DNA from: Chloroflexota bacterium
Lineage (GTDB): Bacteria > Chloroflexota > Anaerolineae > Anaerolineales > Villigracilaceae
Direction of reading: 5' to 3'
NCBI GenBank assembly: GCA_019873735.1
Contig: JAIOAQ010000008.1
Coordinates: forward strand, 16,651-80,650
DNA length: 64,000 nucleotides
Notes under the pieces: generated by a model
Told to the model about the DNA's origin: nothing
What the model saw: only the letters and a program-made list of their open reading frames with translations
Database searches by the model: none
Translations under genes and position numbers: made by a program
Shown: positions 1-64,000 of the stretch, in pieces
Position numbering within the stretch: position 1 is the stretch's first letter
Layout of the letters: each line of letters opens with the position of its first letter

Positions 1-78
1 CGGGCCAAGCAGAATGGAATCGGTGCTCATCTTTTCCTCCTGTGGGCGTGGGGCTTTATCGGCTTGTTGGGGCGGCTT

Positions 79-690
79 TTAGATTATGTCGGCCGGCTCA
101 ATTTCCAGGTCACTGGCTGAGATTGATATGCCGGCCAGGGCAGCAAAGGTAAGGACGGTTGGGTCCAGGGGATGTTTGGCGCATAGCCGCCGATGTAACC
201 CCAGGTAACTGGTGACAATGGCTTTGGCGGGATCCAGCCCAAGGTCACGCGTGAGCCGTTGGACAGAATCCGGGTCGGGGCCTTCAATTTCGATAAAGGT
301 GCCGTAAGGCAATTCGTCCAGGGTGATGTGACACCCACTCATCTCATACGCGGCGCGGTATTTTTCGTAGACGGCAACGACCATATAGCCCAGCGCTTCG
401 AGAAAGGCGCGGGCGGTTTCAAAGTTTTCAACCTCAAATTCCAGTTCGTCGCGGCTCAAAATGCCGTCTGTTTCTTGGGAGGTGCCTTTGTAGGTCAGGT
501 GGATGGCGTTGTCCTGGCGCAGGCGCAAGACCTGGCCGTTGCGCTGCAGGTGGCCCTGGGGGGTGTCAAAGCGCAGGTTGGTTTCGAGGATGCGCGGCCG
601 GACAAGGATTGCCCCTGCGCTCACGAGCCGTTTTTGTACCTGCTCTGGGCTTTGAACGTAGAATTTTGCCTCGATCTCCTGTTTTGCCAT
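79..690 (-). CDS. CYTH-domain protein (class IV adenylate cyclase / triphosphate tunnel metalloenzyme family)
   Basis: 203-aa ORF. N-terminal ExExK signature (EIEAKF) and length typical of CYTH/CyaB-like proteins. Confidence 0.65.
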   Translation of the reverse strand: MAKQEIEAKFYVQSPEQVQKRLVSAGAILVRPRILETNLRFDTPQGHLQRNGQVLRLRQDNAIHLTYKGTSQETDGILSRDELEFEVENFETARAFLEALGYMVVAVYEKYRAAYEMSGCHITLDELPYGTFIEIEGPDPDSVQRLTRDLGLDPAKAIVTSYLGLHRRLCAKHPLDPTVLTFAALAGISISASDLEIEPADII

Positions 691-717
691 TGCAGGAAAA
701 TTATATCGCAGGCTGGC

Positions 718-1221
718 TTAAATCACACTCAGGAGGGTGGTTCTTTGCTCTACGCTTTCGCCTGGTTTGACCCGGATGCGGCTGACTTTGCCGGCGCGCG
801 GGGATTTGAGTTCATTTTGCATTTTCATGGATTCGAGGATGAGCAGCACTTGCCCCTTTTCGACCATCTGACCTTCCTGGACCGGGATGTTGACCACCAA
901 TCCGGGCATGGGGGCTTTGAGGTGGTATTCGCCGCCGGCGGCTACGGTACTGCCGGCCTGGGCGCGCAATCGCCGTTCGCGCTCATCTTCGACCCGCACG
1001 TCGTACATGCGCCCTAATACAAAAACTTGCAGGTTTTCGCTGTCGCCGGGGTAGGTGTAGATTTCGTAGGATTGGTTGTCTACCAGCAGGGAGTAAACCG
1101 CCTGTTCGCTGACCGAAGCAAGGTCAATTTCGTAGAGGCGGTTGCCGATGATAACGTGGTGCTCGTCCACAATTTCAATCTCGTATTCTTTTTCGGCAAC
1201 GGTGGCAATGTACTTAATCAT
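718..1221 (-). CDS. Biotin carboxyl carrier protein (biotinyl/lipoyl domain)
   Basis: 167-aa ORF. C-terminal biotinylation motif ESMKMQNE. Lies directly downstream of the biotin carboxylase (9-nt gap). Confidence 0.85.
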   Translation of the reverse strand: MIKYIATVAEKEYEIEIVDEHHVIIGNRLYEIDLASVSEQAVYSLLVDNQSYEIYTYPGDSENLQVFVLGRMYDVRVEDERERRLRAQAGSTVAAGGEYHLKAPMPGLVVNIPVQEGQMVEKGQVLLILESMKMQNELKSPRAGKVSRIRVKPGESVEQRTTLLSVI

Positions 1222-1230
1222 AGCGCTCTC

Positions 1231-2739
1231 CTAGCGGTGCATCCGCTCCCAGCGGCCGACCCACTTCCAGTTGCTGGTATCGCGTTCGTTGCGCTGGACG
1301 ATTTGGGCAGCGCGCTCAATTTGACGATGGGTAATCAGTGTGGCGATCAAGGCGGCAATTTCTGGTCGAAAGGCTTTGTCGTTTTCGGCGTTTTGCATGG
1401 AGAAGCGCTCTTCGACAAAGCGGGTGTCGTACTGCCCGCCCATGAAACGATGGCTGTCCATCAGGGTTTGGTGGAAGGGGATGTTGGTGCGCACGCCGAT
1501 GATGCGAAATTCTTCCAGGGCGCGGCGCATGCGCAAGATGGCCTGACCACGGGTCTCGCCCCAGACGATCAATTTGGCGATGAGCGGGTCGTAATACGGC
1601 GTGACCTCAAAGCCCGGATAAACGCCCGTGTCTATGCGGACGCCGGGGCCGGTTGGGGTGGTGATGTGCACAATCTTGCCGGTGGAGGGGATAAAGTCGT
1701 TGTAAGGGTCTTCGGCGTTGATGCGGCACTCGATGGCCGCGCCGTTGAAGCGAATGTCATCTTGGGTGTAGGTTAATTGCCGGCCGCGGGCGATACGAAT
1801 TTGCTCCATGACAATATCAATACCGGTGACCATTTCGGTAATCGGGTGCTCTACTTGCAGACGGGTGTTCATTTCAAGGAAGTAGAAGTTGCGGTCCTTA
1901 TCCAACAAAAATTCAATGGTGCCGGCGTTGACATATTTGACCGCCTGCGCGGCTTTGACGGCCACATCGCCCATGCGGCGGCGCAAGTCATCGTCTACGA
2001 TGGGAGAAGGCGATTCTTCAACCAGTTTTTGGTGGCGGCGCTGGAGGGAGCATTCACGCTCGCCCAGGTGAATGACATTGCCGTATTGGTCGGCCAGGAT
2101 TTGAAATTCAATGTGGCGCGCCCCCTCGATGAGTTTTTCCAGGTACACGTTGCCATCGCCAAACGCGGCTTCGGCCTCGCGGCGGGCCGCCTGGAGCAGG
2201 GCGGGCATTTCCTCCAGGCTGGTCACCAGGCGCATGCCCTTTCCGCCGCCGCCCGCTGTTGCCTTGATCAGCAGGGGGAAGCCGATTTTAGGCGCGAGGG
2301 CAAGCAGTTCGTCATCGGTTAAACTGCCTTCGCCTTCTGTGCCTGGAACAATCGGCACTCCGGCTTTGGTGACCGTAGCGCGCGCTACGGCCTTGTCGCC
2401 CATGGCTGCAATTGCCGATGGCCGTGGGCCGATGAAGGTGATATTGGCTTCCTCGCAGGCCTGAGCGAAATCCTCGCGTTCTGCTAAAAAGCCGTAGCCG
2501 GGGTGAATGGCATCTGCGCCGCAGGCCCTGGCGATGTCAATCAGCCGGTCAATCCGCAGGTAAGAATCGCGCGCCGGCGCCGGGCCGAGCAGATAGGCCT
2601 CATCGGCATAGCGGACGTGGAGGGATTGCCGGTCGGCCTCAGAGAATACGGCTACGCTTTCTACGCCTAGTTCGCGGCAGGCGCGCAGGATGCGGACGGC
2701 AATCTCGCCCCGGTTGGCAACCAGGATTTTCTTGAACAT
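1231..2739 (-). CDS. accC: Biotin carboxylase subunit of an acyl-CoA carboxylase
   Basis: 502 aa. [21 protein letters not shown]-terminus, ATP-grasp motifs ([18 protein letters not shown]). Confidence 0.92.
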
Positions 2740-2750
2740 AGGATCTCCTG

Positions 2751-4319
2751 TTACAGCGGAATGTTCCCGTGCTTCTTGGCCGGGTTGGAGTCTCGCTTGT
2801 TGCTCAACATCTCCAGTGCGTTGATGAGCCGTTGGCGGGTCTCGCGCGGTTCAATGATGTCGTCTAAGTAGCCGCGCTCGGCGGCAATGTAGGGATTGGC
2901 GAATTTTTCGCGGTATTCTGCCACCAGTTCGGCCTTGCGTTGGGCCGGGTCTTCCGCCTTTTCCAGTTCCTTGCGGAAGATGATGTTGACGGCCCCATCC
3001 GGCCCCATGACAGCGATTTCGGCTGTTGGCCAGGCCAGGTTGATGTCGCCGCGGATGTGTTTGGAGGACATGACGCAATAGGCGCCGCCATAGGCTTTAC
3101 GCGTGACCACGGTGATTTTTGGCACGGTTGCTTCACAGTAAGCATAGAGCAACTTTGCCCCCGAACGGATAATGCCGCCGTGTTCCTGTCCGGTGCCGGG
3201 CAGGAAGCCGGGCGTATCTTCAAGGGTGAGGATGGGGATGTTGAAGGCATCGCAGAAACGCACAAAGCGGGCGCCTTTTTCAGAAGAGTCAATGTCTAAT
3301 ACGCCTGCCAGCACAGCCGGTTGGTTGGCCACAATGCCTACCGAGTGACCGCCCAGCCGGGCAAAACCAACGACAATGTTGGTGGCGAAGTTCTCGTGAA
3401 TTTCAAAGAATTGACCATCATCTACCAGCAAATGGATCACATCCTTGATGTCATAAGGTTTGCTGGGGTCGTCGGGGATAATCCGATCGAGTGCCTCTTC
3501 CATGCGCAAGGGGTCGTCACCGGTGCTAACGAAAGGCGGGTCTTCCATATTGTTTTGCGGCAGGTAGGAAAGCAGTTTGCGCACCAGGTAAAGCGTATCC
3601 GCTTCGCTATCGGCCGCGACATGACAGACGCCCGACTTTTCGGCATGGACACTGGCGCCGCCCAAATCTTCAAAGGAGACGGTCTCGTGGGTGACGGCCT
3701 TGACCACATCGGGGCCGGTGACGAACATGTAGGACGAGTTGCGCACCATGAAGATGAAGTCGGTCAGCGCGGGGGAATAGACGGCTCCGCCAGCGCAAGG
3801 CCCCATGATGACCGAGATTTGAGGGATGACGCCGCTGGCCAGGGTGTTGCGGAGAAAGATGTCGGCATAGCCGCCGAGCGAATCCACGCCTTCCTGAATG
3901 CGCGCCCCACCCGAGTCGTTCAAGCCGATAATCGGCGCGCCGTTCTTGAGCGCCATGTCCATCACCTTGCAGATTTTCTGGGCATGTGCTTCTCCCAGGC
4001 TGCCGCCGATGACGGTGAAGTCTTGTGAGAAAACGTACACCAGGCGCCCCTCGATGGTTCCCCAGCCGGTGACGACCGAGTCGCCCAGGAATCTCTGGCT
4101 ATCCAGGCCGAACTCGGTTGAGCGGTGCGTTTTGAAGGCATCAATTTCGCGAAAACTGCCTTTGTCCAACAGCAGGTCAATCCGTTCGCGGGCGGTCAAT
4201 TTGCCGCGCTGATGCTGGGCTTCGATCCGCTCTGCTCCGCCCCCCTGGCGGGACTTCATCTTTGTCTCACGCAGTTTCTGAATTTTGGGATTCTCGCTCA
4301 TTTTGCCTTTCTTTCTCAA
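2751..4319 (-). CDS. Acyl-CoA carboxylase carboxyltransferase subunit (propionyl-CoA carboxylase beta / methylmalonyl-CoA carboxyltransferase family)
   Basis: 522 aa. [18 protein letters not shown] start region and two crotonase-like carboxyltransferase halves. The start may instead be the internal Met at 4301. Confidence 0.9.
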
Positions 4320-4710
4320 AGGAGGTGTGGTTTTCGGGAAGGGAGATGATGCTTATGATGAAGATTAACCAAAACAGGCTAAAGACAGCCGCCCAGGGCC
4401 AGTTAGAACGATAAAGGCCATGCGGGGACAGCAGACGGTCCAGCCAGTAATAGACGGTATAGCCGATTCCTACCAGACCCGTCAAAGGGCGCGCCCACTT
4501 CCGGCCGAGCCACACCCCAAAGGTTAACGCCGCGCCAGCCAGGGTCCAGAAGAGACCCGTCGCGGCAATGTAGAGCGGTCCAGGAGGTGTGGCAAATTCT
4601 GCCAGGGCGGTCCACTGAGTCAACGCAGTCCCAAAGCGGATGGCGTTCCATACCGTGAGGCTTAACACGCAAAACGCCAGCAAGGTTACGGGGAATGAAC
4701 GTTTGAGCAT
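4267..4710 (-). CDS. Small integral membrane protein, unknown function
   Basis: 147-aa ORF with about 4 hydrophobic segments. Its 3' end overlaps the carboxyltransferase start by 35-53 nt. No recognisable motif. Confidence 0.4.
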
Positions 4711-4717
4711 GTGGCGT

Positions 4718-6757
4718 CTATGGCAGCGGCGGACGGATTTTCATCAATTCTTTTCCGCCGTAGGTAATGCCGAGCCGGACAAGGCGGCCTTTGAATTGCG
4801 TTTTGAACGGCGCCAGTTGCAAGAGGATATCCGGGTTGGCAAAGATGTAATCTACGCCGTTTTGATAGAGGTAATCGGCGGCCTGACCCGCCTGCATGGC
4901 CTTGAAGTATGCCGGGCTGTTGATCAGGCCGTCCATGTTGACGATGCCGCGGTCGTGAATGAAATAGCCCAAACTGCCTCCGCCGGTTACGCCGATTAAC
5001 GAGCCGGGCTCGGTGTGATTCTCCAGAATGTCGAGGGCCTCGACGTATGGGCCGGCGGGTTTTGCGCGCTGCCAGGGCATGCTGTGGTAAACGTCTTGAG
5101 CCAGGCGCCCGCACCAGATGAGGCCGATCATCAGGGCGAGTGCTATGCTCAGCCGCCTGGCCTGGGCTGTTTTTAGCCGGCGCGGCAGCAACAGGTCGAG
5201 CAGCAGGGCCGCCAGCAGCAGCGTGAAGAGCATCTCCCCGGCCCAGTACCATTCTTTGATGGCAGAATAGCCGGTGGCGTTGTAACCGAATATCTGGAAT
5301 ACGCACCCGCCGAGGAGTGGCAAGAGCCCAAGTCTCTGCACGGCTCGCAGGGAACGGCGGCGTTTGGCCAGCAAGATGACGAGGGTTGAGATGGCCAAAA
5401 CGGCCAAAACCGGCAGATAAACTTGCGGCAGGCGCAGACGGAGGTGGGACCAGGCGGTTATTTTTTGGGCCAGGTATTCCGCCAATGAAGTAACCTGTGG
5501 CCAGGCGTTGAAATCCCCGTTGCGGTCTATGCCCAGGAAGGCTTCAAACGTCCCGGCCGGACCGCCGCGCACCTGGTTGATGGGCGCGCCCCACCAGCGT
5601 TTCACCTGCCCGCTGACCGGCGTGGCGGTCCCGAAGGCGAGCAGGTTGAAGAGCATATAAGCAGCCAGCGTTCCGCCGAGGATGCCGTAGAAAATGGAGG
5701 CCTCTTTGAGCAGGCGCGGCCATGCTAATTTGCAGGCTGCAGGTTTTTTGCCTTGGCCGAACCACAAGGCTCCCAGCCGGATTGCGCCGAGTAACGCCAG
5801 AGACAAGCCGGCTTCTACCAGGACGACGCTGCGTGGGAAACCGTTTAGCCGTTCGCCCAGGATGGACAAAAAGAGGCCTGTCAGGCCCGAACTGGCAACT
5901 ACGGCCAGGGCGGTTCGGGCCAGGACCTGAAGCGGCTTCTGCAAGCCCGGAGAATTGCCCAGCCCGAGGAGATAGAGCAGGGGCAAGCGCAGCGCCAGCA
6001 GGCCGCCTGCCATCAGCAAAGCGGACTGCGCATAGGTGTAATAATGGGGAAAACCCAAACGCAAGGCGAATCCCACCAATACGCTGGTAACTGTTACGAG
6101 GGCGTCGGCAATCACAAAGTAGCGCAACGGCGTGCCGCGCAGAAGAATCCAGATGCCCATCAGGCCGGCCAGGAAGATCATGTCGAGGCGGCTGAGAAAG
6201 ACGGCTGTTGCCAGCACGGCCAGGATAAGCACGGCACTGCTCTGTTTGTTGCTTTTTGGCCAGTCGTCTTCGAAAATTTGAGCGCGGCGCAGGAGCAGGA
6301 GAACGGTAAACGTCAGCAGGCCGGTTTCCAGGCCAAATTGGGTTACGGTTTCATGGATATAAGTATTGAAAACCCAGTAAGCGGCTGCCAGCATGGCGAT
6401 GGGTTCAAAGAGCACCCTTTTTAGCAGGCGAAAGAGAACGACTCCTGAGCCGGCAGAAAGCATTCCCATCACAATCACCAGAAGCCGCAAGGGTAAAATC
6501 ACATCAAATCGTGCCAAGGCAAAAATGGGGATGCAGATCAGCAGCCACAGAGGGTGATAACCGTTTGTCGGGTTAACGCCGTCAAAAGTTGACCCAAGCC
6601 CCTCGCTGATGTTTTGTGCGGTTTTAAAGTAAAAGTAAGCGTCGTCGCGCGTAAACCACTTTGTGGGGAAGTTATGGGCTTCTGACAGTGCTGCGTAGAT
6701 ATGGATTGCCAGCACGGCCAGCACCAGCGCGGCTTCAAACCAGTGGATGCGTTTCAT
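4718..6757 (-). CDS. Polytopic membrane protein, GT-C type glycosyltransferase-like
   Basis: 679 aa with more than 12 predicted TM segments. First-loop acidic motif (TRDDAYFYFKTAQNISEGLG ... TNGYHPLW) is typical of GT-C fold lipid-linked sugar transferases. The family assignment is tentative. Confidence 0.5.
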   Translation of the reverse strand: MKRIHWFEAALVLAVLAIHIYAALSEAHNFPTKWFTRDDAYFYFKTAQNISEGLGSTFDGVNPTNGYHPLWLLICIPIFALARFDVILPLRLLVIVMGMLSAGSGVVLFRLLKRVLFEPIAMLAAAYWVFNTYIHETVTQFGLETGLLTFTVLLLLRRAQIFEDDWPKSNKQSSAVLILAVLATAVFLSRLDMIFLAGLMGIWILLRGTPLRYFVIADALVTVTSVLVGFALRLGFPHYYTYAQSALLMAGGLLALRLPLLYLLGLGNSPGLQKPLQVLARTALAVVASSGLTGLFLSILGERLNGFPRSVVLVEAGLSLALLGAIRLGALWFGQGKKPAACKLAWPRLLKEASIFYGILGGTLAAYMLFNLLAFGTATPVSGQVKRWWGAPINQVRGGPAGTFEAFLGIDRNGDFNAWPQVTSLAEYLAQKITAWSHLRLRLPQVYLPVLAVLAISTLVILLAKRRRSLRAVQRLGLLPLLGGCVFQIFGYNATGYSAIKEWYWAGEMLFTLLLAALLLDLLLPRRLKTAQARRLSIALALMIGLIWCGRLAQDVYHSMPWQRAKPAGPYVEALDILENHTEPGSLIGVTGGGSLGYFIHDRGIVNMDGLINSPAYFKAMQAGQAADYLYQNGVDYIFANPDILLQLAPFKTQFKGRLVRLGITYGGKELMKIRPPLP

Positions 6758-6781
6758 GTTGCGGTGTTGAGTCCTTATCTC

Positions 6782-7810
6782 TCAGATTTGCAGTGTAATC
6801 TTGCCCATTTGTTGGCCAGATTCCAGGCGTTCGTGAGCCTGGCGGGCTTCGGCAAGGGGATAGGAGCGGTCAAGCGCCGGGCAAAGTTTACCAGCAACAA
6901 TTAACGCCATCACGGTTGCAAAATCTCTCAAATTGCTCATGGTGGAGCCGATCAGGCTTAAATGCTTGCTGAAGACAAAGCGATTGTCAATTTCGAAACG
7001 CGGGCCGCCGGTATTGCCAACCGTCAGAATCCGGCCGCCTTTGCGCGCGGCGCGAAAACTGAGCGGGAAGGTGATGCCCACATTATCCACCACCACGTCT
7101 ACGCCGCGTCGGTCGGTGGCCAGGAAAACCGCTTTTGACCAGTCTTCCTCTTTTGAGCGGTCAATCAAAATATCTGCTCCCAGCGATTCTGCAAGAGCCA
7201 GTTTCTTGGCGTCAGAGCCAACAACGATTACTTTTGCGCCAGCGAATTTCGCAATTTGAATGCTGGCTGTGTTTACCCCGCCCGAGGCGCCGACGATCAG
7301 GACAGTCTCGCCGGGCCGCAATCCGCCGCGGGTGATGAGGGAGTGCCAGGCTGTCTGAAAGACCAGCGCGCTGGCTGCGGCGACATGGAAATCGAAATCG
7401 GGCGGCAGACGATATACCTGCCGGGCGGGCAGGGCGATGTACTCAGCATACGTCCCGGGGACGGTTTCGCCAAGCAGGTGCCAGTTGCGGCAGAGATTAT
7501 CTTGCCCGGCGAGGCAGAAGTCGCATTCGCCGCAGCCCAGATTGGCGTTGATCACCACCGCATCGCCGACTTGTAGGCCGCTTACCTCTTCGCCAAGGGC
7601 GACAATTTCTCCGGCGCCATCTGCGCCTGGGATATGGGGCAGCGTCAGTTTCAGGCCAGGCCAGCCCTGACGCACGAACAAGTCCACGCGGTTGAGCGCC
7701 GCGGCGCGCAGACGCACCAAAACCTCGCCGCGGGCCGGGGTTGGCTCTGGCATGTCAGAGAGTTGCAGAACTTCTGGACCGCCGTGGGTATGAAAAACAA
7801 TGGCTTTCAT
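6782..7810 (-). CDS. Zinc-type alcohol dehydrogenase / NADPH:quinone oxidoreductase (MDR superfamily)
   Basis: 342 aa. GroES-like N-domain (PEPTPARGEVLVRLRAAALN), CGECDFC structural-Zn loop and Rossmann motif IVGASGGVN. The start overlaps the upstream stop in an ATGA arrangement. Confidence 0.85.
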   Translation of the reverse strand: MKAIVFHTHGGPEVLQLSDMPEPTPARGEVLVRLRAAALNRVDLFVRQGWPGLKLTLPHIPGADGAGEIVALGEEVSGLQVGDAVVINANLGCGECDFCLAGQDNLCRNWHLLGETVPGTYAEYIALPARQVYRLPPDFDFHVAAASALVFQTAWHSLITRGGLRPGETVLIVGASGGVNTASIQIAKFAGAKVIVVGSDAKKLALAESLGADILIDRSKEEDWSKAVFLATDRRGVDVVVDNVGITFPLSFRAARKGGRILTVGNTGGPRFEIDNRFVFSKHLSLIGSTMSNLRDFATVMALIVAGKLCPALDRSYPLAEARQAHERLESGQQMGKITLQI

Positions 7811-10170
7811 TGTATCTGTTCCTCTGCTTTTTTTCTGTCGTTTTTGTCAGGCGTCTTTGGGAAAGCGACGCGTATCTTGAGTTCGAATTCAACACCCGCC
7901 AGGGGATGGCGTCCCAGGCTCCTCCAGCCGACGAACACCAGTCCGCCCAGCAACAGTATCAGCAGGTAAACAACCGGTGTGCGGATGAGTGTCATGATCC
8001 CCCGGGTAAATTTGTAGTCGGGCTGCAGGCTTAATCCCTCAATGTTGGTGCTGCCGTAGCCGAGAATGTTGCCTGCGGCATCTGTAAATGGAACGGGCGC
8101 ATGAAACCCGGGATTCGCCTCGAGCAGTCGGCGGGAAATCTGGCCATCTGTATCCTGCGGGTAGAAGACAATGGCCGGCTGCAGGCCGATGATTTCGGCT
8201 GCGCCGCCCAAAAAGGCTTCGGTGCTCAGGTTATGGTACGAAAGCGGGGTGAGTTTGCGGTCTGCAAGATATGCCACCTTGTGGATATCGGGTTCTTCCT
8301 CAATGTAATAGAGGGCAGCCGGAGCACGATTACGCCAGGCGTTCCATGAGACGATGTCCTCAAAGCCGGGGAGGTACTTTTCTGGCATCACCACAAAATA
8401 TTGACGTAGTCCTGCTACGGCCAGAATGATGAGGCCAATGGCGTGCCACCGGCGCAATTTGTTCTCTGCTTGTAGATGTATCTCGCCTGCCAGCGTGTTG
8501 ACCACCGAAGAGAGGCCGATTGCCGATAAGGCGGCAAGAACCGGCAAAATGGCTACCAGATGTGTGTGGCGCGGCGGGAAAGCAGCCAGTATTCCTAAAA
8601 AGAGGATTCCCGCAACCATCCAGGCGGTGAGAATCCAGAAGCGCGGCTCTTTCAGGCGTCGTAAGGCCAGGAAAAAGCCAATGACAGAAAATAGGCCCAT
8701 CCACCTGCCTGCCAGGCCGGTGGTCATGAAATGTTCGCTGATCAGGTGCGGGTCGAACAGGGCTATAAGGGTGCGGACGGTCCCCCGTAATAACAGTTCT
8801 TTCCACAATGAAGAGGAAAGCACCACCTCGTTTTTCCCGATCAGGGTGGTAATCAACTCCGGGTGAGCGTCACCGAAAATGGCGCGGGCATAGAAGCCAT
8901 TGAAGAAACTGGTCTCGAAGACCTTGAAGGTCAACGTGTGTGCTGTCGTTCCGCTGAGGGTATAGGTCACCTGTGGCAAAATGACCAGCAGCCAGGCGCT
9001 CAGGACGACCAGACCGGCGCGCGTTGCCCGATTGAAACTCCTCTGCCGAAGGACGACCATCCACAGGCCCGCCAAAACAAGAACAACACTGCCCAGCCAG
9101 GCAGCAGGATAGGTGAAGACGGCCAGGGCAGAAGCAAGGCCGCTTAGGAAGTAATAGAATAGACTTGATTTTCGAATCGCCAGAGAGGCCAGATAAAGAC
9201 CCAGCGTGATTGGAAGCAGGGCCTGGGCGTTGTTGTAGCCGAGCCTGGCGAAGGATAGGAAATAAGGGTTGGAGAACAGCAGCAAGCAGGCAGTAATGGC
9301 TGTGCGGCGGTCAAACCAATCGCGCAACAATAAGTAAAGAGGCGCTGCAGATAGCACCGCGAAGAGGACGGATGAGAAACGCCATCCCCACAGGTTGACC
9401 CCAAAGAGACGCATCAGCCATCCCTGAAAGTAAGAACTGGCAATCGGGAAAGTGTACACACCCGGCCCCCAAATGGCCGGTCTATGTTGCCGCAAAGCGA
9501 TGGCCCTGGCTGTTTCCCAAAACGAGCCTTCGTCGGGGATTAATTGATTGGGAAGGTCTTCTAAGAAAAACGCGCCAATGGCAATCCCGATGAAGAGCAA
9601 AAGTAAAATCCAGGCGGTATCCTGAACGGCGAGGTTTGGATTCAGGTCGCGGCCTGCCTGACGGTCCCGCCTCCAGGCCAGGTATGTTGCGGCGGCAAGG
9701 ATGAATAACCATCCAATGGCGAGCAGGGGGGAATAGGAATGTTTGGCCAGCAGGTAGATCAGCAATGCGTACAGGCCGGCCAGGAAAATCAATGGGAGGG
9801 CGTATCCGCCCGATTCTGCCGTTATCTTTTGATGGATAGGGGCGGGCTCTGATTGAGCACCCTCCCATTTTTTAAGTGAGCAGATACTGGCGCAAATCAG
9901 GCCGCCGGCAAGAATCAGCAGACTTCCCCAAACGGCGTTCTCCAGGTTGATGATGCCGATATAGTGGCGTCTTCCCCAGTCCCATAAACGAAGCCAGTCT
10001 TTCCCCTGGGTGGTCAGGGATTCCACCATCGTTTGGCCATAAACCAGCAGAAACAAACCGATCAGTATCCCCAACCATTTTGGGGGAAGCATGGCTTTGA
10101 TCCTGGCGTGCAGCGACCAGACGGCTTTGAGAATAGAAGAACGCGGCGTTTGGGCAGTTGGTGCAGGCAT
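7807..10170 (-). CDS. Glycosyltransferase family 39 / ArnT-PMT-like membrane glycosyltransferase
   Basis: 787 aa, many TM segments. First extracytoplasmic loop carries the DE motif (LIPDEGSFWETARAI) characteristic of ArnT/PMT GT-C enzymes. Confidence 0.65.
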   Translation of the reverse strand: MPAPTAQTPRSSILKAVWSLHARIKAMLPPKWLGILIGLFLLVYGQTMVESLTTQGKDWLRLWDWGRRHYIGIINLENAVWGSLLILAGGLICASICSLKKWEGAQSEPAPIHQKITAESGGYALPLIFLAGLYALLIYLLAKHSYSPLLAIGWLFILAAATYLAWRRDRQAGRDLNPNLAVQDTAWILLLLFIGIAIGAFFLEDLPNQLIPDEGSFWETARAIALRQHRPAIWGPGVYTFPIASSYFQGWLMRLFGVNLWGWRFSSVLFAVLSAAPLYLLLRDWFDRRTAITACLLLFSNPYFLSFARLGYNNAQALLPITLGLYLASLAIRKSSLFYYFLSGLASALAVFTYPAAWLGSVVLVLAGLWMVVLRQRSFNRATRAGLVVLSAWLLVILPQVTYTLSGTTAHTLTFKVFETSFFNGFYARAIFGDAHPELITTLIGKNEVVLSSSLWKELLLRGTVRTLIALFDPHLISEHFMTTGLAGRWMGLFSVIGFFLALRRLKEPRFWILTAWMVAGILFLGILAAFPPRHTHLVAILPVLAALSAIGLSSVVNTLAGEIHLQAENKLRRWHAIGLIILAVAGLRQYFVVMPEKYLPGFEDIVSWNAWRNRAPAALYYIEEEPDIHKVAYLADRKLTPLSYHNLSTEAFLGGAAEIIGLQPAIVFYPQDTDGQISRRLLEANPGFHAPVPFTDAAGNILGYGSTNIEGLSLQPDYKFTRGIMTLIRTPVVYLLILLLGGLVFVGWRSLGRHPLAGVEFELKIRVAFPKTPDKNDRKKAEEQIQ

Positions 10171-10218
10171 TTGGGGGCTTCAGATGGGATAGGCTTAGCA
10201 GGCTCTTTATTGCCGTTC

Positions 10219-11388
10219 TCAGTGCAATCCCAACTCGCTGCGGGCAATGACCAGGCGCTGAATCTCGCTGGTGCCTTCGTAGATTTCGGTAATTTTGGCA
10301 TCGCGAAAATAGCGTTCAATTGGCAATTCCTTGCTGTAGCCAATTCCGCCGTGGATTTGCAGGGCAGCATGGGTGACGAACATGGCCGTTTCGGAAGCAA
10401 ACAGTTTTGCCATTGCCGCTTCGGTGTTGAAACGCTCCCCCGTCTGCTTGGCGCGCTGCTTGGCCATGGCCGCATTGTAAATGAGCAGACGGCTGGCCTC
10501 AATGCGGGTCTTCATATCGGCCAGTTTAAAGGAAATCCCCTGGAATTCGCCAATTTTATGACCAAAGGCCTCGCGCTCGCGGGCGTATGCCAGCGCCGCC
10601 TCGTATGCCGCTTCTGATAGACCCAGTGCCTGGGTGGCAATGCCAATCCGTCCGGCGTCTAAAACGGTCATGGCGATTTTGAAACCCTCGCCTTCTTCGC
10701 CGAGACGACAACTGACAGGCACGCGGCAGTCTTCAAAGACCAGTTCGCTTGTGGCAGAAGCGCGAATGCCAAGTTTGGGCTCTTTTTTGCCGCGGATGAA
10801 ACCGGGCGTTTTGGCGTCGACAATAAAAGCGGTTACCCCTTTGTGTTTCTTCTCCGGATCGGTCAGCATAAAGACAACCACATAATCTGCTACCGGCCCG
10901 CTGGTGACCCATGATTTGCGCCCGTTCAGGACGTAGAAATCTCCATCCCGTACCGCGCGCGACCTCATCGTCCCCGCGTCTGAGCCGGACATCGGCTCGG
11001 TCAGGGAGTAGGCGCCAATCGCCTGACCGCTGGCAACCGCCTTGAGATAGGTATGTTTCTGATCTTCTGTACCAAAGCGCAGGATGCCATAGCAGAAGAG
11101 GGAGTTGTTGACCGACATAATGGTGCCATGAGCAGCGTCGGCTTTACAAATCTCTTCCAGTGCCAGGACATAGGACAGGGTATCCATGCCTGCGCCGCCG
11201 TATTCTTCTGGGACTTCAATGCCCATGAAGCCCATTTCCCCCATTTTCCGAATGGTCTTGCTCGGAAACTCTCCACTTTCGTCATACTCGGCAGCGATTG
11301 GGGCGATTTCTTTTTGAGCGAAATCGCGCGCCGCCTGGCGTATCATTTCGTGCTCCTCCGTAAGTGCGAACAGACCACCTTCGCTCAT
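10219..11388 (-). CDS. Acyl-CoA dehydrogenase (short/branched-chain type)
   Basis: The ORF track gives 10219..11448. I place the start at the Met at 11388 (MSEGGLFALTEEHEM), which follows a GGAGG Shine-Dalgarno. FAD/substrate motifs and the C-terminal YEGTSEIQRLVIAR are present. Confidence 0.9.
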   Translation of the reverse strand: MSEGGLFALTEEHEMIRQAARDFAQKEIAPIAAEYDESGEFPSKTIRKMGEMGFMGIEVPEEYGGAGMDTLSYVLALEEICKADAAHGTIMSVNNSLFCYGILRFGTEDQKHTYLKAVASGQAIGAYSLTEPMSGSDAGTMRSRAVRDGDFYVLNGRKSWVTSGPVADYVVVFMLTDPEKKHKGVTAFIVDAKTPGFIRGKKEPKLGIRASATSELVFEDCRVPVSCRLGEEGEGFKIAMTVLDAGRIGIATQALGLSEAAYEAALAYAREREAFGHKIGEFQGISFKLADMKTRIEASRLLIYNAAMAKQRAKQTGERFNTEAAMAKLFASETAMFVTHAALQIHGGIGYSKELPIERYFRDAKITEIYEGTSEIQRLVIARSELGLH

Positions 11389-11680
11389 TTTGATGTTCCT
11401 CCTTGAAAGTTTTTCTTTGGCTGGTATGATTATAGCATGGCTGTTCAAACAGAGAATTTAAATCTTCAGGCAATAGCATAGGAAGCATTTTTCACGCAAG
11501 TCTGCGAATAACATGCACAGATGGGCGCAGATTTGGATGCAAGCGGGTTTCTTCAACCTGCGGGAGTGCAGGCGGCGACCAGAATACAAGTTTCGTGAAA
11601 TTTGTGTCATTCGTGGCCAAGAACAACACTGCCCTTGATGGGAAACCCATTGGATTCAAAAATTGAAAACCTGGAGGCGT

Positions 11681-12502
11681 ATGAACATTTTGATAGCATC
11701 AGATATGGAGGGGGTTACCGGCGTGGTAACCTGGGAACAGGTTACGCCGGGGCAGGCTGAATATAACCGTTTTCGCCGTTTGATGACGCTGGATGTGAAT
11801 GCCGCGGTGCAGGGCGCTTTTGATGCAGGCGCAAAGACGGTGACCGTTGCCGATGGGCATGCGAGCGGAACAAATTTGCTGCTTGAAGAACTGGACGAAC
11901 GCGCCCGTCTGAATTGCGGTTCCCCCTCGCCGTTCTCGATGGTACAGGGTGTTGTTGGCATGGATGGCGTCTTGTTTGTCGGTTACCATGCGCGGGCGGG
12001 TGCAGAAAATGCTGTGCTGGCGCATACCTGGTCAAGCCGCACGGTGGCCAACGTGTGGTTAAACGACCGCCTCGTCGGTGAATATGGCCTCAACGCGGCC
12101 GTAGCCGGTCACTTTGGCGTACCCGTGTTGATGATTTCGGGGGACCAGACGGTTTGTGCAGAAGCGGTCGAATTGCTTGGGCCGCTGGAAGTAGCGGTTG
12201 TCAAACAGGCCAGCGGCTTCTCCTCAGCCGAATGCCTGGCGCCTGCTGTTACCGGCGCGCTGATTCGGCAGGCTGCCCGGCGGGCTGTGGAACGCCTGAA
12301 GTCTGGTGATGCGCCCTCGCCGTTTCAGGTTGAAAGACCGGTTCGAATTGCCGTGGACTGGCTTCAACCCGCGATGGCCGACCGCGCCGCCCTGCTCCCC
12401 GGCGTCCGCCGCCGCGGCCTGCGCGTAGAGTTTGTCGCCGAGGATATGCCGGCAGCCTATGCCTGGTTCCGCTCGGCTGTGGCTTTTGCCTCGGCCGGCT
12501 GA
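11681..12502 (+). CDS. dppA: D-aminopeptidase DppA (peptidase M55)
   Basis: MNILIASDMEGVTGV N-terminus typical of M55. GGAGG lies 6 nt upstream of the ATG at 11681 (the ORF track starts at 11663). Confidence 0.8.
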   Translation: MNILIASDMEGVTGVVTWEQVTPGQAEYNRFRRLMTLDVNAAVQGAFDAGAKTVTVADGHASGTNLLLEELDERARLNCGSPSPFSMVQGVVGMDGVLFVGYHARAGAENAVLAHTWSSRTVANVWLNDRLVGEYGLNAAVAGHFGVPVLMISGDQTVCAEAVELLGPLEVAVVKQASGFSSAECLAPAVTGALIRQAARRAVERLKSGDAPSPFQVERPVRIAVDWLQPAMADRAALLPGVRRRGLRVEFVAEDMPAAYAWFRSAVAFASAG

Positions 12503-12519
12503 GCCAGCCCGGGTGTAGG

Positions 12520-13200
12520 GTGAACCGAAATCTCAATGCCGGGGCAGAACCGGCTATCGAGGAGGCCCAAATGCTCAAGGCTTTGTTGGCAAAAGACCTG
12601 CGTTTTGATGGCAAAGTCGTTACCCTGACCGTAGTCAGCACCTTGTTGATTATGCTGGATTACTACCAGCCTTTTTCGTTCAACAAGCCTCTGGAGCGCT
12701 TTTCCCTCTACCTCGTGATCCCGTTGGGCATCATCCTCTTTGGTTTTCGGGAACATCCGAAAGCGTACGGTTTTGGATTTGGCGACTGGAAGGCGGGTCT
12801 TTTCCTGACCCTGGCAGGCGCGGCGTTAATGACGCCTGTCATCTGGCTGTTGGTTTATAGCGACGCCAGCACCCAAGGGTATTACCAGGCCTGGCTGGCG
12901 CCCAATCTGGCCGGGCGGAACTTGCTCGAATTGCTGGGCTGGGAGTTTCTCTTTCGCGGTTGGCTCTTGTTTGGCTACGCGCGTAAATACGGGCCGGATG
13001 CGCTTTGGCTGCAAGCCGTCCCTTTTGCCCTGGCGCATATCGGCAAACCGGCGGCTGAGACTTTCTCAACCATTTTTGGCGGCTTTGCCTTTGGCTGGGT
13101 GGCCTGGCGGACGCGTTCTTTTCTCTACCCGTGTCTCATTCACTGGTTTATTGCCACCCTGATTGTGCTGCTTGCTTCTGGCGCGCTTGGAGTAAAATAG
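12520..13200 (+). CDS. CPBP family intramembrane metalloprotease (CAAX protease/Abi family)
   Basis: 226 aa, multi-TM. Motif 1 is GWEFLFRGW (ExxxR), motif 2 is FALAHIG (FxxxH), and a third histidine motif is LIHWF. Confidence 0.75.
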   Translation: MNRNLNAGAEPAIEEAQMLKALLAKDLRFDGKVVTLTVVSTLLIMLDYYQPFSFNKPLERFSLYLVIPLGIILFGFREHPKAYGFGFGDWKAGLFLTLAGAALMTPVIWLLVYSDASTQGYYQAWLAPNLAGRNLLELLGWEFLFRGWLLFGYARKYGPDALWLQAVPFALAHIGKPAAETFSTIFGGFAFGWVAWRTRSFLYPCLIHWFIATLIVLLASGALGVK

Positions 13201-13223
13201 GGCACAGCGTTTGAGGCTGCCTT

Positions 13224-13811
13224 ATGCAAAAAATTCTGGAAAAAATCATGTTGGTCCTGATTGGCGCCTTGATGGGGCTGGCTGCCTCCGGTATCCTGTG
13301 GCTGGCAGCCAGTCCGCCGCGCGGTCAGGCAGTGACTTTGCGCCCGGCGCCCACGGCGGTGCCGCTGGCGGTTCAGGTCAGCGGCGCGGTAGTGCGGCCG
13401 GGGGTTTATGAATTGCCGCCGGGCAGCCGGGTTAAGGATGCCATTGATGCTGCCGGAGGCTTTTTGGCAGAGGCCGATACAGGCAAGATCAATCTGGCTG
13501 CTTTGCTTGAGGATGGGCAGGAATTGATCGTCCCAGATGTTTTTGGCAATACTGGCGGGGCGGGCGATGAGGTCATTGCCGAAGAGGACGCAACAGATAC
13601 CGAAACGCCCGATTACCTGATTGACATCAACTATGCTACGGCTGAAGAACTGGAGACGCTGCCGGGGATTGGTCCGACTCTGGCCATGCGCATTGTTCAA
13701 TATAGGGAAGAGCACGGACCTTTTCAGACCATTGAAGATATTATGAATGTCTCAGGGATTGGGCAGGCGACGTTTGAAGCAATCAAGGACTACATTTACG
13801 TCTCTGATTAA
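13224..13811 (+). CDS. comEA: ComEA-like DNA-binding competence protein (SLBB + helix-hairpin-helix)
   Basis: N-terminal TM, SLBB-like segment (VQVSGAVVRPGVYELPPGSRVKDAIDAAGG) and C-terminal HhH (INYATAEELETLPGIGPTLAMRIVQYREEHGPF). Confidence 0.8.
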   Translation: MQKILEKIMLVLIGALMGLAASGILWLAASPPRGQAVTLRPAPTAVPLAVQVSGAVVRPGVYELPPGSRVKDAIDAAGGFLAEADTGKINLAALLEDGQELIVPDVFGNTGGAGDEVIAEEDATDTETPDYLIDINYATAEELETLPGIGPTLAMRIVQYREEHGPFQTIEDIMNVSGIGQATFEAIKDYIYVSD

Positions 13812-13832
13812 ACACAATACCGAGGTGACAAC

Positions 13833-14669
13833 GTGACCATTCATATTCTTACTGACAGCACATCCGATTTAGGGGCCGAAATTCGGCAGGAGTTTGGCGT
13901 AGAGGCGATTCCCCTAACGGTTACGATTGATGGGCAGGCTTACTTAGATGAAATTGAGATTGACCAGGATAAACTTTTTGACCTGGTTGCGCAGACTGGC
14001 GTTTTGCCCAAGACGGCGGCTCCCTCGCTGGGCGAGTTTCAGAAGTTCTTTGACCGGCAGGGTGAAAGTATCTTTATCGGCATTTCTTCCCGCCTGTCTG
14101 CGACCTTGCAGAACGCGATGTTGGCTGCCGAGGGGATGACAAGCGGGCGGGTGCGGGTGATTGACTCGCTGAATCTCTCGACTGGAATCGGCCTGCTGGT
14201 CTTGCGTGCGTCCGAGTTGCGGGATGCTGGAAGATCGGCCGCTGAAATTGAGCAGGATATCGTTGCGTGTGTGCCTAAGGTGCGCACGTCCTTTGTCATT
14301 GATCGTATGGATTATCTGTATAAAGGCGGACGCTGCAACGCCCTCCAGGCGATTGCCGGCAGTGTCTTGAAAATTCACCCTATTATTGAAGTTCAGCCAG
14401 ATGGGACGCTGGGGGTCAAATCTAAGGCGCGTGGAATACGTCAAAAGGGGCTGCAGGCCATGCTGGATGATTTTGCCGCCCATCTGAACGAATTAGATGG
14501 GCATCGTGTATTTGTGACACACACGGCCTGCCCAGAGGACGCCGCATTTCTGAAAGATGAGATTATCCGCCTGGCCGCGCCAGATGATGTCCGTATTACC
14601 CGCGCCGGTAGTGTGATTTCCAGCCATTGTGGACCGGGAACGATCGGAATTCTATATATGGTGAAATGA
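13833..14669 (+). CDS. DegV family fatty-acid-binding protein
   Basis: 278 aa. IHILTDSTSDL start and a family-typical length and pattern. Confidence 0.85.
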   Translation: MTIHILTDSTSDLGAEIRQEFGVEAIPLTVTIDGQAYLDEIEIDQDKLFDLVAQTGVLPKTAAPSLGEFQKFFDRQGESIFIGISSRLSATLQNAMLAAEGMTSGRVRVIDSLNLSTGIGLLVLRASELRDAGRSAAEIEQDIVACVPKVRTSFVIDRMDYLYKGGRCNALQAIAGSVLKIHPIIEVQPDGTLGVKSKARGIRQKGLQAMLDDFAAHLNELDGHRVFVTHTACPEDAAFLKDEIIRLAAPDDVRITRAGSVISSHCGPGTIGILYMVK

Positions 14670-14720
14670 TGGCTTTGCGCCCTGGCGTTGTGCCAACACC
14701 TGCCGGAAGGTAGGCTGTTG
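14670..14720 (-). repeat. Solo half copy of the inverted-repeat element
   Basis: TGGCTTTGCGCCCTGGCGTTGTGCCAACACCTGCCGGAAGGTAGGCTGT aligns to copy A positions ~43468-43508. It begins right after the degV stop. Confidence 0.55.
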
Positions 14721-14767
14721 CGTTTTTACAGATCTTCTTCGTCATCTGGGGTGGAGAGCGCCAGGCT

Positions 14768-15718
14768 TTATTCGTTTGGGCTCCAAATGTCGGTAGGCGG
14801 CTGAGGCGGCTGAATCCAGTTGAGCCAGCCTTCTTTTTTGGCTTTGCGCTCCGGCTCGGGTTCAAAACGCACAAGCAAAAGCGTTGCGCTCAAAATGATC
14901 ACGCCTGCCCATTGGAAGAGTGAGAGATTTTCGCGTAGCCAAAAATGACTGGCGATGATGGTAACCAGCAATTCTGCCAACCCCAAAAGGGCCGTTTGCA
15001 TGCCTCCAAGCCGCTTGACGCCCAAGAAGAGCGAGAGGCGCGACAGGAAGGTGACGAGTGTGAGGCCCGCAATCGGCCACCAGGGGTAGGTCAGAGAGGG
15101 GATGCGGCGGTCAAAGAGAAGGTAGGCAGGGATAACCACCAGACTCATAGAGAGCAGGGTGTAAAAAGTAACGGTGGGTGCAGGGATTTCGTAGAGCACA
15201 CGTTGATTGATTGGCAGGTGAAGCGCGTACAGCAGGGATGCTCCCAGCATCATGGCGATGCCTGCAATGTCTGCTTTGGTATCTTGGGTTTTGGTCAGCA
15301 GCAAAACGGCGACGGTTGCCAGCCCGATTCGGATGAGCGTCAACTTGCTGACAGGCTGTCGGTCGAAGGCCATGCTGATGGCTACGAACAGTGGGTAGAG
15401 CGAGTAAAGCATTTGGCCGATGTTTGCGTTCAGCCGTTCCAGCGCAAGGTAGTATAAAATTGAGCCGGTTCCGTTGATAACACCTGCCAAAGCACAGCCC
15501 AGCAGGCCGAAGGGGAAGATATAGAATAGGCTCCGGCCGCGGAGAGAAAGGACAAACAAAAGCAGCAAACTTGCCAGGAATGTGCGCAGGGCTACTACAG
15601 CAAGGGGCGAGAACCCAAAAAGGATAGCCTGGCGTCCAAATACGGGTGCCAGGCCCAAAAAGAAAGCCGAGGCCAGCGCGGCTTGAATCCCTTGGATTTG
15701 CCCTTTCTTCATTTTCAC
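14768..15718 (-). CDS. EamA/DMT-superfamily transporter
   Basis: 316 aa, about 10 TM segments arranged as two EamA-like halves. Same strand as the ThrC-REC gene and 77 nt downstream of it. Confidence 0.8.
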   Translation of the reverse strand: MKMKKGQIQGIQAALASAFFLGLAPVFGRQAILFGFSPLAVVALRTFLASLLLLFVLSLRGRSLFYIFPFGLLGCALAGVINGTGSILYYLALERLNANIGQMLYSLYPLFVAISMAFDRQPVSKLTLIRIGLATVAVLLLTKTQDTKADIAGIAMMLGASLLYALHLPINQRVLYEIPAPTVTFYTLLSMSLVVIPAYLLFDRRIPSLTYPWWPIAGLTLVTFLSRLSLFLGVKRLGGMQTALLGLAELLVTIIASHFWLRENLSLFQWAGVIILSATLLLVRFEPEPERKAKKEGWLNWIQPPQPPTDIWSPNE

Positions 15719-15795
15719 TGGCAGAATCTCGCCATGTACAATCCGTAAATACCGTAAATATGGTTGCTCACCTGAAGGCCGCTTGTAAACCTTTG

Positions 15796-17472
15796 TTATT
15801 TGAGCAAACTGCGTACTTCTTCCAGGAATTCATCGTTCATGAAGTCGCCTTTTTGCAAAAGGGTCTGGATTTGCCCTTCCAGACGGCTTTTTTCTTCGCT
15901 GGTAAGTTCTTTTGCCGTAGAGACAATAACGGGGATGTTGGCCGTTTCCTGGTTGGTCTTCATGGCTTCAATGACTCCGAAACCGTCAATTTCGGGCATC
16001 ATTAAGTCGAGAACGACCAGATCCGGCAATTCGCGGGTGATGACGTCAATGGCTTGCTTGCCGTCTGTTGCCTCGTAGATTGTAAAATTCCCCTGTGATT
16101 GCAGGATGCGGCGAATCAGCCGCCGCGCCTCTGGACTATCATCAACAATGGCTATGCGCGGGAAGCGGTCGGGGGCGACCTGATTGAGGGCGGCCAGCAG
16201 ACCTTCTTGCGGGGTTTCTTCTTTGGCGCGTGAAGGGAGGACAACGCTTCTGGCCCAGTTCTCGCCGAGGATGAATTGCTCGGCTGGCATGGTGTGACCG
16301 GAGCAATTGACAACGACGGTATCAGTCGGTTTGATAACGCCCTGGCGAATTAACTTGAAAAGGCCCGCAAAGGCCACGCCTGCCGCCGGTTCCATGGAGA
16401 TACCTTCCATTTTCGCGATGACGTGCATGGCGCGAAAGGCTTCTTCGTCACTAACGCTCTCGAAGGTCCCTCCAAACTCGTCCACCTGTTTTTTGAGCAA
16501 TTTGTAGGCCCGCCCAGGGTCGCCGGTGGCCAGGGTTTCAATGTGCGTGCGTGGGGAAGCAATGGGGATTGCCGATTCAAGGCCGTTTTTCCATGCTTCT
16601 ACCATGGGCGCACAACCCTCGGCTTGAATGGGCGCAATGGCCGGGATGCGGTCAATCAATCCCATGAGTTTGAGTTCGCGGAAGCCTTTGGCAATGCCAA
16701 TGGGGCCCATCCCGCCACTAATGGCCTGAACATACCAGTCGGGCGCTTTCCAGGTCAGAGGCCTGCCTGATTGCGGGAGTGGGCCAAGCAGAGCCGCCAG
16801 TTGCTCGCTGATCTCGTAGGCGATGGTTTTCATGGCCTCCACCGAGGTGATTGTGCGTGCTCCCATATCCTGATAGAGACCACGTTGTGATGCAAATTCG
16901 GCTGCGACCTGTTTGGTTTGGTCGTAAGAGCCGGTCACTTTGATCACCTGACTGCCATACAATGCAATTTCACGCATTTTTACGGCTGGTACCAGGCTGG
17001 TTACAAAGGCCCATAACTTGATGCCTGCCCGGGCGGCGTAGGCAGAGTAGGCAATGGCAACATTCCCTGTGGAAGCGGCTACCATTTCGGTAATACCGGC
17101 CTCCTTGAGCGCGGCAATGGTGACAGCCGCCTGACGGTCCTTAAAAGAAGTGGTAGGTCCCTGCCTTTCGTCTTTTATGTAAATATTCGGACAGCCAAGC
17201 ATCATCCCCAGGTTAACAGCCTGGATGAGCGGCGTTCCGCCTTCACCCAGTGACAGGCTGGGTTGTGGGTTGCGCACCGGCAGTAATTCTCGATAGCGCC
17301 ATAAATCGAAGGGGCGCGAGGAGATTTGCTCTCCCCAAATCTTGAGGGCAGATTCGTAGTCGTACTCTGCTTCTCGCCACTGACTGTTGCAGCGTGGGCA
17401 ACTGGTGGAGGTGGGAAAGTACGAGGTTGTATGCCCGCAGTCCAGGCATTTGATGGCAAAGGACGGAGACAT
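15796..17472 (-). CDS. Threonine-synthase-like PLP enzyme fused to a C-terminal response-regulator receiver domain
   Basis: 558 aa. N-terminal Cys4 zinc ribbon (CLDCG...CPRC), PLP-lysine motif TTSFKDRQ (K111), ASTGN loop and GGMGP loop. Residues ~438-545 are a REC domain (IVDDSPE, phospho-acceptor context LVVLDLMMPEIDG, VSTAK). Confidence 0.85.
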   Translation of the reverse strand: MSPSFAIKCLDCGHTTSYFPTSTSCPRCNSQWREAEYDYESALKIWGEQISSRPFDLWRYRELLPVRNPQPSLSLGEGGTPLIQAVNLGMMLGCPNIYIKDERQGPTTSFKDRQAAVTIAALKEAGITEMVAASTGNVAIAYSAYAARAGIKLWAFVTSLVPAVKMREIALYGSQVIKVTGSYDQTKQVAAEFASQRGLYQDMGARTITSVEAMKTIAYEISEQLAALLGPLPQSGRPLTWKAPDWYVQAISGGMGPIGIAKGFRELKLMGLIDRIPAIAPIQAEGCAPMVEAWKNGLESAIPIASPRTHIETLATGDPGRAYKLLKKQVDEFGGTFESVSDEEAFRAMHVIAKMEGISMEPAAGVAFAGLFKLIRQGVIKPTDTVVVNCSGHTMPAEQFILGENWARSVVLPSRAKEETPQEGLLAALNQVAPDRFPRIAIVDDSPEARRLIRRILQSQGNFTIYEATDGKQAIDVITRELPDLVVLDLMMPEIDGFGVIEAMKTNQETANIPVIVSTAKELTSEEKSRLEGQIQTLLQKGDFMNDEFLEEVRSLLK

Positions 17473-17541
17473 ATTTCTCTCTCTCTTTAGCAGGGATAGT
17501 TACTTTACTTCCAAAATTTATTTCATCTCTCGCTGGCGGAT

Positions 17542-20500
17542 TTATGGGCCTTGAATCCGTCTCAATGCGTTTTCCAGGGCGGATAACAATTCGTCTTCCT
17601 TTAGAAGTCCTTTTTGCAGCAGCCGCTGTCCAAATGCATTTAGTTGTTCGCGTTGTGTGGGTGTCAGATCGCCGCCGGTGACGACCACTACCGGAATTTG
17701 ACGATATTGCTCTTCGGCGCGCAGGCGTTCCAGAATGGCAAAACCATCCAGGTCCTCCATAAACAGATCCAAGACAATGGCATGGGGTGTGGCCGTGGTA
17801 ATGGCTTCCCATCCTTGTTTGCCTCCTTCGGCCAGGATAGGCTTGTACCGTCCGTTCTCCGATAGAATCTTGGCGATCAACCGCAAGTCATCTGCGTCGT
17901 CGTCAATAACCAGGACCTCGCGAATGCTCCCGTCGCTGTTCAGACGGTTGAGAGCATTCAGCAAATCGTCTTCCAGGATAGGCTTGACCAGATAGTCGGC
18001 TGCGCCCAGGTTGAACCCTTTTTCCTCGTCTTCGATGATGCTGCAGATAACTACCGGGATGTCGCGCGTTTCCGGGTTGGCTTTGAGGTCTTGTAAAACC
18101 TGCCAGCCATCGTATCCGGGCATCATAATGTCCAGCGTGATGGCAAAGGGTTTTAACTGCCGGGCGCGTTCGGCAGCCTTGGTGGGATCGGTCAACGAAA
18201 TGACCTGATAGCCTTGGGGTTGAAGATAACGTTCGTACAGGCTGACAACCTGAGGGTCATCGTCAATGGCCAGCACGACTCGGTTTTCTTTGGACGCGCC
18301 GGCATCGTCTTTACCGCGGTAAACAGGAATTGTAAAGTAGAATGTGCTGCCTTTTCCAACCGAACTGTGCAGACCAATCCGACCACCGTGCATTTGCACC
18401 AGATGTTGAGAGATGGACAGGCCCAGACCAGAACCGCCGGTTTTGCGGGTTGGCGACGAGTCCACCTGGGAGAAGGGCTGGAACAATTTGGCCTGATCTT
18501 CGGGGGCGATGCCAGGGCCCGAATCGGTGACGCTGATCATGATTTCCGGGTGGCCAGATGGCCCGGCTTTTACACCGGCCTCCAGGGTAATCGTTCCTTG
18601 TTCGGTGAATTTTGCCGCGTTAGAGAGCAGGTTAAGCAGCACCTGGCGAATGCGCATTGCGTCTGCGCGGACGGGAGGCAACTCTTCGGGGACAATTTTC
18701 TTCAGCGTAATTGGTTTGTCTTTGATCAGCCCGGTGATGGTAGAGAGGACACTGTTGATGGTGTCGTTGAGATTCACCTCATCGAAGGTCAATTCCATCT
18801 TACCGGCCTCAATACGAGACAGGTCGAGGATATCGTTGATCAGCCCAAGCAGATGTTGGCCTGAATTGTAGATGGCGGTCAGGTCTTGTTGTTGGAGTTC
18901 CGAAATCGGACCGTCGATTCCTTTCAGGATGACGCGCGAGAAGCCAATGATCGAGTTGAGAGGTGTCCGCAGTTCGTGACTCATATTTGCCAGGAACTGG
19001 CTCTTCAGGCGGTCCACTTCCCGCATTTCCTTGACGGCCTGTTGGGCCAGTTCGTAGGAGCGCGCATTGTCAATGGCCACAGCAATCTGGTCTGCCAGGA
19101 TTTGCAAAACAGCCGCGTTGTCGGGTGTGAAGGCGTCTACCTCGGTGGACTGGATATCCAACGCGCCAATCACGCGGTTGCCAACGCGCAGGGGGATTCC
19201 GGCCTCTGCCCGCGTTTCTGGCAGAAGGGGATTGGGGCGGTGGAGAGGGTCAAGGGCAGTGTTGTTGATGATCACGGCTTCGCCGGTCGAAGTCACCATG
19301 CCGACAACGGACTTTGAACCGACGGTGATGCTGTGTTGCCGCCTTTTCATTTCTTCACCGGCGTCGCCGGTGGCCTCTTTGAGGACAGCATTGAAGCCAG
19401 TTTCCTCAACCGTGAAAATGGCGGCGTGGTAAAAGCCGAATCTTTCGCGGATGAGATTCACGGCGCGTTTGAAGAGCAGGCTCAGGTCGAGGGTGGATGT
19501 GATCAGGCGGCCAACCTCAGCGGCGGTAGCCAGATATTCGTTTTGCCGGCGTATGGCTTCCTCGGCCCGTTTACGTTCCGTGATGTCTCGCGAAACCCAG
19601 AATACCTGGTCGTCGCTTAGTTTGGTCACCGTAGCGTAAAACCAATACCCGTTTCCACCGATTTCCAGCGGATACTCGATACTGGTGGTCTCGCCGGTGG
19701 TTAAGGTTTTTCGGATGGCCTGCATGAAGGGTTCATGCGTCTCTGCCGGAAGCACCTCTTGAATGGTTTTCCCGACCATATCTTCCGGTGGTTTGTATAA
19801 CCGGTTGGGGTTGGTTGGCGCAACTCTCACATAGCGGCCGTCTTTATCGTACACAATGATGACGTCGGTCATGGCGCTGAAAAGCGCTCGCAATTCGGAC
19901 TCCGATTTACTGAGTGCCTGTACGGCTTGTTGACGGCCCAGAGCAGTTACAATTGCCTCTCCGGCGAACTTTAGCAGGTTTTGTTCCTCTTCGTTCCAGG
20001 TTCTGGGGGCCTGGACGGCGTCAAGTCCCAGGAAACCGATCAGATTGCCGCGTTCCATCAGCGGTGAGCAGATAATGGATTGAATGTTCTCGCGTTCAAA
20101 CTCTATTCGCTCTGCCCGGCCTTCTTTGGGAATATCGGCCACTTTTGGAAAGTAGAAGGTCTGTCCTTTGCGTAACTTGTCAATCAAAAAAGGAAACGTG
20201 TTGATGGGAATGTTTTGCAGATTCTCTATTTGATGGTCAGTATTTGGAGAGCACCATTCGTTGGCGCAACTCATCAATTCACCGCGCGGGTCAATCAGGA
20301 AAACGTATGCACGGTCTACGCCGGAGAAATTCCCTAATCGTTCGAGTACCTGGTCAATCGCGGCAGAGACCTGGATGGGGTCAACGCTGGCAAAGATTGT
20401 AGAGATTTCGCTGGTGAGACGCTCGCGTTCGGCCCGCTGGCGCATTTGCTCAAACAGCAAGGCATTTTGGAGCGCGATGGCGGCCTGGTTAGCAAAAGCC

Positions 20501-22368
20501 ATCAACAGATTGCTGTCATGTTCGTCGTAAACGTTTTCTTCTTTTAGGTTCTGAACGGCCATCAGGCCAAGGAACTCATCGCCGATCATTAGAGGCACCC
20601 CCAGCCAGCTTTTGGGGACCTCGCCAATGATGGTAATGTGGTTCTCCTTGAGCCACTGGGCCACATTTTTTCTCAACAGCAAGGGTTTTCGGGTTTTGAA
20701 AATGTATCCTGTCATGCCCTCGTCAGCACTCAGGGAGACAATTGTCCGGTCGACTTCGGATTCGGTGACGTTAACCGGGTAATTGACCCGATGTGTGCTT
20801 TTGTCATAGATGCCGATGAAGAAATTTGTGGCATCCATCAACCGGGCAACGCCTTGGTAGGTCTCATTCAACACGTCTTGGGCGTCTAACTGTGAACTCA
20901 ATGCCCGCCCCAGGTCGTTCAAGACGCTCATTTCCTCGGCGCGCAGCCGGGTTTGTTCAAAAAGGCGGGCGTTTTGAATGCCAATGGCTACCGTATCGGC
21001 AAAAGATTCCAGTAGTTTTAAGTCGTCCTGGCTGTAGGCGTTGGGCTGATAACTTTGGGCAGAAAGCACGCCGATGATTTCACCGCTGAAGCGGAGCGGG
21101 GTTGCAATAACAGAACGCGGCGATCTGTATTTTTTTTCTGCATCGGCAACGCGCTTGAAGGGCAAAGGCTCTTTTTCAAGATCATTTGCAATGTATGAAT
21201 GACCAAGGCTGAGGACATAGCCGGTGAAACCGGTTTTGACATCATGCTGTTGGGGTTCGACACGGACGCCATTGTCAATGTCATAGGCATTAACAAATAC
21301 ATCTGTCCCAGGGTCGTGGAGGCTGATGAGAAAGGCATCGGCAGGCAAGATGCGGCCGATGATACGATGGGCCGTGCTGTAAACGTCTTCCAGATTCAGG
21401 TTTTGGCTGATTAAGCGACTTAATTCAACCAGAGTGTTTAACTCTTGCGCGCGGCGCTGTTCGGCCTCAAACAGGCGCGCATTCTCCAGTGAGATAGCCG
21501 CCTGGCTGGCGATTGTGCGCAGCAAGTCAAATTGATGTTCGTCATAGAGCCTGGTTTTTTCTGTGCTTTGAAGCACAATTGCCCCGATGACTCTTTCGCC
21601 AATTGCCAACGGGACGCCCATCCAACACAAAGCAGGCCGGTTATTGCCGACGAGAATGATCTCCAGACCCAATTCTTTGACGGTGTCTGTAACGTTTTCG
21701 GCAATGAAGAGTGGTTTGCGCGTGCGGAGGATGTAATCGGTCAGACCTTTGCCCAGTTGCCGTGCAGGCGGGGAGTAGCGCACGCCATGTGATGTTGCAT
21801 AGGGAAATTCGACTCGATTCTCTTTTTCATTGTAGAGTGCAATGAAAAAGTCCTCTGCTTTCATCAACTGACCTGTGTATTTATGAATGGTTTGACAGGC
21901 AGCGTTGATATCCAATTCTGCAGACAATTCGCGCCCCATTTCGTTCAAGATGGCAAGTTCATTGGCCTGGCGTTGGGTTTGCTGGAAAAGGCGCGCATTT
22001 TCAAGGGCAAGTGAGAGTTGGTCGGCTACTTGCTTGACAAGCAGTTTTTCCTCTTCGTCCCATTGGCGGTCTGCATCTTTATCAATAATTTGCAGGGTGG
22101 CCCAGTTTTGAGCGTCAAAGGGGAAGGCAAGTGTCAATTGTGCTCCATCGCCGGCTTTTGTCTTTGTATCGGTGAGGACCTGGCTTGAGGGCGCCGGGAC
22201 GGGTCTGGTTTTCGACTCCTGTCCTGTTTGCTGGCGCACAGGCGCAGCCGCTTCCCCGCTGACGGGTAGACTTTTGGTGCCTTTTCGGCTCGCTTTGGGT
22301 TTGGTTTCTTCGGGTGTAAGGCCGTCAAATAGATTCTTAAGCCGGCTGTTCACTTGTTTCTTTGACAT
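17542..22368 (-). CDS. Giant cytoplasmic hybrid histidine kinase: basic disordered N-terminus, mini-GAF, 4 GAF, PAS, sensor-family GAF, HisKA, HATPase_c, REC, REC
   Basis: 1608 aa. H-box MSHELRTPLNSI (His1131), N/G boxes (LLSNAAKF, DSGPGI, GGSGLGLSIS), REC1 (TLDIMMPGYDG) and REC2 (VLDLFMEDLDG). ENARLFE-terminated GAF repeats recur. No TM segment was seen. Confidence 0.9.
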   Translation of the reverse strand: MSKKQVNSRLKNLFDGLTPEETKPKASRKGTKSLPVSGEAAAPVRQQTGQESKTRPVPAPSSQVLTDTKTKAGDGAQLTLAFPFDAQNWATLQIIDKDADRQWDEEEKLLVKQVADQLSLALENARLFQQTQRQANELAILNEMGRELSAELDINAACQTIHKYTGQLMKAEDFFIALYNEKENRVEFPYATSHGVRYSPPARQLGKGLTDYILRTRKPLFIAENVTDTVKELGLEIILVGNNRPALCWMGVPLAIGERVIGAIVLQSTEKTRLYDEHQFDLLRTIASQAAISLENARLFEAEQRRAQELNTLVELSRLISQNLNLEDVYSTAHRIIGRILPADAFLISLHDPGTDVFVNAYDIDNGVRVEPQQHDVKTGFTGYVLSLGHSYIANDLEKEPLPFKRVADAEKKYRSPRSVIATPLRFSGEIIGVLSAQSYQPNAYSQDDLKLLESFADTVAIGIQNARLFEQTRLRAEEMSVLNDLGRALSSQLDAQDVLNETYQGVARLMDATNFFIGIYDKSTHRVNYPVNVTESEVDRTIVSLSADEGMTGYIFKTRKPLLLRKNVAQWLKENHITIIGEVPKSWLGVPLMIGDEFLGLMAVQNLKEENVYDEHDSNLLMAFANQAAIALQNALLFEQMRQRAERERLTSEISTIFASVDPIQVSAAIDQVLERLGNFSGVDRAYVFLIDPRGELMSCANEWCSPNTDHQIENLQNIPINTFPFLIDKLRKGQTFYFPKVADIPKEGRAERIEFERENIQSIICSPLMERGNLIGFLGLDAVQAPRTWNEEEQNLLKFAGEAIVTALGRQQAVQALSKSESELRALFSAMTDVIIVYDKDGRYVRVAPTNPNRLYKPPEDMVGKTIQEVLPAETHEPFMQAIRKTLTTGETTSIEYPLEIGGNGYWFYATVTKLSDDQVFWVSRDITERKRAEEAIRRQNEYLATAAEVGRLITSTLDLSLLFKRAVNLIRERFGFYHAAIFTVEETGFNAVLKEATGDAGEEMKRRQHSITVGSKSVVGMVTSTGEAVIINNTALDPLHRPNPLLPETRAEAGIPLRVGNRVIGALDIQSTEVDAFTPDNAAVLQILADQIAVAIDNARSYELAQQAVKEMREVDRLKSQFLANMSHELRTPLNSIIGFSRVILKGIDGPISELQQQDLTAIYNSGQHLLGLINDILDLSRIEAGKMELTFDEVNLNDTINSVLSTITGLIKDKPITLKKIVPEELPPVRADAMRIRQVLLNLLSNAAKFTEQGTITLEAGVKAGPSGHPEIMISVTDSGPGIAPEDQAKLFQPFSQVDSSPTRKTGGSGLGLSISQHLVQMHGGRIGLHSSVGKGSTFYFTIPVYRGKDDAGASKENRVVLAIDDDPQVVSLYERYLQPQGYQVISLTDPTKAAERARQLKPFAITLDIMMPGYDGWQVLQDLKANPETRDIPVVICSIIEDEEKGFNLGAADYLVKPILEDDLLNALNRLNSDGSIREVLVIDDDADDLRLIAKILSENGRYKPILAEGGKQGWEAITTATPHAIVLDLFMEDLDGFAILERLRAEEQYRQIPVVVVTGGDLTPTQREQLNAFGQRLLQKGLLKEDELLSALENALRRIQGP

Positions 22369-23122
22369 ATTCCATTAACTCCTGGGCCAAAACACGATAT
22401 TGTTGCGAACCACGACTACCCGGTCTGTATTCAGTGATAGGCAGGCCTGAGATAGGACTTTCACGCAATTTGGTGTCGATTTCAATAACTGTGTTGAACA
22501 ATCCTTCTCCAAACGTAGCGCGCAATTGCTCATAAATGTTTCTATGGGTACGGTTGCGCCGGTCAAGCAATGTCACCAGGATGCGGTATGCAAGGCCGGG
22601 GTTGTTATCTTCGCGCACGCGCCGGACAATGGACATCATGCTGCGCAGGGCATACGCCGAGAAGTATTCAGCCTGGGTGGGGATAATGAGCAAGTCTGCG
22701 GCGCTCAAAGCATTCAGGGTAATTGTGCCCAGGGCTGGCGGGCAGTCAAACAGAATGTAATCGTAGGGTAGTTCTCCGGCAGATTCCAGGGCGTGTTTCA
22801 GGGCGGTCAGGTGATCCACCCGCATGGGCAAGTAATGTTCGGCCGTCTCTATTTTTGAACCGGATGGGAGGATCGACAGATTCTCGATGCCGGTCTTTTG
22901 ACAGGCATCTGAAACAGGAAATGCCTCAAGCAGCACATCGCCCGAGGTGTGCTGTTCCTTTTCTGGATCAATCCCTACTGCCAGGCTTAGATTAGCCTGG
23001 GGGTCAAGATCGCAGAGCAAGACTCTCTGCCCACTTTCGGCCAATGCTGCACCGAGCGAGACGGTGGTGGTCGTTTTGGCGACCCCGCCTTTTTCGTTTG
23101 AGATTGCAATTTTATATGCCAT
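22337..23122 (-). CDS. Orphan ParA/Soj/MinD-superfamily ATPase
   Basis: 261 aa. Deviant Walker A ISNEKGGVAKTTT, Walker A' LLCDLDPQ and Walker B YILFDCPP. No parB lies nearby. The stop overlaps the kinase start by 32 nt. Confidence 0.9.
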   Translation of the reverse strand: MAYKIAISNEKGGVAKTTTTVSLGAALAESGQRVLLCDLDPQANLSLAVGIDPEKEQHTSGDVLLEAFPVSDACQKTGIENLSILPSGSKIETAEHYLPMRVDHLTALKHALESAGELPYDYILFDCPPALGTITLNALSAADLLIIPTQAEYFSAYALRSMMSIVRRVREDNNPGLAYRILVTLLDRRNRTHRNIYEQLRATFGEGLFNTVIEIDTKLRESPISGLPITEYRPGSRGSQQYRVLAQELMEYVKETSEQPA

Positions 23123-23149
23123 ATCTGCCTCATCAGCAAGGATGCTTGC

Positions 23150-26035
23150 CTATTTGCCTTTTTCTCTGGTTTGCGTTTCAGGTGGAGGGGCATAGGGAAG
23201 AATCTCCACATGGCTGGCTCCCAGCACCTGACGCAGTTCCGCCAGCGCTGTCTGGATCATGCTCTCTGGGTCGGTTTTGCTGCGGATCTTGGTGGTGATT
23301 TCTGAAACGGTGCGTTCACGCAGGGCGCGTCGGGTTGTTTCCTCAAACAGTCGGGCGTTTTCAAGTGCCAGCGCTAACCGGTCGGAGATGGAAGACAAAA
23401 GGGCAATTTCATCATCATCCCAGCGGCGATTGGGATCTTGCGAACGAATGTTCAAGACGCCGATGACTTGCTCGCGCAGACGGATGGGAATTGCCAAAGC
23501 CGGCGTTTCCTCGTTTTCTTTGGCTTTTGAGCCTTTGGGATAAATGGTTACAAACTTGCCACTTGCAAGCGCTTGCATGATTTCTGCCCGCTGAACCGTC
23601 TGGTTGACAGGCCTGCCGCCGCCGATGGTTTTGTGGTAGCCCAGATATTTTCTGGTTGCAAGACTCTTCCAGGATTGAGCCAGATACTGCCTTTGCAGTG
23701 CCTGGGCTTCCAAAAGGGCGCGCTGTAAATCGGTAACCAGCCTCGAATTGTGGATGGCAATGGCAATTTGATCGGCAAGGATGCTGAGGGTTTTCAGGTT
23801 TTCTTCTGAAAAAGCATTTGCTTCTGTGCTTTGAACATCCAAAACGCCGATGATTTCATTGCCGATTTGCAAGGGCAGAGCGGCCTCTGAACGGGTTTCT
23901 GGCAAGTCGGGGTTATCAAAATAGACAGCATCTTGTCCAACGTCAAGGGCAATGCGGGCTTTTCCGGTTTCGGCAACGTTGCCAACAATGCCCACCTGTC
24001 CTATTTTCAATTTGTGCTGCCGTTCCAACATACGTTTTCCGCCGGGGCTGTTAGCGGCTTGCAACACAGCATACTCGCGGTTTTCGTCAATCAAGAAGAT
24101 GCCAACGTGATAGAAAGAGAATTTTTCGCTGACCAGTGATGTGACCAGTGGGAGCAAGGCTTCTGTTTGTTGCTGCGATGCAGCCACCTTTGCGACTTCG
24201 CTGACCAACTCTAACTCCCGCGCCCGCTCCGCGCTCCTGTGCATGGCCTGCTCCAGTTCTGCCGTGCGTTCGGCGACGCGCTGTTCCAGGCCAGACAGCA
24301 TTTGGCGGATTTGGGCTGTCAGTTCATTGAATGTGGTCGCCAGGTAGCCAACTTCATCATTGCTGGCAACTTTGGCCTGCGTTTCCAGATTCCCGACCTT
24401 GAATTGCTCAACGGTGTGCGTCAGGTCCAGGATTGGGCTGGTCAGTTGACGCGCAACATGGATTGCCATGAAAGAGACGACTGCAGTGATAAGAACGCCA
24501 AGCAGGTTAATGGTGCGAACCCGCTGCTGCACAAGCGCAATTGTCTCTGCTTTTGCCTGATAGACGATTGCTCTCCAGGGCAGGTTGTCAACTGCTTCTC
24601 TCTTGTTGGGAGAAAAGATTGGGGCTGCACTCAATATGCTATCGCCTTGCTCCAGGTTGACCTCAACATAACTTTCCTTTTCAAGATTTTCCAGCGCCTG
24701 AACGAGTTCTGGCGGTGACAGGTGAATTCCATCCAGGGCTAAATGCTTCGTTGGATTGCCCAAGAAGACGTATTCTGCCCTGCCCGTTTCACCAATCGGT
24801 TGGGAAAGCAGTTGTTGCAGTTCGGCAATAGTATAGCCAGTCTGCAATACGCCCATAATATCCCCTGTTGCCCGATCGCGGATGGGGACGGCAATGCGGA
24901 AAATGTACATTCCGATGCTTTCGTCATATTCGGGAGTACCGATAAAGATGTCTCCTGCCCCGTTATTGTAGGCCTTTTGCCACCATTCCTCGTCTGCCTG
25001 GTAATAGTCAGAAGTTCGATTTGTTGCCGCTACCAGGCCGCCGAGGACATCGGTGACGATCATTTCGACATGACCGGGGAAAGACTGTTGGAAGTTCCTC
25101 AACTGTGATGAAGCGATATTGTATAAGCGCCCGTTGACAAGAGGCTGTTCGTTATTGTTAGCCGCATCTGCCTGACGCCATATCGCATCAAAGCGATTGA
25201 TTTTCTCCATCTCCTTTTGCAAATCGGGGTCGTGCGACCGATTTGCGCGCGCAACTTGCCATTGAATATCTGCATTTGTGCTGAGCGCCTGAATGGCGTC
25301 TATTTGCTGGGCCAGGATGCTTCCCATAGCCTGTCCGCGTGACTCGGCTATAGGCTGCAAACTCTTGCCGGCGTTTTCGGTCAAGACGTTTGTCAGCGTC
25401 AGGGATGTGATCTGACCAAAGGCAATGGAAATCACGGCTGCAATGCTTACATACGCGATTAAAATTTTGTTGACGAATTGTAGTTTTCCAAACTGCGTAA
25501 TGATCAGAAAGAAAAAGACGAGAATTGTAAGCAGAATCAGGCCTGCACTGAAGCGTTCAACAATGGGGACAAGGATGCGCTCGTAAGGCACCAGGATATC
25601 TATCAGGCCAATGGCCAGGCTGGCCAATATTCCGGCAAAGATGACGCGCACCAGCGAACGTTGAGGCAGGGTTTGAATGCCAATCAGGACTGTCAGCAGT
25701 AAAGTGGTGATTCCTAATGCGCTTCCAATGTTGGCGATCAAGGCGGCTACACTTAACGCAGCGTAGAATACAATGCCAATCAGGGTCCAGGCCGCCAGGG
25801 CGTGATCGCCTTTCTGATTTCTACGAATGACCCAAAAATTTGCAGCGATGACGATGGTGAACGTTGCGATCAGCAGGAAATACCGCCAGTCTCTTTCTGA
25901 GAAGAGAAGGTATATGTAGAACGCTATTGGAATGACCGCCAGAGCCGACGTTAATAGTGCCAGGCGGTGAGTGTTTTGCTGCTGTGTGCTGGCTTGCTCA
26001 TCTTCATACGTACTTAGATTGACCGTTTGTGTCAT
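23150..26035 (-). CDS. Output-less membrane sensor paralog 1 (polytopic N-terminus + Cache-like + HAMP + signalling helix + GAF + mini-GAF + conserved tail)
   Basis: 961 aa. About 6 N-terminal TM segments, then an extracytoplasmic Cache-like segment and a further TM. HAMP is followed by LEQRVAERTAELE. The GAF carries FYHVGIFLID ... NPDLPETRSEAALPL ... GVLDVQST. I see no kinase, cyclase, MCP or phosphatase motif. Confidence 0.8.
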   Translation of the reverse strand: MTQTVNLSTYEDEQASTQQQNTHRLALLTSALAVIPIAFYIYLLFSERDWRYFLLIATFTIVIAANFWVIRRNQKGDHALAAWTLIGIVFYAALSVAALIANIGSALGITTLLLTVLIGIQTLPQRSLVRVIFAGILASLAIGLIDILVPYERILVPIVERFSAGLILLTILVFFFLIITQFGKLQFVNKILIAYVSIAAVISIAFGQITSLTLTNVLTENAGKSLQPIAESRGQAMGSILAQQIDAIQALSTNADIQWQVARANRSHDPDLQKEMEKINRFDAIWRQADAANNNEQPLVNGRLYNIASSQLRNFQQSFPGHVEMIVTDVLGGLVAATNRTSDYYQADEEWWQKAYNNGAGDIFIGTPEYDESIGMYIFRIAVPIRDRATGDIMGVLQTGYTIAELQQLLSQPIGETGRAEYVFLGNPTKHLALDGIHLSPPELVQALENLEKESYVEVNLEQGDSILSAAPIFSPNKREAVDNLPWRAIVYQAKAETIALVQQRVRTINLLGVLITAVVSFMAIHVARQLTSPILDLTHTVEQFKVGNLETQAKVASNDEVGYLATTFNELTAQIRQMLSGLEQRVAERTAELEQAMHRSAERARELELVSEVAKVAASQQQTEALLPLVTSLVSEKFSFYHVGIFLIDENREYAVLQAANSPGGKRMLERQHKLKIGQVGIVGNVAETGKARIALDVGQDAVYFDNPDLPETRSEAALPLQIGNEIIGVLDVQSTEANAFSEENLKTLSILADQIAIAIHNSRLVTDLQRALLEAQALQRQYLAQSWKSLATRKYLGYHKTIGGGRPVNQTVQRAEIMQALASGKFVTIYPKGSKAKENEETPALAIPIRLREQVIGVLNIRSQDPNRRWDDDEIALLSSISDRLALALENARLFEETTRRALRERTVSEITTKIRSKTDPESMIQTALAELRQVLGASHVEILPYAPPPETQTREKGK

Positions 26036-26071
26036 TGTTTATTACCTCGTGCCAGACTGCAAAGACAAACG

Positions 26072-28231
26072 TTACTCCGACGGGGGCGCAGGCTGTAATT
26101 GGATTAATACTTCTGAATCTTGAACGATTTTGCTGATTTCTTCGGCTGCAGTTTGCAAGATGCTGTCCATTTGCATTGAACTGCCCAGTTTGGCTGTCAG
26201 GTCGGCAATAATTCGGTCCTGCTTTGAGCGGCGGGTTGTCTCATCCAAGAGGCGTGCATTTTCAATGGCCAGAGCAACGCGGTCTGCAACGGCCTGAGCC
26301 ACATCTACTTCATCCTGATCCCAGCGGCGTCTGCCGGGGATGCGCACGTTAAGGACACCGATAGACTCGCCTCGCAGTTTCAACGGAATCGCCAGCACGG
26401 CGGACCCATCGGCTTCAATTTCTTGAACTGGTGCCCCGGCATGCAGGGCTTTTTGAATTGCCGGTAGTTTGAGCGGGGCTTCCAGCGGCGTTGCACCGGT
26501 GATGGAGTAATGATAGCCAAGTTGCTTGCTTGTCTTGAGTACCCGGCTCCATTTTTCCTGCAAGTACTGTTGTTGCAGGGCCTGTGCTTCATTCAGGGCT
26601 CGATTTGTTTCTTCAAAGAGGCGGGCGTTTTCGATTGCGATGGCCACCTGGTCGGCCAGAATCTCCAGCGTCTCGATATCGTCTTGTGAGAAGGCGTTTG
26701 GTCTTGTGCTTTGGACATCTAGGGCGCCGATGATTCGGTTGCCTATTTGAAGAGGCAAGGCAATTTCTGAACGCGTGTCAGGCAAATCGGGGTTGTTGAA
26801 GAAGACGGCATCCTCGCCAACGTCGAGAGCGATACGGCTCTTACCTGAACCGGTTACAAAACCGACAATGCCTGTCTGACCAACTTTGAGGCGGTGCCCG
26901 CGTGCCAGCATCCTTTGCCCACCGATGCTGTTGGAGGCACTGAGAATGGCATTTTCTCCGCTGGGGTCGAGGAGGAAAATACCAACATGGTAGTGCCCCA
27001 AGGCTTCACTGATTTGCCTGGTGATTTCCAGCAGCAGGGGCTTGAGTTCGCGAATCGAGGAAATTGCCCGGTTGACATCAGCAATGGCTTTGAGCCGAAT
27101 GGCTTTCTCGGCGTTATACTGATTTGCGGCTTCAAGTTCTGCTGTGCGCTCGGCAACCCGTTGTTCGAGAGAACCGACCAATTCTTGAATTTGATCGGTC
27201 ATTGTGTTGAATGTCCTGCCGAGGTTGCCTAACTCATCTTCAGATGTTATCTCGGCGCGGATGGCGAAATTCCCTGCCTGGATTGCCTGGACGGCGGCCT
27301 GTAGTTTGCCCATGGGCGTGATAATCCGCCGGAGCGTGAATGCTATGGCCGATGAGGCTTGCCAAACAACGAGGACCAATGCGACTAAAAGACCCAGCGT
27401 GAGCAGGCCAAAAGCGCGCAGGGCCTCGCTAACGGCCTGTTCCACGATGACATACCAGGACGTCCCGGGTACTGTTGCAGCAGCAGCGATGACGTAGTTT
27501 TGCTGGATGCTGCGGAAGATGTTGAGCGCCGATCTCTCCATGTCTGCAGGGGTTGAACCGGTCACCTGAGAGTACGATGTGCCACTGCGGACAACTTGCA
27601 AATCGCGATAGGCCAGGATTTGTCCGTTGTTATCCACGATGTAAGCCTGTCCCGTCTTGCCGATGCGCAAACTGGTCACCGGGTTCCATAGGGCGGTAAA
27701 GTCCGTGCGGACAAGCAAGGTGCCGGCAAAGTTTTCGGAACTATCTTTGACCGCCACTGCAAGGTCAACGAATGGTACGCCAAACAGGCTGTAGTCCACT
27801 GGCCCAAGGTACATCTGGCCCTGTTTTACGGTTTCCAGCCAGGGCTGACTAGTGACCACAGGCGCAGATTCTCCCACGCGGCGTCGCTGGGCAATCACAT
27901 TTCCTTGGGGGGTGATAAGCAGGGCCTCAAAAATGATGGGCTGACGCTCTAACAGGAAGCGTAAGACCTGCTCTTTGTCATTGGTGAATGTGAGTGCCGT
28001 GCTGGTTGCGTGCAGGTCGGCTTCGATAACACTGAGTGACTTTGTGAAAGCCAGCGCGGCAGCGACGGCTTCGCCGTTAAGTTCTCTGGTAACACCTCGA
28101 AGCGATGAATTCAGGCCAACGACGATTTCCGTCAAGAGGCCCGCAATGGCTATCAGGCTGAGCAGTGTAACGCGCAGGGACAATTGTCTCCTGAGTGTTC
28201 CACGATTTCTTTGAGAGGATGATCTATTCAT
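26072..28231 (-). CDS. Output-less membrane sensor paralog 2 (TM - double-Cache-like - TM - HAMP - signalling helix - GAF - mini-GAF - tail)
   Basis: 719 aa. Two TM segments bracket a ~250-aa periplasmic domain. Cytoplasmic motifs: HAMP, SLEQRVAERTAELE, HYHVGIFLLD, DVGEDAVFFNNPDLPDTRSEIALPL, GALDVQST, ENARLFEE. Confidence 0.8.
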   Translation of the reverse strand: MNRSSSQRNRGTLRRQLSLRVTLLSLIAIAGLLTEIVVGLNSSLRGVTRELNGEAVAAALAFTKSLSVIEADLHATSTALTFTNDKEQVLRFLLERQPIIFEALLITPQGNVIAQRRRVGESAPVVTSQPWLETVKQGQMYLGPVDYSLFGVPFVDLAVAVKDSSENFAGTLLVRTDFTALWNPVTSLRIGKTGQAYIVDNNGQILAYRDLQVVRSGTSYSQVTGSTPADMERSALNIFRSIQQNYVIAAAATVPGTSWYVIVEQAVSEALRAFGLLTLGLLVALVLVVWQASSAIAFTLRRIITPMGKLQAAVQAIQAGNFAIRAEITSEDELGNLGRTFNTMTDQIQELVGSLEQRVAERTAELEAANQYNAEKAIRLKAIADVNRAISSIRELKPLLLEITRQISEALGHYHVGIFLLDPSGENAILSASNSIGGQRMLARGHRLKVGQTGIVGFVTGSGKSRIALDVGEDAVFFNNPDLPDTRSEIALPLQIGNRIIGALDVQSTRPNAFSQDDIETLEILADQVAIAIENARLFEETNRALNEAQALQQQYLQEKWSRVLKTSKQLGYHYSITGATPLEAPLKLPAIQKALHAGAPVQEIEADGSAVLAIPLKLRGESIGVLNVRIPGRRRWDQDEVDVAQAVADRVALAIENARLLDETTRRSKQDRIIADLTAKLGSSMQMDSILQTAAEEISKIVQDSEVLIQLQPAPPSE

Positions 28232-28283
28232 TCCAGGTGCTCCAAAAGAGTTTGTACCGCGGCGGCTTAAGATACTTTGCAGG

Positions 28284-29477
28284 TTACTTGAGCGTCTCTA
28301 CGAAGGTCCAGGCGCCATCTACAACTTTCATGCCGCCAATGGCTGAGGGAGAAATATCACCCTGAGGGTCAAAATGCCAGGTCCCAAAAATGCCGCTGTA
28401 TTCACCCAAATTTTGCATCGAGGCAAAGACGGCTTCACGGGTAGGCTGCTCGGCGCGTCCAATAGCATAAAGAAGTACGTTAACAGCCTCATATATGGCA
28501 CCATCGTAAGAAGACGGGGTTTTTCCGTATTCGTTCTGATAACTTCTCACGAAGTCTCTGGCGGCAGGAGTATCCAGGTTGGCGGGAGGAATGGCCACCA
28601 CCGTGCCGTAGATATTCTCTAGTTGTTCTTTCTCTAACAGGGCAAAGATATCGTCTACCGCTATCCCATCTGGCCCCATTAATGGGATGGTGGCATTGGC
28701 CTGGCGGATGGCCCGAACAATATATTCGGCATTTGAGCCAACGCTGCCGGCCAGAAAGATGATATCAGGGCTGGCGTCCAGTGCTTTTGTAACCAGGGCC
28801 TCTGCTGTGGCAGTGGGCAGATCTCCTTCGGTCGTGAACCCTGATTTGCCAACGATCCCAAGACCAATGTCTTTGGCGGTGATTTCAAACACGCCGGCTA
28901 CGCCTTTGCCGTATACGTCCTCGCCGTAGATGATGTAAACTTTTTGGTAGCCCATTTTTTGAATCCAGCGCGCGGCAGCCGCGCCTTGTACCTCGTCGCT
29001 GGCTACCGTCCGGAAGTAAGTACGTTGGCCGGTGGGGTAGTAAATCCCCGGTTCGCCCAGTTCGTAGCCTGGCTTGGTCAGCCCCGGCCAGGTATTGCTG
29101 CCTGAAATTGTGGTCACCGAGGCGCGGTTTAAGATGGGGATGATTTCTTTGGCTGTGCGGCTGGAATCTGGACCAACCCAACCGACAACGCTTGGGTCTT
29201 GGGCTACTTTTTCTGCATTTTGGATGACAAGCGGTGTAGAAATACTCTCGCTATTGGGCTCTGTTTCGCTCAGGACCATCAACTCTACATTGTACGGACC
29301 GGCTTTTCCGTTCGCCTTCTTTATAGCCATTTCAACTGCATGCAAACTGTCTTGTCCGTAGGTGGTTCCCAGCGGCACGCTGAACGCGATTTTCACATTG
29401 CCGGAGGGCTTATTAACACAGCCTGATATCAGCAGGCCGATAATAATGGTAATGACGAGCAGTTTTTTTATGGTCAT
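28284..29477 (-). CDS. Lipoprotein, type-1 periplasmic solute-binding protein (LivJ / branched-chain amino-acid-binding-like)
   Basis: 397 aa. Signal peptide with lipobox LISGC and a Peripla_BP_6-like pattern. No ABC permease or ATPase gene occurs anywhere in the window. Confidence 0.75.
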   Translation of the reverse strand: MTIKKLLVITIIIGLLISGCVNKPSGNVKIAFSVPLGTTYGQDSLHAVEMAIKKANGKAGPYNVELMVLSETEPNSESISTPLVIQNAEKVAQDPSVVGWVGPDSSRTAKEIIPILNRASVTTISGSNTWPGLTKPGYELGEPGIYYPTGQRTYFRTVASDEVQGAAAARWIQKMGYQKVYIIYGEDVYGKGVAGVFEITAKDIGLGIVGKSGFTTEGDLPTATAEALVTKALDASPDIIFLAGSVGSNAEYIVRAIRQANATIPLMGPDGIAVDDIFALLEKEQLENIYGTVVAIPPANLDTPAARDFVRSYQNEYGKTPSSYDGAIYEAVNVLLYAIGRAEQPTREAVFASMQNLGEYSGIFGTWHFDPQGDISPSAIGGMKVVDGAWTFVETLK

Positions 29478-29508
29478 TTTTTTCTCCTAACTCAGATAAT
29501 GTAAGGTG

Positions 29509-31746
29509 CTATGATTCGTCCTGCCGTAATTGAATGACTACTTCTGAGCCTGGTATGGCATGCCCCAGTTCTTCAGCGGCGGTCTGCAGGATGTTTTGGA
29601 AATTCACAGTAGCGCCGATACGGGCAGAAATATCGCTGATGATTTTTTCTTTTTGAGCCCGTTTTTCCGATTCTTCAAACAGGCGGGCCGTCTCCAGGGC
29701 TGCGCCTACGCGTTCGGCCACGGCTTGAAGTAGAGCAATTTCGTTTTGTGACCATCTTCGTTCAGGGTTGCCCGACTGTACGTGAATGGTCGCCAGTGTT
29801 TTACCGCGAATCCTTACCGGAACGGCCACGGCCGGCTTTCGCCCGGCGTTCTCGTTTGCTGCCGCTACTGCAATGGTACCGGTCTGGATGGCGCGGCGAA
29901 TCTCCTCATGCTCGACTGGCCGGGTAATGGCTTTGGTCTCCTCGGTGAGACTATGATAAAAACCAATCACGGCGCGTCGGGCGGTGACAGATTGCCACCT
30001 TTCGGCAACGTACTGGCGGTTGAGCGTTTCAATCTCGGCCAGGGCTTGACGTGTTTCATCATACAGACGCGCGTTCTCAATCGCGATGGCGATCTGGTCG
30101 GCCAGAATCTGCAAGATACTGGCGTCTTCGCTCTTGAAGGCGTTGGGGGTGGTGCTTTGGATGTCCAGCGCGCCGATGATTCGGCCGCGCGCTACCAGCG
30201 GCAGCGCCATTTCGGAGCGGGTATCTGGGAGGTCGGGATTGTTGAAGAAAACGGCATCCTCTCCCACGTCCAGGGCGATGCGGGCCTTTCCTACGCCGGT
30301 GACGTAGCCGACGATGCCTTCCTCGCCAATCCGCAGGCGGTGACCGCGGGCCAGCATACGCTTTCCGCCTTCGCTGTTTGCGGCGCGCAACCTGGCAAAG
30401 GTGTTTGTTTCGTCGTTCAAAAAGATGCCTGCATGGTAGAAGCCAAATCGATTAGAAACAACTTCTGTGATTAGGGGCAAAAGTGTTTCAAGATTCTGCT
30501 CGCTGGCAATAATGCGGGCTACGTCACTGATGGTCTGGAGTTGATCGGCGCGCTGATTGCTCTGGATGGTCGTTTTCTCGAGTTCGGCTGTGCGTTCAGC
30601 AACGCGTTGCTCCAGAGAGCCGACCAGGCTGCGCAACTGCTGTGTCATGCTGTTGAAGGTGTTTGCCAGTGTGCCGATTTCGTCTTGGGATTGGATTGAG
30701 ACCTCTGTTTGCAGGTTTCCTTTCCCAATTTCCAGGGCAGCCTTTGTCAGGTCGCGCAAGGGGCGGCTGATTTGCCGCGCCAGGCTGAAAGAGAATGCGC
30801 CGCCCGTGATCACAGCCAGAAAGGCGGCAATAACCAGAATGGTCTGTGCCCTTTGGGTGTTTGTTGTGACACTGGCGAGTTGTTCGCTTGCATATTCGGT
30901 CCCGCTTGCAGCGATATCCAGCGCCAGGGGCTGAATGGCTTCGGCTGCAACGGTGTATTGTTGTGTATGTTGATTGATTTCAGCATCAATGCGCGCCAAC
31001 TCTTTAAGGGCTGCTTCATAACGGTCTAAAGAGGACGCGATGTTCTGAGACTCGATTTCGGGTCTGTTGGCCAGGGCAGCGCGGATTTGGTCAAGCGCAA
31101 GTTTTGTGGCCTCAAGGTCCGCCTGCCTGCCGTAGACTCTGTATTTTCTTTCACTGACCTGCAGTTGCAGCGCAAGGGATAGTAATTCGGGGTCGGCCTG
31201 GGCGCCGATTTGGCTTAGCAGCAGTTGTTCGGCGTCTTCCAGTTCTCCAACAACGCCTTTTCCCTCTGTGCCCCGTTCCTTGATCAAGTTGGTAACCGCA
31301 TTGAATTCACTGCGATACATTGCAAGCGCGGCTGAGAGGTCTATCAATTTTGGATTGATGCGGGCGAACAGAGGGCTTTCTTGTCCAGCCGTCAAATTGC
31401 CCAGTTTGTCAATGGTCTGGCGAATATCGGTGATGGCATTGCCATGCGGAATGAGATAGTTGTTGACGGCGTTTTCGTAACCCTCTTCCTGCCAGTGGAG
31501 CAGAAAAGCCTGTTCCTGACGGCGCGCGGCAATTAAGTCGTTTTGAATCCGATTGCCCAGGTCGCGGATTTGCAGGCCTTCTACCAGGGCTTCATTGACC
31601 GATTTCTGGATTGTCAGGAAACTGAAGTAGTTGACCAGGGCCAGGGCAATGACAAAGAAGATGATTAACCCAAAGCCAAGCAACAACCGTGTATTGATGG
31701 GCCGATCACGGAATTTCAACCTGGGATTTTGACGACTGGGACTCAT
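29509..31746 (-). CDS. Output-less membrane sensor paralog 3 (TM - helical 4HB/CHASE3-like - TM - HAMP - signalling helix - GAF - mini-GAF - tail)
   Basis: 745 aa. A long all-helical periplasmic region lies between two TM segments. Cytoplasmic motifs: HAMP (DEIGTLANTFNSM), SLEQRVAERTAELE, FYHAGIFLND, DVGEDAVFFNNPDLPDTRSEMALPL. Confidence 0.8.
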   Translation of the reverse strand: MSPSRQNPRLKFRDRPINTRLLLGFGLIIFFVIALALVNYFSFLTIQKSVNEALVEGLQIRDLGNRIQNDLIAARRQEQAFLLHWQEEGYENAVNNYLIPHGNAITDIRQTIDKLGNLTAGQESPLFARINPKLIDLSAALAMYRSEFNAVTNLIKERGTEGKGVVGELEDAEQLLLSQIGAQADPELLSLALQLQVSERKYRVYGRQADLEATKLALDQIRAALANRPEIESQNIASSLDRYEAALKELARIDAEINQHTQQYTVAAEAIQPLALDIAASGTEYASEQLASVTTNTQRAQTILVIAAFLAVITGGAFSFSLARQISRPLRDLTKAALEIGKGNLQTEVSIQSQDEIGTLANTFNSMTQQLRSLVGSLEQRVAERTAELEKTTIQSNQRADQLQTISDVARIIASEQNLETLLPLITEVVSNRFGFYHAGIFLNDETNTFARLRAANSEGGKRMLARGHRLRIGEEGIVGYVTGVGKARIALDVGEDAVFFNNPDLPDTRSEMALPLVARGRIIGALDIQSTTPNAFKSEDASILQILADQIAIAIENARLYDETRQALAEIETLNRQYVAERWQSVTARRAVIGFYHSLTEETKAITRPVEHEEIRRAIQTGTIAVAAANENAGRKPAVAVPVRIRGKTLATIHVQSGNPERRWSQNEIALLQAVAERVGAALETARLFEESEKRAQKEKIISDISARIGATVNFQNILQTAAEELGHAIPGSEVVIQLRQDES

Positions 31747-31766
31747 GGAGTGTCCTCTCAGACAAA

Positions 31767-32783
31767 TTAATCACTTGTTGGCGGGTTCTCGTTAATCTCA
31801 ACGCGGAACAAGCCGTTGATGATTTCGGTCTGACGCGAAGCGATCAACCCTTTCAACTCTGCCGGCAATTGGTTTTCCCAAGCATGGAATGGCGCCAGGC
31901 TTGCTCCGCCCTTGGCCATGCTGCTGAAATCTTTGAGGTCCTGGGCGGTATAGACGCCAGCAGCCACCTGATTGAGAACATAATTGACGGTGGGTTCCAT
32001 GTTCCAAACCGGTCCCGTCACAATGACATCGGGGGCAAGAGCATGTTGATCGGTCATATTGCCAAATACCAGTACGCCATCATGTTCCAGGGCGGCTTCG
32101 TGCGCTCCGAGTCTTTCGGCAAAGATGATATCGGCTCCGGCGGCAATTTGTGCCTCAGCAGCGTTTTTGGCGGCTTCTGGGTCAAACCAACTGTTAATAA
32201 AATTCACCTTTACCTTTATGCCTGGGTTTACTTCGCGCGCGCCCTGGATAAAGGCATTGACAAGACGATTGACCTCTGCGACGGGGAATCCGGCCACAAC
32301 ACCTACCACGCCGGTTTTTGTCATCTTTCCGGCCATCAAGCCGCAAAGATAGGCTGGTTCGTGAATCCAGTTGTCAAACACAGACAGATTGGGTTCGGCA
32401 GGGCCCAGCCCGGAGCCGAACACAAAGGCAATATTGGGGTACTTGGCGGCTACGGCGCGCACGCCTTCCTCGTTCCCAAAGGCATCACCAAAGACGATAT
32501 CCGGCGGGGCTTTCTCAATTTTTTTGAGCAAGACCCGTTCCATATCTCCTTGATAGCCGATGGAATCCTGCATACGATAAACGATTCGTCCCTCCGCCTC
32601 TGCTTTTAGCAGTGCTGCGTGAATAACGCCATCCCACGGTTCCTCAATGGATGTGGCATAAACAGCCAGCACAACCGGTACATCTTTTGCTTTGGAGGCA
32701 GAGTTGGTTCCATTGCCGGCACATGCCGTCAACAGGAGGCTTGTCAACACGAGGCCAATGAGAATCTTTTGTGCAATTTTCAT
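31767..32783 (-). CDS. Lipoprotein, BMP-family (PnrA/Med-like) solute-binding protein
   Basis: 338 aa. Lipobox LLTAC and a BMP-family pattern (AFVFGSG..., GVVGVVAGFPV, INSWFDP). No cognate ABC transporter genes are nearby. Confidence 0.75.
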   Translation of the reverse strand: MKIAQKILIGLVLTSLLLTACAGNGTNSASKAKDVPVVLAVYATSIEEPWDGVIHAALLKAEAEGRIVYRMQDSIGYQGDMERVLLKKIEKAPPDIVFGDAFGNEEGVRAVAAKYPNIAFVFGSGLGPAEPNLSVFDNWIHEPAYLCGLMAGKMTKTGVVGVVAGFPVAEVNRLVNAFIQGAREVNPGIKVKVNFINSWFDPEAAKNAAEAQIAAGADIIFAERLGAHEAALEHDGVLVFGNMTDQHALAPDVIVTGPVWNMEPTVNYVLNQVAAGVYTAQDLKDFSSMAKGGASLAPFHAWENQLPAELKGLIASRQTEIINGLFRVEINENPPTSD

Positions 32784-32848
32784 TATCTTTTACTCCTCTG
32801 TGATCAGGTTAAGAAAGAATGGTTATCGAGGACATTTTCTCTGCTGGA

Positions 32849-34777
32849 TCATTCTTCTTTGTTCAATTGAATCAGCACTTCAGTATCTTGCAGGATTCTG
32901 CTGAGTTCTTCGGCTGTGGCTCGCAAGACACTCTCAATTTGGATGGACGAACTGACTTTGGCCGTAATGTCGCTGACGGCTTTTTCCTGCGAGGCTCGTT
33001 GTTGCGCTTCTTCCAACAGACGTGCATTCTCCAGTGCGACGGCAGCCTGGGCGGCAATGGTCTCAACGGTTGTAATTTCTTCGTTTGTCCACTGATGGTC
33101 GGGGGCGCTGCTCTCCAGTCCAATTGCGCCCAGAATCTGACCGCGCAAGGTGAGCGGCACCAACAACAAAGCCCGGCTGGCTCCTTTGATGGCTTTGGCC
33201 TGAGAGGCACTCAGGGCAATGGTTTTACCGGCCGCCAGTTGCGCGCGAATGGCAGGGGGAATCTGGTCATCAATCGGGCGGACGTGGAAACGATCATATT
33301 CATAGGCCACTACTTCGTTGTCGGCCCATAATTGTGACGCTTGCCCCAATGGGCTCGTGTGCGCGGCCGCCATTTCCTTGTTGGCGTTTTGCAACTGCTC
33401 TACAAGCCGGGCGTTTTCGATTGCATTGGCCAACTGGTCGGCCAGCACCTGGATCACATTAATATCTTCCTCTTCAAAGGCAAATTCCTGCGTAGATTGA
33501 ATGTCAAGCGCGCCAATAATTTCGTTTCCTGCCCGCAGTGGGATGGTCATCTCTGAGCGCGTATCGGGGAGCAGGGGATTTTTGAAATAAACCTGGTCCT
33601 CGCCCACATTCTGGGCAATGCGTGCCTGTCCGGTGGCAACAACGGTGCCAACAATACCTGTCTCGCCGACTTTAAGTTGGTGTTTGTCTTCCACCAGTTT
33701 TTGACCGGCGTCGCCCGCTGCTGCTACCAGTTGAGCATATACGCCGCTTTCGTCAATCAGAAAAATTCCTACACGATAGAACCCAAAACGGTCGCGGATT
33801 AATTCAACCGCGTCTTTCATCAGCATATCCAGTTGTTTGACTCGTGCTACATCGCGGGCAATGAGGGCAACGGCCTCCAGCTGGTTGGTGCGGCGCTCCA
33901 ATGCCGTTGTGCGAGCGCGGACTTGTTCATCCAGGTTTTCAATCAGCTCGCTTAATTGACGGGCCATCCCATAAATGCTTCGGCTCAAGATACCGATTTC
34001 GTCTTTTGTTTTTTGGGGCACAATTGCATCCCATTTGCCCTGGGCTACTTCTTCGGCGGCTTTGGTCAGTTTGACAAGCGGTGTCGTAATTTGCAGCCCA
34101 AGCAGTGTTGCTGCCACAATGGCGACAAAACCGCTGATAAACGCCAGTAATCCCAGCATTGAAAGCAGATTATTGGTATTTGTTTTTAGTTTTTGGGCTG
34201 CTTCTGTGGCCGGCTGAGAGAACTCGTCAATGTAGGTGGTGGCAGCCACGCGCAGGGGGGTGTCCGGAACCGGGACAATGACCATGTATTTTGGGCGGAT
34301 GCTTTTATCTGCTTCAATCCAATCGTAGTACCCATCTGCAGGTGTGCCGTCTAGCGAGGCCTCTACAATTCTCCAGAAGTCTGGCAGTTGTGCCTGCAGG
34401 TTGGCAAGAGGGGTATTGACAATTTTGGGGTTGTTGTGAAAGATGTTGATGCCGTTTGAGTCATGCACGGCCGTATAGCCGGTCTTGCCTACTGGCTGGA
34501 CGGCAATGCTTGCCAGGGTCTTGTCGGCCTGTAGCGCGGTGATGTCAGAAGGGTCGAGATTGGGGTGGCTTTGCAGGTAAATGTGGATTTGTGCAGCCAC
34601 GTCTTCGGCTTTTTGACGAATTGTTTGTTGTCCGACTTCTTCAAGGGCAGTACGCGCGCTTTCAACGCCGATTTCGCTGTTCTGACGTAGTGCCTGGCTG
34701 CTCAGAACAAGCAGGATTGCCATTGGCACAAGCGCTACCAGGAAAATAGCAATGATAATGCGAAAGCGGATGCTCAT
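32849..34777 (-). CDS. Output-less membrane sensor paralog 4 (TM - single-Cache-like - TM - HAMP - signalling helix - GAF - mini-GAF - tail)
   Basis: 642 aa. Cache-like periplasmic motif GKTGYTAVHDSNGINIFH ... YYDW. Cytoplasmic motifs: HAMP (DEIGILSRSIYGM), FYRVGIFLID, NPLLPDTRSEMTIPL, GALDIQST. Confidence 0.8.
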   Translation of the reverse strand: MSIRFRIIIAIFLVALVPMAILLVLSSQALRQNSEIGVESARTALEEVGQQTIRQKAEDVAAQIHIYLQSHPNLDPSDITALQADKTLASIAVQPVGKTGYTAVHDSNGINIFHNNPKIVNTPLANLQAQLPDFWRIVEASLDGTPADGYYDWIEADKSIRPKYMVIVPVPDTPLRVAATTYIDEFSQPATEAAQKLKTNTNNLLSMLGLLAFISGFVAIVAATLLGLQITTPLVKLTKAAEEVAQGKWDAIVPQKTKDEIGILSRSIYGMARQLSELIENLDEQVRARTTALERRTNQLEAVALIARDVARVKQLDMLMKDAVELIRDRFGFYRVGIFLIDESGVYAQLVAAAGDAGQKLVEDKHQLKVGETGIVGTVVATGQARIAQNVGEDQVYFKNPLLPDTRSEMTIPLRAGNEIIGALDIQSTQEFAFEEEDINVIQVLADQLANAIENARLVEQLQNANKEMAAAHTSPLGQASQLWADNEVVAYEYDRFHVRPIDDQIPPAIRAQLAAGKTIALSASQAKAIKGASRALLLVPLTLRGQILGAIGLESSAPDHQWTNEEITTVETIAAQAAVALENARLLEEAQQRASQEKAVSDITAKVSSSIQIESVLRATAEELSRILQDTEVLIQLNKEE

Positions 34778-34780
34778 CTC

Positions 34781-36838
34781 TTATCCCTTTCCATTGTCGG
34801 CTTTTGAGCCTGTAGCGTTGGATTCTGGTAACGTCTTTTTGCCCGCCGATTCTGCTGCCTTGTCCTGGGGCCGCAAACCAAGTTGAACAAACGTGCGAAC
34901 CGCGCCCAGCGCCTTTCCCAACTCGCGAGCCGTTTGTTGCAAGACCTTTTCGGTGCTGGTTGATTTTCGTATCTCGCTTGCAATCAGGTTCATTTGATGT
35001 TCGCGCTCAGCCAATCGTTGTTGTTCTTCAATCAATCGGGCGTTTTCAACGGCCAAACCGACCTGGTTGGCAATTTCCTGGGCAATGCTTTGTTCGCGCT
35101 CATCCCAACCCGCATCTGCCCCGACCCTTTGAATGCTGATCTTCCCGATCTTTTGGCCGCGCAATCGGATGGGAACTTCGATTTGCGCTTGCCCATTCCC
35201 GGATATTTCTGCCGTCTCCTCGGTCAGCGCCTGGATGCCAAGGGGGGTGTACACGTAGGCATGTCTTTTACGGCTTGTGTACGCTTGCCAGGCAGAGCGG
35301 ACACTTTCCATACTGGTGCGTTGGAGTTGTTGAAGCGCTTGCTGGCTTTCGGCATACAAGCGGGCATTTTCGATGGCCAATGCGATCTGATCTGCTAACG
35401 TTTGCAATACCATGACGTCGTCCTGGCTGAATGCCCGCATTTCTGTGGACTGAATATCAAGGACGCCGATGAGTTTGCCGCGTACGGACAGCGGCAGGGC
35501 CATTTCGGAACGGGTGTTGGGGAGGTCAGGATTGTTGAAAAAGACGGCATCCTCTCCAACGTCCAGCGCGATGCGTGGACGGTTGGTGGCTGCTACCATC
35601 CCAACAATGCCCTGGGAGCCAATACGCAACTGGTGGCCGCGCTCTAACATTTTTTGTCCGCCGGTGGATGATGCTGCCTGCAAAACCACATGCTGACCGG
35701 CCTGGTCGGTAATGAAAATTCCGGCGTGATAGAAACCGAACCGCTCCGAAATCAGATTCACCGCCCGGTTAAGCAACTCGTCCACCTGCCGGATGGCAGC
35801 CGCTTCGCGCGCCACCTGAGCAGCGGCTTGCAATTGAGCAGTTTTCCGCTCCAAATCGCGCGTACGCTTTTGGACTTCCTCATCCAGGTTCTTTTGCAGG
35901 TTTTCCAGGCGTTCGAGCATGATGTTGAATTGGATGGTGGCCAGGCCGATTTCATCGGTGCCGATAATATCGGCACGCTGGTGGATTTCTCCGCTTTCAA
36001 TTCGCGTCATGACATTTACCAGGTGGGCCACCGGCCGATAGATCATGTGGGAGACGATAATTGCAAGAATGCTGCTCACAATCACTGCAATTACGGCAAC
36101 CCAAATCAGTTGAACGCGCAAAGTGTACAGGCTAATGGCTTTGCCGTTCAAGATATCCACTGCAACCTGGTAAGCGCGCGGGGCTGTGGTTAAAAGCGCT
36201 ATTCCAACAGAGGATATGACCAATAAGATCAGCCGTTCCTGGAGTCTGGTTCCGCTCAGGCCGCGTTTTTGAAGCTCTGGCGAACGGGGGAGCAAAACCT
36301 GCCGCGCATTGGTCAGTCCGTATTCAATCAGAAGCACGCAACTGATGATCAGCATGGAGGCCGAAAGAAAGCCGCCAATGATCACATGGATGGCTTGCTC
36401 TACCGTAGCCCCTCCGATGTAATACATGTAAGCAGCAGCCGGAAGAATGGTCTCCAGGGTTGCAATCACCAGGGCGGCAATGCCGAATTTCCATGGATAA
36501 CTGGTAACCTCTCTCCAGGCCTGCACTTCCAGTTCGGGATTCTCGACCCCGCTTTTTCCCTTGCTCCAGGAATACAAACGCTTTCGGGCAGCGCGGGAGG
36601 CTTCATACATGTAAAGCAGGAGAAGGATATTGGCTCCCACAACAAAGGCGAAAACCGCTCCAGTCAATTGTTGGGTTTGTTTGGGCGTGAATTCTACGTT
36701 GACAAGGATGTAGTAGATTCCCAGCCCGGCAGCCCCAAAGGAGAGCAATTGGGCCAGAAACTGAATCACAAGCAGGTATGAACCACCCAGCGAACTTAAG
36801 AGTGTATCCAAAAAAGCAGGAACATATCGTTTGTTCAT
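34781..36838 (-). CDS. Output-less membrane sensor paralog 5 (6-TM N-terminus - HAMP - signalling helix - GAF - mini-GAF - tail)
   Basis: 685 aa. Six hydrophobic segments, then HAMP (DEIGLATIQFNIM), FYHAGIFITD, DVGEDAVFFNNPDLPNTRSEMALPL, GVLDIQST. Confidence 0.8.
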   Translation of the reverse strand: MNKRYVPAFLDTLLSSLGGSYLLVIQFLAQLLSFGAAGLGIYYILVNVEFTPKQTQQLTGAVFAFVVGANILLLLYMYEASRAARKRLYSWSKGKSGVENPELEVQAWREVTSYPWKFGIAALVIATLETILPAAAYMYYIGGATVEQAIHVIIGGFLSASMLIISCVLLIEYGLTNARQVLLPRSPELQKRGLSGTRLQERLILLVISSVGIALLTTAPRAYQVAVDILNGKAISLYTLRVQLIWVAVIAVIVSSILAIIVSHMIYRPVAHLVNVMTRIESGEIHQRADIIGTDEIGLATIQFNIMLERLENLQKNLDEEVQKRTRDLERKTAQLQAAAQVAREAAAIRQVDELLNRAVNLISERFGFYHAGIFITDQAGQHVVLQAASSTGGQKMLERGHQLRIGSQGIVGMVAATNRPRIALDVGEDAVFFNNPDLPNTRSEMALPLSVRGKLIGVLDIQSTEMRAFSQDDVMVLQTLADQIALAIENARLYAESQQALQQLQRTSMESVRSAWQAYTSRKRHAYVYTPLGIQALTEETAEISGNGQAQIEVPIRLRGQKIGKISIQRVGADAGWDEREQSIAQEIANQVGLAVENARLIEEQQRLAEREHQMNLIASEIRKSTSTEKVLQQTARELGKALGAVRTFVQLGLRPQDKAAESAGKKTLPESNATGSKADNGKG

Positions 36839-36842
36839 TGCA

Positions 36843-38426
36843 TCATTCCAACTTCAGTTCGATAATACCCTTGGTCGCATTGAGCGCCTGCCCAAGTTCT
36901 TTGATAGCCGTTTGCAGGATGGCGTCAATGGTTACCGCCGACCAGACCTTACTGGTGATGTCAGCAGTGGTGTGTTCTTGTATGGCGGTCTGTTGAGTCT
37001 CTTCAAGCAGACGGGCATTCTCAAGCGCCAAGGCGGCTTGGGCAGCCACCGCCTCAATCACGCTGATTTCCTCCGGACTTAGTTCGCCTTCGCTTTCAAT
37101 GACAATGTTGCCAATGGGGGTTTCGCGCAACGCCAGCGGTATGCTTATGCTCTGGCCGCTTTGCTCTGTTTCGGCCATTCCTACGTCAACCTTTATCCCC
37201 TTGCGTTTTTCGATCTGGCTCCAACTGCTGCTTAGATACTGCCGGTATACGCTATTCAACTCGTTCAGGTTTTGCTGGGCTTCCTGGTATAAGCGCGCAT
37301 TCTCAAGACCAATTGCCACCTGGCTGGCCATACCTTGCAGGGTTTCGATTTCTTGCGGCCCAAAGGCTGCTTCTTCTGTGGACTGTACGTCCAACGCACC
37401 CAGCACGCGGTCGCCGACAATGAGTGGAAGAGCAATCTCTGACCGTGTTTCAGGAAGCAGCGGGTTGTTGAAGCGAACCGCTTCTTTGCCCACATCCAAC
37501 GCCACCCGCGCCTCGCGCGTGCTGATAGCGGCTCCGACCATGCTCTGGCCGCTCACCTCCAGACGGTGACGGTTTTGGAGCATGATTTTACCGGCCGCCC
37601 CGGTCGCGCTTCTTAACTCAGCCCACTGGCCACTTTGGTCTATTAAGAACAAGCCGGCATAATAGTAACCAAATCGCTCGGTAATCAGGTTGACAATGTG
37701 CTCTATCAGTTCTTCCTGGTTGAGGCTTGCGTTTGCAGCGCGCCCGATTTCAATTACAGCCCGCAACTGTTCCCTGCTTCGGTTGGCCTGAATTTCCAAT
37801 TCTTCTTTAAGCGCAGTCAATTCCCTGTTAGCAGCGGCTTGCGCTTGCTCGCTTTGCCGGGAACGTCGCAGGGCGCTATTCATCCGGCCGATAAGCACAT
37901 AAAGGAACAGAGCAACCGCCAGAAAGATGATCGCCTGGGTAAACGTATCCTGGAGTGTGACCGGCTCCAAATTTGAGATCAGCCGCCCGGCGCTTTCCTG
38001 GTAACCGATGTAAATGATTGCCAGCACGGTTAGCAGACCAAAGATCAGCGCGCCGCTTTGCCCCAGCAATAAGCCGGCAAGCACCAACATGGCCGCATAG
38101 GCGATGATGGCCTCGTCGCGAATCCCTCCCCGCATAGCGATTGACGTAACGGCGGCAAAGATGGTCAGCAGCATTAGAACGCGGCCGGGAAGGAGAATAT
38201 TGAAATATGCCAGCACCAGCGTAATGGCCGTCAAAATACTTGCAACGATCAGCACGCCTCGATTACGGGGGTCAACCACAAGATTGAACAGCAAAATTGC
38301 TGCCAATGCCAACAGCACAATCCCCAAAAGCACAAGGGTGAGCCGGCGCTCGGCCTCGAGATCGGCCTCTGACTTTTCTGATCGGGCAGGCGGGAAGATT
38401 CTTGCCAGAATTTGCGGGAATTTCAT
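36843..38426 (-). CDS. Output-less membrane sensor paralog 6 (polytopic N-terminus - coiled coil - GAF - mini-GAF - tail; no HAMP seen)
   Basis: 527 aa. About 5-6 TM segments are joined by a coiled-coil linker directly to the family GAF (YYYAGLFLID, NPLLPETRSEIALPL, GALDVQST). Confidence 0.75.
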   Translation of the reverse strand: MKFPQILARIFPPARSEKSEADLEAERRLTLVLLGIVLLALAAILLFNLVVDPRNRGVLIVASILTAITLVLAYFNILLPGRVLMLLTIFAAVTSIAMRGGIRDEAIIAYAAMLVLAGLLLGQSGALIFGLLTVLAIIYIGYQESAGRLISNLEPVTLQDTFTQAIIFLAVALFLYVLIGRMNSALRRSRQSEQAQAAANRELTALKEELEIQANRSREQLRAVIEIGRAANASLNQEELIEHIVNLITERFGYYYAGLFLIDQSGQWAELRSATGAAGKIMLQNRHRLEVSGQSMVGAAISTREARVALDVGKEAVRFNNPLLPETRSEIALPLIVGDRVLGALDVQSTEEAAFGPQEIETLQGMASQVAIGLENARLYQEAQQNLNELNSVYRQYLSSSWSQIEKRKGIKVDVGMAETEQSGQSISIPLALRETPIGNIVIESEGELSPEEISVIEAVAAQAALALENARLLEETQQTAIQEHTTADITSKVWSAVTIDAILQTAIKELGQALNATKGIIELKLE

Positions 38427-38432
38427 TCCGAA

Positions 38433-41400
38433 TTATCTCCTCTCGGCATCCGAATCTTTACCGTTAGACTTCTCGGACGGTTCAGGGCTAACCCCTAGCC
38501 TGACCTGCATTCTCCGGGCATTGACCACCCGAGACAGTTCGCTGGCGGTCGTCGCGAGAATCGTTTGCATATCAGTCGAGCGGCGAATCTTGCTGGTTAT
38601 TTCGTAAATCAGGCGCTCGCGTTCTGCCTGCCGACGAATCTGATCCAGCAGGCGGGCATTGGCAATAATCGCCGCCAGGCTGCCGCCCAGGGTTCCCAAC
38701 AGTTCTTCATCGTTTTCGGTGTAGGCGTTAACCTGCTCGCTCTCAACGTTCAGCACACCCAGCACCTCGTTCCGATAAAGGAGCGGGACGGCAAGTTCAG
38801 AACGCGTGTTGGGACTGACTTGAATATAGCGCGGATCGTTTTCGATATTGTCCACCCGCAAGGGTTTACGATGTGCGGCCACCCAGCCAGTAATCCCGGT
38901 GCCGATCGGCACACTTACGTTGGCAACATCCTCTTCCGAATAGCCGATGTAGGCTTTGATTTCGAGCATTTGCTTCTCTTTGTTGAGCAGCATGATGGCT
39001 ACCCGGTCGCCGCCCAGGGTGACCTGCAAACCCTGCGCCGCACTGTAAAGCGCCTCTTCCAATGTGGTTCCAGAGGCCGCCGCAGTGGTGACATGATGAA
39101 GCAGACGGTGCTGCGACAGGTGCTCCTGCGTTTCAGCAAATAATTCGGTGTTGATGACCGCCACTGCCAGCTGGTCGGCCAGAATCTGCAGCGTTTGCAG
39201 GTTGCTCTCGCTGAACGCGTAAGGCAGGTTGCTTTGCACATCCAGTGCTCCCAGAATGCGCTCACCGACCTTGAGAGGGATGGCGGCCTCCGAACGCGTA
39301 TCTGGTAGCAGGGGATTGGCAAAATAGGTGACGTCTTTGGTGGTGTCGTTGACGACCAGGGGTTCACCGCGCCCGGTCACGTAGCCGATGACCGATTTAG
39401 ACCCAACGCCCAGTTTATGACCCATGCGTTTCATCTGTGCCCCGGCATCTCCGGTAGCCTCTCGCACGGTGGCGTATTCTCCGCTTGGATCAATCAGAAA
39501 AACCGCCGCGTGATAGAAGCCAAATCGGTCGCGAATCAAGTTGATGGCGGTATGCAGCAATTCGTCCAGGTTGAGCGATCGGCTGATATCGCGGGCAATT
39601 TCGGCTGCTGTTTGCAATTGAATACTTTGCGTGCGGCTCTCTTCCAGCAGGCGAATATTATGAATGGCTCCTGCCACCTGTGCTGCCACTGCATTCAAGA
39701 AACGCAGGTCGTTTTCATCGAACTGATTTTCGCGTCGGTTATCTTGCAGGATTAACGCGCCAATCGCTTCGCCTCTTGCCAGAAGCGGCGTCCCCAGCCA
39801 GGATTTGGCAGGCTGCCCAATTGTCTTGGCTCCCAGCGCCGCGAGGCGCTTCTCAACGCTCTCCACCAGCATGAGCGGTTGTCTGGTGCGAATCAGGATG
39901 GAGGTGAGCCCCTCGCCCAGAGGGAAGGGTTCCAGCGTTGTGATTTGCCCGTCTTCGTACAGGTAAGGAACAGAGATGCTTTCTTTCTGCCTGTCGTACA
40001 GCGCGATCATGAAACTGTAATCGCCAACGGTCTGACGAATCTGCTCGTGCAGCGTGGTATAGAAAGTCTGCAAATCACTGGCCACCATCACCGACTGGCT
40101 GATGGCTGCCAGGGCCTCCATTTCTGCCAGGCGGCGTTCGATGGAACGCGAAGCATTGATCTTTTCCAGCGAAGTGGCGACAAAGCCGGCCAGGTTGGCG
40201 TAGGGTTGCACATTGGCCGCCGTGAGGCTTCCCTTTTGTGTCGAACCAAGGACAATCAGGGCGGTCAATTGTTCGTTGACGGTGATGGGCAAAAAGGCCG
40301 CCATCTGGCAACCCAACTGGCGGGCATAGCGTATCAGCGTAGTAGGAAGGTTGGACGGTTTGGTCAGGTCGGCCAGCGTCAACCCGGATGCGAGATGAGG
40401 CGCCAGGTCGACAGGAGAAAGATCCAGTTTACGAGATGAAAACTCCACCATTTGTATCCCGGCTGCATCCGTTACAGAGATTGGCTCAAAGGCTTTGCCG
40501 CTGGCGACCAGCACGGCGGAAATGTAAGGAGCGTCAGATAAGACCTGACCGACGCTCTGCAAGACACTTTCTTCGGTTTGCGCTTCGGCAATCTGACGGC
40601 TGGCTCGATACAGGCGTTCCAATTCATTCAGGTTGACCTCGGTGGAGGCGGCCAGTTCAATGTTCTGGATGGCGCTGGCAATCTGGTTTGCCAGGGTTTG
40701 CAGGGTGACAATGGTGGCATCGTCGAAGGCTTCAGGTTCTGTGCTTTGTACATCCAGTGCGCCCAGCACAAGGCTGCCGGCGGCAATCGGAATGCCCACC
40801 TCGGCGCGTGTATCGGGCAGGAGCGGGTTCTTAAAGTGCATGGGGTCTTCGCCAACATCTGAAGCCACGCGCGGTTTGTTGTTCTCGGTTACCCAACCGA
40901 TAATAGACTGCGAACCGACTGCCAGGCTGTGACCGCGCTCGCGCATGGCCTCTGCCGCCGGCCCGTAGACGGCCCGCAGCGTCGCGGTTTTGCCGGCCCG
41001 GTCGAGGAGGAAGACGCCGGCATGGTAGAAGCCAAAACGTTCAACAATCAACTTCACGGTTTTGTTCAGCAGGTCGTCCAGATTGATTGCAGAAGTGATG
41101 TCCTGGGCGACTTCTGCGGCTGTACGAATTTGGCTGGTGCGTTCTTCCACGCGCGCTTCCAGCGATTGATAAAGGGTGCTTAATTCGTCAGCCATGTGGT
41201 TGAACGACCAGGCCAACAAACCGAGTTCGTCATTGCGGCGGCTGGTCAGCCGTTCTTCAAAGTTTCCCTCCGCAAAATGGCGTGTGGTCTCCACCATGTT
41301 AAGCAGAGGCTTGACCAACTGATTCGTACCGACCCACACCACGCCTGCCATGCCTACAATCGTCAATGCAACTAGAATGGCCATGAAAGGCGCCAGGCTG

Positions 41401-42350
41401 TTCAGTTGTTGAAAGACGCGCTCTTCGGGAATCTCAACCACAAGCCCTGTATTGAGGAAGCCCGCCCAGCGGCCGACGGCAATGACCGCTTCGCCATCTG
41501 GGTTGACAAACATGATCAACTCGTCGCCTTTTCCGGCTTGCAGTTTCGAGGCAGATAGCAAGTCGCCTTGTTGAGCAGATGGCTCAAATGCGGCCAGTTC
41601 TTTGCGGTAAGGGTTGATCCCAATGAAATGATTATCAGCGGTGACAAAATACGGCTTGAAACTTCGGTTGAAGGTTGTCAGGTTGTTTAAGATGCTTTGG
41701 ACGTTCTTCTGCTCCGATATGCCTATCAAAGCCCCGTTGCGTCCCCTGACATTGCCAAATTGATTGTATTGTTCAATGGTGATGAAGACAATCTGATCAG
41801 GATAAAGCGGTTCAAAGTTATAGACGGCCAACGTCTCATCATGGGTGGCCTGAATCAGGTCGTAGAATGGCGAGCCGGATATATCTACGCCTTCCCAGGC
41901 GGGGTTGCTTGCAATATGAATGACACCGTCAGCGCGCACAAAGAGGAAGTTGTTAAAGACAGGAGTCCCTTCCTGGCGGTTGACCTTTTCAAAGATGTCA
42001 ACCACGTTGCTTCGCTCTAGTTTGAATTGCAGGGTACCACGGCTCACCGGCAGAGTCTTTTCCAGTGCGTCGGTAAATTCCTTCATGCGAACGATACGAT
42101 TCAGACGTACCGCTTTTGCACGTACCGAGCCTTGCACTTGAGTCATCTGGGATTCCATTGCAGTCTGAATCTGCGCCGAAATCTGGTTTAGCAGCAGGGC
42201 ACGTGCTCGCAGGTAGGCGCTGGCGCCCATGATTAATAGGGGAATGATCGAGACAGCCACCAGCGTGAGGGCCATGGTGCGCGCTAACCGCCCTCGGAAT
42301 TGGGGCCTCTGGTCTTTTTTCGGTTCAGGCGGGACAGGTGAGATTGTCAT
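38433..42350 (-). CDS. Output-less membrane sensor paralog 7 (TM - double-Cache-like - TM - HAMP - five GAF-like domains - tail)
   Basis: The ORF track gives 38433..42461. I place the start at Met38 (42350, MTISPVPPEPKK), 7 nt after the upstream RR stop, because the longer form would overlap that gene by 104 nt. Two family GAFs are present (FYHAGVFLLD and FYHAAVFLID; NPLLPDTRAE/SE), plus three other GAF-like repeats. Confidence 0.8.
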   Translation of the reverse strand: MTISPVPPEPKKDQRPQFRGRLARTMALTLVAVSIIPLLIMGASAYLRARALLLNQISAQIQTAMESQMTQVQGSVRAKAVRLNRIVRMKEFTDALEKTLPVSRGTLQFKLERSNVVDIFEKVNRQEGTPVFNNFLFVRADGVIHIASNPAWEGVDISGSPFYDLIQATHDETLAVYNFEPLYPDQIVFITIEQYNQFGNVRGRNGALIGISEQKNVQSILNNLTTFNRSFKPYFVTADNHFIGINPYRKELAAFEPSAQQGDLLSASKLQAGKGDELIMFVNPDGEAVIAVGRWAGFLNTGLVVEIPEERVFQQLNSLAPFMAILVALTIVGMAGVVWVGTNQLVKPLLNMVETTRHFAEGNFEERLTSRRNDELGLLAWSFNHMADELSTLYQSLEARVEERTSQIRTAAEVAQDITSAINLDDLLNKTVKLIVERFGFYHAGVFLLDRAGKTATLRAVYGPAAEAMRERGHSLAVGSQSIIGWVTENNKPRVASDVGEDPMHFKNPLLPDTRAEVGIPIAAGSLVLGALDVQSTEPEAFDDATIVTLQTLANQIASAIQNIELAASTEVNLNELERLYRASRQIAEAQTEESVLQSVGQVLSDAPYISAVLVASGKAFEPISVTDAAGIQMVEFSSRKLDLSPVDLAPHLASGLTLADLTKPSNLPTTLIRYARQLGCQMAAFLPITVNEQLTALIVLGSTQKGSLTAANVQPYANLAGFVATSLEKINASRSIERRLAEMEALAAISQSVMVASDLQTFYTTLHEQIRQTVGDYSFMIALYDRQKESISVPYLYEDGQITTLEPFPLGEGLTSILIRTRQPLMLVESVEKRLAALGAKTIGQPAKSWLGTPLLARGEAIGALILQDNRRENQFDENDLRFLNAVAAQVAGAIHNIRLLEESRTQSIQLQTAAEIARDISRSLNLDELLHTAINLIRDRFGFYHAAVFLIDPSGEYATVREATGDAGAQMKRMGHKLGVGSKSVIGYVTGRGEPLVVNDTTKDVTYFANPLLPDTRSEAAIPLKVGERILGALDVQSNLPYAFSESNLQTLQILADQLAVAVINTELFAETQEHLSQHRLLHHVTTAAASGTTLEEALYSAAQGLQVTLGGDRVAIMLLNKEKQMLEIKAYIGYSEEDVANVSVPIGTGITGWVAAHRKPLRVDNIENDPRYIQVSPNTRSELAVPLLYRNEVLGVLNVESEQVNAYTENDEELLGTLGGSLAAIIANARLLDQIRRQAERERLIYEITSKIRRSTDMQTILATTASELSRVVNARRMQVRLGVSPEPSEKSNGKDSDAERR

Positions 42351-42357
42351 GGGAAAC

Positions 42358-42834
42358 CTAATGCAGTTCCCATACCGATTCGCCGGCCAGAATACGGCGG
42401 ATTTGGTCTGGGAATCGGTCGGGGTCAAGTGGTTTGCCGAGGAATCCATCAAAGCCGGCATCGCGGGCTTTGTTCATTTGTTCTTGACTGGCCTCTGCGG
42501 TTACGGCCACAATCGGAATATTCTTGAGATGCTCGGTGGCGCGGATTTTTCGCAAAGCACCGTAGCCATCCTCGTAAGGCAGCCGGATATCCATCAGGAT
42601 CAAATCCAGACGTTGCAACGTGTCGGCATATTCGACGACTTCATAGCCGGAAGTTTTCCACTCGCAATGGATGCCCAGGTATCCCAACATGCGGGCAATC
42701 AACACGAAGTTGGAGACATTATCTTCGACCACCAGGACGGTGGCGTCTTTGGGAATCACGGCCTTGCGCGTTGCCTGGCTTTGTCCGCCTTCGGGCTGGT
42801 TTTCTTCTGGCGAGAAAGCAACAAAGGGGTTCAT
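42358..42834 (-). CDS. Single-domain response regulator (REC only)
   Basis: 158 aa. VVEDN acidic pocket, phospho-acceptor context LILMDIRLPYEDG, VAVTA, and GFDGFLGKP lysine. Confidence 0.9.
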   Translation of the reverse strand: MNPFVAFSPEENQPEGGQSQATRKAVIPKDATVLVVEDNVSNFVLIARMLGYLGIHCEWKTSGYEVVEYADTLQRLDLILMDIRLPYEDGYGALRKIRATEHLKNIPIVAVTAEASQEQMNKARDAGFDGFLGKPLDPDRFPDQIRRILAGESVWELH

Positions 42835-42839
42835 AACCT

Positions 42840-43220
42840 TTACCCGCCCTTTCTTATATAGCGTTCCACTTGCTGGGTTAAGATGTCAATATCAATCGGC
42901 TTTTGGATGTAGCCATCGCAACCGGCCTCCAGGGATTTCTCCCGGTCGCCGCGCATGACATTTGCCGTTACTGCTACAATAGGAATCTTTGACATTCCAG
43001 GGGTTGACTTGATTTTTGCCGTTAGTGTGTAGCCGTCAACCTCGGGCATGTTGATATCCATCAAAATCAAGTCGGGTTTTTCGGTTTCAATCATTTTCAT
43101 GGCGTCATTGGCATTGGTTGCTTCAACCACAGTATAGCCATCGGCCATCAACACCCGGCGGACCAACATGCGGTTGTCAAAGTTATCTTCAACGTATAGC
43201 ACTTTGCCTTTGTCTGTCAT
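42840..43220 (-). CDS. Single-domain CheY-like response regulator (REC only)
   Basis: 126 aa. YVEDN, LILMDINMPEVDG, VAVTA, GYIQKP. GGAGG lies 9 nt upstream of the ATG. It is the first gene of the minus-strand block. Confidence 0.9.
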   Translation of the reverse strand: MTDKGKVLYVEDNFDNRMLVRRVLMADGYTVVEATNANDAMKMIETEKPDLILMDINMPEVDGYTLTAKIKSTPGMSKIPIVAVTANVMRGDREKSLEAGCDGYIQKPIDIDILTQQVERYIRKGG

Positions 43221-43390
43221 GGTACACTACCTCCACCCCCTATTTTAAATTGAGCCTTGGCTGGTTATCATAACAGCAACCTTGCAATTTTTTTGAGGCA
43301 TCGATTGGGAAATGTCGCTGCCAGGCAGCCGCCTACACCCCTCTTTGAAAGTCCTGGCGGTTTGCGCCCTTGTGTTATTTGAAGTGGAAC

Positions 43391-43507
43391 GTAATTGCCT
43401 ATCCTTAATCCTCCCGCAGGTTAGAACGGCGCCAGCAAGCAATGCTGGCAATCATGGAGACGTTTTCTGGCTTGGACGTTGCGCCAAAACCTGCGGAAGG
43501 GTAGGCA
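43391..43507 (-). repeat. Intergenic inverted-repeat element, full copy A (~117 nt)
   Basis: The terminal arms GTAATTGCCTATCCTTAATCCTCCCGCAGGTT and AACCTGCGGAAGGGTAGGCAG are reverse complements of each other. The core aligns, in reverse complement, to copy D. Confidence 0.75.
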
Positions 43508-43584
43508 GTCACGGTGGAACAAGAAAAAATACAGCCACCTGGCCGCTTTGGGGGCGCAAGATGGCTATACTTCTGTAATTATTG

Positions 43585-43656
43585 AGCGGGTGATGGGACT
43601 CGAACCCACGACATTTTGCTTGGGAAGCAAACGTTCTACCGCTGAACTACACCCGC
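43585..43656 (-). tRNA. tRNA-Gly (anticodon CCC)
   Basis: The minus-strand sequence GCGGGTG TA GTTC AGCGGTA GAAC G TTTGC TTCCCAA GCAAA ATGTC GTGGG TTCGAGT CCCAT CACCCGC T folds by hand into a canonical cloverleaf. The 3' CCA is not encoded. Confidence 0.9.
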
Positions 43657-43701
43657 ATGCGGCTGGGATTATACCGCCATTTGTTGAGATTGGTCAACTT
43701 T

Positions 43702-45111
43702 TTATTCGCGCGGGTAAGCCTGTTCCAGCCAGTCCAATGGGTCAACCTGTACGCCGTTAACCCATATTTCCCAGTGCAGATGAGCGCCGGTTACCCGGCC
43801 GGTGCCGCCCACCAGGCCAATGACCTCGCCCTGTTCCACGCGTTGGCCCACCTCAACCTTGATTTCGGATTGATGCCAGAACCCGCTGTACACTCCCCAG
43901 CCGTGATCAATAATGGTCGCTTTGCCGCGTACATTCAATTCCTGTGCAAAGACAACAACTCCTGGCGCAGGGGCTGTGATTGGCAGCCCGGTTCCGCCGC
44001 CAAAATCCAGGCCGGTGTGAAAGCCTTCCACTTTGATATCTGTGCCTGTGCCAATATAGGTGCGCCGGTTTCCAAAGCGGGATGTGAAGTAGGTGCTGTC
44101 GGCATATTCCGAAGCCGGCGTGTAGAAGGTATCCCCCCATAAGCGTAGCGGGGTTGCTTCTGCAACCACCGAGTAGATCAGGTCTGTTTCGGGCTGGGTG
44201 ACGGTTGGATCAATGGTGGCCGGTTCTACATAGAGCAATGGGTCGTCTGGATAGTACCCCGATAAAACCAGTACCATTTGCTCAAAAGCCTGCTTTGTCC
44301 CATTTTCCAGTGTGGCCTCCAGGCGCAGGGGATAGATGCCCGGCTCTAGCATGGCATGGATGCCCTGCAGGGCGACGTAGCCGCCCTGTCCATCAGGGAA
44401 GAAATGCAGGGGATGATCCACCAATAATCCCCCCAGGCTGGCGGGCTGCGCCAATTGAACGTGGATTTCGGCCGTGCCGCCTTGCTTCAAAGGCAGGTTG
44501 CTGACTCGGGCCGCGGCAAAGGCTGACGGCAGGCCGTTGGCGGTTTGATCGGATGTCCCGGAGGGGGCATAAAGCACATCGCCGGGCAGGCCAGCCCAGG
44601 TTCCCGCGAGACCGTTGACCTGAACCAGGGCCCAGGGGGCGCTTCCCTGTCGGACGGCTGCTTCAAGCAGCGTCTCGCCGGTGTTCAGTTCAAGCCGTGT
44701 GCCGGAGACAGAGTTCGTTTCAGATTGGGGAATGATGAGGCTGACGCCGGCATACAACTCGCCTGGGCTGACGAGACGGTTCAGTTTTTGTAATATCAAC
44801 GGGGGTGTTTGCGTCCGCCGGCTCAGGCTGCGAAAGTTGTCTCCGTAGGCAACCGTCTCGGCAATCAGTGTGCCGCTGATGCCTTCCAGGCCTGGGATGA
44901 TTAATGACTGTCCTACTGCCAGTTGGTCGGGGTTGGAAATGTTGTTTGCTTGCATCAGTTCAGCCGTGCTGAGGTTGAAGCGCGCGGCAATGCCGGAGAG
45001 TGTGTCTCCCGCCTGGACAATGTATACCGCCCCGCCGGTTTGTGCCATTGCCGGCGCACCGGGCGAGAAGATGATGACCAATGTCAAGATGATGGGGATA
45101 AATTTACGCAT
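43702..45111 (-). CDS. Secreted LysM-domain M23 peptidoglycan metalloendopeptidase
   Basis: Start placed at the Met at 45111 (MRKFIPIILTLVIIFSPGAPAMA signal peptide). LysM motif YIVQAGDTLSGIAARFN. M23 motifs HTGLDF and GAHLHWE. Confidence 0.85.
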   Translation of the reverse strand: MRKFIPIILTLVIIFSPGAPAMAQTGGAVYIVQAGDTLSGIAARFNLSTAELMQANNISNPDQLAVGQSLIIPGLEGISGTLIAETVAYGDNFRSLSRRTQTPPLILQKLNRLVSPGELYAGVSLIIPQSETNSVSGTRLELNTGETLLEAAVRQGSAPWALVQVNGLAGTWAGLPGDVLYAPSGTSDQTANGLPSAFAAARVSNLPLKQGGTAEIHVQLAQPASLGGLLVDHPLHFFPDGQGGYVALQGIHAMLEPGIYPLRLEATLENGTKQAFEQMVLVLSGYYPDDPLLYVEPATIDPTVTQPETDLIYSVVAEATPLRLWGDTFYTPASEYADSTYFTSRFGNRRTYIGTGTDIKVEGFHTGLDFGGGTGLPITAPAPGVVVFAQELNVRGKATIIDHGWGVYSGFWHQSEIKVEVGQRVEQGEVIGLVGGTGRVTGAHLHWEIWVNGVQVDPLDWLEQAYPRE

Positions 45112-45547
45112 TCTCAAAGATGACCTTTTGACCAACCTGGAAATCTTTGAGCCGCTCAGGGCAAATCTCCAGCACATAGCGGGCAGGCGCCTTGGGGAAG
45201 TAAGCCGGCCGCCAGGCCTTGGCGATGCATGTATCCACGATGGTCATTTGATCGTTGATCCAAACAATTCCCAGATCAAACCAGACAAAGAGCATGTGAA
45301 TGGACGCATCAAGCCGGCTTTCTCTGGGCTGAACAAGCAAGAGGCCCTCCGAGGGGGTAAGTTTACGATGAAACATCAAGCCCTTGAGCCGGCAGAGAAA
45401 GGAGGCGCAATACAGGGCGCGAATGGATCGTTGCTTTGTTTGGGCTGTTGTTTTAATGCTGACAAAACGGTGCATAGACACCCCAGGGCATAACAAAATG
45501 GCTGCATGTCGTATCGTATGCAGCCGCCTGGTTTCAGGCACGGGCAA
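45104..45547 (-). CDS. DUF192-family protein
   Basis: Pattern RLKGLMFHRKL ... GLLLV ... IHMLFVWFDLGIVWIN ... ARYVLEI ... VGQKV matches the DUF192 consensus as I recall it. The start is uncertain (Met at 45547 or 45475). The stop overlaps the M23 peptidase start (ATGCGTAA). Confidence 0.6.
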   Translation of the reverse strand: MPVPETRRLHTIRHAAILLCPGVSMHRFVSIKTTAQTKQRSIRALYCASFLCRLKGLMFHRKLTPSEGLLLVQPRESRLDASIHMLFVWFDLGIVWINDQMTIVDTCIAKAWRPAYFPKAPARYVLEICPERLKDFQVGQKVIFENA

Positions 45548-45551
45548 GGTT

Positions 45552-45965
45552 TTAGGCTTCGGACTTTTTGCTCAAAACGCGGTCTACGCTGGCCAGCAGT
45601 TCTTGCGGGCTGAAAGGCTTGGAGATGTAGTCGTCCACTTTGGCAATGTGCAGGCCCAATACCCGGTCAATGCTTTGCGCCTTGGCCGTGACGACAATGA
45701 CGGGGATGTCGCGCGTTTTTTCGTCGGCTTTCATTTGCTGATATACTTCCCAGCCGTCCATGTCGGGCATCATCAGGTCAAGCAAAACCAGGTCGGGCGG
45801 ATCTTGACGTATCATCTCCAGCCCTTCGATGCCGCCGTTTGCCCCCTTGACCTCAAAACCTCGCCGGTTGAGTATCAGACGAATCAGGTCGATCATTTCT
45901 GGTTCGTCTTCGATGCATAAAATTTGTTTGATACCTTTTGGGCTCATAATGACAAAGTTTACCAT
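45552..45965 (-). CDS. Single-domain response regulator (REC only)
   Basis: 137 aa. IEDEPE, LVLLDLMMPDMDG, VVTAK, DYISKP. Confidence 0.88.
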   Translation of the reverse strand: MVNFVIMSPKGIKQILCIEDEPEMIDLIRLILNRRGFEVKGANGGIEGLEMIRQDPPDLVLLDLMMPDMDGWEVYQQMKADEKTRDIPVIVVTAKAQSIDRVLGLHIAKVDDYISKPFSPQELLASVDRVLSKKSEA

Positions 45966-46139
45966 AAACCCATACGAACATGAAGACGGTAATTCTCAAA
46001 TTCTCAACCCAACAAGAAGCATTCACGGGCTGCGCTGGTTTTGCAGCATAAAGCAAATGGTCTAACCCGACCTTGCAGGTAGGATTTATAAGAAAAGCAT
46101 ATAAAATATCTCATAGGCCTGTCTAAGCCCGAATGAAGT

Positions 46140-46148
46140 TGGTATAAT
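46140..46148 (+). promoter_or_regulatory. Extended -10 promoter element (TGgTATAAT) for ftsH
   Basis: TGGTATAAT at 46140-46148 lies about 22 nt upstream of the GTG start and 12 nt upstream of the GGAGG at 46161-46165. The -35 is weak. Confidence 0.5.
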
Positions 46149-46170
46149 CTCTCCTGATACGGAGGAGTCT

Positions 46171-48039
46171 GTGAACTCTAAAAACAATTCTTATATCGTT
46201 TATCTCCTATTTTTCGTTGCCCTGATGGCAATGATTTATATGAGTATGCGCCGGGATAGCACTTCGGCCGAGACGTTGACCATCAGCGACATTGCCGACC
46301 AAATCCAGACCGGCGGTTCAATTACCCGCATTGTGGTGGACAACAATAATCGTTTGCTGGTGATTTACGGGCGCGGTGAAGATGCGGTTCAGAAGACGGC
46401 TTACAAAGAACCTGAAACGACAGTGGTGGAACAGTTGCTGAGTTTAGGCGTCTCGCCCGAGAAATTGCTCAAGGATGTGAAAATTGAGGCCAAGCCGCCC
46501 AGCCAGTGGACGGGCATTCTGACGGTGCTCAGTTACACATTGCCTTTTGTGCTGGTGGCCATTTTGTTCCTCTTTATTTTCCGGCAGGCGCAGGGCTCAA
46601 ACAATGCTGCCCTCTCTTTTGGCAAGAGCCGGGCGCGGATGTTTACCGGTGATCACCCAACTGTCACCTTTGATGATGTGGCCGGCGTAGACGAAGCAAA
46701 GGAAGAGTTACGCGAGGTTGTAGAATTTTTGCGCGAGCCGCAAAAATTCATCCAACTGGGGGCGCGCATTCCCAAAGGCGTTTTGCTGGTTGGCCCGCCC
46801 GGTACCGGCAAGACCCTGATGGCAAAGGCAGTCTCCGGCGAAGCCGGTGTTCCCTTTTTCTCCATTTCCGGTTCGGAATTCGTCGAGATGTTTGTAGGGG
46901 TTGGCGCCAGCCGTGTGCGCGACCTGTTTGAGCAGGCCAAGCGGCACTCGCCGTGCATCGTTTTCGTGGATGAAATCGACGCGGTTGGACGTCAGCGCGG
47001 CGCGGGATTGGGTGGTTCGCACGATGAGCGTGAACAGACCTTGAATCAGATTCTGGTAGAGATGGATGGCTTTGACACCGACACGAACGTCATTGTCGTC
47101 GCCGCAACCAACCGTCCCGATATCCTGGACCCGGCGCTTTTGCGGCCCGGGCGCTTTGACCGGCGGGTGGTCCTCGACCGCCCCGATGTAAAAGGCCGGG
47201 AAGAGATTCTAAAGGTACACGTCAAGGGCAAGCCGCTTGACCCAGGGGTGGACCTTGCTTCCCTGGCACGCGGTACCCCCGGTTTTGTCGGCGCCGACCT
47301 GGAGAATCTGGTCAATGAAGCCGCGATTTTGGCAGCCCGCCGCAACAAAAAGTCTATTGGCCAGGCGGAGATGGAAGAGGCCATTGAGCGCGTGATCATG
47401 GGACCAGAGCGCAAATCCCGCCTGATTAGTGATGAAGAAAAGCGAATCATTGCCTACCACGAGGCGGGTCACGCTGTAGTTGGCAATGCCATCCCCGAAG
47501 CCGATCCTGTCCAGAAGGTGACCATCGTCGGGCGTGGTCAGGCAGGCGGCCTGACATGGTTCCGCCCCCAGGACGATCGTCTTCTCATGAGCCGCAAAAA
47601 GATGATGGCGACTCTGGCCTATGCGTTGGGCGGTCGGGCAGCCGAAGCCGAGGTGTTTGACGATATTACTTCTGGCGCCTCAAATGACATTGAACAGGTC
47701 ACGCAAATGGCGCGCGCCATGGTTACCCGTTTGGGGATGAGTGATGAGTTGGGCAACCGCGTTTATGGCCAAAAGGAAGAACTGATTTTCCTGGGCCGCG
47801 AAATTTCAGAACAGCGCGATTATTCTGAGGCGGTGGCCGAACAGATTGACCGTGAAGTGCGTAAATTGGTGGACGAAGCCTACGCGACAGCCCGCTCGCT
47901 TTTGCGCAAATATCGCAAAGAGTTGGATGCCGTGGCAACAAAATTGCTCGAAGTTGAAACCCTAACGCGCGAAGAGTTTGAGAAAATCTTCCCGCCGCCT
48001 GTACCAAAGAAGAGCGGCACCCCTCAACCCCTCGCCTGA
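46171..48039 (+). CDS. ftsH: ATP-dependent zinc metalloprotease FtsH
   Basis: 622 aa. N-terminal TM pair, Walker A GPPGTGKT, second region of homology, and Zn motif HEAGHA. Confidence 0.95.
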
Positions 48040-48094
48040 CCTGTTTGGACGATACTTCCTTGTCGAGTTAGAAAGACCACTACAGGATGAACGA

Positions 48095-48123
48095 CATGAG
48101 CCTCCAAATGCTGGAGGCTCATG
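48095..48123. terminator. Bidirectional hairpin terminator between convergent ftsH and kor genes
   Basis: Perfect 12-bp stem CATGAGCCTCCA / TGGAGGCTCATG with a 5-nt loop, followed by CTTTAT. Confidence 0.6.
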
Positions 48124-48155
48124 CTTTATGTCGCTGTTGGTTGGGGCGGTTATGC

Positions 48156-48722
48156 TTATGAACGGCTTGTTTCTTTTTCGGCCGCCTCAAAGCCCGCTTT
48201 CAGCGCTGCCCGATTCATTTCTTCGGTTCCTTTGGGGGCGCGCGCCAGCACGGCTTTTTCAATCGCATCGCGCGAAACCACGTTGGTCAGGGCAACAAGT
48301 ACTCCCAGCGCAATCGTGTTGGCGGTGATAATTTTGCCGGTTGTCTCAAATGCCATGCGGGTGATGGGGAGACGGATTGCCTGGGGTGTTGCCGAGGCAT
48401 CTACCTTGTCTGCATCTACAATCAGCAATCCTCCCGGCTTGACATCTTGGGAGAATTTTTTGTAGGCTTCCTGGCTGAGCGCAATCAGCGCGTCTGCTTT
48501 TAGAACTTCGGGGTGGTCAATTTCGCCCTGGGAAATCACAACCTCCGATTTGCTGGCGCCGCCGCGTGCTTCAGGCCCATAACTTTGGGTTTGAACAGCG
48601 TTTTTGCCATCGTAAATGGATGCCGCCTCTGCCAGAATGATTCCGGCGAGAATCATGCCCTGTCCGCCCTCGCCGGCCAGGCGAATCTCGGTGCGATCGG
48701 GGAGCCCTTGAAGTGTCGTCAT
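48156..48722 (-). CDS. korC: 2-oxoacid:ferredoxin oxidoreductase, gamma subunit
   Basis: 188 aa. IRLAGEGGQGMILAGIILAEAA start typical of the gamma subunit. Last gene of a delta-alpha-beta-gamma operon. Confidence 0.85.
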   Translation of the reverse strand: MTTLQGLPDRTEIRLAGEGGQGMILAGIILAEAASIYDGKNAVQTQSYGPEARGGASKSEVVISQGEIDHPEVLKADALIALSQEAYKKFSQDVKPGGLLIVDADKVDASATPQAIRLPITRMAFETTGKIITANTIALGVLVALTNVVSRDAIEKAVLARAPKGTEEMNRAALKAGFEAAEKETSRS

Positions 48723-48735
48723 GCTTGCCTCCTGT

Positions 48736-49638
48736 TTATACGCTCTGGACGCGGGTCAGAATTTGCTGTTCGTACATGCGGGTATATTCCATGCGCGTAT
48801 TGTTTTGATGGAGTACCCCGCGCACGATTTTGGTATTGGCGTGTTGCTCATCCGGCGAGAGTTTGTCATAGGCGCTTTTGGCAATGCTGTTGTCTTTCAG
48901 CGCCCGCATCATGTCGGCGGCCGTGCCGAGTCGGTTCAGGCGGCCATAAGTGGTATGACAGTAACTGACGGCCTCAACCACACTGAAACCATCCTGCGCA
49001 ATGGCTTCGGTCAGGAACTTATCCAGTTCGAGGGCATGATAGACGGTTGAACGGGCCACATACGTTGCGCCGGCTGCCATTGCCAGTTCGCAAATGGGGA
49101 AGGGCGGCTCAACATTGCCATAGGGAGCCGTTGTGGCCACTTTGCCGAGGGGGGTCGTGGGGCTATACTGTCCGCCGGTCATGCCGTAAATGCTGTTGTT
49201 GACGACCAGTGCCGTGATGCCTATGTTGCGCCGTGCGGCGTGAATAAAATGATTGCCGCCAATGGCCAGCGCATCGCCATCGCCCATGATGGCAATGACT
49301 TTCATCCCAGGGCGGGCAATTTTCAGGCCGGTGGCAAACGCCAGGGCGCGTCCATGGGTGGTGTGCAAGGTGTTGAAATCCATGTAAACCGGCATGCGGG
49401 CCGTGCAGCCAATGCCGGCGACCAGCGCCACGTCGTCGTTCTTAAGGCCCAGATGGTCAATGGCGCGGATAAGCGCGCCCATCACAACGCCGAGACCGCA
49501 ACCGGCGCACCAGATGGTGGGGAATTTCTTGTTCTTGCGTAACTTTTGCAGGGTCTCGCTGCGCTCAAACCAGTTCGATGGAGGGATGAGCGCCTCGTGA
49601 TTCTCTAGGTCGTGGGCTTCTAAAATATGGTCGGTCAT
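48736..49638 (-). CDS. korB: 2-oxoacid:ferredoxin oxidoreductase, beta (TPP-binding) subunit
   Basis: 300 aa. WCAGCGLG cysteine motif and GDGD TPP-binding motif (IMGDGDALAIGGNH). Confidence 0.9.
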   Translation of the reverse strand: MTDHILEAHDLENHEALIPPSNWFERSETLQKLRKNKKFPTIWCAGCGLGVVMGALIRAIDHLGLKNDDVALVAGIGCTARMPVYMDFNTLHTTHGRALAFATGLKIARPGMKVIAIMGDGDALAIGGNHFIHAARRNIGITALVVNNSIYGMTGGQYSPTTPLGKVATTAPYGNVEPPFPICELAMAAGATYVARSTVYHALELDKFLTEAIAQDGFSVVEAVSYCHTTYGRLNRLGTAADMMRALKDNSIAKSAYDKLSPDEQHANTKIVRGVLHQNNTRMEYTRMYEQQILTRVQSV

Positions 49639-49641
49639 CTC

Positions 49642-50757
49642 TTAATCCTCCATCTTCTCAAGCACCATTTGCGGTGTGACCATCTCGCCATTTGCTCGGG
49701 TCACGCGCACCACCTTCTTTCGTCCAACGACCCGTTCCACCTCATAGGCCAGTTGGCCCAGATTCATCTCTGGAACAATGATCTTATCCACTTTTTCGCC
49801 CAGGGCTTCCACCTGCTTTTCGGGGAAAGGCCAGATGGTTAGAAGTGTGAGCAGGTTAACCTTCTTCCCTTGCGCGCGGGCGACCTTGACGGCGTGGCGG
49901 GCTGTGCGAGCCGAACAACCGTAGGAAAGAACCGCTACCCGCGCTCCGTCCTGATAGTCTTCCTCAACCAGGGTGATTTCATCAATGTGTTTTTCCAATT
50001 TCCCGTTGACCCGTTCCAGCCATGGATCAATTTCATCTAGCCGCTGCGTCGGGAAGCCGACCTCGTCATGCAGCAGACCGGTGATGTGATAACGGTAGCC
50101 CTCGCCAAAGGGGACAAGCGGCGGGACGCCGTCTTCTGTGTTGCGAAAGGCTTTGTATTCCTCTGGCTTTTCTTCTACTTTGTGCTCGTAAATTTTGATC
50201 GTGCTAAAGTCGGGCAATTCCACCGGCTCGCGCATATGCCCGATAATTTCATCTGTCAGTAAAATAACCGGCGTGCGGTAACGTTCTGAGAAGTCGAAGG
50301 CCTTGACGGTCAAATCGAAGGCCTGACGCACCGAAATCGGCGCCAGGGCAATAATAGGATGATCGCCGTGCGTTCCCCAGCGTGCTTGCATCACATCGCC
50401 CTGCGAGGCGGCAGTCGGCTGTCCGGTAGATGGACCCAGCCGCTGCACATCTACGACCACACAGGGGATTTCAGTAATAGCAGCATAACCGATGTTTTCC
50501 TGCATCAGCGAAAAGCCGGGACCGCTGGTGGCAGTCATGGACTTCAAGCCCCCTACTCTTCCGCCGATGATGGCGGCCATACTGGCGATTTCATCTTCCA
50601 TCTGAATGAATTTGCCGCCGTATTTGGGCAGTTCACGCGCCATGACTTCGGCGACTTCGGTAGAAGGGGTAATGGGGTAACCGGCATAGAAACGACAACC
50701 GGCCGCGATGGCGCCCAGCGCAATTGCTTCGTTGCCTTGCATCAATCGAATAGTCAC
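49642..50757 (-). CDS. korA: 2-oxoacid:ferredoxin oxidoreductase, alpha subunit
   Basis: 371 aa. MQGNEAIALGAIAAGCRFYAGYPITPSTE N-terminus. Confidence 0.9.
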   Translation of the reverse strand: MTIRLMQGNEAIALGAIAAGCRFYAGYPITPSTEVAEVMARELPKYGGKFIQMEDEIASMAAIIGGRVGGLKSMTATSGPGFSLMQENIGYAAITEIPCVVVDVQRLGPSTGQPTAASQGDVMQARWGTHGDHPIIALAPISVRQAFDLTVKAFDFSERYRTPVILLTDEIIGHMREPVELPDFSTIKIYEHKVEEKPEEYKAFRNTEDGVPPLVPFGEGYRYHITGLLHDEVGFPTQRLDEIDPWLERVNGKLEKHIDEITLVEEDYQDGARVAVLSYGCSARTARHAVKVARAQGKKVNLLTLLTIWPFPEKQVEALGEKVDKIIVPEMNLGQLAYEVERVVGRKKVVRVTRANGEMVTPQMVLEKMED

Positions 50758-50766
50758 AGCGACCTC

Positions 50767-51024
50767 CTATTCCAGTTTTCTGACCACGATGGCCAGATCG
50801 GGGCAATGGGTGTCGCAGAAGTGACAGGCCGTGCACTTCTCTGGGTACGCCACCCTTGGATGGTTATCCAGGGGTCCCATTTCCAAAACCTTAGGCGGGC
50901 AAAACTCGACACAAATTCGACACCCCTTGCACCAGGTAGCATAAATGGTTACCTCACCGCGCGGCCCGCTGCGCGGCAACGGCTTTGAGGAAACATTGCC
51001 TTCAGTTGGTTGTGGTTGAGTCAT
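50767..51024 (-). CDS. korD: 2-oxoacid:ferredoxin oxidoreductase, delta (4Fe-4S ferredoxin) subunit
   Basis: Start placed at the Met at 51024 (MTQPQPTEG), preceded by AGAGG. Two Cys clusters: CKGCRICVEFCP and CTACHFCDTHCP. Confidence 0.8.
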   Translation of the reverse strand: MTQPQPTEGNVSSKPLPRSGPRGEVTIYATWCKGCRICVEFCPPKVLEMGPLDNHPRVAYPEKCTACHFCDTHCPDLAIVVRKLE

Positions 51025-51138
51025 GGTAACCTCTTGAATAGAATAAACCGCCAGGAGCGGCAATTTCCAGATCTCATTCTATGTGATAAATCTTATCACA
51101 GGAATAGTAAAAAGTCCTAATTCACACATTACTTATAT

Positions 51139-51302
51139 AAGGCAACTACTTACCCTCCAGCAGGCTTTGGCGCAATGTCCAACCCGCAAGGCGCTATCGT
51201 GATTACCCACATCGCTTGCCAATCTGTTCTAACCTGCGCAGTGGCACAGGATTAATCCTGTCCACTCACATTTCGCGGGAGGGTTAAGAGTAGGCAATTA
51301 CT
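51139..51302 (+). repeat. Intergenic inverted-repeat element, full copy B, carrying a ~36-nt nested insertion
   Basis: Left arm ...CTACTTACCCTCCAGCAGGCTTTGGCGCAATGTCC... Right arm GTTCTAACCTGCG[insert 51239-51274]GCGGGAGGGTTAAGAGTAGGCAATTAC. Confidence 0.7.
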
Positions 51303-51321
51303 ATAAGCAGGTTTTGTCGTT

Positions 51322-52113
51322 TTACGGCGTACAGGAAAGCGTAGCCGTATCTTTGCTGGTCCGAAAATTAGGCGCATACAGTTCAATCAGCACCCAGTGA
51401 CTGCCGGCCGTCTTAAATTTGTAAGGGTATTTGAAGACATGCTTGCCCGAAGCCCCAAGTGAAACTGTTTCTGGCGGCTCGGCATTGCCGTCATCAAAAC
51501 TGCGCTGAAAAGTCACTTTAGCGGGTCCATTCACCGTAATTTCAACCTTGACCTCAAACGTATATGGCAGACTGGCGCATGGGACGCTCACTTTTGTCGG
51601 CAGCAACTCCACGTTCAAATGGGTAACCCATGCCTCAGGCGCAGGCAGAACAGCCAGGTTCCTTAAATTGCCGCTGGTTTTTACCAGCGCTTTGGCAACG
51701 TAACAGTAACGCCCCGGAAAATTGGGCGTGGCGATTTGATACCATTCCCCGCTGGCGTCCTGCCCGTAAATACCCGTCCATGTGCCGCGCGGCAGGATGC
51801 CGTCAATGGCCCAGTCCAGCGAAGGCCCCACCCGGCAATTGAGGTTTTCGCCTGCCGACATCAGCATCGGCGTAATGGGTGTCGGCGTTCGCGTCGGCAC
51901 CCGCGTTGAAGTGGGCGGCGCCGGGCTGAAGGTAGCCGTTGGCGGAAGCGGCGTAAGGGTGGGGATGATCAGCGGCTCTTCTTCCTGCCTCGGCGCGGCG
52001 GTCTCATCCGCCGCGAGAGTGGGAGCCGCCCGCGGGGGAGGGATATATTCAAACGAACAGGCCAGCACCATCAGCAGGATTGCCGGCAGAAAAACCGTCC
52101 TTCTGATTTTCAT
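51322..52113 (-). CDS. Lipoprotein with Pro/Thr-rich linker and SH3b-like domain, unknown function
   Basis: Start placed at MKIRRTVFLPAILLMVLAC (lipobox). PT-rich spacer, then an SH3b-like segment NCRVGPSLDWAIDGILPRGTWTGIYGQDASGEWYQI. Confidence 0.55.
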   Translation of the reverse strand: MKIRRTVFLPAILLMVLACSFEYIPPPRAAPTLAADETAAPRQEEEPLIIPTLTPLPPTATFSPAPPTSTRVPTRTPTPITPMLMSAGENLNCRVGPSLDWAIDGILPRGTWTGIYGQDASGEWYQIATPNFPGRYCYVAKALVKTSGNLRNLAVLPAPEAWVTHLNVELLPTKVSVPCASLPYTFEVKVEITVNGPAKVTFQRSFDDGNAEPPETVSLGASGKHVFKYPYKFKTAGSHWVLIELYAPNFRTSKDTATLSCTP

Positions 52114-52221
52114 GACTTTTCCCGCCCGATTATAAGCCGGATGCATGCTGACCGGTAAGGTGTTATTATTATCCTGTGTGTACCTTTTTATTGACCTGCA
52201 CGCGTTCAGAAGGAGAAGCAG

Positions 52222-53493
52222 ATGGGCAAGCGCATAGGACTCTTTTCTCTCATCTTCATGGCCTTGTTATTGGCCTGCGGCGGGGTTTCGGAATTGACGC
52301 CGGCTCCGAGCGAGGACAATCTTGCCACGATGGTTGCCGCCACGTTAGAGGCGCATGTTCCTCCGGTGAACGGTTCAGAGACGGCCCCTCAGCCGGCTCC
52401 CGATTCTCCGCGCGTTGCCTATGTCCGCGAGGGGAATCTCTGGCTGTGGGCGGAGGGTATCCCTCCCCGGCAATTGACCACCTTTGGCGATGTCTCCAAT
52501 CCCCGCCTCTCAGGCGATGGGCAGATTGTTGTCTTTGAGCATGCTGGCGGCTTGTGGGCCATTCAAGCCGACGGGACCAACGCGCGCCTGCTGGTCGGCG
52601 CTGAATATTTGGCGAGTCTGGCAAACCCGACCGAAAGCGCCCAAATCTCCTGGTTCGATTTTGCCCCCGGCTCGCACTGGCTGTATTTCAACAGTTACCT
52701 GGCCTCGCTTGATAGCGGATTGGGCAGCCCTGCTTTGGACTTGCATCGTGTGGATGCGGATAGCCCTGCGCCTCAGCAACTATTTGCTCGCGGGCAGGGC
52801 GGCAGCCCTTATTTCTCCCCCGATGGCCAATGGATTGCCATTGCTCAACCCGATGGGATTGTGCTTTCACAGCCGGATGGAAGCGCGGCGCGCCGCATCT
52901 TTACCTTTCCAATGGTGTCCACCTATAGCGAGTGGTTCTATTTGCCAGAGGTGGTCTGGATGAATACCTCCAGCGGCTTTTACCTGATTACGCCCGCGCC
53001 GGCCATTTTGGAAAATCCTAACGAACCGGCGCGCTGGTGGTATGTGCCGCTGGAAGGCAAGCCGGCGCAACTGGCTGCTTTTACCACCGCGCCGGTTTGG
53101 GTTTCTTTCCCGCGCCTCGCGCCGGATGGGACGCGCCTCGTATACGTCAGCAATCCCGGCCCCAATTTGTTTGAACTCCATCTGATGGACGCCAGCACAG
53201 CAGATATACGCATTGTTTACTATACAGGCCAATCTTTGACGGCTGGCCCCTGGTCAGCCGGTGGCGAATACTTTACCTTCTGGCAAGACGACCCCGGCCA
53301 AATCTTTTATGCTGCTGCCGGTGCAACGCCTCAGCCGCTTAGCGATCTTGGCCGGACAGATTTTTTTGCCTGGGTAGATGGCAATACCGTGCTCTTGAAT
53401 TCTGGTAGCGAACTCCGCTTGCGCCGCCTGCCGGCCCCCGGCTTTTTGATTGATCGTTCGGTTGCCGCCGGGCAGTTTGATGCCATTCCCTGA
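52222..53493 (+). CDS. Lipoprotein with TolB/PD40-like beta-propeller repeats, unknown function
   Basis: 423 aa. Lipobox LLLAC and repeated PD40-like motifs (LSGDGQIVVF, FSPDGQWIAI, LAPDGTRLVYV). Confidence 0.55.
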   Translation: MGKRIGLFSLIFMALLLACGGVSELTPAPSEDNLATMVAATLEAHVPPVNGSETAPQPAPDSPRVAYVREGNLWLWAEGIPPRQLTTFGDVSNPRLSGDGQIVVFEHAGGLWAIQADGTNARLLVGAEYLASLANPTESAQISWFDFAPGSHWLYFNSYLASLDSGLGSPALDLHRVDADSPAPQQLFARGQGGSPYFSPDGQWIAIAQPDGIVLSQPDGSAARRIFTFPMVSTYSEWFYLPEVVWMNTSSGFYLITPAPAILENPNEPARWWYVPLEGKPAQLAAFTTAPVWVSFPRLAPDGTRLVYVSNPGPNLFELHLMDASTADIRIVYYTGQSLTAGPWSAGGEYFTFWQDDPGQIFYAAAGATPQPLSDLGRTDFFAWVDGNTVLLNSGSELRLRRLPAPGFLIDRSVAAGQFDAIP

Positions 53494-53494
53494 G

Positions 53495-53542
53495 CTATGG
53501 TTGCCCGTCCTGTTCTAACCTGCGGGAGGGTGTAAATTGCCG
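53495..53542 (+). repeat. Solo right-half copy of the inverted-repeat element
   Basis: ATGGTTGCCCGTCCTGTTCTAACCTGCGGGAGGGTGTAAATTGCC matches the right half of copy D. It begins 2 nt after the stop of the upstream gene. Confidence 0.6.
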
Positions 53543-53593
53543 TAAAGTCAAAAACCTGGCGTTTTGGCAATTTTGTGTTGCCTTCTTTTGCTT

Positions 53594-53736
53594 CAGATTG
53601 GGAATTGCTGATAGATGACAACAATTCTCAATATGAAGTGGGGGGAACGTCCCGAAGGTTGCCGAAAACCACCAAGTTTTCGTCTAAAAAACCTTCGGGA
53701 CGTTTTTGGGCCAGACTGAGAATTGCTGATAGATGA
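53594..53736 (+). repeat. Composite repeat upstream of glgA: 25-nt direct repeats flanking a 15-17-nt inverted repeat
   Basis: DR1 is CAGATTGGGAATTGCTGATAGATGA (53594-53618) and DR2 is CAGACTGAGAATTGCTGATAGATGA (53712-53736). IR is GGAACGTCCCGAAGGTT (53644-53660) / AACCTTCGGGACGTT (53690-53704), followed by TTTT. Confidence 0.7.
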
Positions 53737-53773
53737 TGCCCCACTTTGAGAAAATTTATTGTAAAATGTACGC

Positions 53774-55216
53774 ATGCCAAACACGCTCAAAGTCCTCTTC
53801 GTAGCGGCAGAAGCCGATCCCTTTGTAAAGGTTGGCGGATTGGGGGATGTGGCAGGTTCTTTGCCGCGTGCCCTGCGTGCGCTGACAACCAACTTTACCG
53901 GGGGAATTGATGTAGATGTTCGCCTGGTCTTGCCGCTTCATCCCACGGTCCGCACCGAATCGGCCACGCTTCGGCCCACGGTCACCTTCTATCTGGCGCG
54001 CACCGGCGGCAGGGAACTGGTACAGGTCTTCGAATCCAATCTGGAAGGGATGCCCGTCTATTTTGTGGCCGGCGACCCTGTTAACCAGACCGGGGCTGTT
54101 TACTCCTCCAACGTAGCGTTGGATGGAGAAAAGTATGCCTTTTTCTCTCTGGCCGTCTTGGAGATGCTGCAGCACATCGGCTGGCAGCCCGACATCCTGC
54201 ACGCAAATGACTGGCACACCGCCCTGGCCGTTTATGCCCTTCAAATGCGTCGTCTGAAGGGCGAATTTCCCCGCACTTTCTCGGTTCTCACCGTTCATAA
54301 CTTACCCTTCATGGGCCCAGACCTTGCGCCGCGACTGGCGGCCTACGGTTTACCGCCCGTCAATTCCGGGCTTCCCAAGTGGGCGCGCGCTATGCCCCTG
54401 CCGCTTGGGCTTTGGTCGGCAGATTGTATTGTCGGCGTCTCGCCAACATATGCCCGCGAAATGCTCACGCCAGAATACGGCGCCGGTTTGCAGGATTTCT
54501 TGCAGACGCGCGCCGATGTCATTCACGGCATTTTGAACGGCATCGACACAAAATCCTTTGACCCTGCTACAGACGAGACCCTGGCTTTCAACTTTAAACC
54601 AGAGACGGTATCCACACGGGTGCTGAATAAAAAGGCTTTGCAGGTGCGGCTGGACCTGATGAAGGAGCCCAACATTCCTCTCCTGGCAATGGTTGGCCGG
54701 ATGGATCCCCAAAAAGGGGTGGATTTGGTCCTGGAGGCATTGCGCTTGCTGATGGACCTGTCCTGGCAGGCAGTCATCCTGGGGACGGGCGACCCTGCTC
54801 TCGAATCTGCAGCCCGCCTCTTGCAGGCAGATTTTCCCGAACGCGTGCATGTTGAAACCCGTTTTGACCTCACCCTGGCGCGCCAGATTTATGGCGGAGC
54901 AGATATCCTGCTTATGCCTTCTCGCTACGAGCCGTGCGGACTGGCGCAGATGATTGCCATGCGTTACGGCTGTCTGCCGCTGGTGCGCGCGACCGGCGGC
55001 CTGAAAGATACCGTCATTCCCGATCAGACCGGCTTCGTGTTTGATGGAAATACAGCAGGCGCATTGGCCGCTGCTATTCGTAAGGCTTTGGCTCTTTATC
55101 CAGACCGCGAACGCTGGCAGACCATGCAGCAAACGGCCATGTCTCAAGACTTTTCTTGGGAACGTTCGGCGCGCCGGTATTTCAATTTGTATCAGACTCT
55201 CTTGAGTCGGCAATAA
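53774..55216 (+). CDS. glgA: Glycogen synthase (ADP-glucose type)
   Basis: 480 aa. [22 protein letters not shown]-terminus (KxGGL) and GT5 C-terminal motifs (PSRYEPCGL). Confidence 0.92.
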
Positions 55217-55246
55217 GCCGGATGATCTCCGGATAGGAAAGCGCCT

Positions 55247-56509
55247 ATGAAAACCCGTGCTGTCATCCTGGCCGGCGGAGAAGGTTCCCGTTTGAGCGTG
55301 CTGACTGCCAAGCGCACAAAGCCGGCTGTTCCCTTTGCAGGAAAATACCGCATCATTGATTTCACCCTGTCCAATTGCGTCAATTCGGGCATTTTTGACG
55401 TTATGATCCTGGCGCAATATCGCCCACAATCGTTGATTGAACACATCGGCTCAGGCAGCCCCTGGGATCTCAACCGCGATTTCACCGGCGGCGTGCGTAT
55501 TCTGACGCCTTACAAAACGCGCTTTGGCTCAGATTGGTATGCCGGTACGGCCGATGCCGTCCAGCAGAATTTCACCTTTATCAAGCAGGGCTCACCCGAT
55601 TTGATTCTCATCCTTTCGGGCGATCATATCTACTCAATGGACTACGACGCCCTGCTGACCTTCCACCTTGACCACAAGGCCGATGTGACCATTGCTACAA
55701 TCCGCGTGCCGATGGAGGAAGCCCCGCGTTTTGGCATTCTGGACATTGACGATTCTTACCGCGTCACTTCGTTCGTCGAGAAACCATCCAGGCCGCCCGG
55801 CAACCTGGCAAACATGGGCGTCTATCTCTTCAATCGCAACGTGCTTGACCGCGCCTTGTGGGAAGACCGCCGCCGCCCCGGCTCGGCGCATGATTTTGGC
55901 AAGAATATCATCCCCGCATTGGTGGCGGGGCAGGCGCGCGTCTTTGCTTTCCCCTACACCGGTTACTGGGTGGACGTCGGCACGGTCGAGTCCTATTGGC
56001 AGGCACATATGGATTTGCTGGCCGAAAAGCCCGCCCTGCAGTTGAATAACCGCGACTGGGTCATTCACACCAAGACCGAAGAACGGCCCCCCGCCTACAT
56101 CCAGGGCGGGGCCGATGTGACCGACAGCCTGCTTTCTGGCGGCTGCTTCATCGAAAGCGGTGCCATTGTCGAACGCAGCGTTCTTTCGCCGGGCGTTGTT
56201 GTGCATCGCGGCGCTGTTGTTCGCGAATCCGTCCTGCTCACCGATTGCCACGTGCAGACAGGCGCTCGTGTCGAACGCGCCATTTTGGATAAACGCGTTC
56301 AGGTGGGAGAAAACGCTCAGGTCGGCGCGCCAGGCACAGGGTCGGGCCTGACCCTGACTCTGGCGGGCAAAAACAGCGTCTTACCTGCCGGTCTCATCGT
56401 GGAGCCGGGCGCCGTCATCGGCTGCGATGTCACTGCAGATGATTTCTCTTCTCACCGCGTCAAACGCGGCACCACTATTGAAACCAAACGTCAACCCTAT
56501 GAAATTTGA
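55247..56509 (+). CDS. glgC: Glucose-1-phosphate adenylyltransferase
   Basis: 420 aa. [33 protein letters not shown], plus a left-handed beta-helix C-terminus. Confidence 0.92.
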
Positions 56510-58034
56510 ACGCGCTTCTGGCATCCTTTTACATCCCACCAGCCTGCCCGGCCCGTACGGAATCGGCGATTTGGGCCCGCAGGCCTACCGCTTTCTCGAT
56601 TTCCTGGCCGCCGCCGATTGCGGCCTGTGGCAGGTCTTGCCGTTAGGCCCTACCGGCTACGGCGATTCACCCTACCAGTGCTTTTCGGCTTTCGCGGGCA
56701 ATCCTTACATCATCAGCCCCGATTTGTTGCTGCAAGAAGGGCTGCTCAGCCATGACGACTTGGTGGATCGCCCCGCCTTTCCTGCCGAACGGGTGGATTA
56801 CGGCGCCGTCATTTGGTGGAAACTCGGCCTGCTTGACCGTGCCGCCATTCAATTTGAACACAATCCACCCGATGGCTTGCGGGCAGAATATGAAGCCTTC
56901 TGCGCGGCGCAATCCGACTGGCTGGACGACTTTGCCCTGTTCATGGTTCTCAAGGAAGAGAACGGCGGTTCTTCCTGGGACCATTGGCCGGCTCCGCTTC
57001 GAAAGCGCGATGCCGCAGCCCTGACCGAGGCTCGCCGGCGCCTGCATGCTGCCTTAACCCGCCAAAAGTTCCGCCAGTTTATCTTTTTCCGCCAGTGGCA
57101 GCGCTTACGTGAATATGCCCGTTCGCTGGGGATTCAAATCATTGGCGATATTCCTATCTTTGTCGCCTATGATAGCGCCGATGTCTGGACTCATCCCGAA
57201 CTTTTTTATCTGGATGCCGAGGGCAAACCCAGCGTGGTGGCTGGCGTGCCGCCCGACTATTTCTCTCCGACCGGCCAACTGTGGGGCAATCCGCTCTATC
57301 GTTGGGAGGCCCATCGCGCCGATGGATATGCCTGGTGGACCGCGCGTCTGCGCGCCACCCTGGAGATGGTGGACATCATCCGCCTTGATCATTTTCGCGG
57401 CTTTGCTGGCTATTGGGAAGTGCCGGCTGGTATGCCCACTGCCGAGATCGGCCGCTGGGTTCCTGGGCCGGGCGCCGACTTGTTCTTGGCTTTACGCCGC
57501 TCGCTGGGCGAGTTGCCCATCATCGCCGAAGACCTGGGAGAGATCACCCCAGATGTCATTGCCCTGCGCGATCAGTTTGACTTGCCGGGGATGAAGATTT
57601 TACAATTTGCATTTAGCGGCCCGGAAAACCCCTTCTTGCCGCATCACTATCCCCGCAATTGTGTCGCTTACACAGGCACACATGATAACGATACTGCCAT
57701 CGGCTGGTATGAGACTGCTCCCCAAGAAGAACGCGCTTTTGCCGATGCCTATCTCAACCGCCGCACTCCTGGCGACTCGTCCGGCTTTGCTGTCGATCTG
57801 GCGCGGGCGGTATGGGCCTCTACGGCCGTTTTTGCCCTGGCCCCCATGCAAGACCTGTTAGCGTTGGACACTCGAGGGCGTATGAATTACCCCGGCCGCG
57901 AGTCTGGCAATTGGGGCTGGCGCATGCCCGAAGACGCGCTCGACGACTCCCTCCAGGCAAGAATCAAGACCTGGAACTGGATGTACAGCCGACAGCGGCG
58001 TTCTCCCGTTACTGCATCTCAAGCGGACGCCTGA
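56499..58034 (+). CDS. malQ: 4-alpha-glucanotransferase (amylomaltase)
   Basis: Start placed at [18 protein letters not shown] (56499), overlapping the glgC stop by 11 nt. GH77 motifs (RLDHFRGF, IIAEDLG, YTGTHDN). Confidence 0.9.
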   Translation: MKFERASGILLHPTSLPGPYGIGDLGPQAYRFLDFLAAADCGLWQVLPLGPTGYGDSPYQCFSAFAGNPYIISPDLLLQEGLLSHDDLVDRPAFPAERVDYGAVIWWKLGLLDRAAIQFEHNPPDGLRAEYEAFCAAQSDWLDDFALFMVLKEENGGSSWDHWPAPLRKRDAAALTEARRRLHAALTRQKFRQFIFFRQWQRLREYARSLGIQIIGDIPIFVAYDSADVWTHPELFYLDAEGKPSVVAGVPPDYFSPTGQLWGNPLYRWEAHRADGYAWWTARLRATLEMVDIIRLDHFRGFAGYWEVPAGMPTAEIGRWVPGPGADLFLALRRSLGELPIIAEDLGEITPDVIALRDQFDLPGMKILQFAFSGPENPFLPHHYPRNCVAYTGTHDNDTAIGWYETAPQEERAFADAYLNRRTPGDSSGFAVDLARAVWASTAVFALAPMQDLLALDTRGRMNYPGRESGNWGWRMPEDALDDSLQARIKTWNWMYSRQRRSPVTASQADA

Positions 58035-58314
58035 TGTGCCAGATCACTTTTCCGATGACGGCCTCGGCTCGAATCGGACCGAGGATATGGCTGCTCAAAC
58101 TCTGAGCATGGCTCCCGCCGACGAGAATCCCCCCGTCTGCTTCGAAGCCCTCCACGCGTTTGATGAGTGTGCCGTAAGTGTGATCCTGAAACACGATGAC
58201 ATCCCCCGTCTTCAGACGACGTAAAAAGAAGGGGAGCGTGGTAATCACCACGAAATCCCCTTCTTTATATTCTGGACTCAGGCTTTCGCCTTGGACGCGC
58301 TGAATGCGCAACAT
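58009..58314 (-). CDS. sodX: S26-type signal-peptidase-like NiSOD maturation protease
   Basis: 101 aa. GESLSP serine motif (cf. GDSMxP) and ...GTLIKRV... (lysine region). The start codon abuts the sodN stop (TAAATG). The 3' end overlaps convergent malQ by 26 nt. Confidence 0.7.
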   Translation of the reverse strand: MLRIQRVQGESLSPEYKEGDFVVITTLPFFLRRLKTGDVIVFQDHTYGTLIKRVEGFEADGGILVGGSHAQSLSSHILGPIRAEAVIGKVIWHIRRPLEMQ

Positions 58315-58815
58315 TTACAGGTTCGGGTAGACCAGTTCCAGGTTGGGCGCGTAGGGGGCCTTTGCCCGTTTGGTGGTAATGCCCTTGGTTTCCCAGAAAA
58401 TCTCGGCAAACTGATTGATGGATTCCACAAACTCCAACGCGGTTTCGCGGTTGGCGCTCTGGCGCACCTTAGAGCCGAGTTGCATGATTTTGTGTACCAG
58501 TTCGTGCGCGTTGGGGTGTTTTTCCAGATGCTGAGCCTTCAGGTAATCGCCCCAGATAACGCGAATTTCGTGCTTGGCTTTCTCGGCGTGCTCTTCTTTG
58601 ACTGCAATATAACGGCTAATCGTGTTGTGATATTCCAGGGCGTCCTTTTTTTCGCCGCCTTCCAGGCCGGTCATCAGGTCAATCATGCGGACAACGGTCA
58701 GGGCGGCAATTTGGGCAATGATGGGGTCATAAATGCCGCAAGGGATATCACAGTGTGCTTTGACACGCCCAAAATGTAGTTTTTGGTCCAGTTTTTCCAA
58801 CAGGTGATAGATCAT
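58315..58815 (-). CDS. sodN: Nickel superoxide dismutase precursor
   Basis: 166 aa. A 20-aa leader precedes the Ni-hook HCDIPCGIYDP. The rest aligns by eye to Streptomyces SodN (four-helix bundle, ...IFWETK...). Confidence 0.88.
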   Translation of the reverse strand: MIYHLLEKLDQKLHFGRVKAHCDIPCGIYDPIIAQIAALTVVRMIDLMTGLEGGEKKDALEYHNTISRYIAVKEEHAEKAKHEIRVIWGDYLKAQHLEKHPNAHELVHKIMQLGSKVRQSANRETALEFVESINQFAEIFWETKGITTKRAKAPYAPNLELVYPNL

Positions 58816-59045
58816 AGGTCCTCCTAATATTTGAACATGAGAATTCGGTACTTCCTACCCTGCTGCCTTTGCGTATCGAGAATGTTTTGGCAAATGGCCC
58901 GCGAAGAGCGCGTCAGATCTCTCAGGCAGGTGATTACAAACGCGACTTTATCTTACTTATAAAGACTTTTCTTGTCAAGATTGACGGGTTTTGACTTGCC
59001 AGATTTGTAGCGGCCAGCACCCTTCGGGAAAACTGCCATGTAATT

Positions 59046-59077
59046 CAAGACAAGGACGCCAAAGCGTCCTTGTCTTG
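59046..59077 (-). terminator. Hairpin terminator downstream of groES
   Basis: Perfect 14-bp stem CAAGACAAGGACGC / GCGTCCTTGTCTTG with a 4-nt loop, 16 nt after the groES stop. There is no clear U-tract. Confidence 0.55.
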
Positions 59078-59092
59078 GGGAAGTGACCGTTG

Positions 59093-59368
59093 TCAATCGA
59101 GCAAGCGGGCAAGCACATCGCTGCATTCCATCAGCAGGTATTCTGTGCCGTCCCATTTGACTTCAGTGCCGCTGTATTTGGCAAACAAGACCCGGTCGTT
59201 GACTTTTAACTTGATTTCCTCGTCATCCCCAACGGCCACAACAACGCCGGTTTGGGGTTTTTCCTTGGCCGTTTCGGGCAACAACAGGCCGGAGGAAGTT
59301 TTGCTTTCCTGTTCCAGCGGTTGAATGAGGACGCGAGCGCCCATGGGTTGAATTTTGATTTTGTTCAC
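59093..59368 (-). CDS. groES: Co-chaperonin GroES (no adjacent groEL)
   Basis: KIKIQPMGARVLIQP ... GLLLPETAKEKPQTGVVVAVG ... The probable start is the GTG at 59368, 6 nt after GGAGG. The ORF-track ATG at 59380 lies inside that Shine-Dalgarno. Confidence 0.88.
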   Translation of the reverse strand: MNKIKIQPMGARVLIQPLEQESKTSSGLLLPETAKEKPQTGVVVAVGDDEEIKLKVNDRVLFAKYSGTEVKWDGTEYLLMECSDVLARLLD

Positions 59369-59394
59369 AATTACCTCCAAAGTTTGATCAGGAT

Positions 59395-59652
59395 TTAGAG
59401 TGCAAGGTATTTATCAATTTTTTGGCGGTCAAAGCCGATTACAATCTTGCCGCCAATGTCAATCACCGGCACGCCTTGTTGACCCGAACGGCGTACCATG
59501 TCGCGTGCTGCCGCCATATCGCGCGAGACATCTACATCTTTAAATTTGATTCCCCGTTCGCGAAGGTATTTTTTTGCCATATTGCAATAGGTACATGTAG
59601 GGGTGGTAAAAATAATCACACGGGGCTGGGGTTTTGTTTCTTTCACAGGCAC
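59395..59652 (-). CDS. Glutaredoxin-like small redox protein (CxxC = CTYC)
   Basis: 85 aa. IIFTTPTCTYCNMAKKYL ... GVPVIDIGGKIVIGFD, a thioredoxin-fold glutaredoxin pattern. Confidence 0.8.
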   Translation of the reverse strand: MPVKETKPQPRVIIFTTPTCTYCNMAKKYLRERGIKFKDVDVSRDMAAARDMVRRSGQQGVPVIDIGGKIVIGFDRQKIDKYLAL

Positions 59653-59770
59653 ACCTCTTTGCAGTTAGTGTTGAGAACTGATCCGAAAATTCTTGAATGC
59701 CGCGCCTCTAGGAGGCGCTTTTATGCTAAGGCCACTGTTATAGATGCCATTGGTCCAAAAAAGTTACATC

Positions 59771-59890
59771 AATTTCTACCTGCCCTCCCGCAGGTTTTAG
59801 CACAATGTCCGAACCACAAACATTGCCGTGATTGTCAGCATTGGTTGCCAGTCCCGTTTTAACCTGCGGGAGGGTTAAGGGTAGGCAATT
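59771..59890 (+). repeat. Intergenic inverted-repeat element, full copy D (~120 nt)
   Basis: AATTTCTACCTGCCCTCCCGCAGGTTTTAGCACAATGTCC ... GTTTTAACCTGCGGGAGGGTTAAGGGTAGGCAATT. The arms can pair over about 19+ bp. Confidence 0.75.
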
Positions 59891-60003
59891 CCCATTATTT
59901 GCCTTTTTTCGTTGGTAGCCCTCCCTGTTTTTTGCAGTCGGGTCGGTTATGTAGTAAAATTCAAAATCAATATTGGTTTCTGCTGTTTGCAAAAGGAGGC
60001 AAA

Positions 60004-60402
60004 ATGACGCACGTAATTACCAGTTTATGCTTACGCGACAGTGGTTGTGTGGAGGTGTGTCCGGTGGAATGTATTGTCCCCGGCAAGCCGGTCGAACAAT
60101 GGCCGCTTTATTATATTGACCCCGATACTTGTATTGACTGCGGCGCTTGCGTTCCAGAATGCCCGTTTAGCGCCATTTTCCCGGAAGATGAAGTGCCTTC
60201 GGCCTATACGGCTCGTGGCGGCGAACTGATCAACCAGGTTGGCCTGAGCGGGCATTATGAAGGCAAAAACCATCACGGCCAGCCCGTTGTCTTGAATTCG
60301 GTGCGCGCTCTGGAAGCGGGCGAGGTGGTGGACCTGACCCCTGCCATTGCCCAAAACGCTGAGTACTTCAAGAGCGGCCCGGGTTACAGCGCCAACGATT
60401 AA
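60004..60402 (+). CDS. Ferredoxin (two Fe-S cluster motifs)
   Basis: Start placed at MTHVITS (60004), after GGAGG. CLRDSGCVEVCP and CIDCGACVPECP motifs. Confidence 0.8.
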   Translation: MTHVITSLCLRDSGCVEVCPVECIVPGKPVEQWPLYYIDPDTCIDCGACVPECPFSAIFPEDEVPSAYTARGGELINQVGLSGHYEGKNHHGQPVVLNSVRALEAGEVVDLTPAIAQNAEYFKSGPGYSAND

Positions 60403-60417
60403 TTTTTCTCCAAGGGA

Positions 60418-60444
60418 AAGGGTCGCGCTTCAAGCGCGGCCCTT
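60418..60444. terminator. Hairpin between convergent ferredoxin and SEDS-PBP genes
   Basis: AAGGGTCGCGC ttcaa GCGCGGCCCTT, an 11-bp stem with one G-U pair, followed by ATTGATT. It overlaps the stop codon of the minus-strand gene. Confidence 0.5.
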
Positions 60445-63034
60445 ATTGATTAAGCGCAGCCTGCAAGACAGCCTGCCCGATGTATTCGGCCAGGTAAGGA
60501 TTGTCTTCTTCTAGCAGAACGGCAACTGCAACGGGAACCCCCTGCCAGTTGGGCAGACTGCCGCCCACATACCAGGTGTAGGCTTCTTTTGCAGGTAGGC
60601 TCCTTCCGCCGGCCTGCCAGTAGGGTTGTTCGCCGTTTATCAGGGTCTTGATGGCGTCCTGTGCGGCCCCGGCGGGATAGACCCGTACCGCCTCTTGCGA
60701 AGGCGGTAGCACCACCCACCCCTGCTCTGGGGTATTGACGGCCAGGACGAGATGGGGGGCAGGCCGTAGCCCGTCATTGCTCAAGGCGGCTGCAGCCAAA
60801 GCCATTTGTAACGGACTGATTTTCAAGCCATTCAAACCCAAGGCGGCGGTGCCTGGCGTTGTCTTGATTTGTCGCTCTGAGACGGCTGCTGCCGGCAGGC
60901 GAACTTGTGGGACGGTGTAGAATCCCAGCCGGTCGTACAGACTTAAGAGGCCGCCGGTCCCAATTTGGCTGCCAAGAGCGTGGACTGCCGCCGGACAGCC
61001 ATTTTGGGCGGCATAGTTCCAGGTGGGGGCTGCTTCAGATGGGGGGTGCAGACAGTCGGCTTGCGCTCCATTGATTCTTAGCCACAGACTGGATGGCAGG
61101 GCAGGGAGGTCGTTATAAGTGGCCGTCAGCAGGAACGGCCCCAGGGCCGTACCGGGGGGGTAGGTGCTTTGGACAGCCCGATTCAGAAAGGGGGAATCTT
61201 TGGCCGAGAGCAACTCTTGGCCGATGCTTTCGAGCACGCCCGGATTGTATGTGGGGTGAGACGCCATGGCAAGGATTTCGCCGTTGGCGGCGTTGACCAA
61301 AACCAGCGCCCCGGAATGTTTCCCCAACAACTCATCGGCGCGTTTTTGCAATTTCAAGTCGATGCTCAGCCGGACGTCCAGGCCGGGGGGCGGCTGCCCA
61401 TAGAGCAGGTGATGCCACCAGATCAATCTGGCCGGGTTGCCCTCCAGGCCGCGCAGGTACGGGTCGAGGGAGGCTTCCAGGCCGGCCTGACCGTAAGTTG
61501 GTTGCGTATAGCCAACAACGGGGGCCAGTTGTGGGTAAAGGTAAACGCGCCGGAACGAACCCGTCTGGCCGCGCGTAACGGTAATGCCGGAACCATTGCG
61601 ATCCAACAGGCTGCCGCGGCGGACGTAACGGTCTGCCAGTGCCCGGCGCGGGTTGTCGGTTCGGGTGAGCAAGTCTGGGCCGCGCACAACCGCCCACCAG
61701 CCGTTTACCAGCATACTGGCTCCTATTCCAAGCAGAAGCAGACTGTTGAGTAAAACGTACGGCTTTGGATGGTTGAGGGGGGCAGGGGTGTTTTCTTCGT
61801 TGTTGCTGATGATAAGTAAGAACAGCGCGGCCAGAAAACCGCTGAGCAGAGAAGTTCCCCCGTAAGAGACAAATGGCAGCGTGATGCCTGTCAGCGGTAA
61901 GAGGCGCAGCGTACCGCCTACAATCAGGATGGCCTGAATTGCCAGGTAGGTGCTCAATCCGCCGGCAAGCAAGCGGCGGAAATGTCCTGAGGCTCGCAGG
62001 GCAATGTGAAAACCGCGAGTGACCAGAAGTGCCATTGTGGCAAGCAGGGCACTGCTGCCGAGCAGGCCGGTTTCTTCGGCGATGGCCGCAAAGATAAAGT
62101 CGGAGTGTGCTACCGGCACCAAGCCTGGACTTCCCAGCCCTGGCCCGCGTCCCAAGATGCCGCCGTTGGCAACAGCCAAAAGAGACTGAATGATTTGATA
62201 GCCGCTGCCGGCCGGGTCTGTCCACGGGTCCAGCCAGGCGTTCAGACGCAGACGCACGATATCGACGAAGAAGTACCCCACGACGCCGGCCAGGAACAGG
62301 GTGGCAGCCGAGAAGAACAATACGCGCTTTTTGCCTGTTGCCAGGTAGAGCATGGCTGCTTGAAGACAGATAAAAATCGAAGCCGTTCCCAGGTCGCGTT
62401 GAACAAGCAACAAAATCAACGCGGTTCCGCTCAGGACGAATGTGGGGGTCAGAAAGCCGGAGCCGCGTAAACGCGCGTTCGGATGATCGGCGAGGTAGGC
62501 CGCGAGATAAATCACCAGCAGTAGTTTGAGCGGTTCGGATGGCTGAATGTAGATGCCGCAACAGCCCAGCCAGAGCCGGGGACCAATGCCGGCGGGGTTG
62601 GTGCCCAAAACCAAGGTCAAGGCAGTTAACAGCAAACCGCCGGTCAGAAGCACGTATTTGTAGCGGCGCAAGAAATCAAGGGTCGCGGGGAGTCTTAAAC
62701 CGGCGATCAACACGAGGCCGGCAAAACCTATCCAGATGGTCTGGCGCAGGCCAAAGGAGGGAGATAAGCGCCAAACGGTTAACAGCCCCCATCCGCTTAA
62801 GAGGGCTGTGGCCGGTAAGATGTAAGGATCGCGGTCGGCCAGCCATTGCTGCGTTTGCTGATTTGCCAGGGCGAAGATTAAAGCCCAACCTGCCAGCGCC
62901 AGCCAGTGGGTCCAGCGCAGAGCCGTTGGCCAGAGGCGCGTTTGAACTGCAGGGGAGAGGGTCAGCCCCAGCGCATACAGAAACAGCATGCCCCCTGCCA
63001 GAATCAGCAGGCGGTTTTGCAGCCGATCAGTCAT
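60443..63034 (-). CDS. Fusion protein: SEDS (FtsW/RodA) peptidoglycan polymerase + class-B PBP-like domain with degenerate transpeptidase motifs
   Basis: Start placed at MTDRLQNRLL (63034), 8 nt after the MTAP stop. SEDS motifs: QPSEPLKL, HSDFIFAAIAEETG, PLTGITLPFVSYGGTS. A further TM follows, then a PBP dimerisation/pedestal pattern (RRGSLLDRNG, GQAGLEASLD, GEILAMASHPTYNP). The SxxK position reads TALG. Confidence 0.8.
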   Translation of the reverse strand: MTDRLQNRLLILAGGMLFLYALGLTLSPAVQTRLWPTALRWTHWLALAGWALIFALANQQTQQWLADRDPYILPATALLSGWGLLTVWRLSPSFGLRQTIWIGFAGLVLIAGLRLPATLDFLRRYKYVLLTGGLLLTALTLVLGTNPAGIGPRLWLGCCGIYIQPSEPLKLLLVIYLAAYLADHPNARLRGSGFLTPTFVLSGTALILLLVQRDLGTASIFICLQAAMLYLATGKKRVLFFSAATLFLAGVVGYFFVDIVRLRLNAWLDPWTDPAGSGYQIIQSLLAVANGGILGRGPGLGSPGLVPVAHSDFIFAAIAEETGLLGSSALLATMALLVTRGFHIALRASGHFRRLLAGGLSTYLAIQAILIVGGTLRLLPLTGITLPFVSYGGTSLLSGFLAALFLLIISNNEENTPAPLNHPKPYVLLNSLLLLGIGASMLVNGWWAVVRGPDLLTRTDNPRRALADRYVRRGSLLDRNGSGITVTRGQTGSFRRVYLYPQLAPVVGYTQPTYGQAGLEASLDPYLRGLEGNPARLIWWHHLLYGQPPPGLDVRLSIDLKLQKRADELLGKHSGALVLVNAANGEILAMASHPTYNPGVLESIGQELLSAKDSPFLNRAVQSTYPPGTALGPFLLTATYNDLPALPSSLWLRINGAQADCLHPPSEAAPTWNYAAQNGCPAAVHALGSQIGTGGLLSLYDRLGFYTVPQVRLPAAAVSERQIKTTPGTAALGLNGLKISPLQMALAAAALSNDGLRPAPHLVLAVNTPEQGWVVLPPSQEAVRVYPAGAAQDAIKTLINGEQPYWQAGGRSLPAKEAYTWYVGGSLPNWQGVPVAVAVLLEEDNPYLAEYIGQAVLQAALNQ

Positions 63035-63042
63035 CAGGTTTG

Positions 63043-63906
63043 TTATAAGTATTTCTTGACAAGCAGGTCTAATTTTTGACGGGTAGCGGCGGGAATGGCT
63101 TCGCGCCGGGTGATGATGGCGGTTGCCAGGGCGTCTTTGCACTCACAAGCGCGTTCTGCCTCGAAATGGCTGGTCAGGGCTTGAATGGCCTTTTGCGCCA
63201 GTTGCGTATTGTGCTGCAGGGTTTCAATCACCATCTCTACGGTCACCGGCGATTCGCTCACATGCCAGACGTCGTAATCGGTGACGTGCGCCATGACGGC
63301 GTAACACATTTCGGCCTCGCGTGCCAGAAAGGCCTCAGGCGAGGTCGTCATGCCGATCAGCGACATTCCCCAGGCGCGGTAGGTATTGGATTCGGCCCTT
63401 GTCGAGAAACGGGGGCCCTCGATGGTGATAAATGCGCCGCCGGTATGAACGCTTCCGCCTGTCTGACGAACGGCCTGCTCTACCTGCCTTGAAAGGCGCG
63501 GACAGAAAGGTTCGGCAACGCTGACGTGGGCCACCAGGCCTTCGCCGAAGAACGTGCGCGCTCTTCCGCGTGTATTGTCAAAGAGTTGGTCGGGGATGAC
63601 AATTTCGCCCGGAGCGTAGTCTTCTCGCAGCGAGCCGCAGGCGCTGATGCTGACGATTTGCTCCACTCCCAGCATTTTCAGGGCATAAATGTTGGCGCGG
63701 TAATTGACTTCGGCTGGCGTGATGTGATGACCTATGCCGTGCCGCGCCAGAAAGGCAACGCCCACGCCGTTTAGCGTGCCAACGACGATGGGGGCGCTTG
63801 GGCTGCCAAAGGGGGTTGAGGGCGAGACTTCTTGGGCCTCGCCCAGGCCGGGCATATCGTACAGCCCAGAGCCGCCAATGATACCAAGTTGAACGTTGAT
63901 GCTCAT
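63043..63906 (-). CDS. mtnP: S-methyl-5'-thioadenosine phosphorylase
   Basis: 287 aa. LGIIGGSGLYDMPGL N-terminus and the PNP/MTAP family pattern throughout. Confidence 0.88.
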   Translation of the reverse strand: MSINVQLGIIGGSGLYDMPGLGEAQEVSPSTPFGSPSAPIVVGTLNGVGVAFLARHGIGHHITPAEVNYRANIYALKMLGVEQIVSISACGSLREDYAPGEIVIPDQLFDNTRGRARTFFGEGLVAHVSVAEPFCPRLSRQVEQAVRQTGGSVHTGGAFITIEGPRFSTRAESNTYRAWGMSLIGMTTSPEAFLAREAEMCYAVMAHVTDYDVWHVSESPVTVEMVIETLQHNTQLAQKAIQALTSHFEAERACECKDALATAIITRREAIPAATRQKLDLLVKKYL

Positions 63907-64000
63907 TGCGTCTCCAAAATCTCAAATTTTAGGCCGCGGTTGTACCCGTTCCAGATTCGATTCTGCAACTTGCAGGGCAATCAGACTGCTTCCGCAGCGG

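Follow-up and report, generated by a model that had tools for sequence, protein, structure and literature searches.

TlpT, the chemoreceptor that partners the ParA-like ATPase PpfA in Rhodobacter sphaeroides, reportedly acts through its N-terminal region, as Roberts et al. are said to have found in 2012. The activating peptide of E. coli MinE, the partner of MinD, is K19-E20-R21-L22-Q23-I24-I25. PpfA is a ParA-like ATPase that partitions cytoplasmic chemosensory clusters on the nucleoid. [quoted passage not shown] The partner proteins of ParA/MinD ATPases generally use charged, disordered N-termini (PMC10241942), and one published type of ParA-binding sequence is a short helix in which hydrophobic residues flank a central Arg or Lys, as in Myxococcus xanthus ParB (L11-x-R13-x-L15-x2-L18-I19; PMC12462528, where the role of MinE R21 is also cited). 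Here we describe a locus, contained in a 64-kb stretch of Chloroflexota DNA (the window), in which a parA-like gene overlaps the gene of a soluble hybrid histidine kinase.

Gene organization and conservation

All cluster genes lie on the minus strand (Table 1); the remainder of the window consists of housekeeping genes, and its sole repeats are coding repeats from GAF paralogues. The stop codon of the 961-aa sensor (23150-23152) and the parA ATG at 23122 are separated by 27 nt, while the kinase start at 22368 and the parA stop codon ending at 22337 define a 32-nt overlap, as a sequence-only reading of this DNA had given them. The kinase start is considered real because an in-frame stop lies three codons 5' of it, the Shine-Dalgarno-like AGGAG precedes it, and the encoded peptide is conserved from that Met in all orthologues. 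The AGGAG falls within the codons for the conserved ParA residues QEL and, judged by its sequence, is a candidate element for translational coupling of the kinase to parA.

Table 1. Features of the cluster; coordinates are counted from the first letter of the window.
Feature	Coordinates	Strand	Basis or remarks
Six further kinase-less HAMP-GAF membrane sensors	within 26072-42461: 26072-28231, 29509-31746, 32849-34777, 34781-36838, 36843-38426, 38433-42461	-	Domain and TM scans
Two periplasmic binding proteins interleaved among the sensors	28284-29477, 31767-32783	-	
Last membrane sensor of the array, 961 aa	23150-26035	-	Pfam, TM scan, AF2 model
parA-like gene, 261 aa	22337-23122	-	ParA/MinD-family ATPase of a tight Anaerolineales-specific subfamily; Pfam AAA_31 3.7e-49
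Deviant Walker A NEKGGVAKTT, signature K11, catalytic K16	23069-23098	-	Read from sequence; K11 and K16 invariant 83/83
R189, equivalent of DNA-binding B. subtilis Soj R189 / C. crescentus ParA R195	22556-22558	-	Alignment; Arg 83/83
K218, equivalent of DNA-binding Soj R218 / M. xanthus ParA R238	22469-22471	-	Lys 83/83
Shine-Dalgarno-like AGGAG inside parA, 10 nt 5' of the kinase ATG	22379-22383	-	Read from sequence
32-nt dual-coding overlap: parA C-terminal tail and stop / kinase codons 1-11	22337-22368	-	Read from sequence
Soluble hybrid histidine kinase, 1608 aa	17542-22368	-	Pfam domains; no TM-like segment (TM scan)
Kinase residues 1-24, MSKKQVNSRLKNLFDGLTPEETKP: conserved motif, predicted amphipathic helix	22297-22368	-	80 unique orthologues, AF2
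Kinase residues 25-75: flexible tether, sequence not conserved, mildly basic, Pro/Ser/Thr/Ala-rich	22144-22296	-	AF2
Kinase residues 77-168: beta-hairpin, 46-aa helix, short helix	21865-22140	-	Homologous module at the C-terminus of the upstream sensors
ThrC-like PLP enzyme with C-terminal receiver domain	15796-17472	-	Pfam PALP and Response_reg
EamA-family transporter, last conserved cluster gene	14768-15718	-	Synteny

The order of kinase-less HAMP-GAF sensors, parA, GAF/PAS hybrid kinase, ThrC-like-receiver gene and EamA exporter is kept in 86/86 loci, namely those with enough sequence downstream of parA (83 loci of the family and three more divergent lineages). The loci sample at least 80 species-level Anaerolineales genomes from at least two Anaerolineales families, and a close ParA is present in more than 527 genomes. 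Conservation of the parA-kinase adjacency had been proposed as a check: the pairing is found in 83/83 loci with the kinase start inside the parA 3' end, and in the three more divergent lineages as well. The overlap measures 32, 35 or 38 nt in 81 of the 83 related loci. The median sensor-to-parA gap is 16 nt.

The kinase contains five GAF domains followed in the Pfam assignment by PAS, HisKA, HATPase and two receiver domains. Its residues 80-179 align by BLASTP with the final ~100 aa of the 961-aa sensor (33% identity, E 2e-14), and the AF2 models of the kinase 77-168 module and the sensor C-terminus agree. This sensor comprises a multi-pass TM region, dCache, HAMP, GAF, a small GAF-like domain and a C-terminal helical hairpin, with no output domain (AF2 model pLDDT 91). 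MCPsignal, CheW and CheA domains were not detected among the neighbours. The PALP-receiver gene is syntenic in essentially all loci; the best NCBIfam model for its ThrC-like enzyme is threonine synthase, at a score below the cut-off of that model. The receiver-fused enzyme is the likely phosphorylation target and output of the kinase.

The ParA-like ATPase

In addition to AAA_31, the parA product matches Pfam CbiA (2.9e-20). Among solved structures it comes closest to M. xanthus ParA (8RAY, 4e-43) and T. thermophilus Soj (1WCV, 8.5e-43), with other full-length matches to 6IUB (1e-34) and MinD 1ION (1.6e-22); a fold like the solved ATP-sandwich structures of ParA, Soj and MinD, and a dimer, are predicted from these alignments. 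The Walker A' residues D40/N44 and the Walker B residue D126 do not vary across 83 family members. The intact deviant Walker A and A'/B motifs of the sequence-only reading are confirmed, and the residues for competence (K11, K16, D40, N44, D126, R189 and K218) are all invariant in these members. R189 sits within a family-invariant basic stretch, LLDRRNRTHRNI, and the role of the homologous DNA-binding arginines of Soj/ParA has been described (PMC7229837). Position 218 is an invariant Lys in the 83 members, i.e. basic but not Arg; in M. xanthus ParA, R238E is a DNA-binding-deficient mutant (PMC12462528). By alignment, both residues for non-specific DNA binding in Soj/ParA are retained by the family, and DNA binding is predicted.

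The family is tight (median identity 72%) and lies at 36-40% identity to chromosomal ParAs, whereas chromosomal ParAs of three phyla share 50-57% among themselves. The protein scores below every curated NCBIfam cut-off for the ParA_partition, RepA, SopA, BcsQ and MinD equivalogs, the best scores being 97 bits against 180 for ParA_partition, 93 against 158 for BcsQ and 86 against 202 for archaeal MinD. A MinD-type C-terminal membrane-targeting helix was not found: the tail, QELMEYVKETSEQPA, is acidic, hydrophilic and conserved as such, and a TM scan detected no hydrophobic segment at the C-terminus. PADLOC defence models gave only weak P-loop or receiver-level matches (E about 1e-5, 22-23 bits).

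The partner site has been remodelled. Residues of the ParB pocket (V116, L150, L152, L155, L187 and L192 in M. xanthus) correspond to Q, L, A, L/K/Q/T, R and S/D/N in the ParA family, and the Arg-binding cluster (M. xanthus Y81/E82/D110/E117) to A/S, N, R and F/Y; the Y81/E117 cluster is described as invariant in ParA homologues (PMC12462528). Over 18 ParB-site positions the chromosomal-ParA residue is kept in 28%, versus 54% overall; site positions invariant in three chromosomal ParAs are kept in two of eight cases, and several replacements are 90-100% conserved inside the family. On the alignment, then, the ParB-binding surface is replaced by other, family-conserved residues. Neither parS (within 3 mismatches in the 64-kb window), a ParB-box motif (six-frame translation of the window and 88 loci) nor a tblastn match to Spo0J (1.28 Mb, window plus loci) was detected, and parB and parS were not found within 8-10 kb in 88/88 loci. 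The earlier statement that no parB or parS lies nearby thus extends from the window to these loci, and the possibility raised with it, of a Soj-like ParA with a parB/parS pair just outside, is answered by a partner site that is not Soj-like.

The N-terminus of the kinase

The first ~77 kinase residues had been read as low-complexity. This description fits residues 25-75, which are variable and basic, and fails for residues 1-24, which are strictly conserved. Eighty unique orthologues give the consensus M-[PS]-K-K-(K)-x3-[KN]-R-[LI]-x2-[LI]-F-x2-[IVL]-x-P-E, in which K3, R and F never vary and K4 and E hardly do, and conservation collapses past residue ~24. AF2 places a helix at residues 3-14 (pLDDT 84 and 72 for the first two 10-residue blocks) and assigns pLDDT <50 to residues 21-73, which points to disorder. 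Among the 80 orthologues the tether has a median length of 50 aa (range 40-78), 16% Pro, 17% Lys plus Arg and a net charge of +4. With about four acidic residues, the core helix has a net charge of 0, and its hydrophobic moment is 0.69; together with the Lys stretch the net charge is +3, comparable to MinD membrane-targeting sequences, and given its amphipathicity the helix may bind membrane.

Codon use is constrained within the parA-kinase overlap, and because the first ~11 kinase codons also encode parA, their conservation is confounded. Beyond the overlap the motif codons vary (Leu, six codons; Phe, TTC 46 and TTT 34; Glu, GAA 51 and GAG 28), which indicates protein-level selection on the kinase motif. 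The motif occurs once per locus. Its profile, run against 1.84e9 representative proteins, returned 74 matches, 73 of them beginning at residues 1-4; all eight long carriers are GAF/PAS proteins, six of which have HisKA and/or HATPase. Covariation between ParA and the kinase peptide was uninformative. In sequence, model and analogy the kinase N-terminus appears to have the anatomy of a ParA/MinD-activating peptide, namely a flexible tether capped by a short amphipathic helix whose Arg is invariant and one of whose faces is hydrophobic, and residues 1-24 are a candidate ParA-docking and ParA-activating peptide.

Models for ParA function

These observations have led us to a model, which we consider reasonably likely, whereby the locus encodes a positioning module of the ParA/MinD type, dedicated to the histidine kinase from the overlapping downstream gene, which would serve as both its adaptor and its cargo. 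An earlier proposal that ParA positions the kinase through its N-terminal peptide is supported, with the adaptor candidate narrowed from the whole 77 aa to residues 1-24; all of the refuting conditions checked here came out in favour of that proposal. [quoted passage not shown] A ParA gradient would result, tethering and spreading the kinase along the nucleoid of filamentous cells. The upstream kinase-less HAMP-GAF sensors, which appear to have in common with the kinase N-terminus a helical module of docking type, would presumably be distributed with it, and the target would probably be the receiver-fused ThrC-like enzyme, with the adjoining EamA exporter. The model suggests that Anaerolineales filaments place a two-component signalling complex as others place chromosomes or chemotaxis arrays.

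Several observations count against positioning. Measured against the hydrophobic residues, the kinase Arg is displaced by one position towards the C-terminus compared with ParB, and the canonical acidic Arg-binding cluster is absent from ParA. The dual coding of the first ~11 codons, the uninformative covariation and the potential of the helix to bind membrane weigh in the same direction. The sensors are in the membrane, so a kinase tethered to the nucleoid would need to span the gap to the membrane; or else ParA may hold the kinase apart from the sensors.

A more elaborate form of the positioning model is tentative, and we think it rather doubtful as a whole. Here up to seven or more kinase-less HAMP-GAF transducers would converge on one soluble hybrid kinase, docking through the shared hairpin-and-long-helix module to form a chemoreceptor-array-like assembly from non-chemotaxis parts. 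ParA would distribute or partition this assembly along the nucleoid of multicellular filaments, with the kinase peptide as a ParB-like adaptor, and phospho-control of the ThrC-like PLP enzyme and the EamA exporter would yield as output not motility but a signal, either a metabolite or a secreted derivative of an amino acid. If true, this would be the first ParA system with a two-component histidine kinase as direct partner.

ParA could instead be a regulatory switch that gates kinase activity or sensor-kinase assembly, either by ParA-ATP dimers clamping both kinase peptides or by sequestration of the kinase on DNA away from the sensors, much as DnaA is regulated by Soj and FlhF/FliG by FlhG. 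The linkage and peptide evidence serve a switch equally well; through its tether the peptide leads straight into a long signalling helix and GAF array, along which clamping could be transmitted, and membrane-bound sensors facing an apparently DNA-binding ParA would fit sequestration. We nevertheless regard a switch as unlikely, since both DNA-binding residues and the full catalytic machinery are kept as in gradient-forming positioning ParAs, a flexible, non-conserved 50-aa tether is a poor conformational transmitter, and the literature offered no example of a histidine kinase regulated by a ParA.

It is more improbable still that the kinase N-terminus acts without ParA, as an amphipathic membrane-targeting helix that would recruit the soluble kinase to the sensors or as a basic, FrzCD-like nucleoid-binding tail, and that ParA has its partner elsewhere, for example in the sensor C-termini. 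The hydrophobic moment and MinD-like charge of the helix with its Lys stretch, and the tether charge of about +4, agree with such a role, and the positively charged N-terminal tail of FrzCD binds the nucleoid directly (PMC5716589); but a core helix with acidic residues and no net charge is atypical for lipid or DNA binding, and strict conservation that includes hydrophobic and acidic positions points to a specific protein partner and not to electrostatics. Moreover, the gene carrying the motif overlaps parA in 86/86 loci, and the remodelled yet family-conserved ParA partner site fits a family-specific peptide partner. That parA is an ordinary chromosomal Soj/ParA with ParB/parS elsewhere, placed in this cluster incidentally, we hold to be highly improbable. 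Its nearest solved structures are indeed chromosomal ParA/Soj proteins and its DNA-binding residues are retained, but its identity to chromosomal ParAs falls short of theirs across phyla, the ParB pocket and Y81/E117 cluster are replaced, 1.28 Mb of window and loci combined yielded neither ParB nor parS, and in every genome examined the gene is embedded in the signalling cluster, overlapping or tightly spaced.

Comparison with known systems

The ParABS system (Soj, Spo0J and parS) appears from sequence to share with this locus the ATPase fold, deviant Walker A, catalytic residues and both DNA-binding basic residues; the partner likewise bears at its N-terminus a short helix with a key Arg and one hydrophobic face and is presumably dimeric, presenting two peptides. 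It differs in that no ParB or parS was found here (window and 88 loci), the ParB pocket and Arg cluster are replaced at 36-40% identity, and the Arg register of the kinase peptide is shifted by one residue. With MinE the peptide shares the pattern of a basic residue, then Leu, then a hydrophobic residue three positions along (kinase consensus K-R-L-D-K-L-F). Unlike MinD, the ATPase ends in the acidic tail QELMEYVKETSEQPA and not in a C-terminal membrane-targeting helix, and it scores 1e-43 against ParA/Soj versus 1e-22 against MinD. FrzCD of Myxococcus xanthus is likewise a signalling protein of the cytoplasm, and it uses a positively charged N-terminal tail to bring a signalling complex onto the nucleoid (PMC5716589); it binds DNA directly without ParA through a generic basic tail, whereas here a dedicated ParA is co-encoded and the kinase N-terminus carries a specific conserved motif.

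The PpfA-TlpT pair is likewise built on an orphan ParA-like ATPase in a signalling operon without ParB or parS, with the nucleoid as the likely matrix via Soj-homologous arginines (PMC7229837, PMC10241942) and with a partner that is itself a signalling protein. That partner is a chemoreceptor and here a hybrid histidine kinase; CheA, CheW, CheB, CheR and the MCP signalling domain are lacking, the receptors are HAMP-GAF proteins, and the hosts are filamentous Chloroflexota. ParC-ParP of Vibrio and Halothiobacillus also combines a ParA-like ATPase with an overlapping or adjacent partner gene in a signalling cluster; however, ParP is a CheW-like adaptor and not a kinase, no CheW-like protein occurs here, and the arrays there are anchored at a polar landmark (HubP). 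Like the ParA/MinD partners ParB, MinE, McdB, PomX, TlpT and ParP, the kinase is encoded beside the ATPase, the two genes overlapping in 86/86 loci, and sequence and model predict that a disordered tether carries its conserved N-terminal helix, in which an Arg is invariant; binding to and activation of ParA by this peptide would be expected by analogy. By analogy, the arrangement would belong with the PpfA-TlpT and ParC-ParP type, the partner being a histidine kinase, a pairing that appears to be new.

The parA-kinase gene pair

The ParA-like gene is placed between a membrane sensor, from which 27 nt separate it, and a hybrid histidine kinase whose ATG falls 32 nt inside the parA 3' end; these gene coordinates agree with the spacing described in the sequence-only reading. 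That reading had also called the deviant Walker A and the Walker A'/B motifs intact, and they are: the protein carries EKGGVAKTT, D40 and N44 in Walker A', and D126 in Walker B. It reaches no cut-off among the NCBIfam equivalogs. The kinase ATG is the first possible start, as an in-frame stop lies three codons upstream. Pfam identifies five GAF domains, a PAS domain, HisKA, HATPase and two receiver domains in the kinase, and a TM scan of the protein detected no TM-like segment.

Coordinates of the parA-kinase cluster in the window
Feature	Position	Strand	Remarks
EamA transporter	14768-15718	-	follows the ThrC-like enzyme-receiver gene
ThrC-like PLP enzyme with C-terminal receiver (PALP-REC)	15796-17472	-	N-terminal Zn ribbon; SFKDR lysine motif
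Kinase ORF	17542-22368	-	1608 aa; downstream of parA
Kinase residues 77-168	21865-22140	-	homologous to sensor C-terminus
ParA-like gene	22337-23122	-	261 aa; Pfam AAA_31, 3.7e-49
AGGAG	22379-22383	-	10 nt upstream of kinase ATG
Membrane sensor	23150-26035	-	961 aa; upstream of parA
Seven tandem sensors	23150-42461	-	dCache or multi-pass TM, HAMP, GAF, small GAF-like domain, C-terminal helical hairpin
Two periplasmic binding proteins	28284-29477; 31767-32783		interleaved with the sensors

The claim that no parB or parS lies nearby holds for the window, in which no parS site (allowing up to 3 mismatches), ParB box or Spo0J-like sequence was found. Its repeats are coding repeats only, derived from GAF paralogues, and the remaining genes are housekeeping genes. 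A defence-system or plasmid origin was rejected on this gene content and the lack of a PADLOC match. Promoter and terminator counts equal those of shuffled sequence, so that internal signals are neither favoured nor disfavoured. Elsewhere in the window, SEDS (FtsW/RodA) and penicillin-binding transpeptidase domains are combined in one 899-aa ORF (60443-63142, minus strand). No Pfam model matches, at E ≤ 1e-5, a 679-aa ORF (4718-6757, minus strand) whose neighbours are an alcohol-dehydrogenase-like gene on one side and genes for acyl-CoA carboxylase on the other.

Conservation of the arrangement

ParA homologues number in the thousands; the best 120 are 67-93% identical to the window protein and 261-270 aa long, and all named sources among them are Anaerolineales or Chloroflexota. 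A one-genome-per-species scan placed ParA relatives in at least 527 stretches, and the best 80 of these (66-80% identity) were compared along with five further loci, Candidatus Villigracilis (Villigracilaceae) and Anaerolineaceae MAGs being included. In every locus with enough sequence the gene order is constant: several HAMP-GAF sensors, none with a kinase domain, then parA, a GAF/PAS-HisKA-HATPase-REC kinase, PALP-REC and EamA, a conserved cluster of ~28 kb. The kinase ORF begins inside parA in all 83 loci, with overlaps of 35 nt (48 loci), 32 nt (21), 38 nt (12), 41 nt (one) and 47 nt (one); the median gap between sensor and parA is 16 nt. Each locus holds exactly one ParA-like gene, and ParB is absent from every locus compared. 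The predicted adjacency of parA and kinase is therefore kept in relatives, and the feature is real and strongly conserved. Two contigs with a typical Anaerolineales cluster (loci L011 and L014) bear the record labels of Bacteroidota and Syntrophothermus MAGs, which is probably mis-binning.

The ThrC-like enzyme scores below the NCBIfam ThrC cut-offs. PALP-REC and EamA accompany parA and the kinase in syntenic order in nearly every one of the 80 species loci, which suggests that the output of the cluster is metabolic or export. In most relatives (loci L001, on the complete genome CP129480.1, L004, L013 and others) EamA is followed by a divergent OmpR-type response regulator, a REC-HK and a GAF-HK; in their place the window carries, on the plus strand (11663-14669), genes for a D-aminopeptidase, a CAAX protease, a ComEA-like protein and DegV.

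A conserved motif at the kinase N-terminus

Alignment of 80 unique kinase orthologues revealed the N-terminal motif M-[PS]-K-K-(K)-x3-[KN]-R-[LI]-x2-[LI]-F-x2-[IVL]-x-P-E, present once per locus. K3, the Arg and the Phe never vary, and K4 is kept in 77/80 sequences and the Glu in 79/80. Past residue ~24 the column entropy rises sharply to ~3 bits. The tether that follows has no sequence conservation among orthologues; its median length is 50 aa (range 40-78), its net charge about +4, and its composition 16% Pro, 17% K+R and 31% S/T/A. For kinase residues 1-310, AlphaFold2 (alignment of 57 sequences) predicts that residues 3-14 are helical (pLDDT 84 and 72 in the first two ten-residue blocks) and residues 21-73 disordered (pLDDT <50), with a β-hairpin, a 46-residue helix and a GAF domain beyond them.

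In 71 of the 80 loci the parA stop codon ends at motif column 14; the codons of the first motif half thus serve two genes and are frozen. In the second half, outside parA, the synonymous codons of conserved residues vary freely (six kinds for Leu, TTC 46 and TTT 34 for Phe, GAA 51 and GAG 28 for Glu, three kinds for Pro); therefore, selection acts here on the protein. In the window, the parA stop (22337-22339; TAA or TGA among the loci) spans the motif Leu codon (CTT) and the next one (kinase codons 10-11), and this dual coding leaves only D, E, N or K for the residue following R-L, with few exceptions among the orthologues. The top pairs in a ParA-peptide mutual information analysis were nothing but overlapping codons (ParA 253-259 with peptide 2-9) and lineage splits.

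Among 1.84 billion representative proteins, a 32-position profile built on the peptide matched 74 at E ≤ 0.001, and the match begins within residues 1-4 in 73 of them. All eight long matches are GAF/PAS proteins, six with HisKA and/or HATPase. The starts of three divergent variants, MSNKKIKQKIDRLFAEL, MSNNKKIRSRLNQIFGDI and MSNKRIKKRLDQIFDDL, are overlapped by a ParA 3' end by 11, 32 and 32 nt, respectively.

ParA retains its catalytic site but not its ParB site

The 83 members of the ParA family were aligned with Myxococcus xanthus (Mx) ParA (8RAY), Thermus thermophilus Soj and Bacillus subtilis Soj. All catalytic residues are invariant in the family. Soj R189 corresponds to an invariant R189 within a family-specific basic stretch, LLDRRNRTHRNI, and Soj R218 (Mx R238) to an invariant K218; the equivalents of R189 and R218 are implicated in non-specific DNA binding of Soj, PpfA and PomZ (PMC7229837). 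The C-terminus is acidic and is not a MinD-type membrane anchor.

In M. xanthus, the ParA dimer receives ParB in a hydrophobic pocket formed by V116, L150, L152, L155, L187 and L192, and ParB R13 contacts ParA Y81, E82, D110 and E117 (PMC12462528). Both sets of positions are altered in the family (Mx numbering): Y81 to A/S, E82 to N, D110 to R and E117 to F/Y at the Arg contacts, and V116 to Q, L152 to A, L187 to R and L192 to S/D/N in the pocket. The chromosomal-ParA residue is kept at 28% of 18 ParB-site positions as against 54% of all columns, and where the three chromosomal ParAs are invariant, at 2/8 site positions as against 67% overall. The replacements E92, Q96, A133, Y157, M162 and R168 are 90-100% conserved inside the family. 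Chromosomal ParAs of three phyla share 50-57% identity with one another and 36-40% with the family, whose internal median is 72%. Such a pattern would be expected of a paralogue whose specificity had shifted to another partner, one peculiar to the family.

Sensors and a candidate sensor-kinase module

All seven window sensors are membrane proteins by TM scan, and Pfam detects no output domain (kinase, cyclase or other) in any of them. Kinase-less HAMP-GAF sensors must signal to a separate kinase, a mechanistic question raised by the whole cluster. Their sensing regions are mutually unrelated (<10% identity); what they have in common is HAMP, the first GAF domain (GAF1), which at 45-65% identity is the most conserved region, and a C-terminal module of only 30-40% identity. 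Among these paralogues this rules out a most conserved tip of the kind found in MCPs. The AlphaFold2 prediction for the last 372 residues of the 961-aa sensor (pLDDT 91) starts with a signalling helix and GAF1; a long helix then leads to a small GAF-like domain, after which come helices of 45 and 16 residues.

Kinase residues 80-179 align colinearly with the ~100 residues that close this sensor (23153-23450; 33% identity, E 2e-14), and each sensor ends precisely where the first complete kinase GAF continues. Complementation of a split GAF by sensor tail and kinase N-terminus is unsupported: the small GAF2-like domain of the sensor and the next GAF of the kinase are both complete, so neither needs the other. 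Tail and N-terminus have in common a module of hairpin and long helix, which may serve to dock sensor and kinase or may be the trace of an ancestral gene split.

A model for ParA and the kinase

The proposal that ParA positions the kinase through its N-terminal peptide gains support from each of the comparative tests, among them synteny, motif conservation and the remodelled ParB site. The most economical reading, which we hold to be probable, is a ParA/partner module with the histidine kinase as adaptor and cargo. The kinase is a presumptive dimer and would thus offer two tethered peptides, one for each of the symmetric sites on a ParA-ATP dimer that is probably located on the nucleoid.

It is unlikely, in our estimate, that ParA, in place of working as a motor, clamps the kinase to regulate it or sequesters it. 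We give still less weight to an N-terminal helix that acts without ParA by binding the membrane, or by binding DNA in the way of the FrzCD tail (PMC5716589). Heliquest-type amphipathicity does not discriminate membrane binding, as the values of ParB, MinE and MinD peptides overlap. That the gene is a chromosomal Soj is highly improbable, given the remodelled ParB site and the absence of ParB from the window and the compared loci.

ParA/MinD ATPases are a general bacterial device for placing large cargos, including chromosomes, plasmids, carboxysomes, flagella, chemotaxis arrays and the divisome. To our knowledge, many family members are still orphans without a known cargo. Comparative evidence points here to a two-component hybrid histidine kinase carrying its own ParB-like candidate activating peptide. 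If this is true, ParA-positioned cargos extend to ordinary two-component signalling, and the filamentous Anaerolineales of sludge, sediments and groundwater, a little-studied and environmentally abundant group, have spatially organised signalling. The system would also be compact and testable, consisting of an ATPase of 261 aa and a peptide of 24 aa that has an LxxLF face and an Arg that never varies, and, with other conserved residues replacing the ParB pocket, would provide a natural example of partner-specificity rewiring.

Comparison with known ParA/MinD partners

The literature searched holds no description of a ParA paired with a histidine kinase or of this cluster in Anaerolineae. We regard the system as a variant of known ParA-partner positioning systems. 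The partners of ParA/MinD ATPases make contact by an N-terminus that is charged and disordered (PMC10241942). In M. xanthus ParB the motif forms a short helix in which L11, L15, L18 and I19 surround R13 at the centre (PMC12462528). In the kinase consensus, I7-x-K9-R10-L11-x2-L14-F15, the hydrophobic residues are spaced as in ParB (i, i+4, i+7, i+8), but the invariant Arg, which is R9 in the window protein, stands one position later than in the ParB helix. MinE reads K19-E20-R21-L22-x-I24-I25, and its R21-L22 stretch resembles the R-L-x-x-hydrophobic register of the kinase.

Follow-up and report, generated by a model that had tools for sequence, protein, structure and literature searches.

Among the described systems closest to the locus analysed here are the chemoreceptor arrays (MCP-CheW-CheA), in which many tandem transmembrane receptors join diverse Cache, 4HB or polytopic inputs and a HAMP domain to a conserved cytoplasmic module without enzymatic activity; the cluster also contains the genes for one soluble kinase and for single-domain receivers. 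The stressosome (RsbR paralogs-RsbS-RsbT) likewise combines variable sensor domains with a conserved non-enzymatic C-terminal domain, its members jointly controlling a single kinase, and LuxP-LuxQ and TorT-TorS are binding-protein-dependent sensor kinases. Two GAF folds on a long connecting helix are typical of the regulatory modules of PDE2/5/6, CyaB2 and the phytochrome GAF-PHY region. NarX and NarQ show the same order as the receptors described below from the sensor through the first GAF (PMC8199190), and chemoreceptor clusters with ParC/PpfA contain an embedded gene for a ParA/MinD-family ATPase (PMC10241942).

The present locus lies in a 64,000-nucleotide stretch of DNA from a Chloroflexota bacterium (GCA_019873735.1 JAIOAQ010000008.1:16651-80650), hereafter the window, and shares with the chemoreceptor arrays and the stressosome a set of paralogs with variable sensors and one conserved non-enzymatic module. 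Unlike chemoreceptors, its seven receptors (G1-G7) lack the MCPsignal hairpin (PF00015; no Pfam match) and use a tandem GAF as transmitter, the kinase is a HisKA-type hybrid, and a PLP enzyme probably serves as response regulator; none of CheW, CheA, CheR and CheB was found among the genes scanned between 13833 and 48039, which encode REC proteins, receptors, solute-binding proteins, ParA, the HisKA kinase, PALP-REC, EamA, an M23 peptidase, DegV and FtsH. The stressosome differs in its STAS domains, of which Pfam finds none in G1-G7, in that the receptors here are membrane-bound, and in its type of kinase. In contrast to NarX/NarQ, the DHp/CA region is missing from the receptors; it belongs to a second, soluble protein, in which a GAF of the receptors' own subfamily comes before it. 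Compared with the tandem-GAF proteins, the receptors have neither NKFDE motif, bilin Cys nor covalently attached effector domain, their second GAF is reduced, and they end in a third GAF that is truncated after its start. As with LuxP-LuxQ and TorT-TorS, orphan solute-binding lipoproteins are encoded beside a membrane sensor with no transporter genes, but these sensors have no kinase domain, and it is conserved adjacency that suggests the pairing.

No published description of such a receptor-array/ParA/kinase system was found in the literature, and the locus looks like an undescribed form of many-receptors-to-one-kinase signalling. In our preferred reading (probability roughly 0.6), G1-G7 are functional, output-less receptors of one pathway whose tandem-GAF transmitters would all act on a single kinase, much as chemoreceptors share CheA, synteny being the only link between receptors and kinase.

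Receptor genes and their input modules

An ORF scan of the window places seven intact sensor genes on the minus strand between 23150 and 42350, exactly where a first-pass annotation had reported seven paralogs. Its description of them as tandem holds in that the genes are neighbours, but not as strict contiguity, two genes for solute-binding proteins (28284-29477 and 31767-32783) being interleaved. The G7 ORF is open up to 42461, but 42350 (Met38) is the likelier start, since the receiver gene upstream ends at 42358. This receiver, REC2 (42358..42834; 158 aa; Pfam Response_reg, 76 bits), ends 7 nt before the G7 start and is preceded by 5 nt by REC1 (42840..43220; 126 aa; 102 bits), both single-domain proteins on the minus strand; REC1 heads a tightly packed gene run that extends to an EamA-family gene with intergenic gaps of 3-77 nt and no excess of terminators. 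A further REC, identified only through phmmer similarity to REC1 and REC2, lies at 45552-45965.

The membrane topologies claimed for the paralogs agree with a hydropathy scan, and their input modules, previously put at three or four kinds at the least, are of at least six kinds. G1 (23150..26035), the receptor adjoining ParA, has 6 TM, a loop of ~300 aa and one more TM, the loop being dCache-like with sub-threshold dCache_1 matches in Pfam (32-37 bits, cut-off 45). A TM-loop-TM topology is shared by G2 (26072..28231), with a dCache_1 loop (72.7 bits, above the curated Pfam cut-off), G3 (29509..31746), with a helical loop whose HBM/CHASE3 matches are all weak, G4 (32849..34777), with a single-Cache-like loop (Cache_3-Cache_2 at 28.1 bits, barely over the cut-off of 27.7, and dCache_2 below threshold), and G7 (38433..42350). 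The 278-aa loop of G7 is best left unclassified: it had been called double-Cache-like, but has no Pfam match and no similarity to the dCache of G2. Finally, G5 (34781..36838) and G6 (36843..38426) have 6 TM each and input regions with no Pfam match. A HAMP domain (PF00672) is detected by Pfam in G1-G5 and G7 (32-61 bits, cut-off 25) and is absent from G6.

The interleaved genes, also on the minus strand, encode orphan lipoproteins. One is Bmp/PnrA-like (31767..32783; Pfam Bmp, 115 bits; lipobox LLLTAC), with no ABC permease or ATPase gene adjoining, and the other LivJ-like (Peripla_BP_6; 28284..29477; Pfam, 122 bits), directly upstream of G2. The same 397-aa gene also precedes the closest G2 relative among the listed matches from other genomes (P0006, 53% identity, locus L087).

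The common cytoplasmic core

The cytoplasmic core runs from HAMP (G6 excepted) through a signalling helix (S-helix), a first GAF domain (GAF-A), a long helix and a reduced second GAF (GAF-B) to a C-terminal stub of ~50 residues. In G2, taken as the reference paralog (AF2 model, pLDDT 84.6), HAMP covers residues 299-350 (27182..27337; Pfam, 54 bits), and is followed by the signalling helix (27053..27181), unbroken in the model (40-98) and including the peptide LEQRVAERTAELE, by GAF-A (26618..27052; Pfam GAF, 87 bits), by the connecting helix (QYL..W) with GAF-B (26249..26617; helix 223-274, five strands, one helix and helix 346-390 in AF2), and by the stub (26075..26248; two helices and a strand-like end), which is homologous to the start of another GAF. 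GAF-B is short in G6, and the stub of G5 has a longer unstructured end. G7 departs from the common order, its HAMP being followed by GAF-A, GAF, GAF-A and a complete GAF, in place of the QYL..W helix and reduced GAF-B, before a stub whose profile match lies within 40 aa of the stop codon; two of its four GAF matches are of the GAF-A type (162 and 168 bits).

G1-G6 match the GAF family (PF01590/PF13185) at 72-94 bits, and the four domains of G7 together reach 226 bits. In the AF2 model, two GAF folds are joined through a long helix, solved single GAFs are matched at target-normalised TM-scores of 0.77-0.82, and the predicted shape is a tandem-GAF rod resembling the regulatory modules of PDE2/5, CyaB2 and phytochrome GAF-PHY; tandem-GAF structures, PDE5A, PDE2A and CyaB2 among them, lead the Foldseek matches, where 350-450 columns align. 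By sequence, GAF-B plus stub is best matched by 8w26 (GAF-PHY of SyB-Cph1), and the G2 stub pairs with the opening part of the domain following the GAF in 8w26_A. What had been annotated as a short module is the C-terminal half of the reduced GAF-B, and the tail is the beginning of a third GAF that is cut short.

The core motifs quoted in the first-pass annotation are present in the translations, but its view of a core invariant nearly to the residue goes too far: over the core the paralogs are only 36-49% identical in pairs. Across 324 receptors, GAF-A is the most constrained core domain and the sole strongly conserved part, 41 of its 145 columns being at least 90% identical, against 0/57 in HAMP. 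These motifs are not generic GAF features: GAF-A profile scores are bimodal (>=120 bits versus <=~60 bits), and the pattern NP.LP.T[RK][SA]E occurs in 212/331 GAF-A domains and in 4/400 other GAF matches. In G2 this subfamily-specific motif, NPDLPDTRSE (26765..26794), is modelled as the loop preceding the fifth strand and the start of that strand. The reported lack of an NKFDE motif and of a conserved bilin Cys was borne out, the regular expression NKX(n)FX3DE being absent in all seven GAF-A domains, none of the window GAF-A domains containing Cys, and the highest Cys frequency in any column being 0.01 (395 domains).

The downstream block and its conservation

Downstream of G1, and also on the minus strand, lies an orphan gene for a ParA/Soj-like ATPase (22337..23122; 261 aa) with a deviant Walker A motif (KGGVAKT, residues 11-17). 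Its nearest solved structures are Soj/ParA (E = 4e-43), and its NCBIfam ParA-family matches are all under the curated equivalog cut-offs. The 3' end of this gene overlaps by 32 nt the start of a gene for a hybrid histidine kinase of 1608 aa (17542..22368, minus strand), in which neither a TM segment nor an extracytoplasmic sensor was found by Pfam and hydropathy. The kinase consists of a basic N-terminal peptide (22309..22368; consensus MpkKk.idKRL.kLF.di.pE from 84 sequences), a disordered linker, an orphan half-GAF, four GAF, a PAS, a GAF-A, HisKA, HATPase_c and two REC domains. In the AF2 model, the N-terminus forms a short helix (4-12) and then a disordered stretch (20-72). The orphan half-GAF (21964..22140; WATLQ..D...W..EE.LLVKQVADQLSLALENARLF), which is among the most conserved parts of the kinase N-terminus, is made of two strands and a helix, modelled as a hairpin (77-83/89-95) and helix 105-150 with no more strands.

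The GAF directly before HisKA (19045..19485) contains the GAF-A motif and scores 156 bits against the receptor GAF-A profile. Over 53 kinases, the DHp-proximal GAF scores 150 bits on average (minimum 121), as compared to a mean of 28 (maximum 102) for the other GAFs, and 27 conserved columns are identical between kinase and receptor GAF-A, including NP.L..T..E.A.PL and D.QS. Judged by its sequence, this domain is of the same GAF-A subfamily as the receptors. The block is completed on the minus strand by a fusion of a ThrC-like PLP enzyme, with an N-terminal Zn ribbon, to a C-terminal receiver domain (PALP-REC; 15796..17472; Pfam PALP 216 bits, Response_reg 72 bits), whose nearest solved structures are threonine synthases, and by an EamA-family transporter (14768..15718; Pfam EamA, 96 bits), the last conserved gene of the cluster, which holds an identical position in loci L001-L003 and L085-L087.

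The arrangement of a receptor array followed by ParA, kinase and PALP-REC is conserved across Anaerolineales, in hundreds of species. Six receptor homologues, chosen solely for their long contigs, were sampled from metagenomes, and in 6/6 of the contigs the array is followed by ParA, hybrid kinase, PALP-REC and, wherever the locus extends to it, EamA; each homologue is part of an array and lies at a distance of two or three genes from this block. A ParA relative is encoded in at least 527 genome stretches; in the best 80 Anaerolineales species genomes among them, ParA is 66-80% identical, every locus with sequence beyond it continues with a kinase that has the conserved N-terminus, PALP-REC comes after the kinase in all loci where the contig extends far enough, and 4-6 stub-bearing receptors lie within 10 kb upstream where sequence suffices. 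The upstream end of the array is visible in this window alone.

A shared kinase as the likely point of convergence

In the pathway that we infer, both for its interactions and for the direction of signal flow, each receptor would detect a different extracytoplasmic or membrane cue, in some cases probably through the orphan solute-binding lipoprotein encoded alongside, and the signal would pass HAMP and the signalling helix into GAF-A, the long helix, the reduced GAF-B and the truncated GAF stub. Since the receptors have no catalytic domain, they would have to signal by contacting another protein, for which the best candidate is the hybrid histidine kinase, rich in GAFs and free of TM segments, whose gene lies two genes downstream. 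This kinase would phosphorylate PALP-REC and perhaps also REC1 and REC2 at the head of the gene run, and the ParA/Soj-like ATPase probably positions or partitions the kinase-receptor assembly, engaging the kinase via its basic, disordered N-terminus. Partners of ParA/MinD ATPases are reported to carry a positively charged, disordered N-terminus, and the gene neighbourhood of these ATPases indicates their cargo, chemotaxis clusters included (PMC10241942); the conserved basic peptide and disordered linker of the kinase correspond to this trait. The original proposal of one conserved transmitter fed by many stimuli fits with core motifs that are not generic and with homologues that lack outputs.

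Some observations count against a shared kinase. The kinase itself contains a PAS and five GAF domains and could therefore sense independently. It has two REC domains, and no Hpt was seen in the cluster, so that any phosphoryl route to PALP-REC is putative. The orphan half-GAF of the kinase is no closer to the receptor short module than other GAF C-terminal halves are, being the best match in only 3/52 kinases. Kinase and receptor GAF-A show no genome-specific co-variation (identity 0.404 within a genome versus 0.403 between genomes), and direct GAF-A/GAF-A contact is thus not supported, although near-invariant interfaces would show no co-variation either.

As for the docking itself, it is conceivable, if unlikely, that the receptor stub and the orphan half-GAF of the kinase assemble in trans into one GAF-like domain. 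The stub, with two helices and a strand-like end, resembles GAF helix 1 plus strand 1, and the kinase fragment, with two strands plus the last helix, is complementary to it. Each is conserved and each incomplete alone, which is compatible with such docking, as are the G7 stub that follows an already complete GAF and the rare receptors in which the stub runs on in cis into another GAF-B. If split-GAF docking were true, any receptor could plug into the single shared kinase, forming a chemoreceptor-like array that needs no CheW/CheA. Such an array would be partitioned by a ParA of its own, and its output would be a PLP enzyme under receiver control together with an exporter.

Alternative explanations

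A different cause for the conservation of GAF-A, possible but doubtful, would be a near-invariant pocket that binds the same small molecule from inside the cell in every receptor and in the kinase. Each receptor would then combine its external cue with a shared signal of metabolic or feedback origin, perhaps a product or substrate of the ThrC-like PLP enzyme. Such a model can coexist with the shared kinase, and rivals it only as the cause of this conservation. It is consistent with a GAF-A conserved far beyond every other part, with the identical columns in receptors and kinase, and with the missing co-variation, which fits a universal ligand. In the AF2 model the motif sits between strands four and five, the place where cNMP-binding GAFs carry NKFDE, and the nearest single-domain folds are the ligand-binding GAFs fRMsr, PtsP and Nlh2 (target-normalised TM-score 0.77-0.82). 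However, the analysis identified no ligand, none of the solved structures is closely related (best GAF-A sequence E-value 3e-5), and the motif loop has the lowest model confidence within the domain (block means 71-79). Moreover, some GAFs, such as the GAF-like domain of NarX/NarQ, are thought to act purely as transmitters (PMC8199190).

It is quite unlikely that the receptors act directly on the ParA-like ATPase, with the kinase as only another client, and that receptor state controls ATPase cycling or localisation, for example in division or positioning in filaments. The ATPase is unusually conserved, and its gene invariably separates the last receptor from the kinase; the receptor next to it has G1 as its best window match in 65/81 other loci, and carries a distinct stub variant, ..NDPQ.MI.TA..EL...L...R.EIIPQ, in the window and in three other genomes. 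Against this, the basic, disordered N-terminus of known ParA partners is found on the kinase and not on the receptors, whose N-termini are embedded in the membrane.

In favour of truncated or decaying sensor kinases or cyclases that have lost their outputs, the proteins end in a truncated GAF, and the order sensor-TM-HAMP-S-helix-GAF is that of the N-terminal two thirds of NarX/NarQ-type kinases (PMC8199190). NCBIfam does find NarQ/NarX matches, all sub-threshold, in the HAMP/S-helix region, and a CtpM match restricted to the HAMP region and far under its cut-off. Nevertheless, Pfam and NCBIfam reveal no output domain in the seven proteins, only Cache/HBM, HAMP and GAF; HisKA/HATPase_c are absent from them at E<0.01 and from the 120 best of at least 7849 homologues, which have no kinase or cyclase output domain at all, and 370/376 stub-profile matches end no more than 40 residues before the stop codon. 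They are therefore not decaying kinases. The intact ORFs, a pN far lower than the saturated pS, and an architecture and C-terminal stub that recur across hundreds of receptors in 80 species make this origin highly improbable, and we regard it as refuted by the conservation of architecture and stub.

The paralogs are old. Their aligned cores show saturated synonymous divergence (pS 0.68-0.81), which implies ancient duplications, and a much lower pN (0.35-0.48), in line with the purifying selection proposed earlier. As had been noticed, identical peptides are written with different synonymous codons: LEQRVAERTAELE, identical in G1-G3 (24251-24289, 27131-27169 and 30577-30615), keeps the same codon at only 5-6 of 13 positions, DVGEDAVFFNNPDLPDTRSE, identical in G2 and G3, at 9/20, and identical core residues in general in only 29-53% of cases. 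Although identical peptides of 13-20 residues recur in several paralogs, these codon differences, the saturated pS and a divergence inside a genome equal to that across genomes refute recent duplication or gene conversion, rather than constraint, as the source of the shared core, and leave it practically no probability. Nucleotide identity between paralog cores is 46-56%, so no long stretches of identical DNA are implied, and receptor GAF-A identity is 0.546 inside one genome as compared to 0.554 across genomes, which agrees with the earlier claim that gene conversion played no recent part.

Receptor genes and their input modules

The seven paralogous genes previously proposed between positions 23150 and 42350 (G1 to G7) were all found as intact ORFs on the minus strand, and a hydropathy scan combined with Pfam searches bore out the claim that their input modules differ. 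In G1 (23150..26035), a block of six TM helices is followed by a loop matching dCache below the threshold and by one more TM helix, while a dCache_1 domain (72.7 bits) in G2 (26072..28231), a helical loop with weak HBM/CHASE3 matches in G3 (29509..31746) and a single-Cache-like loop in G4 (32849..34777) are each flanked by TM segments. Six TM helices are present in G5 (34781..36838), where a HAMP follows, and in G6 (36843..38426), without HAMP. In the case of G7 (38433..42350), a 278-residue loop lies between two TM segments; the first-pass annotation had regarded it as double-Cache-like, which could not be confirmed because the loop has no Pfam match and no similarity to the dCache of G2. The start proposed for G7 at 42350 (Met38) is plausible, since the receiver gene located upstream stops at 42358, although the ORF extends to 42461. 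Two genes for solute-binding proteins (28284-29477 and 31767-32783) interrupt the run.

When orthology is judged by position, clear orthologues in other genomes are found only for the G5-, G6- and G7-like receptors, and the remaining ones turn over. An exact-sequence look-up of G2 gave no database record, and its closest protein (P0001, from a 5.7-kb contig) is 100% identical across the core. In some arrays of other genomes, receptor genes are split in two ORFs, with the sensor part in one frame and the HAMP/GAF part in another (loci L072 5581-6360; L083 3405-4427 and 5422-7170; L085 4195-6460), which are either frameshift errors of MAG assembly or occasional pseudogenes.

Anatomy and conservation of the cytoplasmic core

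The core of G2 (residues 294-719) was modelled with AlphaFold2 (AF2) from a 62-sequence alignment (pLDDT 84.6). In this model, the HAMP helices lead into a single continuous signalling helix and a complete GAF domain (GAF-A), followed by a 50-residue helix containing the QYL..W segment formerly described as a linker, and by a reduced GAF-B that comprises five strands and a single internal helix; the short module of the first-pass annotation is the C-terminal half of GAF-B. From GAF-B, a long helix extends into the so-called tail, where another helix follows before the strand-like end. The best Foldseek matches of the core are tandem-GAF rods (PDE5A, PDE2A, CyaB2 and phytochrome GAF-PHY), and by sequence the top PDB match is 8w26 (SyB-Cph1, GAF-PHY fragment), where GAF-B plus the tail align with the C-terminal half of one domain and the first helix of the next. 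A profile of GAF-B plus tail searched against 1.84 billion representatives gave 87182 matches at E<=1e-3, headed by giant poly-GAF proteins, each matched in 6-21 places, which indicates that it describes a generic GAF-GAF junction, and it was rejected as a count of family size. These junction matches show the tail to be the beginning of one more GAF that breaks off early (a stub). Public data contain many poly-GAF proteins of this kind (P0241-P0390, 1100-3950 aa), in which the junction profile matches 6-21 times in succession, and examples such as P0246, P0252 and P0262 end in a receptor-like GAF-B-plus-stub unit. In G7, which has four GAF matches, two of them of the GAF-A type, a complete GAF precedes the stub. 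A circular permutation, in which short module and tail would form one GAF with the tail strand folding back, is not supported by the AF2 model, because GAF-B is given its own N-terminal helix and hairpin, and the last strand-like segment is left unplaced; a dimer might still allow it.

Every motif quoted for the core was found. To call the core invariant was too strong, as the aligned cores of G1-G6 show pairwise identities of 36-49%; what stands is the strong conservation of GAF-A, in which 41 of 145 columns are >=90% identical among 324 distinct receptors from 85 loci, as compared to 0/57 in the HAMP, 5/56 in the short module and 4/52 in the tail. The peptide LEQRVAERTAELE is the same in G1-G3, yet just 5-6 of its 13 codons are in common, and the paralogous cores show saturated pS values (0.68-0.81) versus a pN of 0.35-0.48. 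Moreover, the GAF-A identity of the receptors is 0.546 within one genome versus 0.554 between genomes. The duplications are therefore old, free of gene conversion and kept by purifying selection, just as had been argued from the synonymous codons.

GAF-A constitutes a defined GAF subfamily (YH.G.FL ... NP.LP.TRSE.ALPL ... LD.QS), and to find its ligand or partner would be worthwhile. Its motifs are not generic to all GAFs, as the profile scores are bimodal (>=120 bits versus <=~60 bits) and the strict motif is carried by 212 of 331 GAF-A domains versus 4 of 400 other GAF matches. Mapped on the AF2 model of G2, the motif NPDLPDTRSE (26765-26794) occupies the loop preceding the fifth strand of GAF-A and the start of this strand, the segment bearing NKFDE in cNMP-binding GAFs. 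GAF-A has no NKFDE motif and no Cys, in agreement with the reported absence of the cNMP motif and of a bilin-binding Cys.

Receptors without an output domain

At E<=1e-10, at least 7849 proteins matched the G2 core in a database search. The best 120 of them, with organism names nearly all of Anaerolineales, contain sensor, HAMP and GAF domains only, with no fusion to kinase or cyclase outputs, and are annotated solely as GAF-, HAMP- or cache-domain-containing proteins. Together with the position of the stub, whose profile ends <=40 residues from the stop codon in 370 of 376 matches, this led us to reject the reading of the receptors as decaying genes. In three rare receptors (L064 7026-9980, L057 7236-9980 and L049 2498-4669), the unit of GAF-B plus stub is present twice in succession, so that the first stub runs on in cis into a further GAF-B. 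The defining features of the MCP, histidine-kinase, cNMP-GAF and bilin-GAF families were each tested in the receptors and none was found, which places them outside all four families.

A conserved cluster with ParA, a hybrid kinase and a PLP enzyme

Four more genes follow downstream of G1 on the same (minus) strand. The first encodes an orphan ParA/Soj-like ATPase of 261 residues (22337-23122), with a deviant Walker A (KGGVAKT) and Soj/ParA as the closest solved structures. It is overlapped by 32 nt by the gene of a hybrid histidine kinase of 1608 residues without TM segments (17542-22368), after which come a ThrC-like PLP enzyme (threonine-synthase-like, with a Zn ribbon at the N-terminus) that carries a receiver fused at its C-terminus (PALP-REC, 15796-17472) and an EamA transporter (14768-15718). 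Two single-domain receivers (REC1 and REC2) lie upstream of G7, at the head of the receptor run (42358-43220), and the intergenic gaps over the entire run are 3-77 nt.

Six receptor homologues, sampled solely for their long contigs and 46-53% identical to G2, belong without exception (6/6) to arrays after which come ParA, a GAF/PAS hybrid kinase and PALP-REC, EamA being present as well wherever the locus extends that far. A survey of ParA in one genome per species gave at least 527 stretches encoding a relative. Among the best 80 loci (66-80% identical, nearly all from Anaerolineales/Anaerolineae MAGs), a kinase with the same N-terminus comes next in every locus having sequence there, PALP-REC follows wherever the contig extends that far, and the 10 kb upstream of ParA encode, given enough sequence, 4-6 stub-bearing receptors; arrays of other genomes run past these 10-kb flanks. 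PALP-REC and an EamA-family exporter come after the kinase in all contigs that reach so far. This succession of a receiver-fused ThrC-like enzyme and an exporter suggests that, as its output, the pathway makes and exports an amino-acid-derived compound under the control of phosphorylation. The few Anaerolineales-type loci and proteins whose MAG records are labelled as Bacteroidota, Syntrophothermus, Candidatus Angelobacter or Chitinophagaceae (L010, L013, P0113 and P0232) are probably mis-binned contigs.

The kinase N-terminus shows two strongly conserved elements with a variable Pro/Lys-rich linker between them: a basic peptide (22309-22368, consensus MpkKk.idKRL.kLF.di.pE), similar to the ParB-type N-termini that activate ParA, and an orphan half-GAF comprising only two strands and one helix (21964-22140, consensus WATLQv.DE...W..deqLLvkQV.DQLSLALENArLFQEt). 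In the AF2 prediction (pLDDT 81), a short helix and a disordered stretch (residues 20-72) come first, followed by no more than a β-hairpin and one long helix up to the first complete GAF. The last GAF of the kinase, which immediately precedes HisKA, is in every case of the GAF-A subfamily (mean 150 bits, minimum 121, versus a mean of 28 bits for its other GAFs), and has 27 conserved identical columns in common with the receptor GAF-A.

A shared kinase as the proposed target of the receptors

The best reading of these data is that G1-G7 are output-less receptors that would converge on one soluble shared kinase. As the receptors have no catalytic domain, their output must be contact with another protein, and the kinase is indicated by its lack of a membrane sensor, by the GAF-A subfamily common to both, and by the order-wide co-inheritance and operon-like packing of the genes. 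The interactions that we infer among receptors, kinase, PALP-REC and ParA would start with the diverse receptors acting through protein contact on the hybrid kinase, which would phosphorylate PALP-REC and perhaps also REC1 and REC2, whereas ParA would probably position or partition the receptor-kinase assembly. Partners of ParA/MinD ATPases characteristically bind through a positively charged, disordered N-terminus, and their cargo is indicated by the gene neighbourhood, including chemotaxis clusters (ParC/PpfA) (PMC10241942).

Three results count against this reading or leave a gap in it: GAF-A of kinase and receptors shows no genome-specific co-variation, no Hpt was seen in the cluster, and no specific kinship between the orphan half-GAF and the receptor short module was found, as the orphan is the top match of the short-module profile in just 3 of 52 kinases and this profile scores the last GAF of the kinase higher. 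As an alternative compatible with this reading, GAF-A may bind the same intracellular ligand in the receptors and in the kinase. More boldly, the shared-kinase reading could be extended by a putative complementation in trans between the receptor stub and the orphan half-GAF, with which these two fragments are consistent.

A pathway of many receptors and one kinase would resemble in its logic the chemoreceptor arrays and, more loosely, the stressosome. The receptors correspond to the N-terminal two thirds of NarX/NarQ-type kinases, with the order sensor-TM-HAMP-S-helix-GAF (PMC8199190), after which comes a tandem-GAF rod of the sort found in PDEs, CyaB2 and phytochromes. In contrast to chemotaxis, the transmitters are tandem GAFs instead of MCP hairpins, an orphan ParA is among the parts and, if the reading is true, the output would be metabolic (a PLP enzyme) and not flagellar. 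No description of the cluster or the receptor family was found in a full-text literature whose coverage leaves out most subscription journals, and we rate the system as a widespread, uncharacterised multi-receptor, single-kinase pathway made of GAF modules. Wastewater sludge, sediments and groundwater are rich in Anaerolineales. If true, an entire bacterial order would have a many-receptors-to-one-kinase pathway built from non-chemotaxis parts, thousands of proteins annotated merely as "GAF domain-containing protein" would be assigned a function, and a natural test bed would be available for GAF signal transfer between separate polypeptides. As this analysis defines the receptor genes, the adjoining binding proteins and also the kinase, the system is directly testable by heterologous expression.

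Embedded genes and the upstream end of the run

Orphan solute-binding lipoproteins recur within the receptor arrays (LivJ-like, Bmp, NMT1/SsuA-like and PstS-like), as do multihaem cytochromes in two genomes, with no ABC permease or ATPase genes in the arrays; both kinds of embedded protein are probably co-sensors. Besides the two genes interrupting the run in the window, such binding proteins or cytochromes are found in L052 527-1489, L069 3151-4221, L046 7050-7883, L015 4016-5230, L004 8686-9933, L086 4473-5453 and L087 8757-9950. A LivJ-like gene and a dCache receptor form a conserved pair in the window (G2) and in L087, where a 397-residue LivJ-like gene precedes a close G2 relative, matching the neighbour of G2.

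Promoter and terminator scans of the region gave counts at chance level. The best sigma-70-like match (43697-43668) lies just upstream of a tRNA gene (43585-43656, minus strand, Rfam 73 bits) and probably serves it. This gene, located between an M23/LysM peptidase gene (43702-45177) and REC1, is followed by a terminator-like hairpin (43546-43531). With the tRNA gene having its own promoter-like site and hairpin, the promoter of the receptor operon should be located between about 43530 and 43221. A third receiver gene (137 aa) is found beyond the peptidase gene, at 45552-45965.

Follow-up and report, generated by a model that had tools for sequence, protein, structure and literature searches.

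Why would a bacterium keep a penicillin-binding protein (PBP) that has lost its catalytic residues, and keep it joined to a cell-wall polymerase? The question is raised by one gene near the end of the 64,000-nucleotide stretch of Chloroflexota DNA analyzed here (hereafter the window). Pairs of a SEDS glycosyltransferase and a class B PBP (bPBP) are core cell-wall synthases and targets of β-lactams. Polymerization by RodA and FtsW depends on the cognate bPBP, and variants of the latter without catalytic activity still sustain it; to our knowledge, engineered point mutants have been the only means of asking whether the essential contribution of the bPBP is catalytic or allosteric. The original prediction, made from the letters of the window alone, was that this gene encodes a SEDS polymerase fused to a bPBP whose three transpeptidase motifs are all degenerate, the dead partner probably surviving as an activator or scaffold.

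The ORF list and translation gave an 863-amino-acid product encoded by one uninterrupted minus-strand ORF (window positions 60446–63034, with the stop codon at 60443–60445). With the ATG at 63034 as the start, the N-terminus and length agree with those of homologues (863/864 amino acids); an alternative longer frame from GTG-63142 runs into the upstream MTAP gene. The polypeptide comprises, in this order, a 10-TM SEDS domain, a short cytoplasmic linker (about 13 residues), the bPBP's own TM anchor, a pedestal, and a head, and the same architecture was present in 120 full-length homologues. The SEDS (FtsW/RodA/SpoVE) domain occupies residues 94–413 (61796–62755, minus strand; PF01098 score 239 bits, cut-off 26.4), and residues 1–93, N-terminal to this match, form the first TM helices. 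TM helix 11 (residues about 424–450, a helix in the AlphaFold model; 61685–61765, minus strand) is the counterpart of the N-terminal membrane anchor of class B PBPs, and the PbpA gene of unfused relatives begins at the equivalent position. The PbpA-type pedestal (PBP_dimer_2; residues 473–551; 61382–61618, minus strand) matched PF21922 with 25.7 bits, slightly below the cut-off of 27. The transpeptidase-fold head (residues 575–863; 60446–61312, minus strand) is supported by PF00905, Foldseek, and pLDDT; its PF00905 match (residues 575–784, 60.8 bits, cut-off 22.1) spans only profile positions 1–201 of 299. The AlphaFold model was confident (pLDDT 86.9 overall and 84–97 in the head). An overlay on RodA–PBP2 had been proposed; the head superposed on Mycobacterium tuberculosis PbpA, and Foldseek gave TM scores of 0.75–0.79 for the head against this protein and the transpeptidase domains of Coriobacteriia, with about 430–450 aligned columns against PbpA and 4MNR, pedestal included. 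The C-terminal half has the TM anchor, PBP_dimer_2 pedestal, and penicillin-binding fold that define the PbpA subtype of bPBPs. The predicted single-ORF fusion and its extra TM, pedestal, and transpeptidase-like domain were borne out.

The SEDS half, which had been described as apparently intact, proved to be so. It matched Escherichia coli RodA (8TJ3_B) with an E value of 3.5e-33 and FtsW structures with 8e-33, and contains the motifs QPSEPLK, HSDFIF, and PFVSYGG(T/S)S, with D312 aligned to the Asp of HTDFIF in E. coli RodA. Catalytic-site motif residues (P165, S166, E167, P168, K170, S311, D312, Y391, G392, and G393) were invariant across the 120 homologues. Lipid II polymerization by this half is most likely; NCBIfam scores did not separate FtsW from RodA for either SEDS protein of this genome.

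The head lacks all three catalytic motifs of bPBPs, SxxK, SxN, and K(T/S)G. To locate the motif columns, the protein was aligned with phmmer to 4MNR of Eggerthella lenta and to PbpA of M. tuberculosis (3UN7/3LO7). The former SxxK reads T629-A-L-G632 (61139–61150, minus strand), YPPG-T629-A-L-G632 being placed on PG-S-TF-K of PbpA-type structures. The replacement of Ser by Thr and of Lys by Gly agrees with the original prediction, and the column was confirmed by hhalign of the family profile against 16 intact Chloroflexota PbpA sequences (probability 100%, E 1.2e-63). The former SxN reads G679-C680-P681 (60992–61000, minus strand) and aligns with S-C-N of M. tuberculosis PbpA, of which the Cys is retained. 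This motif had been placed at AQN (61001–61009); its degeneracy stands, but the true column sits three residues downstream of AQN. The former KTG reads G810-R811-S812 (60599–60607, minus strand), aligned to GKTGTAE of 4MNR with A808-G-G810-R-S812 on A-G-K-T-G, inside the AGGRSL stretch (about 60596–60613) that had correctly been called degenerate. K[ST]G was absent from the family in the hhalign comparison with the 16 intact sequences and from each of the 270 members examined (the 120 closest homologues and 150 diverse representatives at 50% clustering), and the alignments placed all three motif columns on degenerate residues.

With Thr at the Ser position, as in about a third of the relatives, and with the fold intact, one could imagine a bifunctional synthase whose head still works through an alternative nucleophile (e.g. 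Thr629) or a relocated active site. We consider this very improbable. The nucleophile column is not conserved across the family (T, S, D, A, P, N, G, and also M and E), and the Lys column holds T, G, Q, or A, with Lys in only 1 of the 270 sequences, which itself lacks KTG. SxN is GCP or deleted, KTG is missing everywhere, and no other conserved Ser/Lys/Asn constellation was found among the family-invariant columns. Because the nucleophile/general-base pair, SxN, and KTG are all missing, the PbpA half, to judge from its sequence, cannot acylate and is neither a D,D-transpeptidase nor a penicillin-binding protein. The fusion is likewise predicted, because of the motif loss, to be negative for covalent β-lactam binding.

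The fusion and its triple motif loss had been regarded as unusual, which does not hold within the lineage. The family search returned more than 3800 matches, and the motifs were missing in 120/120 closest homologues and 150/150 representatives, so that all 270 inspected sequences read as dead. On this sample, the dead fusion is the rule and not the exception in Anaerolineales-type genomes. Whether relatives share the TALG substitution had also been raised; motif loss is common to all of them, but the exact residues are not. In comparisons with homologues of 88% and 83% identity, dN/dS was 0.05–0.08 for SEDS, 0.04–0.08 for the pedestal, and 0.09–0.11 for the dead head, values that are approximate since dS is near saturation (about 1). 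These ratios indicate that the dead head is retained under purifying selection. Residues R473, G474, G508, Y509, G515, G518, E520, D524, L527, R528, G529, P549, and G551 of the pedestal were invariant. Since the motifs were lost and yet selection acts clade-wide, the partner has evidently been kept for a non-enzymatic job.

The source of this DNA, a 71-contig MAG of 94.75% completeness, invites the suspicion that an assembly error or frameshift joined two genes, or that the PBP half is a pseudogene drifting neutrally. The probability of such an artefact or decay is negligible: 120 independent assemblies, among them single-contig genomes and a contig of 5.37 Mb, have the same single ORF, internal stops are absent, dN/dS is about 0.1, and the structure prediction is confident. 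An assembly artefact joining two genes, which the original prediction had named as its possible undoing, is ruled out by these assemblies and ratios.

Outside the classical catalytic positions, W773, W806, W821, G825, and E842 of the head are invariant. Such conservation goes well beyond the need of a mere tether, counts against an activator or scaffold role, and hints at a specific function of the head itself. C661 (61052–61054) and C680 form a conserved Cys pair, both being present in 121 of the 124–126 representatives that retain the surrounding segment. About 55 residues make up this segment, SxN helix and Cys pair included, and 91 of the 120 close homologues have lost it, so part of the head fold is dispensable; this observation, too, counts against the activator or scaffold reading.

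The neighborhood of the gene reveals where the fusion belongs. A methylthioadenosine/purine nucleoside phosphorylase gene (PNP_UDP_1, 163.9 bits in Pfam; MTAP/mtnP; 63043–63906, minus strand) lies upstream on the same strand, with its stop 8 nt before the ATG of the fusion, and has the same position in loci L027 and L028 and in many Chloroflexota loci. It is preceded by an fhaB-like gene (TM + FHA, 154 amino acids), whose 3' end lies at 63922–64000 (minus strand) and which runs past the window to position 81036 of the contig (C8), and by an fhaA-like gene (FHA; C8 81033–81914, same strand), both taken as ORFs from the contig. The FHA scores of the two genes in Pfam were 74 and 67 bits. FhaA_N plus FHA is annotated at the homologous locus L027, and FhaA_N + FHA and FHA genes occur in both L027 and L028. 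The order fhaA-fhaB-mtnP-fusion is common to the contig itself, L027, L028, and L049. The same fhaA-fhaB-mtnP order precedes separate SEDS and PbpA genes with intact SxxK, SxN, and KTG in most of 34 other Chloroflexota loci, and two FHA-domain genes directly upstream on the same strand were seen in this contig and in most of 40 phylum-wide loci. The fusion is the Anaerolineae version of the SEDS–PbpA pair of an FHA-linked locus, fhaA-fhaB-[mtnP]-SEDS-pbpA. No PP2C phosphatase, PknA, or PknB gene was found next to the fusion homologue in the 22-kb locus L027, and PP2C gave no BLAST match in any of the 40 phylum-wide loci. Downstream, the next gene of the window encodes a ferredoxin and is convergent with the fusion; a hairpin is visible after the stop codon of the fusion and was not called by a consensus terminator scan.

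This locus is of the same kind as the actinobacterial cluster fhaA-fhaB-pstP-rodA-pbpA-pknA-pknB, in which Rv0017c/Rv0016c are the RodA–PbpA pair of M. tuberculosis. In both, a SEDS gene is followed by that of a PbpA-type bPBP with a short PBP_dimer_2 pedestal, and two FHA-domain genes come before (one with FhaA_N in relatives). For the C-terminal half of the fusion, the top structural match was M. tuberculosis PbpA (TM 0.76), which is also among the best PDB sequence matches. Unlike the actinobacterial pair, the two proteins form one ORF here and SxxK, SxN, and KTG are all lost; the MTAP gene lies between fhaB and SEDS, the PP2C phosphatase and PknB-type kinase are not adjacent, and the organism also has a separate mreBCD-pbp2-rodA elongasome.

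In a tree calculated with the motif columns masked, the dead sequences formed one clade (UFBoot 95, SH-aLRT 87; 94% of bootstrap trees), so a single inactivation event probably lies behind the dead versions. Fusion needs at least two changes on this tree. In two genomes (G262 and G059), SEDS and a dead PbpA are encoded by separate genes. Because some dead versions are unfused, catalytic death and fusion are separable, and fusion and inactivation in one step is ruled out by these genes and by the two changes. Open frames of 800–1045 amino acids outside Anaerolineales (L040–42, L044, and L047) were considered as live fusions and turned out to be overlapping frames of adjacent genes.

With a dead head, cross-linking would have to come from other proteins, and the original prediction had pointed to another PBP or an L,D-transpeptidase. 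An inventory showed that such genes are available. This genome encodes PBP2, within a canonical mreBCD-pbp2-rodA elongasome, and an orphan lipoprotein of MecA_N–PBP_dimer–Transpeptidase architecture (a MecA_N-type bPBP), both with intact motifs, as well as three class A PBPs (aPBPs) and seven YkuD L,D-transpeptidases. Complete genomes of the same family have three SEDS proteins, namely RodA beside PBP2, FtsW beside an FtsI-type bPBP, and the fusion; the bPBP partners of RodA and FtsW are live, a MecA_N-type bPBP and aPBPs are also present, and no live PbpA paralogue remains in these complete relatives. Only two SEDS genes and no ftsZ were found in the present assembly. The fusion as the FtsW of the organism was ruled out: ftsZ is present in 29 of 30 relatives, which have a separate ftsW about 9 kb from it and the fusion as a third SEDS. 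The dcw region is unassembled in this MAG.

The MecA_N-type bPBP occurred in 30/30 dead-type Anaerolineae-class genomes sampled. It is missing from both genomes of a second fused and dead family (f23) and common in lineages with live PbpA; a specific coupling to the dead protein is unsupported. These data bear on a further explanation, in which the head has been repurposed as a binding module, either a sensor of peptidoglycan stem peptides or a platform on which a regulator or a particular cross-linker (MecA_N-type bPBP, L,D-transpeptidase) docks, so that binding and not SEDS activation explains its conservation. Purifying selection nearly as strong as that on SEDS (dN/dS about 0.1), the clade-wide invariant non-catalytic residues with three Trp among them, the Cys pair that flanks the former active site wherever the segment exists, and the orphan live MecA_N-type bPBP in all 30 sampled dead-type genomes of the Anaerolineae class speak for it. 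On the other hand, the segment with the SxN helix and Cys pair is deleted in most close homologues, which leaves the former substrate groove unevenly preserved, and the distribution of the MecA_N-type bPBP in f23 and beside live PbpA does not fit. We regard this explanation as rather unlikely.

The explanation that we favor, as somewhat the more probable, is that the dead PbpA is a tethered, non-catalytic activator or scaffold of the SEDS polymerase, by analogy with RodA–PBP2 and FtsW–FtsI. The polymerase would need the TM helix and pedestal of its bPBP partner for activity and proper regulation, and the PbpA half would be kept for that reason, while the folded head would probably be a non-catalytic positioning or docking module. 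For the strands made by the third SEDS, cross-linking in trans may fall to the orphan MecA_N-type bPBP, to class A PBPs, or to the seven YkuD L,D-transpeptidases. The data establish the architecture, the motif loss, the selection, the synteny, the origin in one clade, and the gene inventory; that the SEDS half polymerizes, that the PbpA half activates it, and which protein cross-links in trans are inferences.

Fusions of this kind have precedents. Entries from Coriobacteriia (E. lenta 4MNR; Atopobium parvulum 4JBF, 4N1X, 4QJG, and related ones) represent natural fusions that likewise carry SEDS, TM, pedestal, and transpeptidase fold in one polypeptide; they were deposited as "peptidoglycan glycosyltransferase", and the searches by fold and by sequence both ranked their transpeptidase domains at the top. 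Unlike the present protein, they keep PGSTFK and GKTGTAE and, according to the entry titles, were crystallized as penicillin complexes, and so are live transpeptidases. One article lists 117 SEDS–bPBP fusions ("bifunctional bPBPs") from InterPro, for example from Senegalimassilia and Rhodococcus jostii, treats them as putatively bifunctional, and mentions neither a dead clade nor Anaerolineae (PMC12516126). Compared with the "bifunctional" fusions of that article, the present protein has glycosyltransferase, pedestal, and transpeptidase fold in one polypeptide but not two competent modules. SEDS–bPBP fusions as such are already published; our literature search found no paper describing a dead SEDS–PBP clade or the SEDS biology of Anaerolineae.

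According to Sassine 2017 (cited in PMC12516126), a dead PBP2b is tolerated by Bacillus subtilis as long as the cell has the MecA_N-type PBP3. In the present case, as in this rescue by PBP3 (PbpC) and with the inactive canonical bPBPs of Clostridioides difficile that have an alternative bPBP, the SEDS machine would need the presence of the bPBP and not its activity. Here, too, a bPBP of MecA_N architecture with intact motifs is at hand as a candidate cross-linker; such a partnership is hypothetical here, and the co-occurrence is not specific. Unlike these engineered point mutants in division proteins, the inactivation described here is natural, ancient, and clade-wide, and it concerns a third SEDS that is neither dcw nor mre.

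Catalogues that call such fusions "bifunctional" synthases or penicillin-binding proteins over-call their function. In a more tentative extension, which we consider rather unlikely as a whole, the third SEDS with its tethered dead PbpA would be a peptidoglycan machine without a cognate D,D-transpeptidase, whose head has given up substrate binding for catalysis and recruits the MecA_N-type bPBP or a YkuD enzyme and which is switched by phospho-Thr via the co-transcribed FhaA/FhaB; if true, this would be a new mode of coupling polymerization to cross-linking in filamentous Chloroflexota. The family amounts to a natural experiment, in which a large environmental clade kept its bPBP module long after losing every catalytic residue and fused it to the polymerase in two lineages. 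It offers a natural system for mapping the bPBP surfaces that matter for SEDS activation and predicts a SEDS machine that would be intrinsically insensitive to β-lactams.

The fusion is encoded in a single open frame on the reverse strand (60443-63142), for which the start with biological support is the ATG at 63034: the stop codon of the upstream MTAP gene lies 8 nt before this ATG, and the resulting length of 863 aa agrees with that of the nearest homologues (863/864 aa). Pfam profiles matched FTSW_RODA_SPOVE at residues 94-413 (239 bits), PBP_dimer_2 at residues 473-551 (25.7 bits, just below the cut-off) and Transpeptidase at residues 575-784 (60.8 bits), the last match stopping at profile position 201/299, which leaves unrecognized the third of the model that bears KTG. 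The SEDS half was aligned with the structures of E. coli RodA and P. aeruginosa FtsW (E ~1e-33), and its HSDFIF falls on HTDFIF. The stop codons of the fusion and of the ferredoxin gene convergent with it flank a GC-rich hairpin at 60420-60442 (GGGCCGCGC-TTGAA-GCGCGACCC, with one mismatch, then TTTCCCTT); it could be a shared terminator of the two genes, and was not called by a consensus terminator scan.

The catalytic motif columns were located by phmmer alignment of the C-terminal 442 residues with Mycobacterium tuberculosis (Mtb) PbpA and the transpeptidase (TP) domain of Eggerthella lenta. YPPG-T629-ALG632 was aligned to PG-S-TF-K, G679-C680-P681 to S-C-N, and AG-G810-R-S812 to AG-K-T-G. 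Thus, the original prediction had placed the SxxK and KTG positions, with their nucleotide coordinates, correctly; it was also right that SxN is degenerate, but the AQN that it assigned to this motif lies three residues upstream of the real, equally degenerate column. A profile-guided comparison by hhalign of 120 family members with 16 intact Chloroflexota PbpA proteins (probability 100%, E 1.2e-63) reproduced the motif 1 correspondence and found no K[ST]G in the family profile. In an AlphaFold2 model built with the family alignment (pLDDT 86.9, pTM 0.74), the head domain has pLDDT values of 84-97 and the helix at residues 424-450 after the SEDS domain forms an eleventh TM segment. The top Foldseek matches in the PDB were Mtb PbpA and TP domains of Coriobacteriia 'peptidoglycan glycosyltransferase' proteins (TM 0.75-0.79 on target). 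Unlike the fusion, these Coriobacteriia domains retain PGSTFK and GKTGTAE and were solved as penicillin complexes, indicating that other bacteria have fusions of this architecture with live TP domains.

We then examined motif conservation among homologues from a collection of 5.8 billion proteins. The best 120 of 3859 matches among the candidates scored share 53-88% identity with the fusion, and all 120 have the fused architecture; the named members belong to Anaerolineae, Anaerolineales or Chloroflexi. A second sample, obtained with the PBP half alone as the query, consisted of the 150 top-ranked representatives of clusters at 50% identity. Across these 270 sequences, the Ser column of SxxK reads T/S/D/A/P/N/G, Lys is present in only one protein, which has no KTG, KTG is found in none, and SxN is x-C-P or deleted, in contrast to the SEDS motifs, which are invariant in the family. 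Loss of the motifs is common to all 120 fused homologues. The fusion of SEDS with a dead PbpA is characteristic of the family rather than accidental. A segment of ~55 residues (640-697, window ~60944-61117), which contains both C661/C680 and GCP, the remnant of SxN, is still present in the fusion but deleted in 91 of the 120 close homologues, including those of most same-family genomes; reduction of the head domain is thus continuing in sister lineages. C661 and C680, retained in 121 of the 124-126 representatives having the segment, are probably the Cys of the Mtb PbpA S-C-N and its upstream partner Cys. By the Nei-Gojobori method, comparison with 88% and 83% identical homologues gave dN/dS values, approximate because dS is ~1, of 0.05-0.08 for SEDS, 0.04-0.08 for the pedestal and 0.09-0.11 for the dead head. 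Purifying selection clearly acts on the dead domain.

Upstream of the fusion and on the same strand are the MTAP gene (63043-63906), an fhaB-like TM + FHA gene across the window edge and, beyond the window on the same contig, an fhaA-like FHA gene. The order FhaA(_N)/FHA - FHA - PNP_UDP_1 - fusion also occurs in a 5.37-Mb genome and an independent contig. The locus resembles the actinobacterial fhaA-fhaB-pstP-rodA-pbpA cluster but lacks adjacent phosphatase or kinase genes. In a survey of the PBP half in 301 Chloroflexota genomes, with 40 loci fetched, 34 loci have a separate PbpA gene with intact SxxK, SxN and KTG, usually directly after a separate SEDS gene, and most of these have the same two FHA genes upstream, with or without MTAP. 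Because the same locus thus carries live separate genes, the fusion is the in-place orthologue of a normally live SEDS + PbpA pair. The six dead loci comprise three fused ones (one same-order genome and two genomes of one family, f23, in another class), two with unfused adjacent genes, in genomes of the same class as the query, and the query lineage; no live fused protein was found among the 40 loci. The gene for MTAP (methylthioadenosine phosphorylase), a salvage enzyme inside a cell-wall operon, lies between fhaB and the SEDS gene in many Chloroflexota lineages, live and dead alike. In five loci (L035, L055-L057 and L060), a live PbpA comes immediately after fhaA-fhaB and the locus has no SEDS gene, so that SEDS-PbpA adjacency is variable across the phylum.

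After the three motif regions had been masked, 53 PbpA-type domains were used to infer a maximum-likelihood tree (LG+C20+F+G4 PMSF). One branch separates all 17 dead sequences from the rest (UFBoot 95, SH-aLRT 87; recovered in 94% of bootstrap trees), and the dead group is nested within live Chloroflexota sequences. The dead branches are longer, which leaves some chance that long-branch attraction produced this grouping; an N-to-P change in SxN is common to all dead proteins keeping the segment. The fused state requires two changes on the tree, as on a quick tree, and is most simply explained by a single inactivation and then either two fusions or one fusion with a later fission.

The inventory of the source genome (3.06 Mb, 71 contigs, 94.75% complete) yielded a RodA within an mreBCD-pbp2-minCDE-rodA cluster and other cross-linking enzymes of the kinds that the original prediction had expected: a PBP2 with intact motifs, three class A PBPs, seven YkuD L,D-transpeptidases, including a tandem group of four (contig C4, 8127-11555; L015/L009/L013/L011), and an orphan lipoprotein bPBP (MecA_N-PBP_dimer-Transpeptidase, motifs intact; L001, contig C29, 28645-32661). 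Seven YkuD genes in a 3-Mb genome suggest a large role for 3-3 cross-linking or protein/polymer attachment. A few kb upstream of L001 (C29, 23191-27758) are genes for two large secreted/membrane proteins and for a PP2C-type phosphatase; from this separate site, the latter could supply the phosphatase that the FHA-linked locus lacks. Profile searches of this genome found no FtsZ (PF12327, PF00091), FtsW or FtsI. This absence of the dcw cluster is almost certainly an assembly gap and not biological, because ftsZ is present in 29 of 30 relatives, with ftsW ~9 kb away, and complete same-family genomes have FtsW ~4 kb away from an FtsI-type bPBP. Three SEDS proteins were counted in nearly all relatives, with four matches in a few. 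In the complete genomes RodA adjoins PBP2, the fusion is the third SEDS and no live PbpA paralogue was found; the third SEDS system is without a cognate live transpeptidase. Several same-order genomes have a second divergent FtsZ-like gene (G030, contig C323, 21671-25144, ~2 kb from an unfused SEDS of the fusion-SEDS type; second FtsZ_C matches in G019, G020, G022-G026 and G029).

A published catalogue lists SEDS-bPBP fusions as putative 'bifunctional bPBPs' and mentions neither inactive transpeptidase modules nor Anaerolineae (PMC12516126). Our literature searches found no description of a dead SEDS-PBP clade.

These results show that an apparently competent polymerase is covalently joined, via the TM helix of the PBP itself, to a PbpA module that is folded and under selection but non-catalytic. 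The biology of RodA-PBP2 and FtsW-FtsI is well established, and by analogy the polymerase would need the TM helix and pedestal for activity and regulation, so that both are retained. Residues conserved in the head itself suggest that it also has a role in binding. Strands would be cross-linked in trans. The MecA_N-type bPBP makes an attractive candidate partner, by analogy with PBP3 of B. subtilis, which reportedly rescues a dead PBP2b, but it is not confined to genomes that carry the dead protein. The FHA proteins in the locus point to control of this third SEDS system by phospho-Thr.
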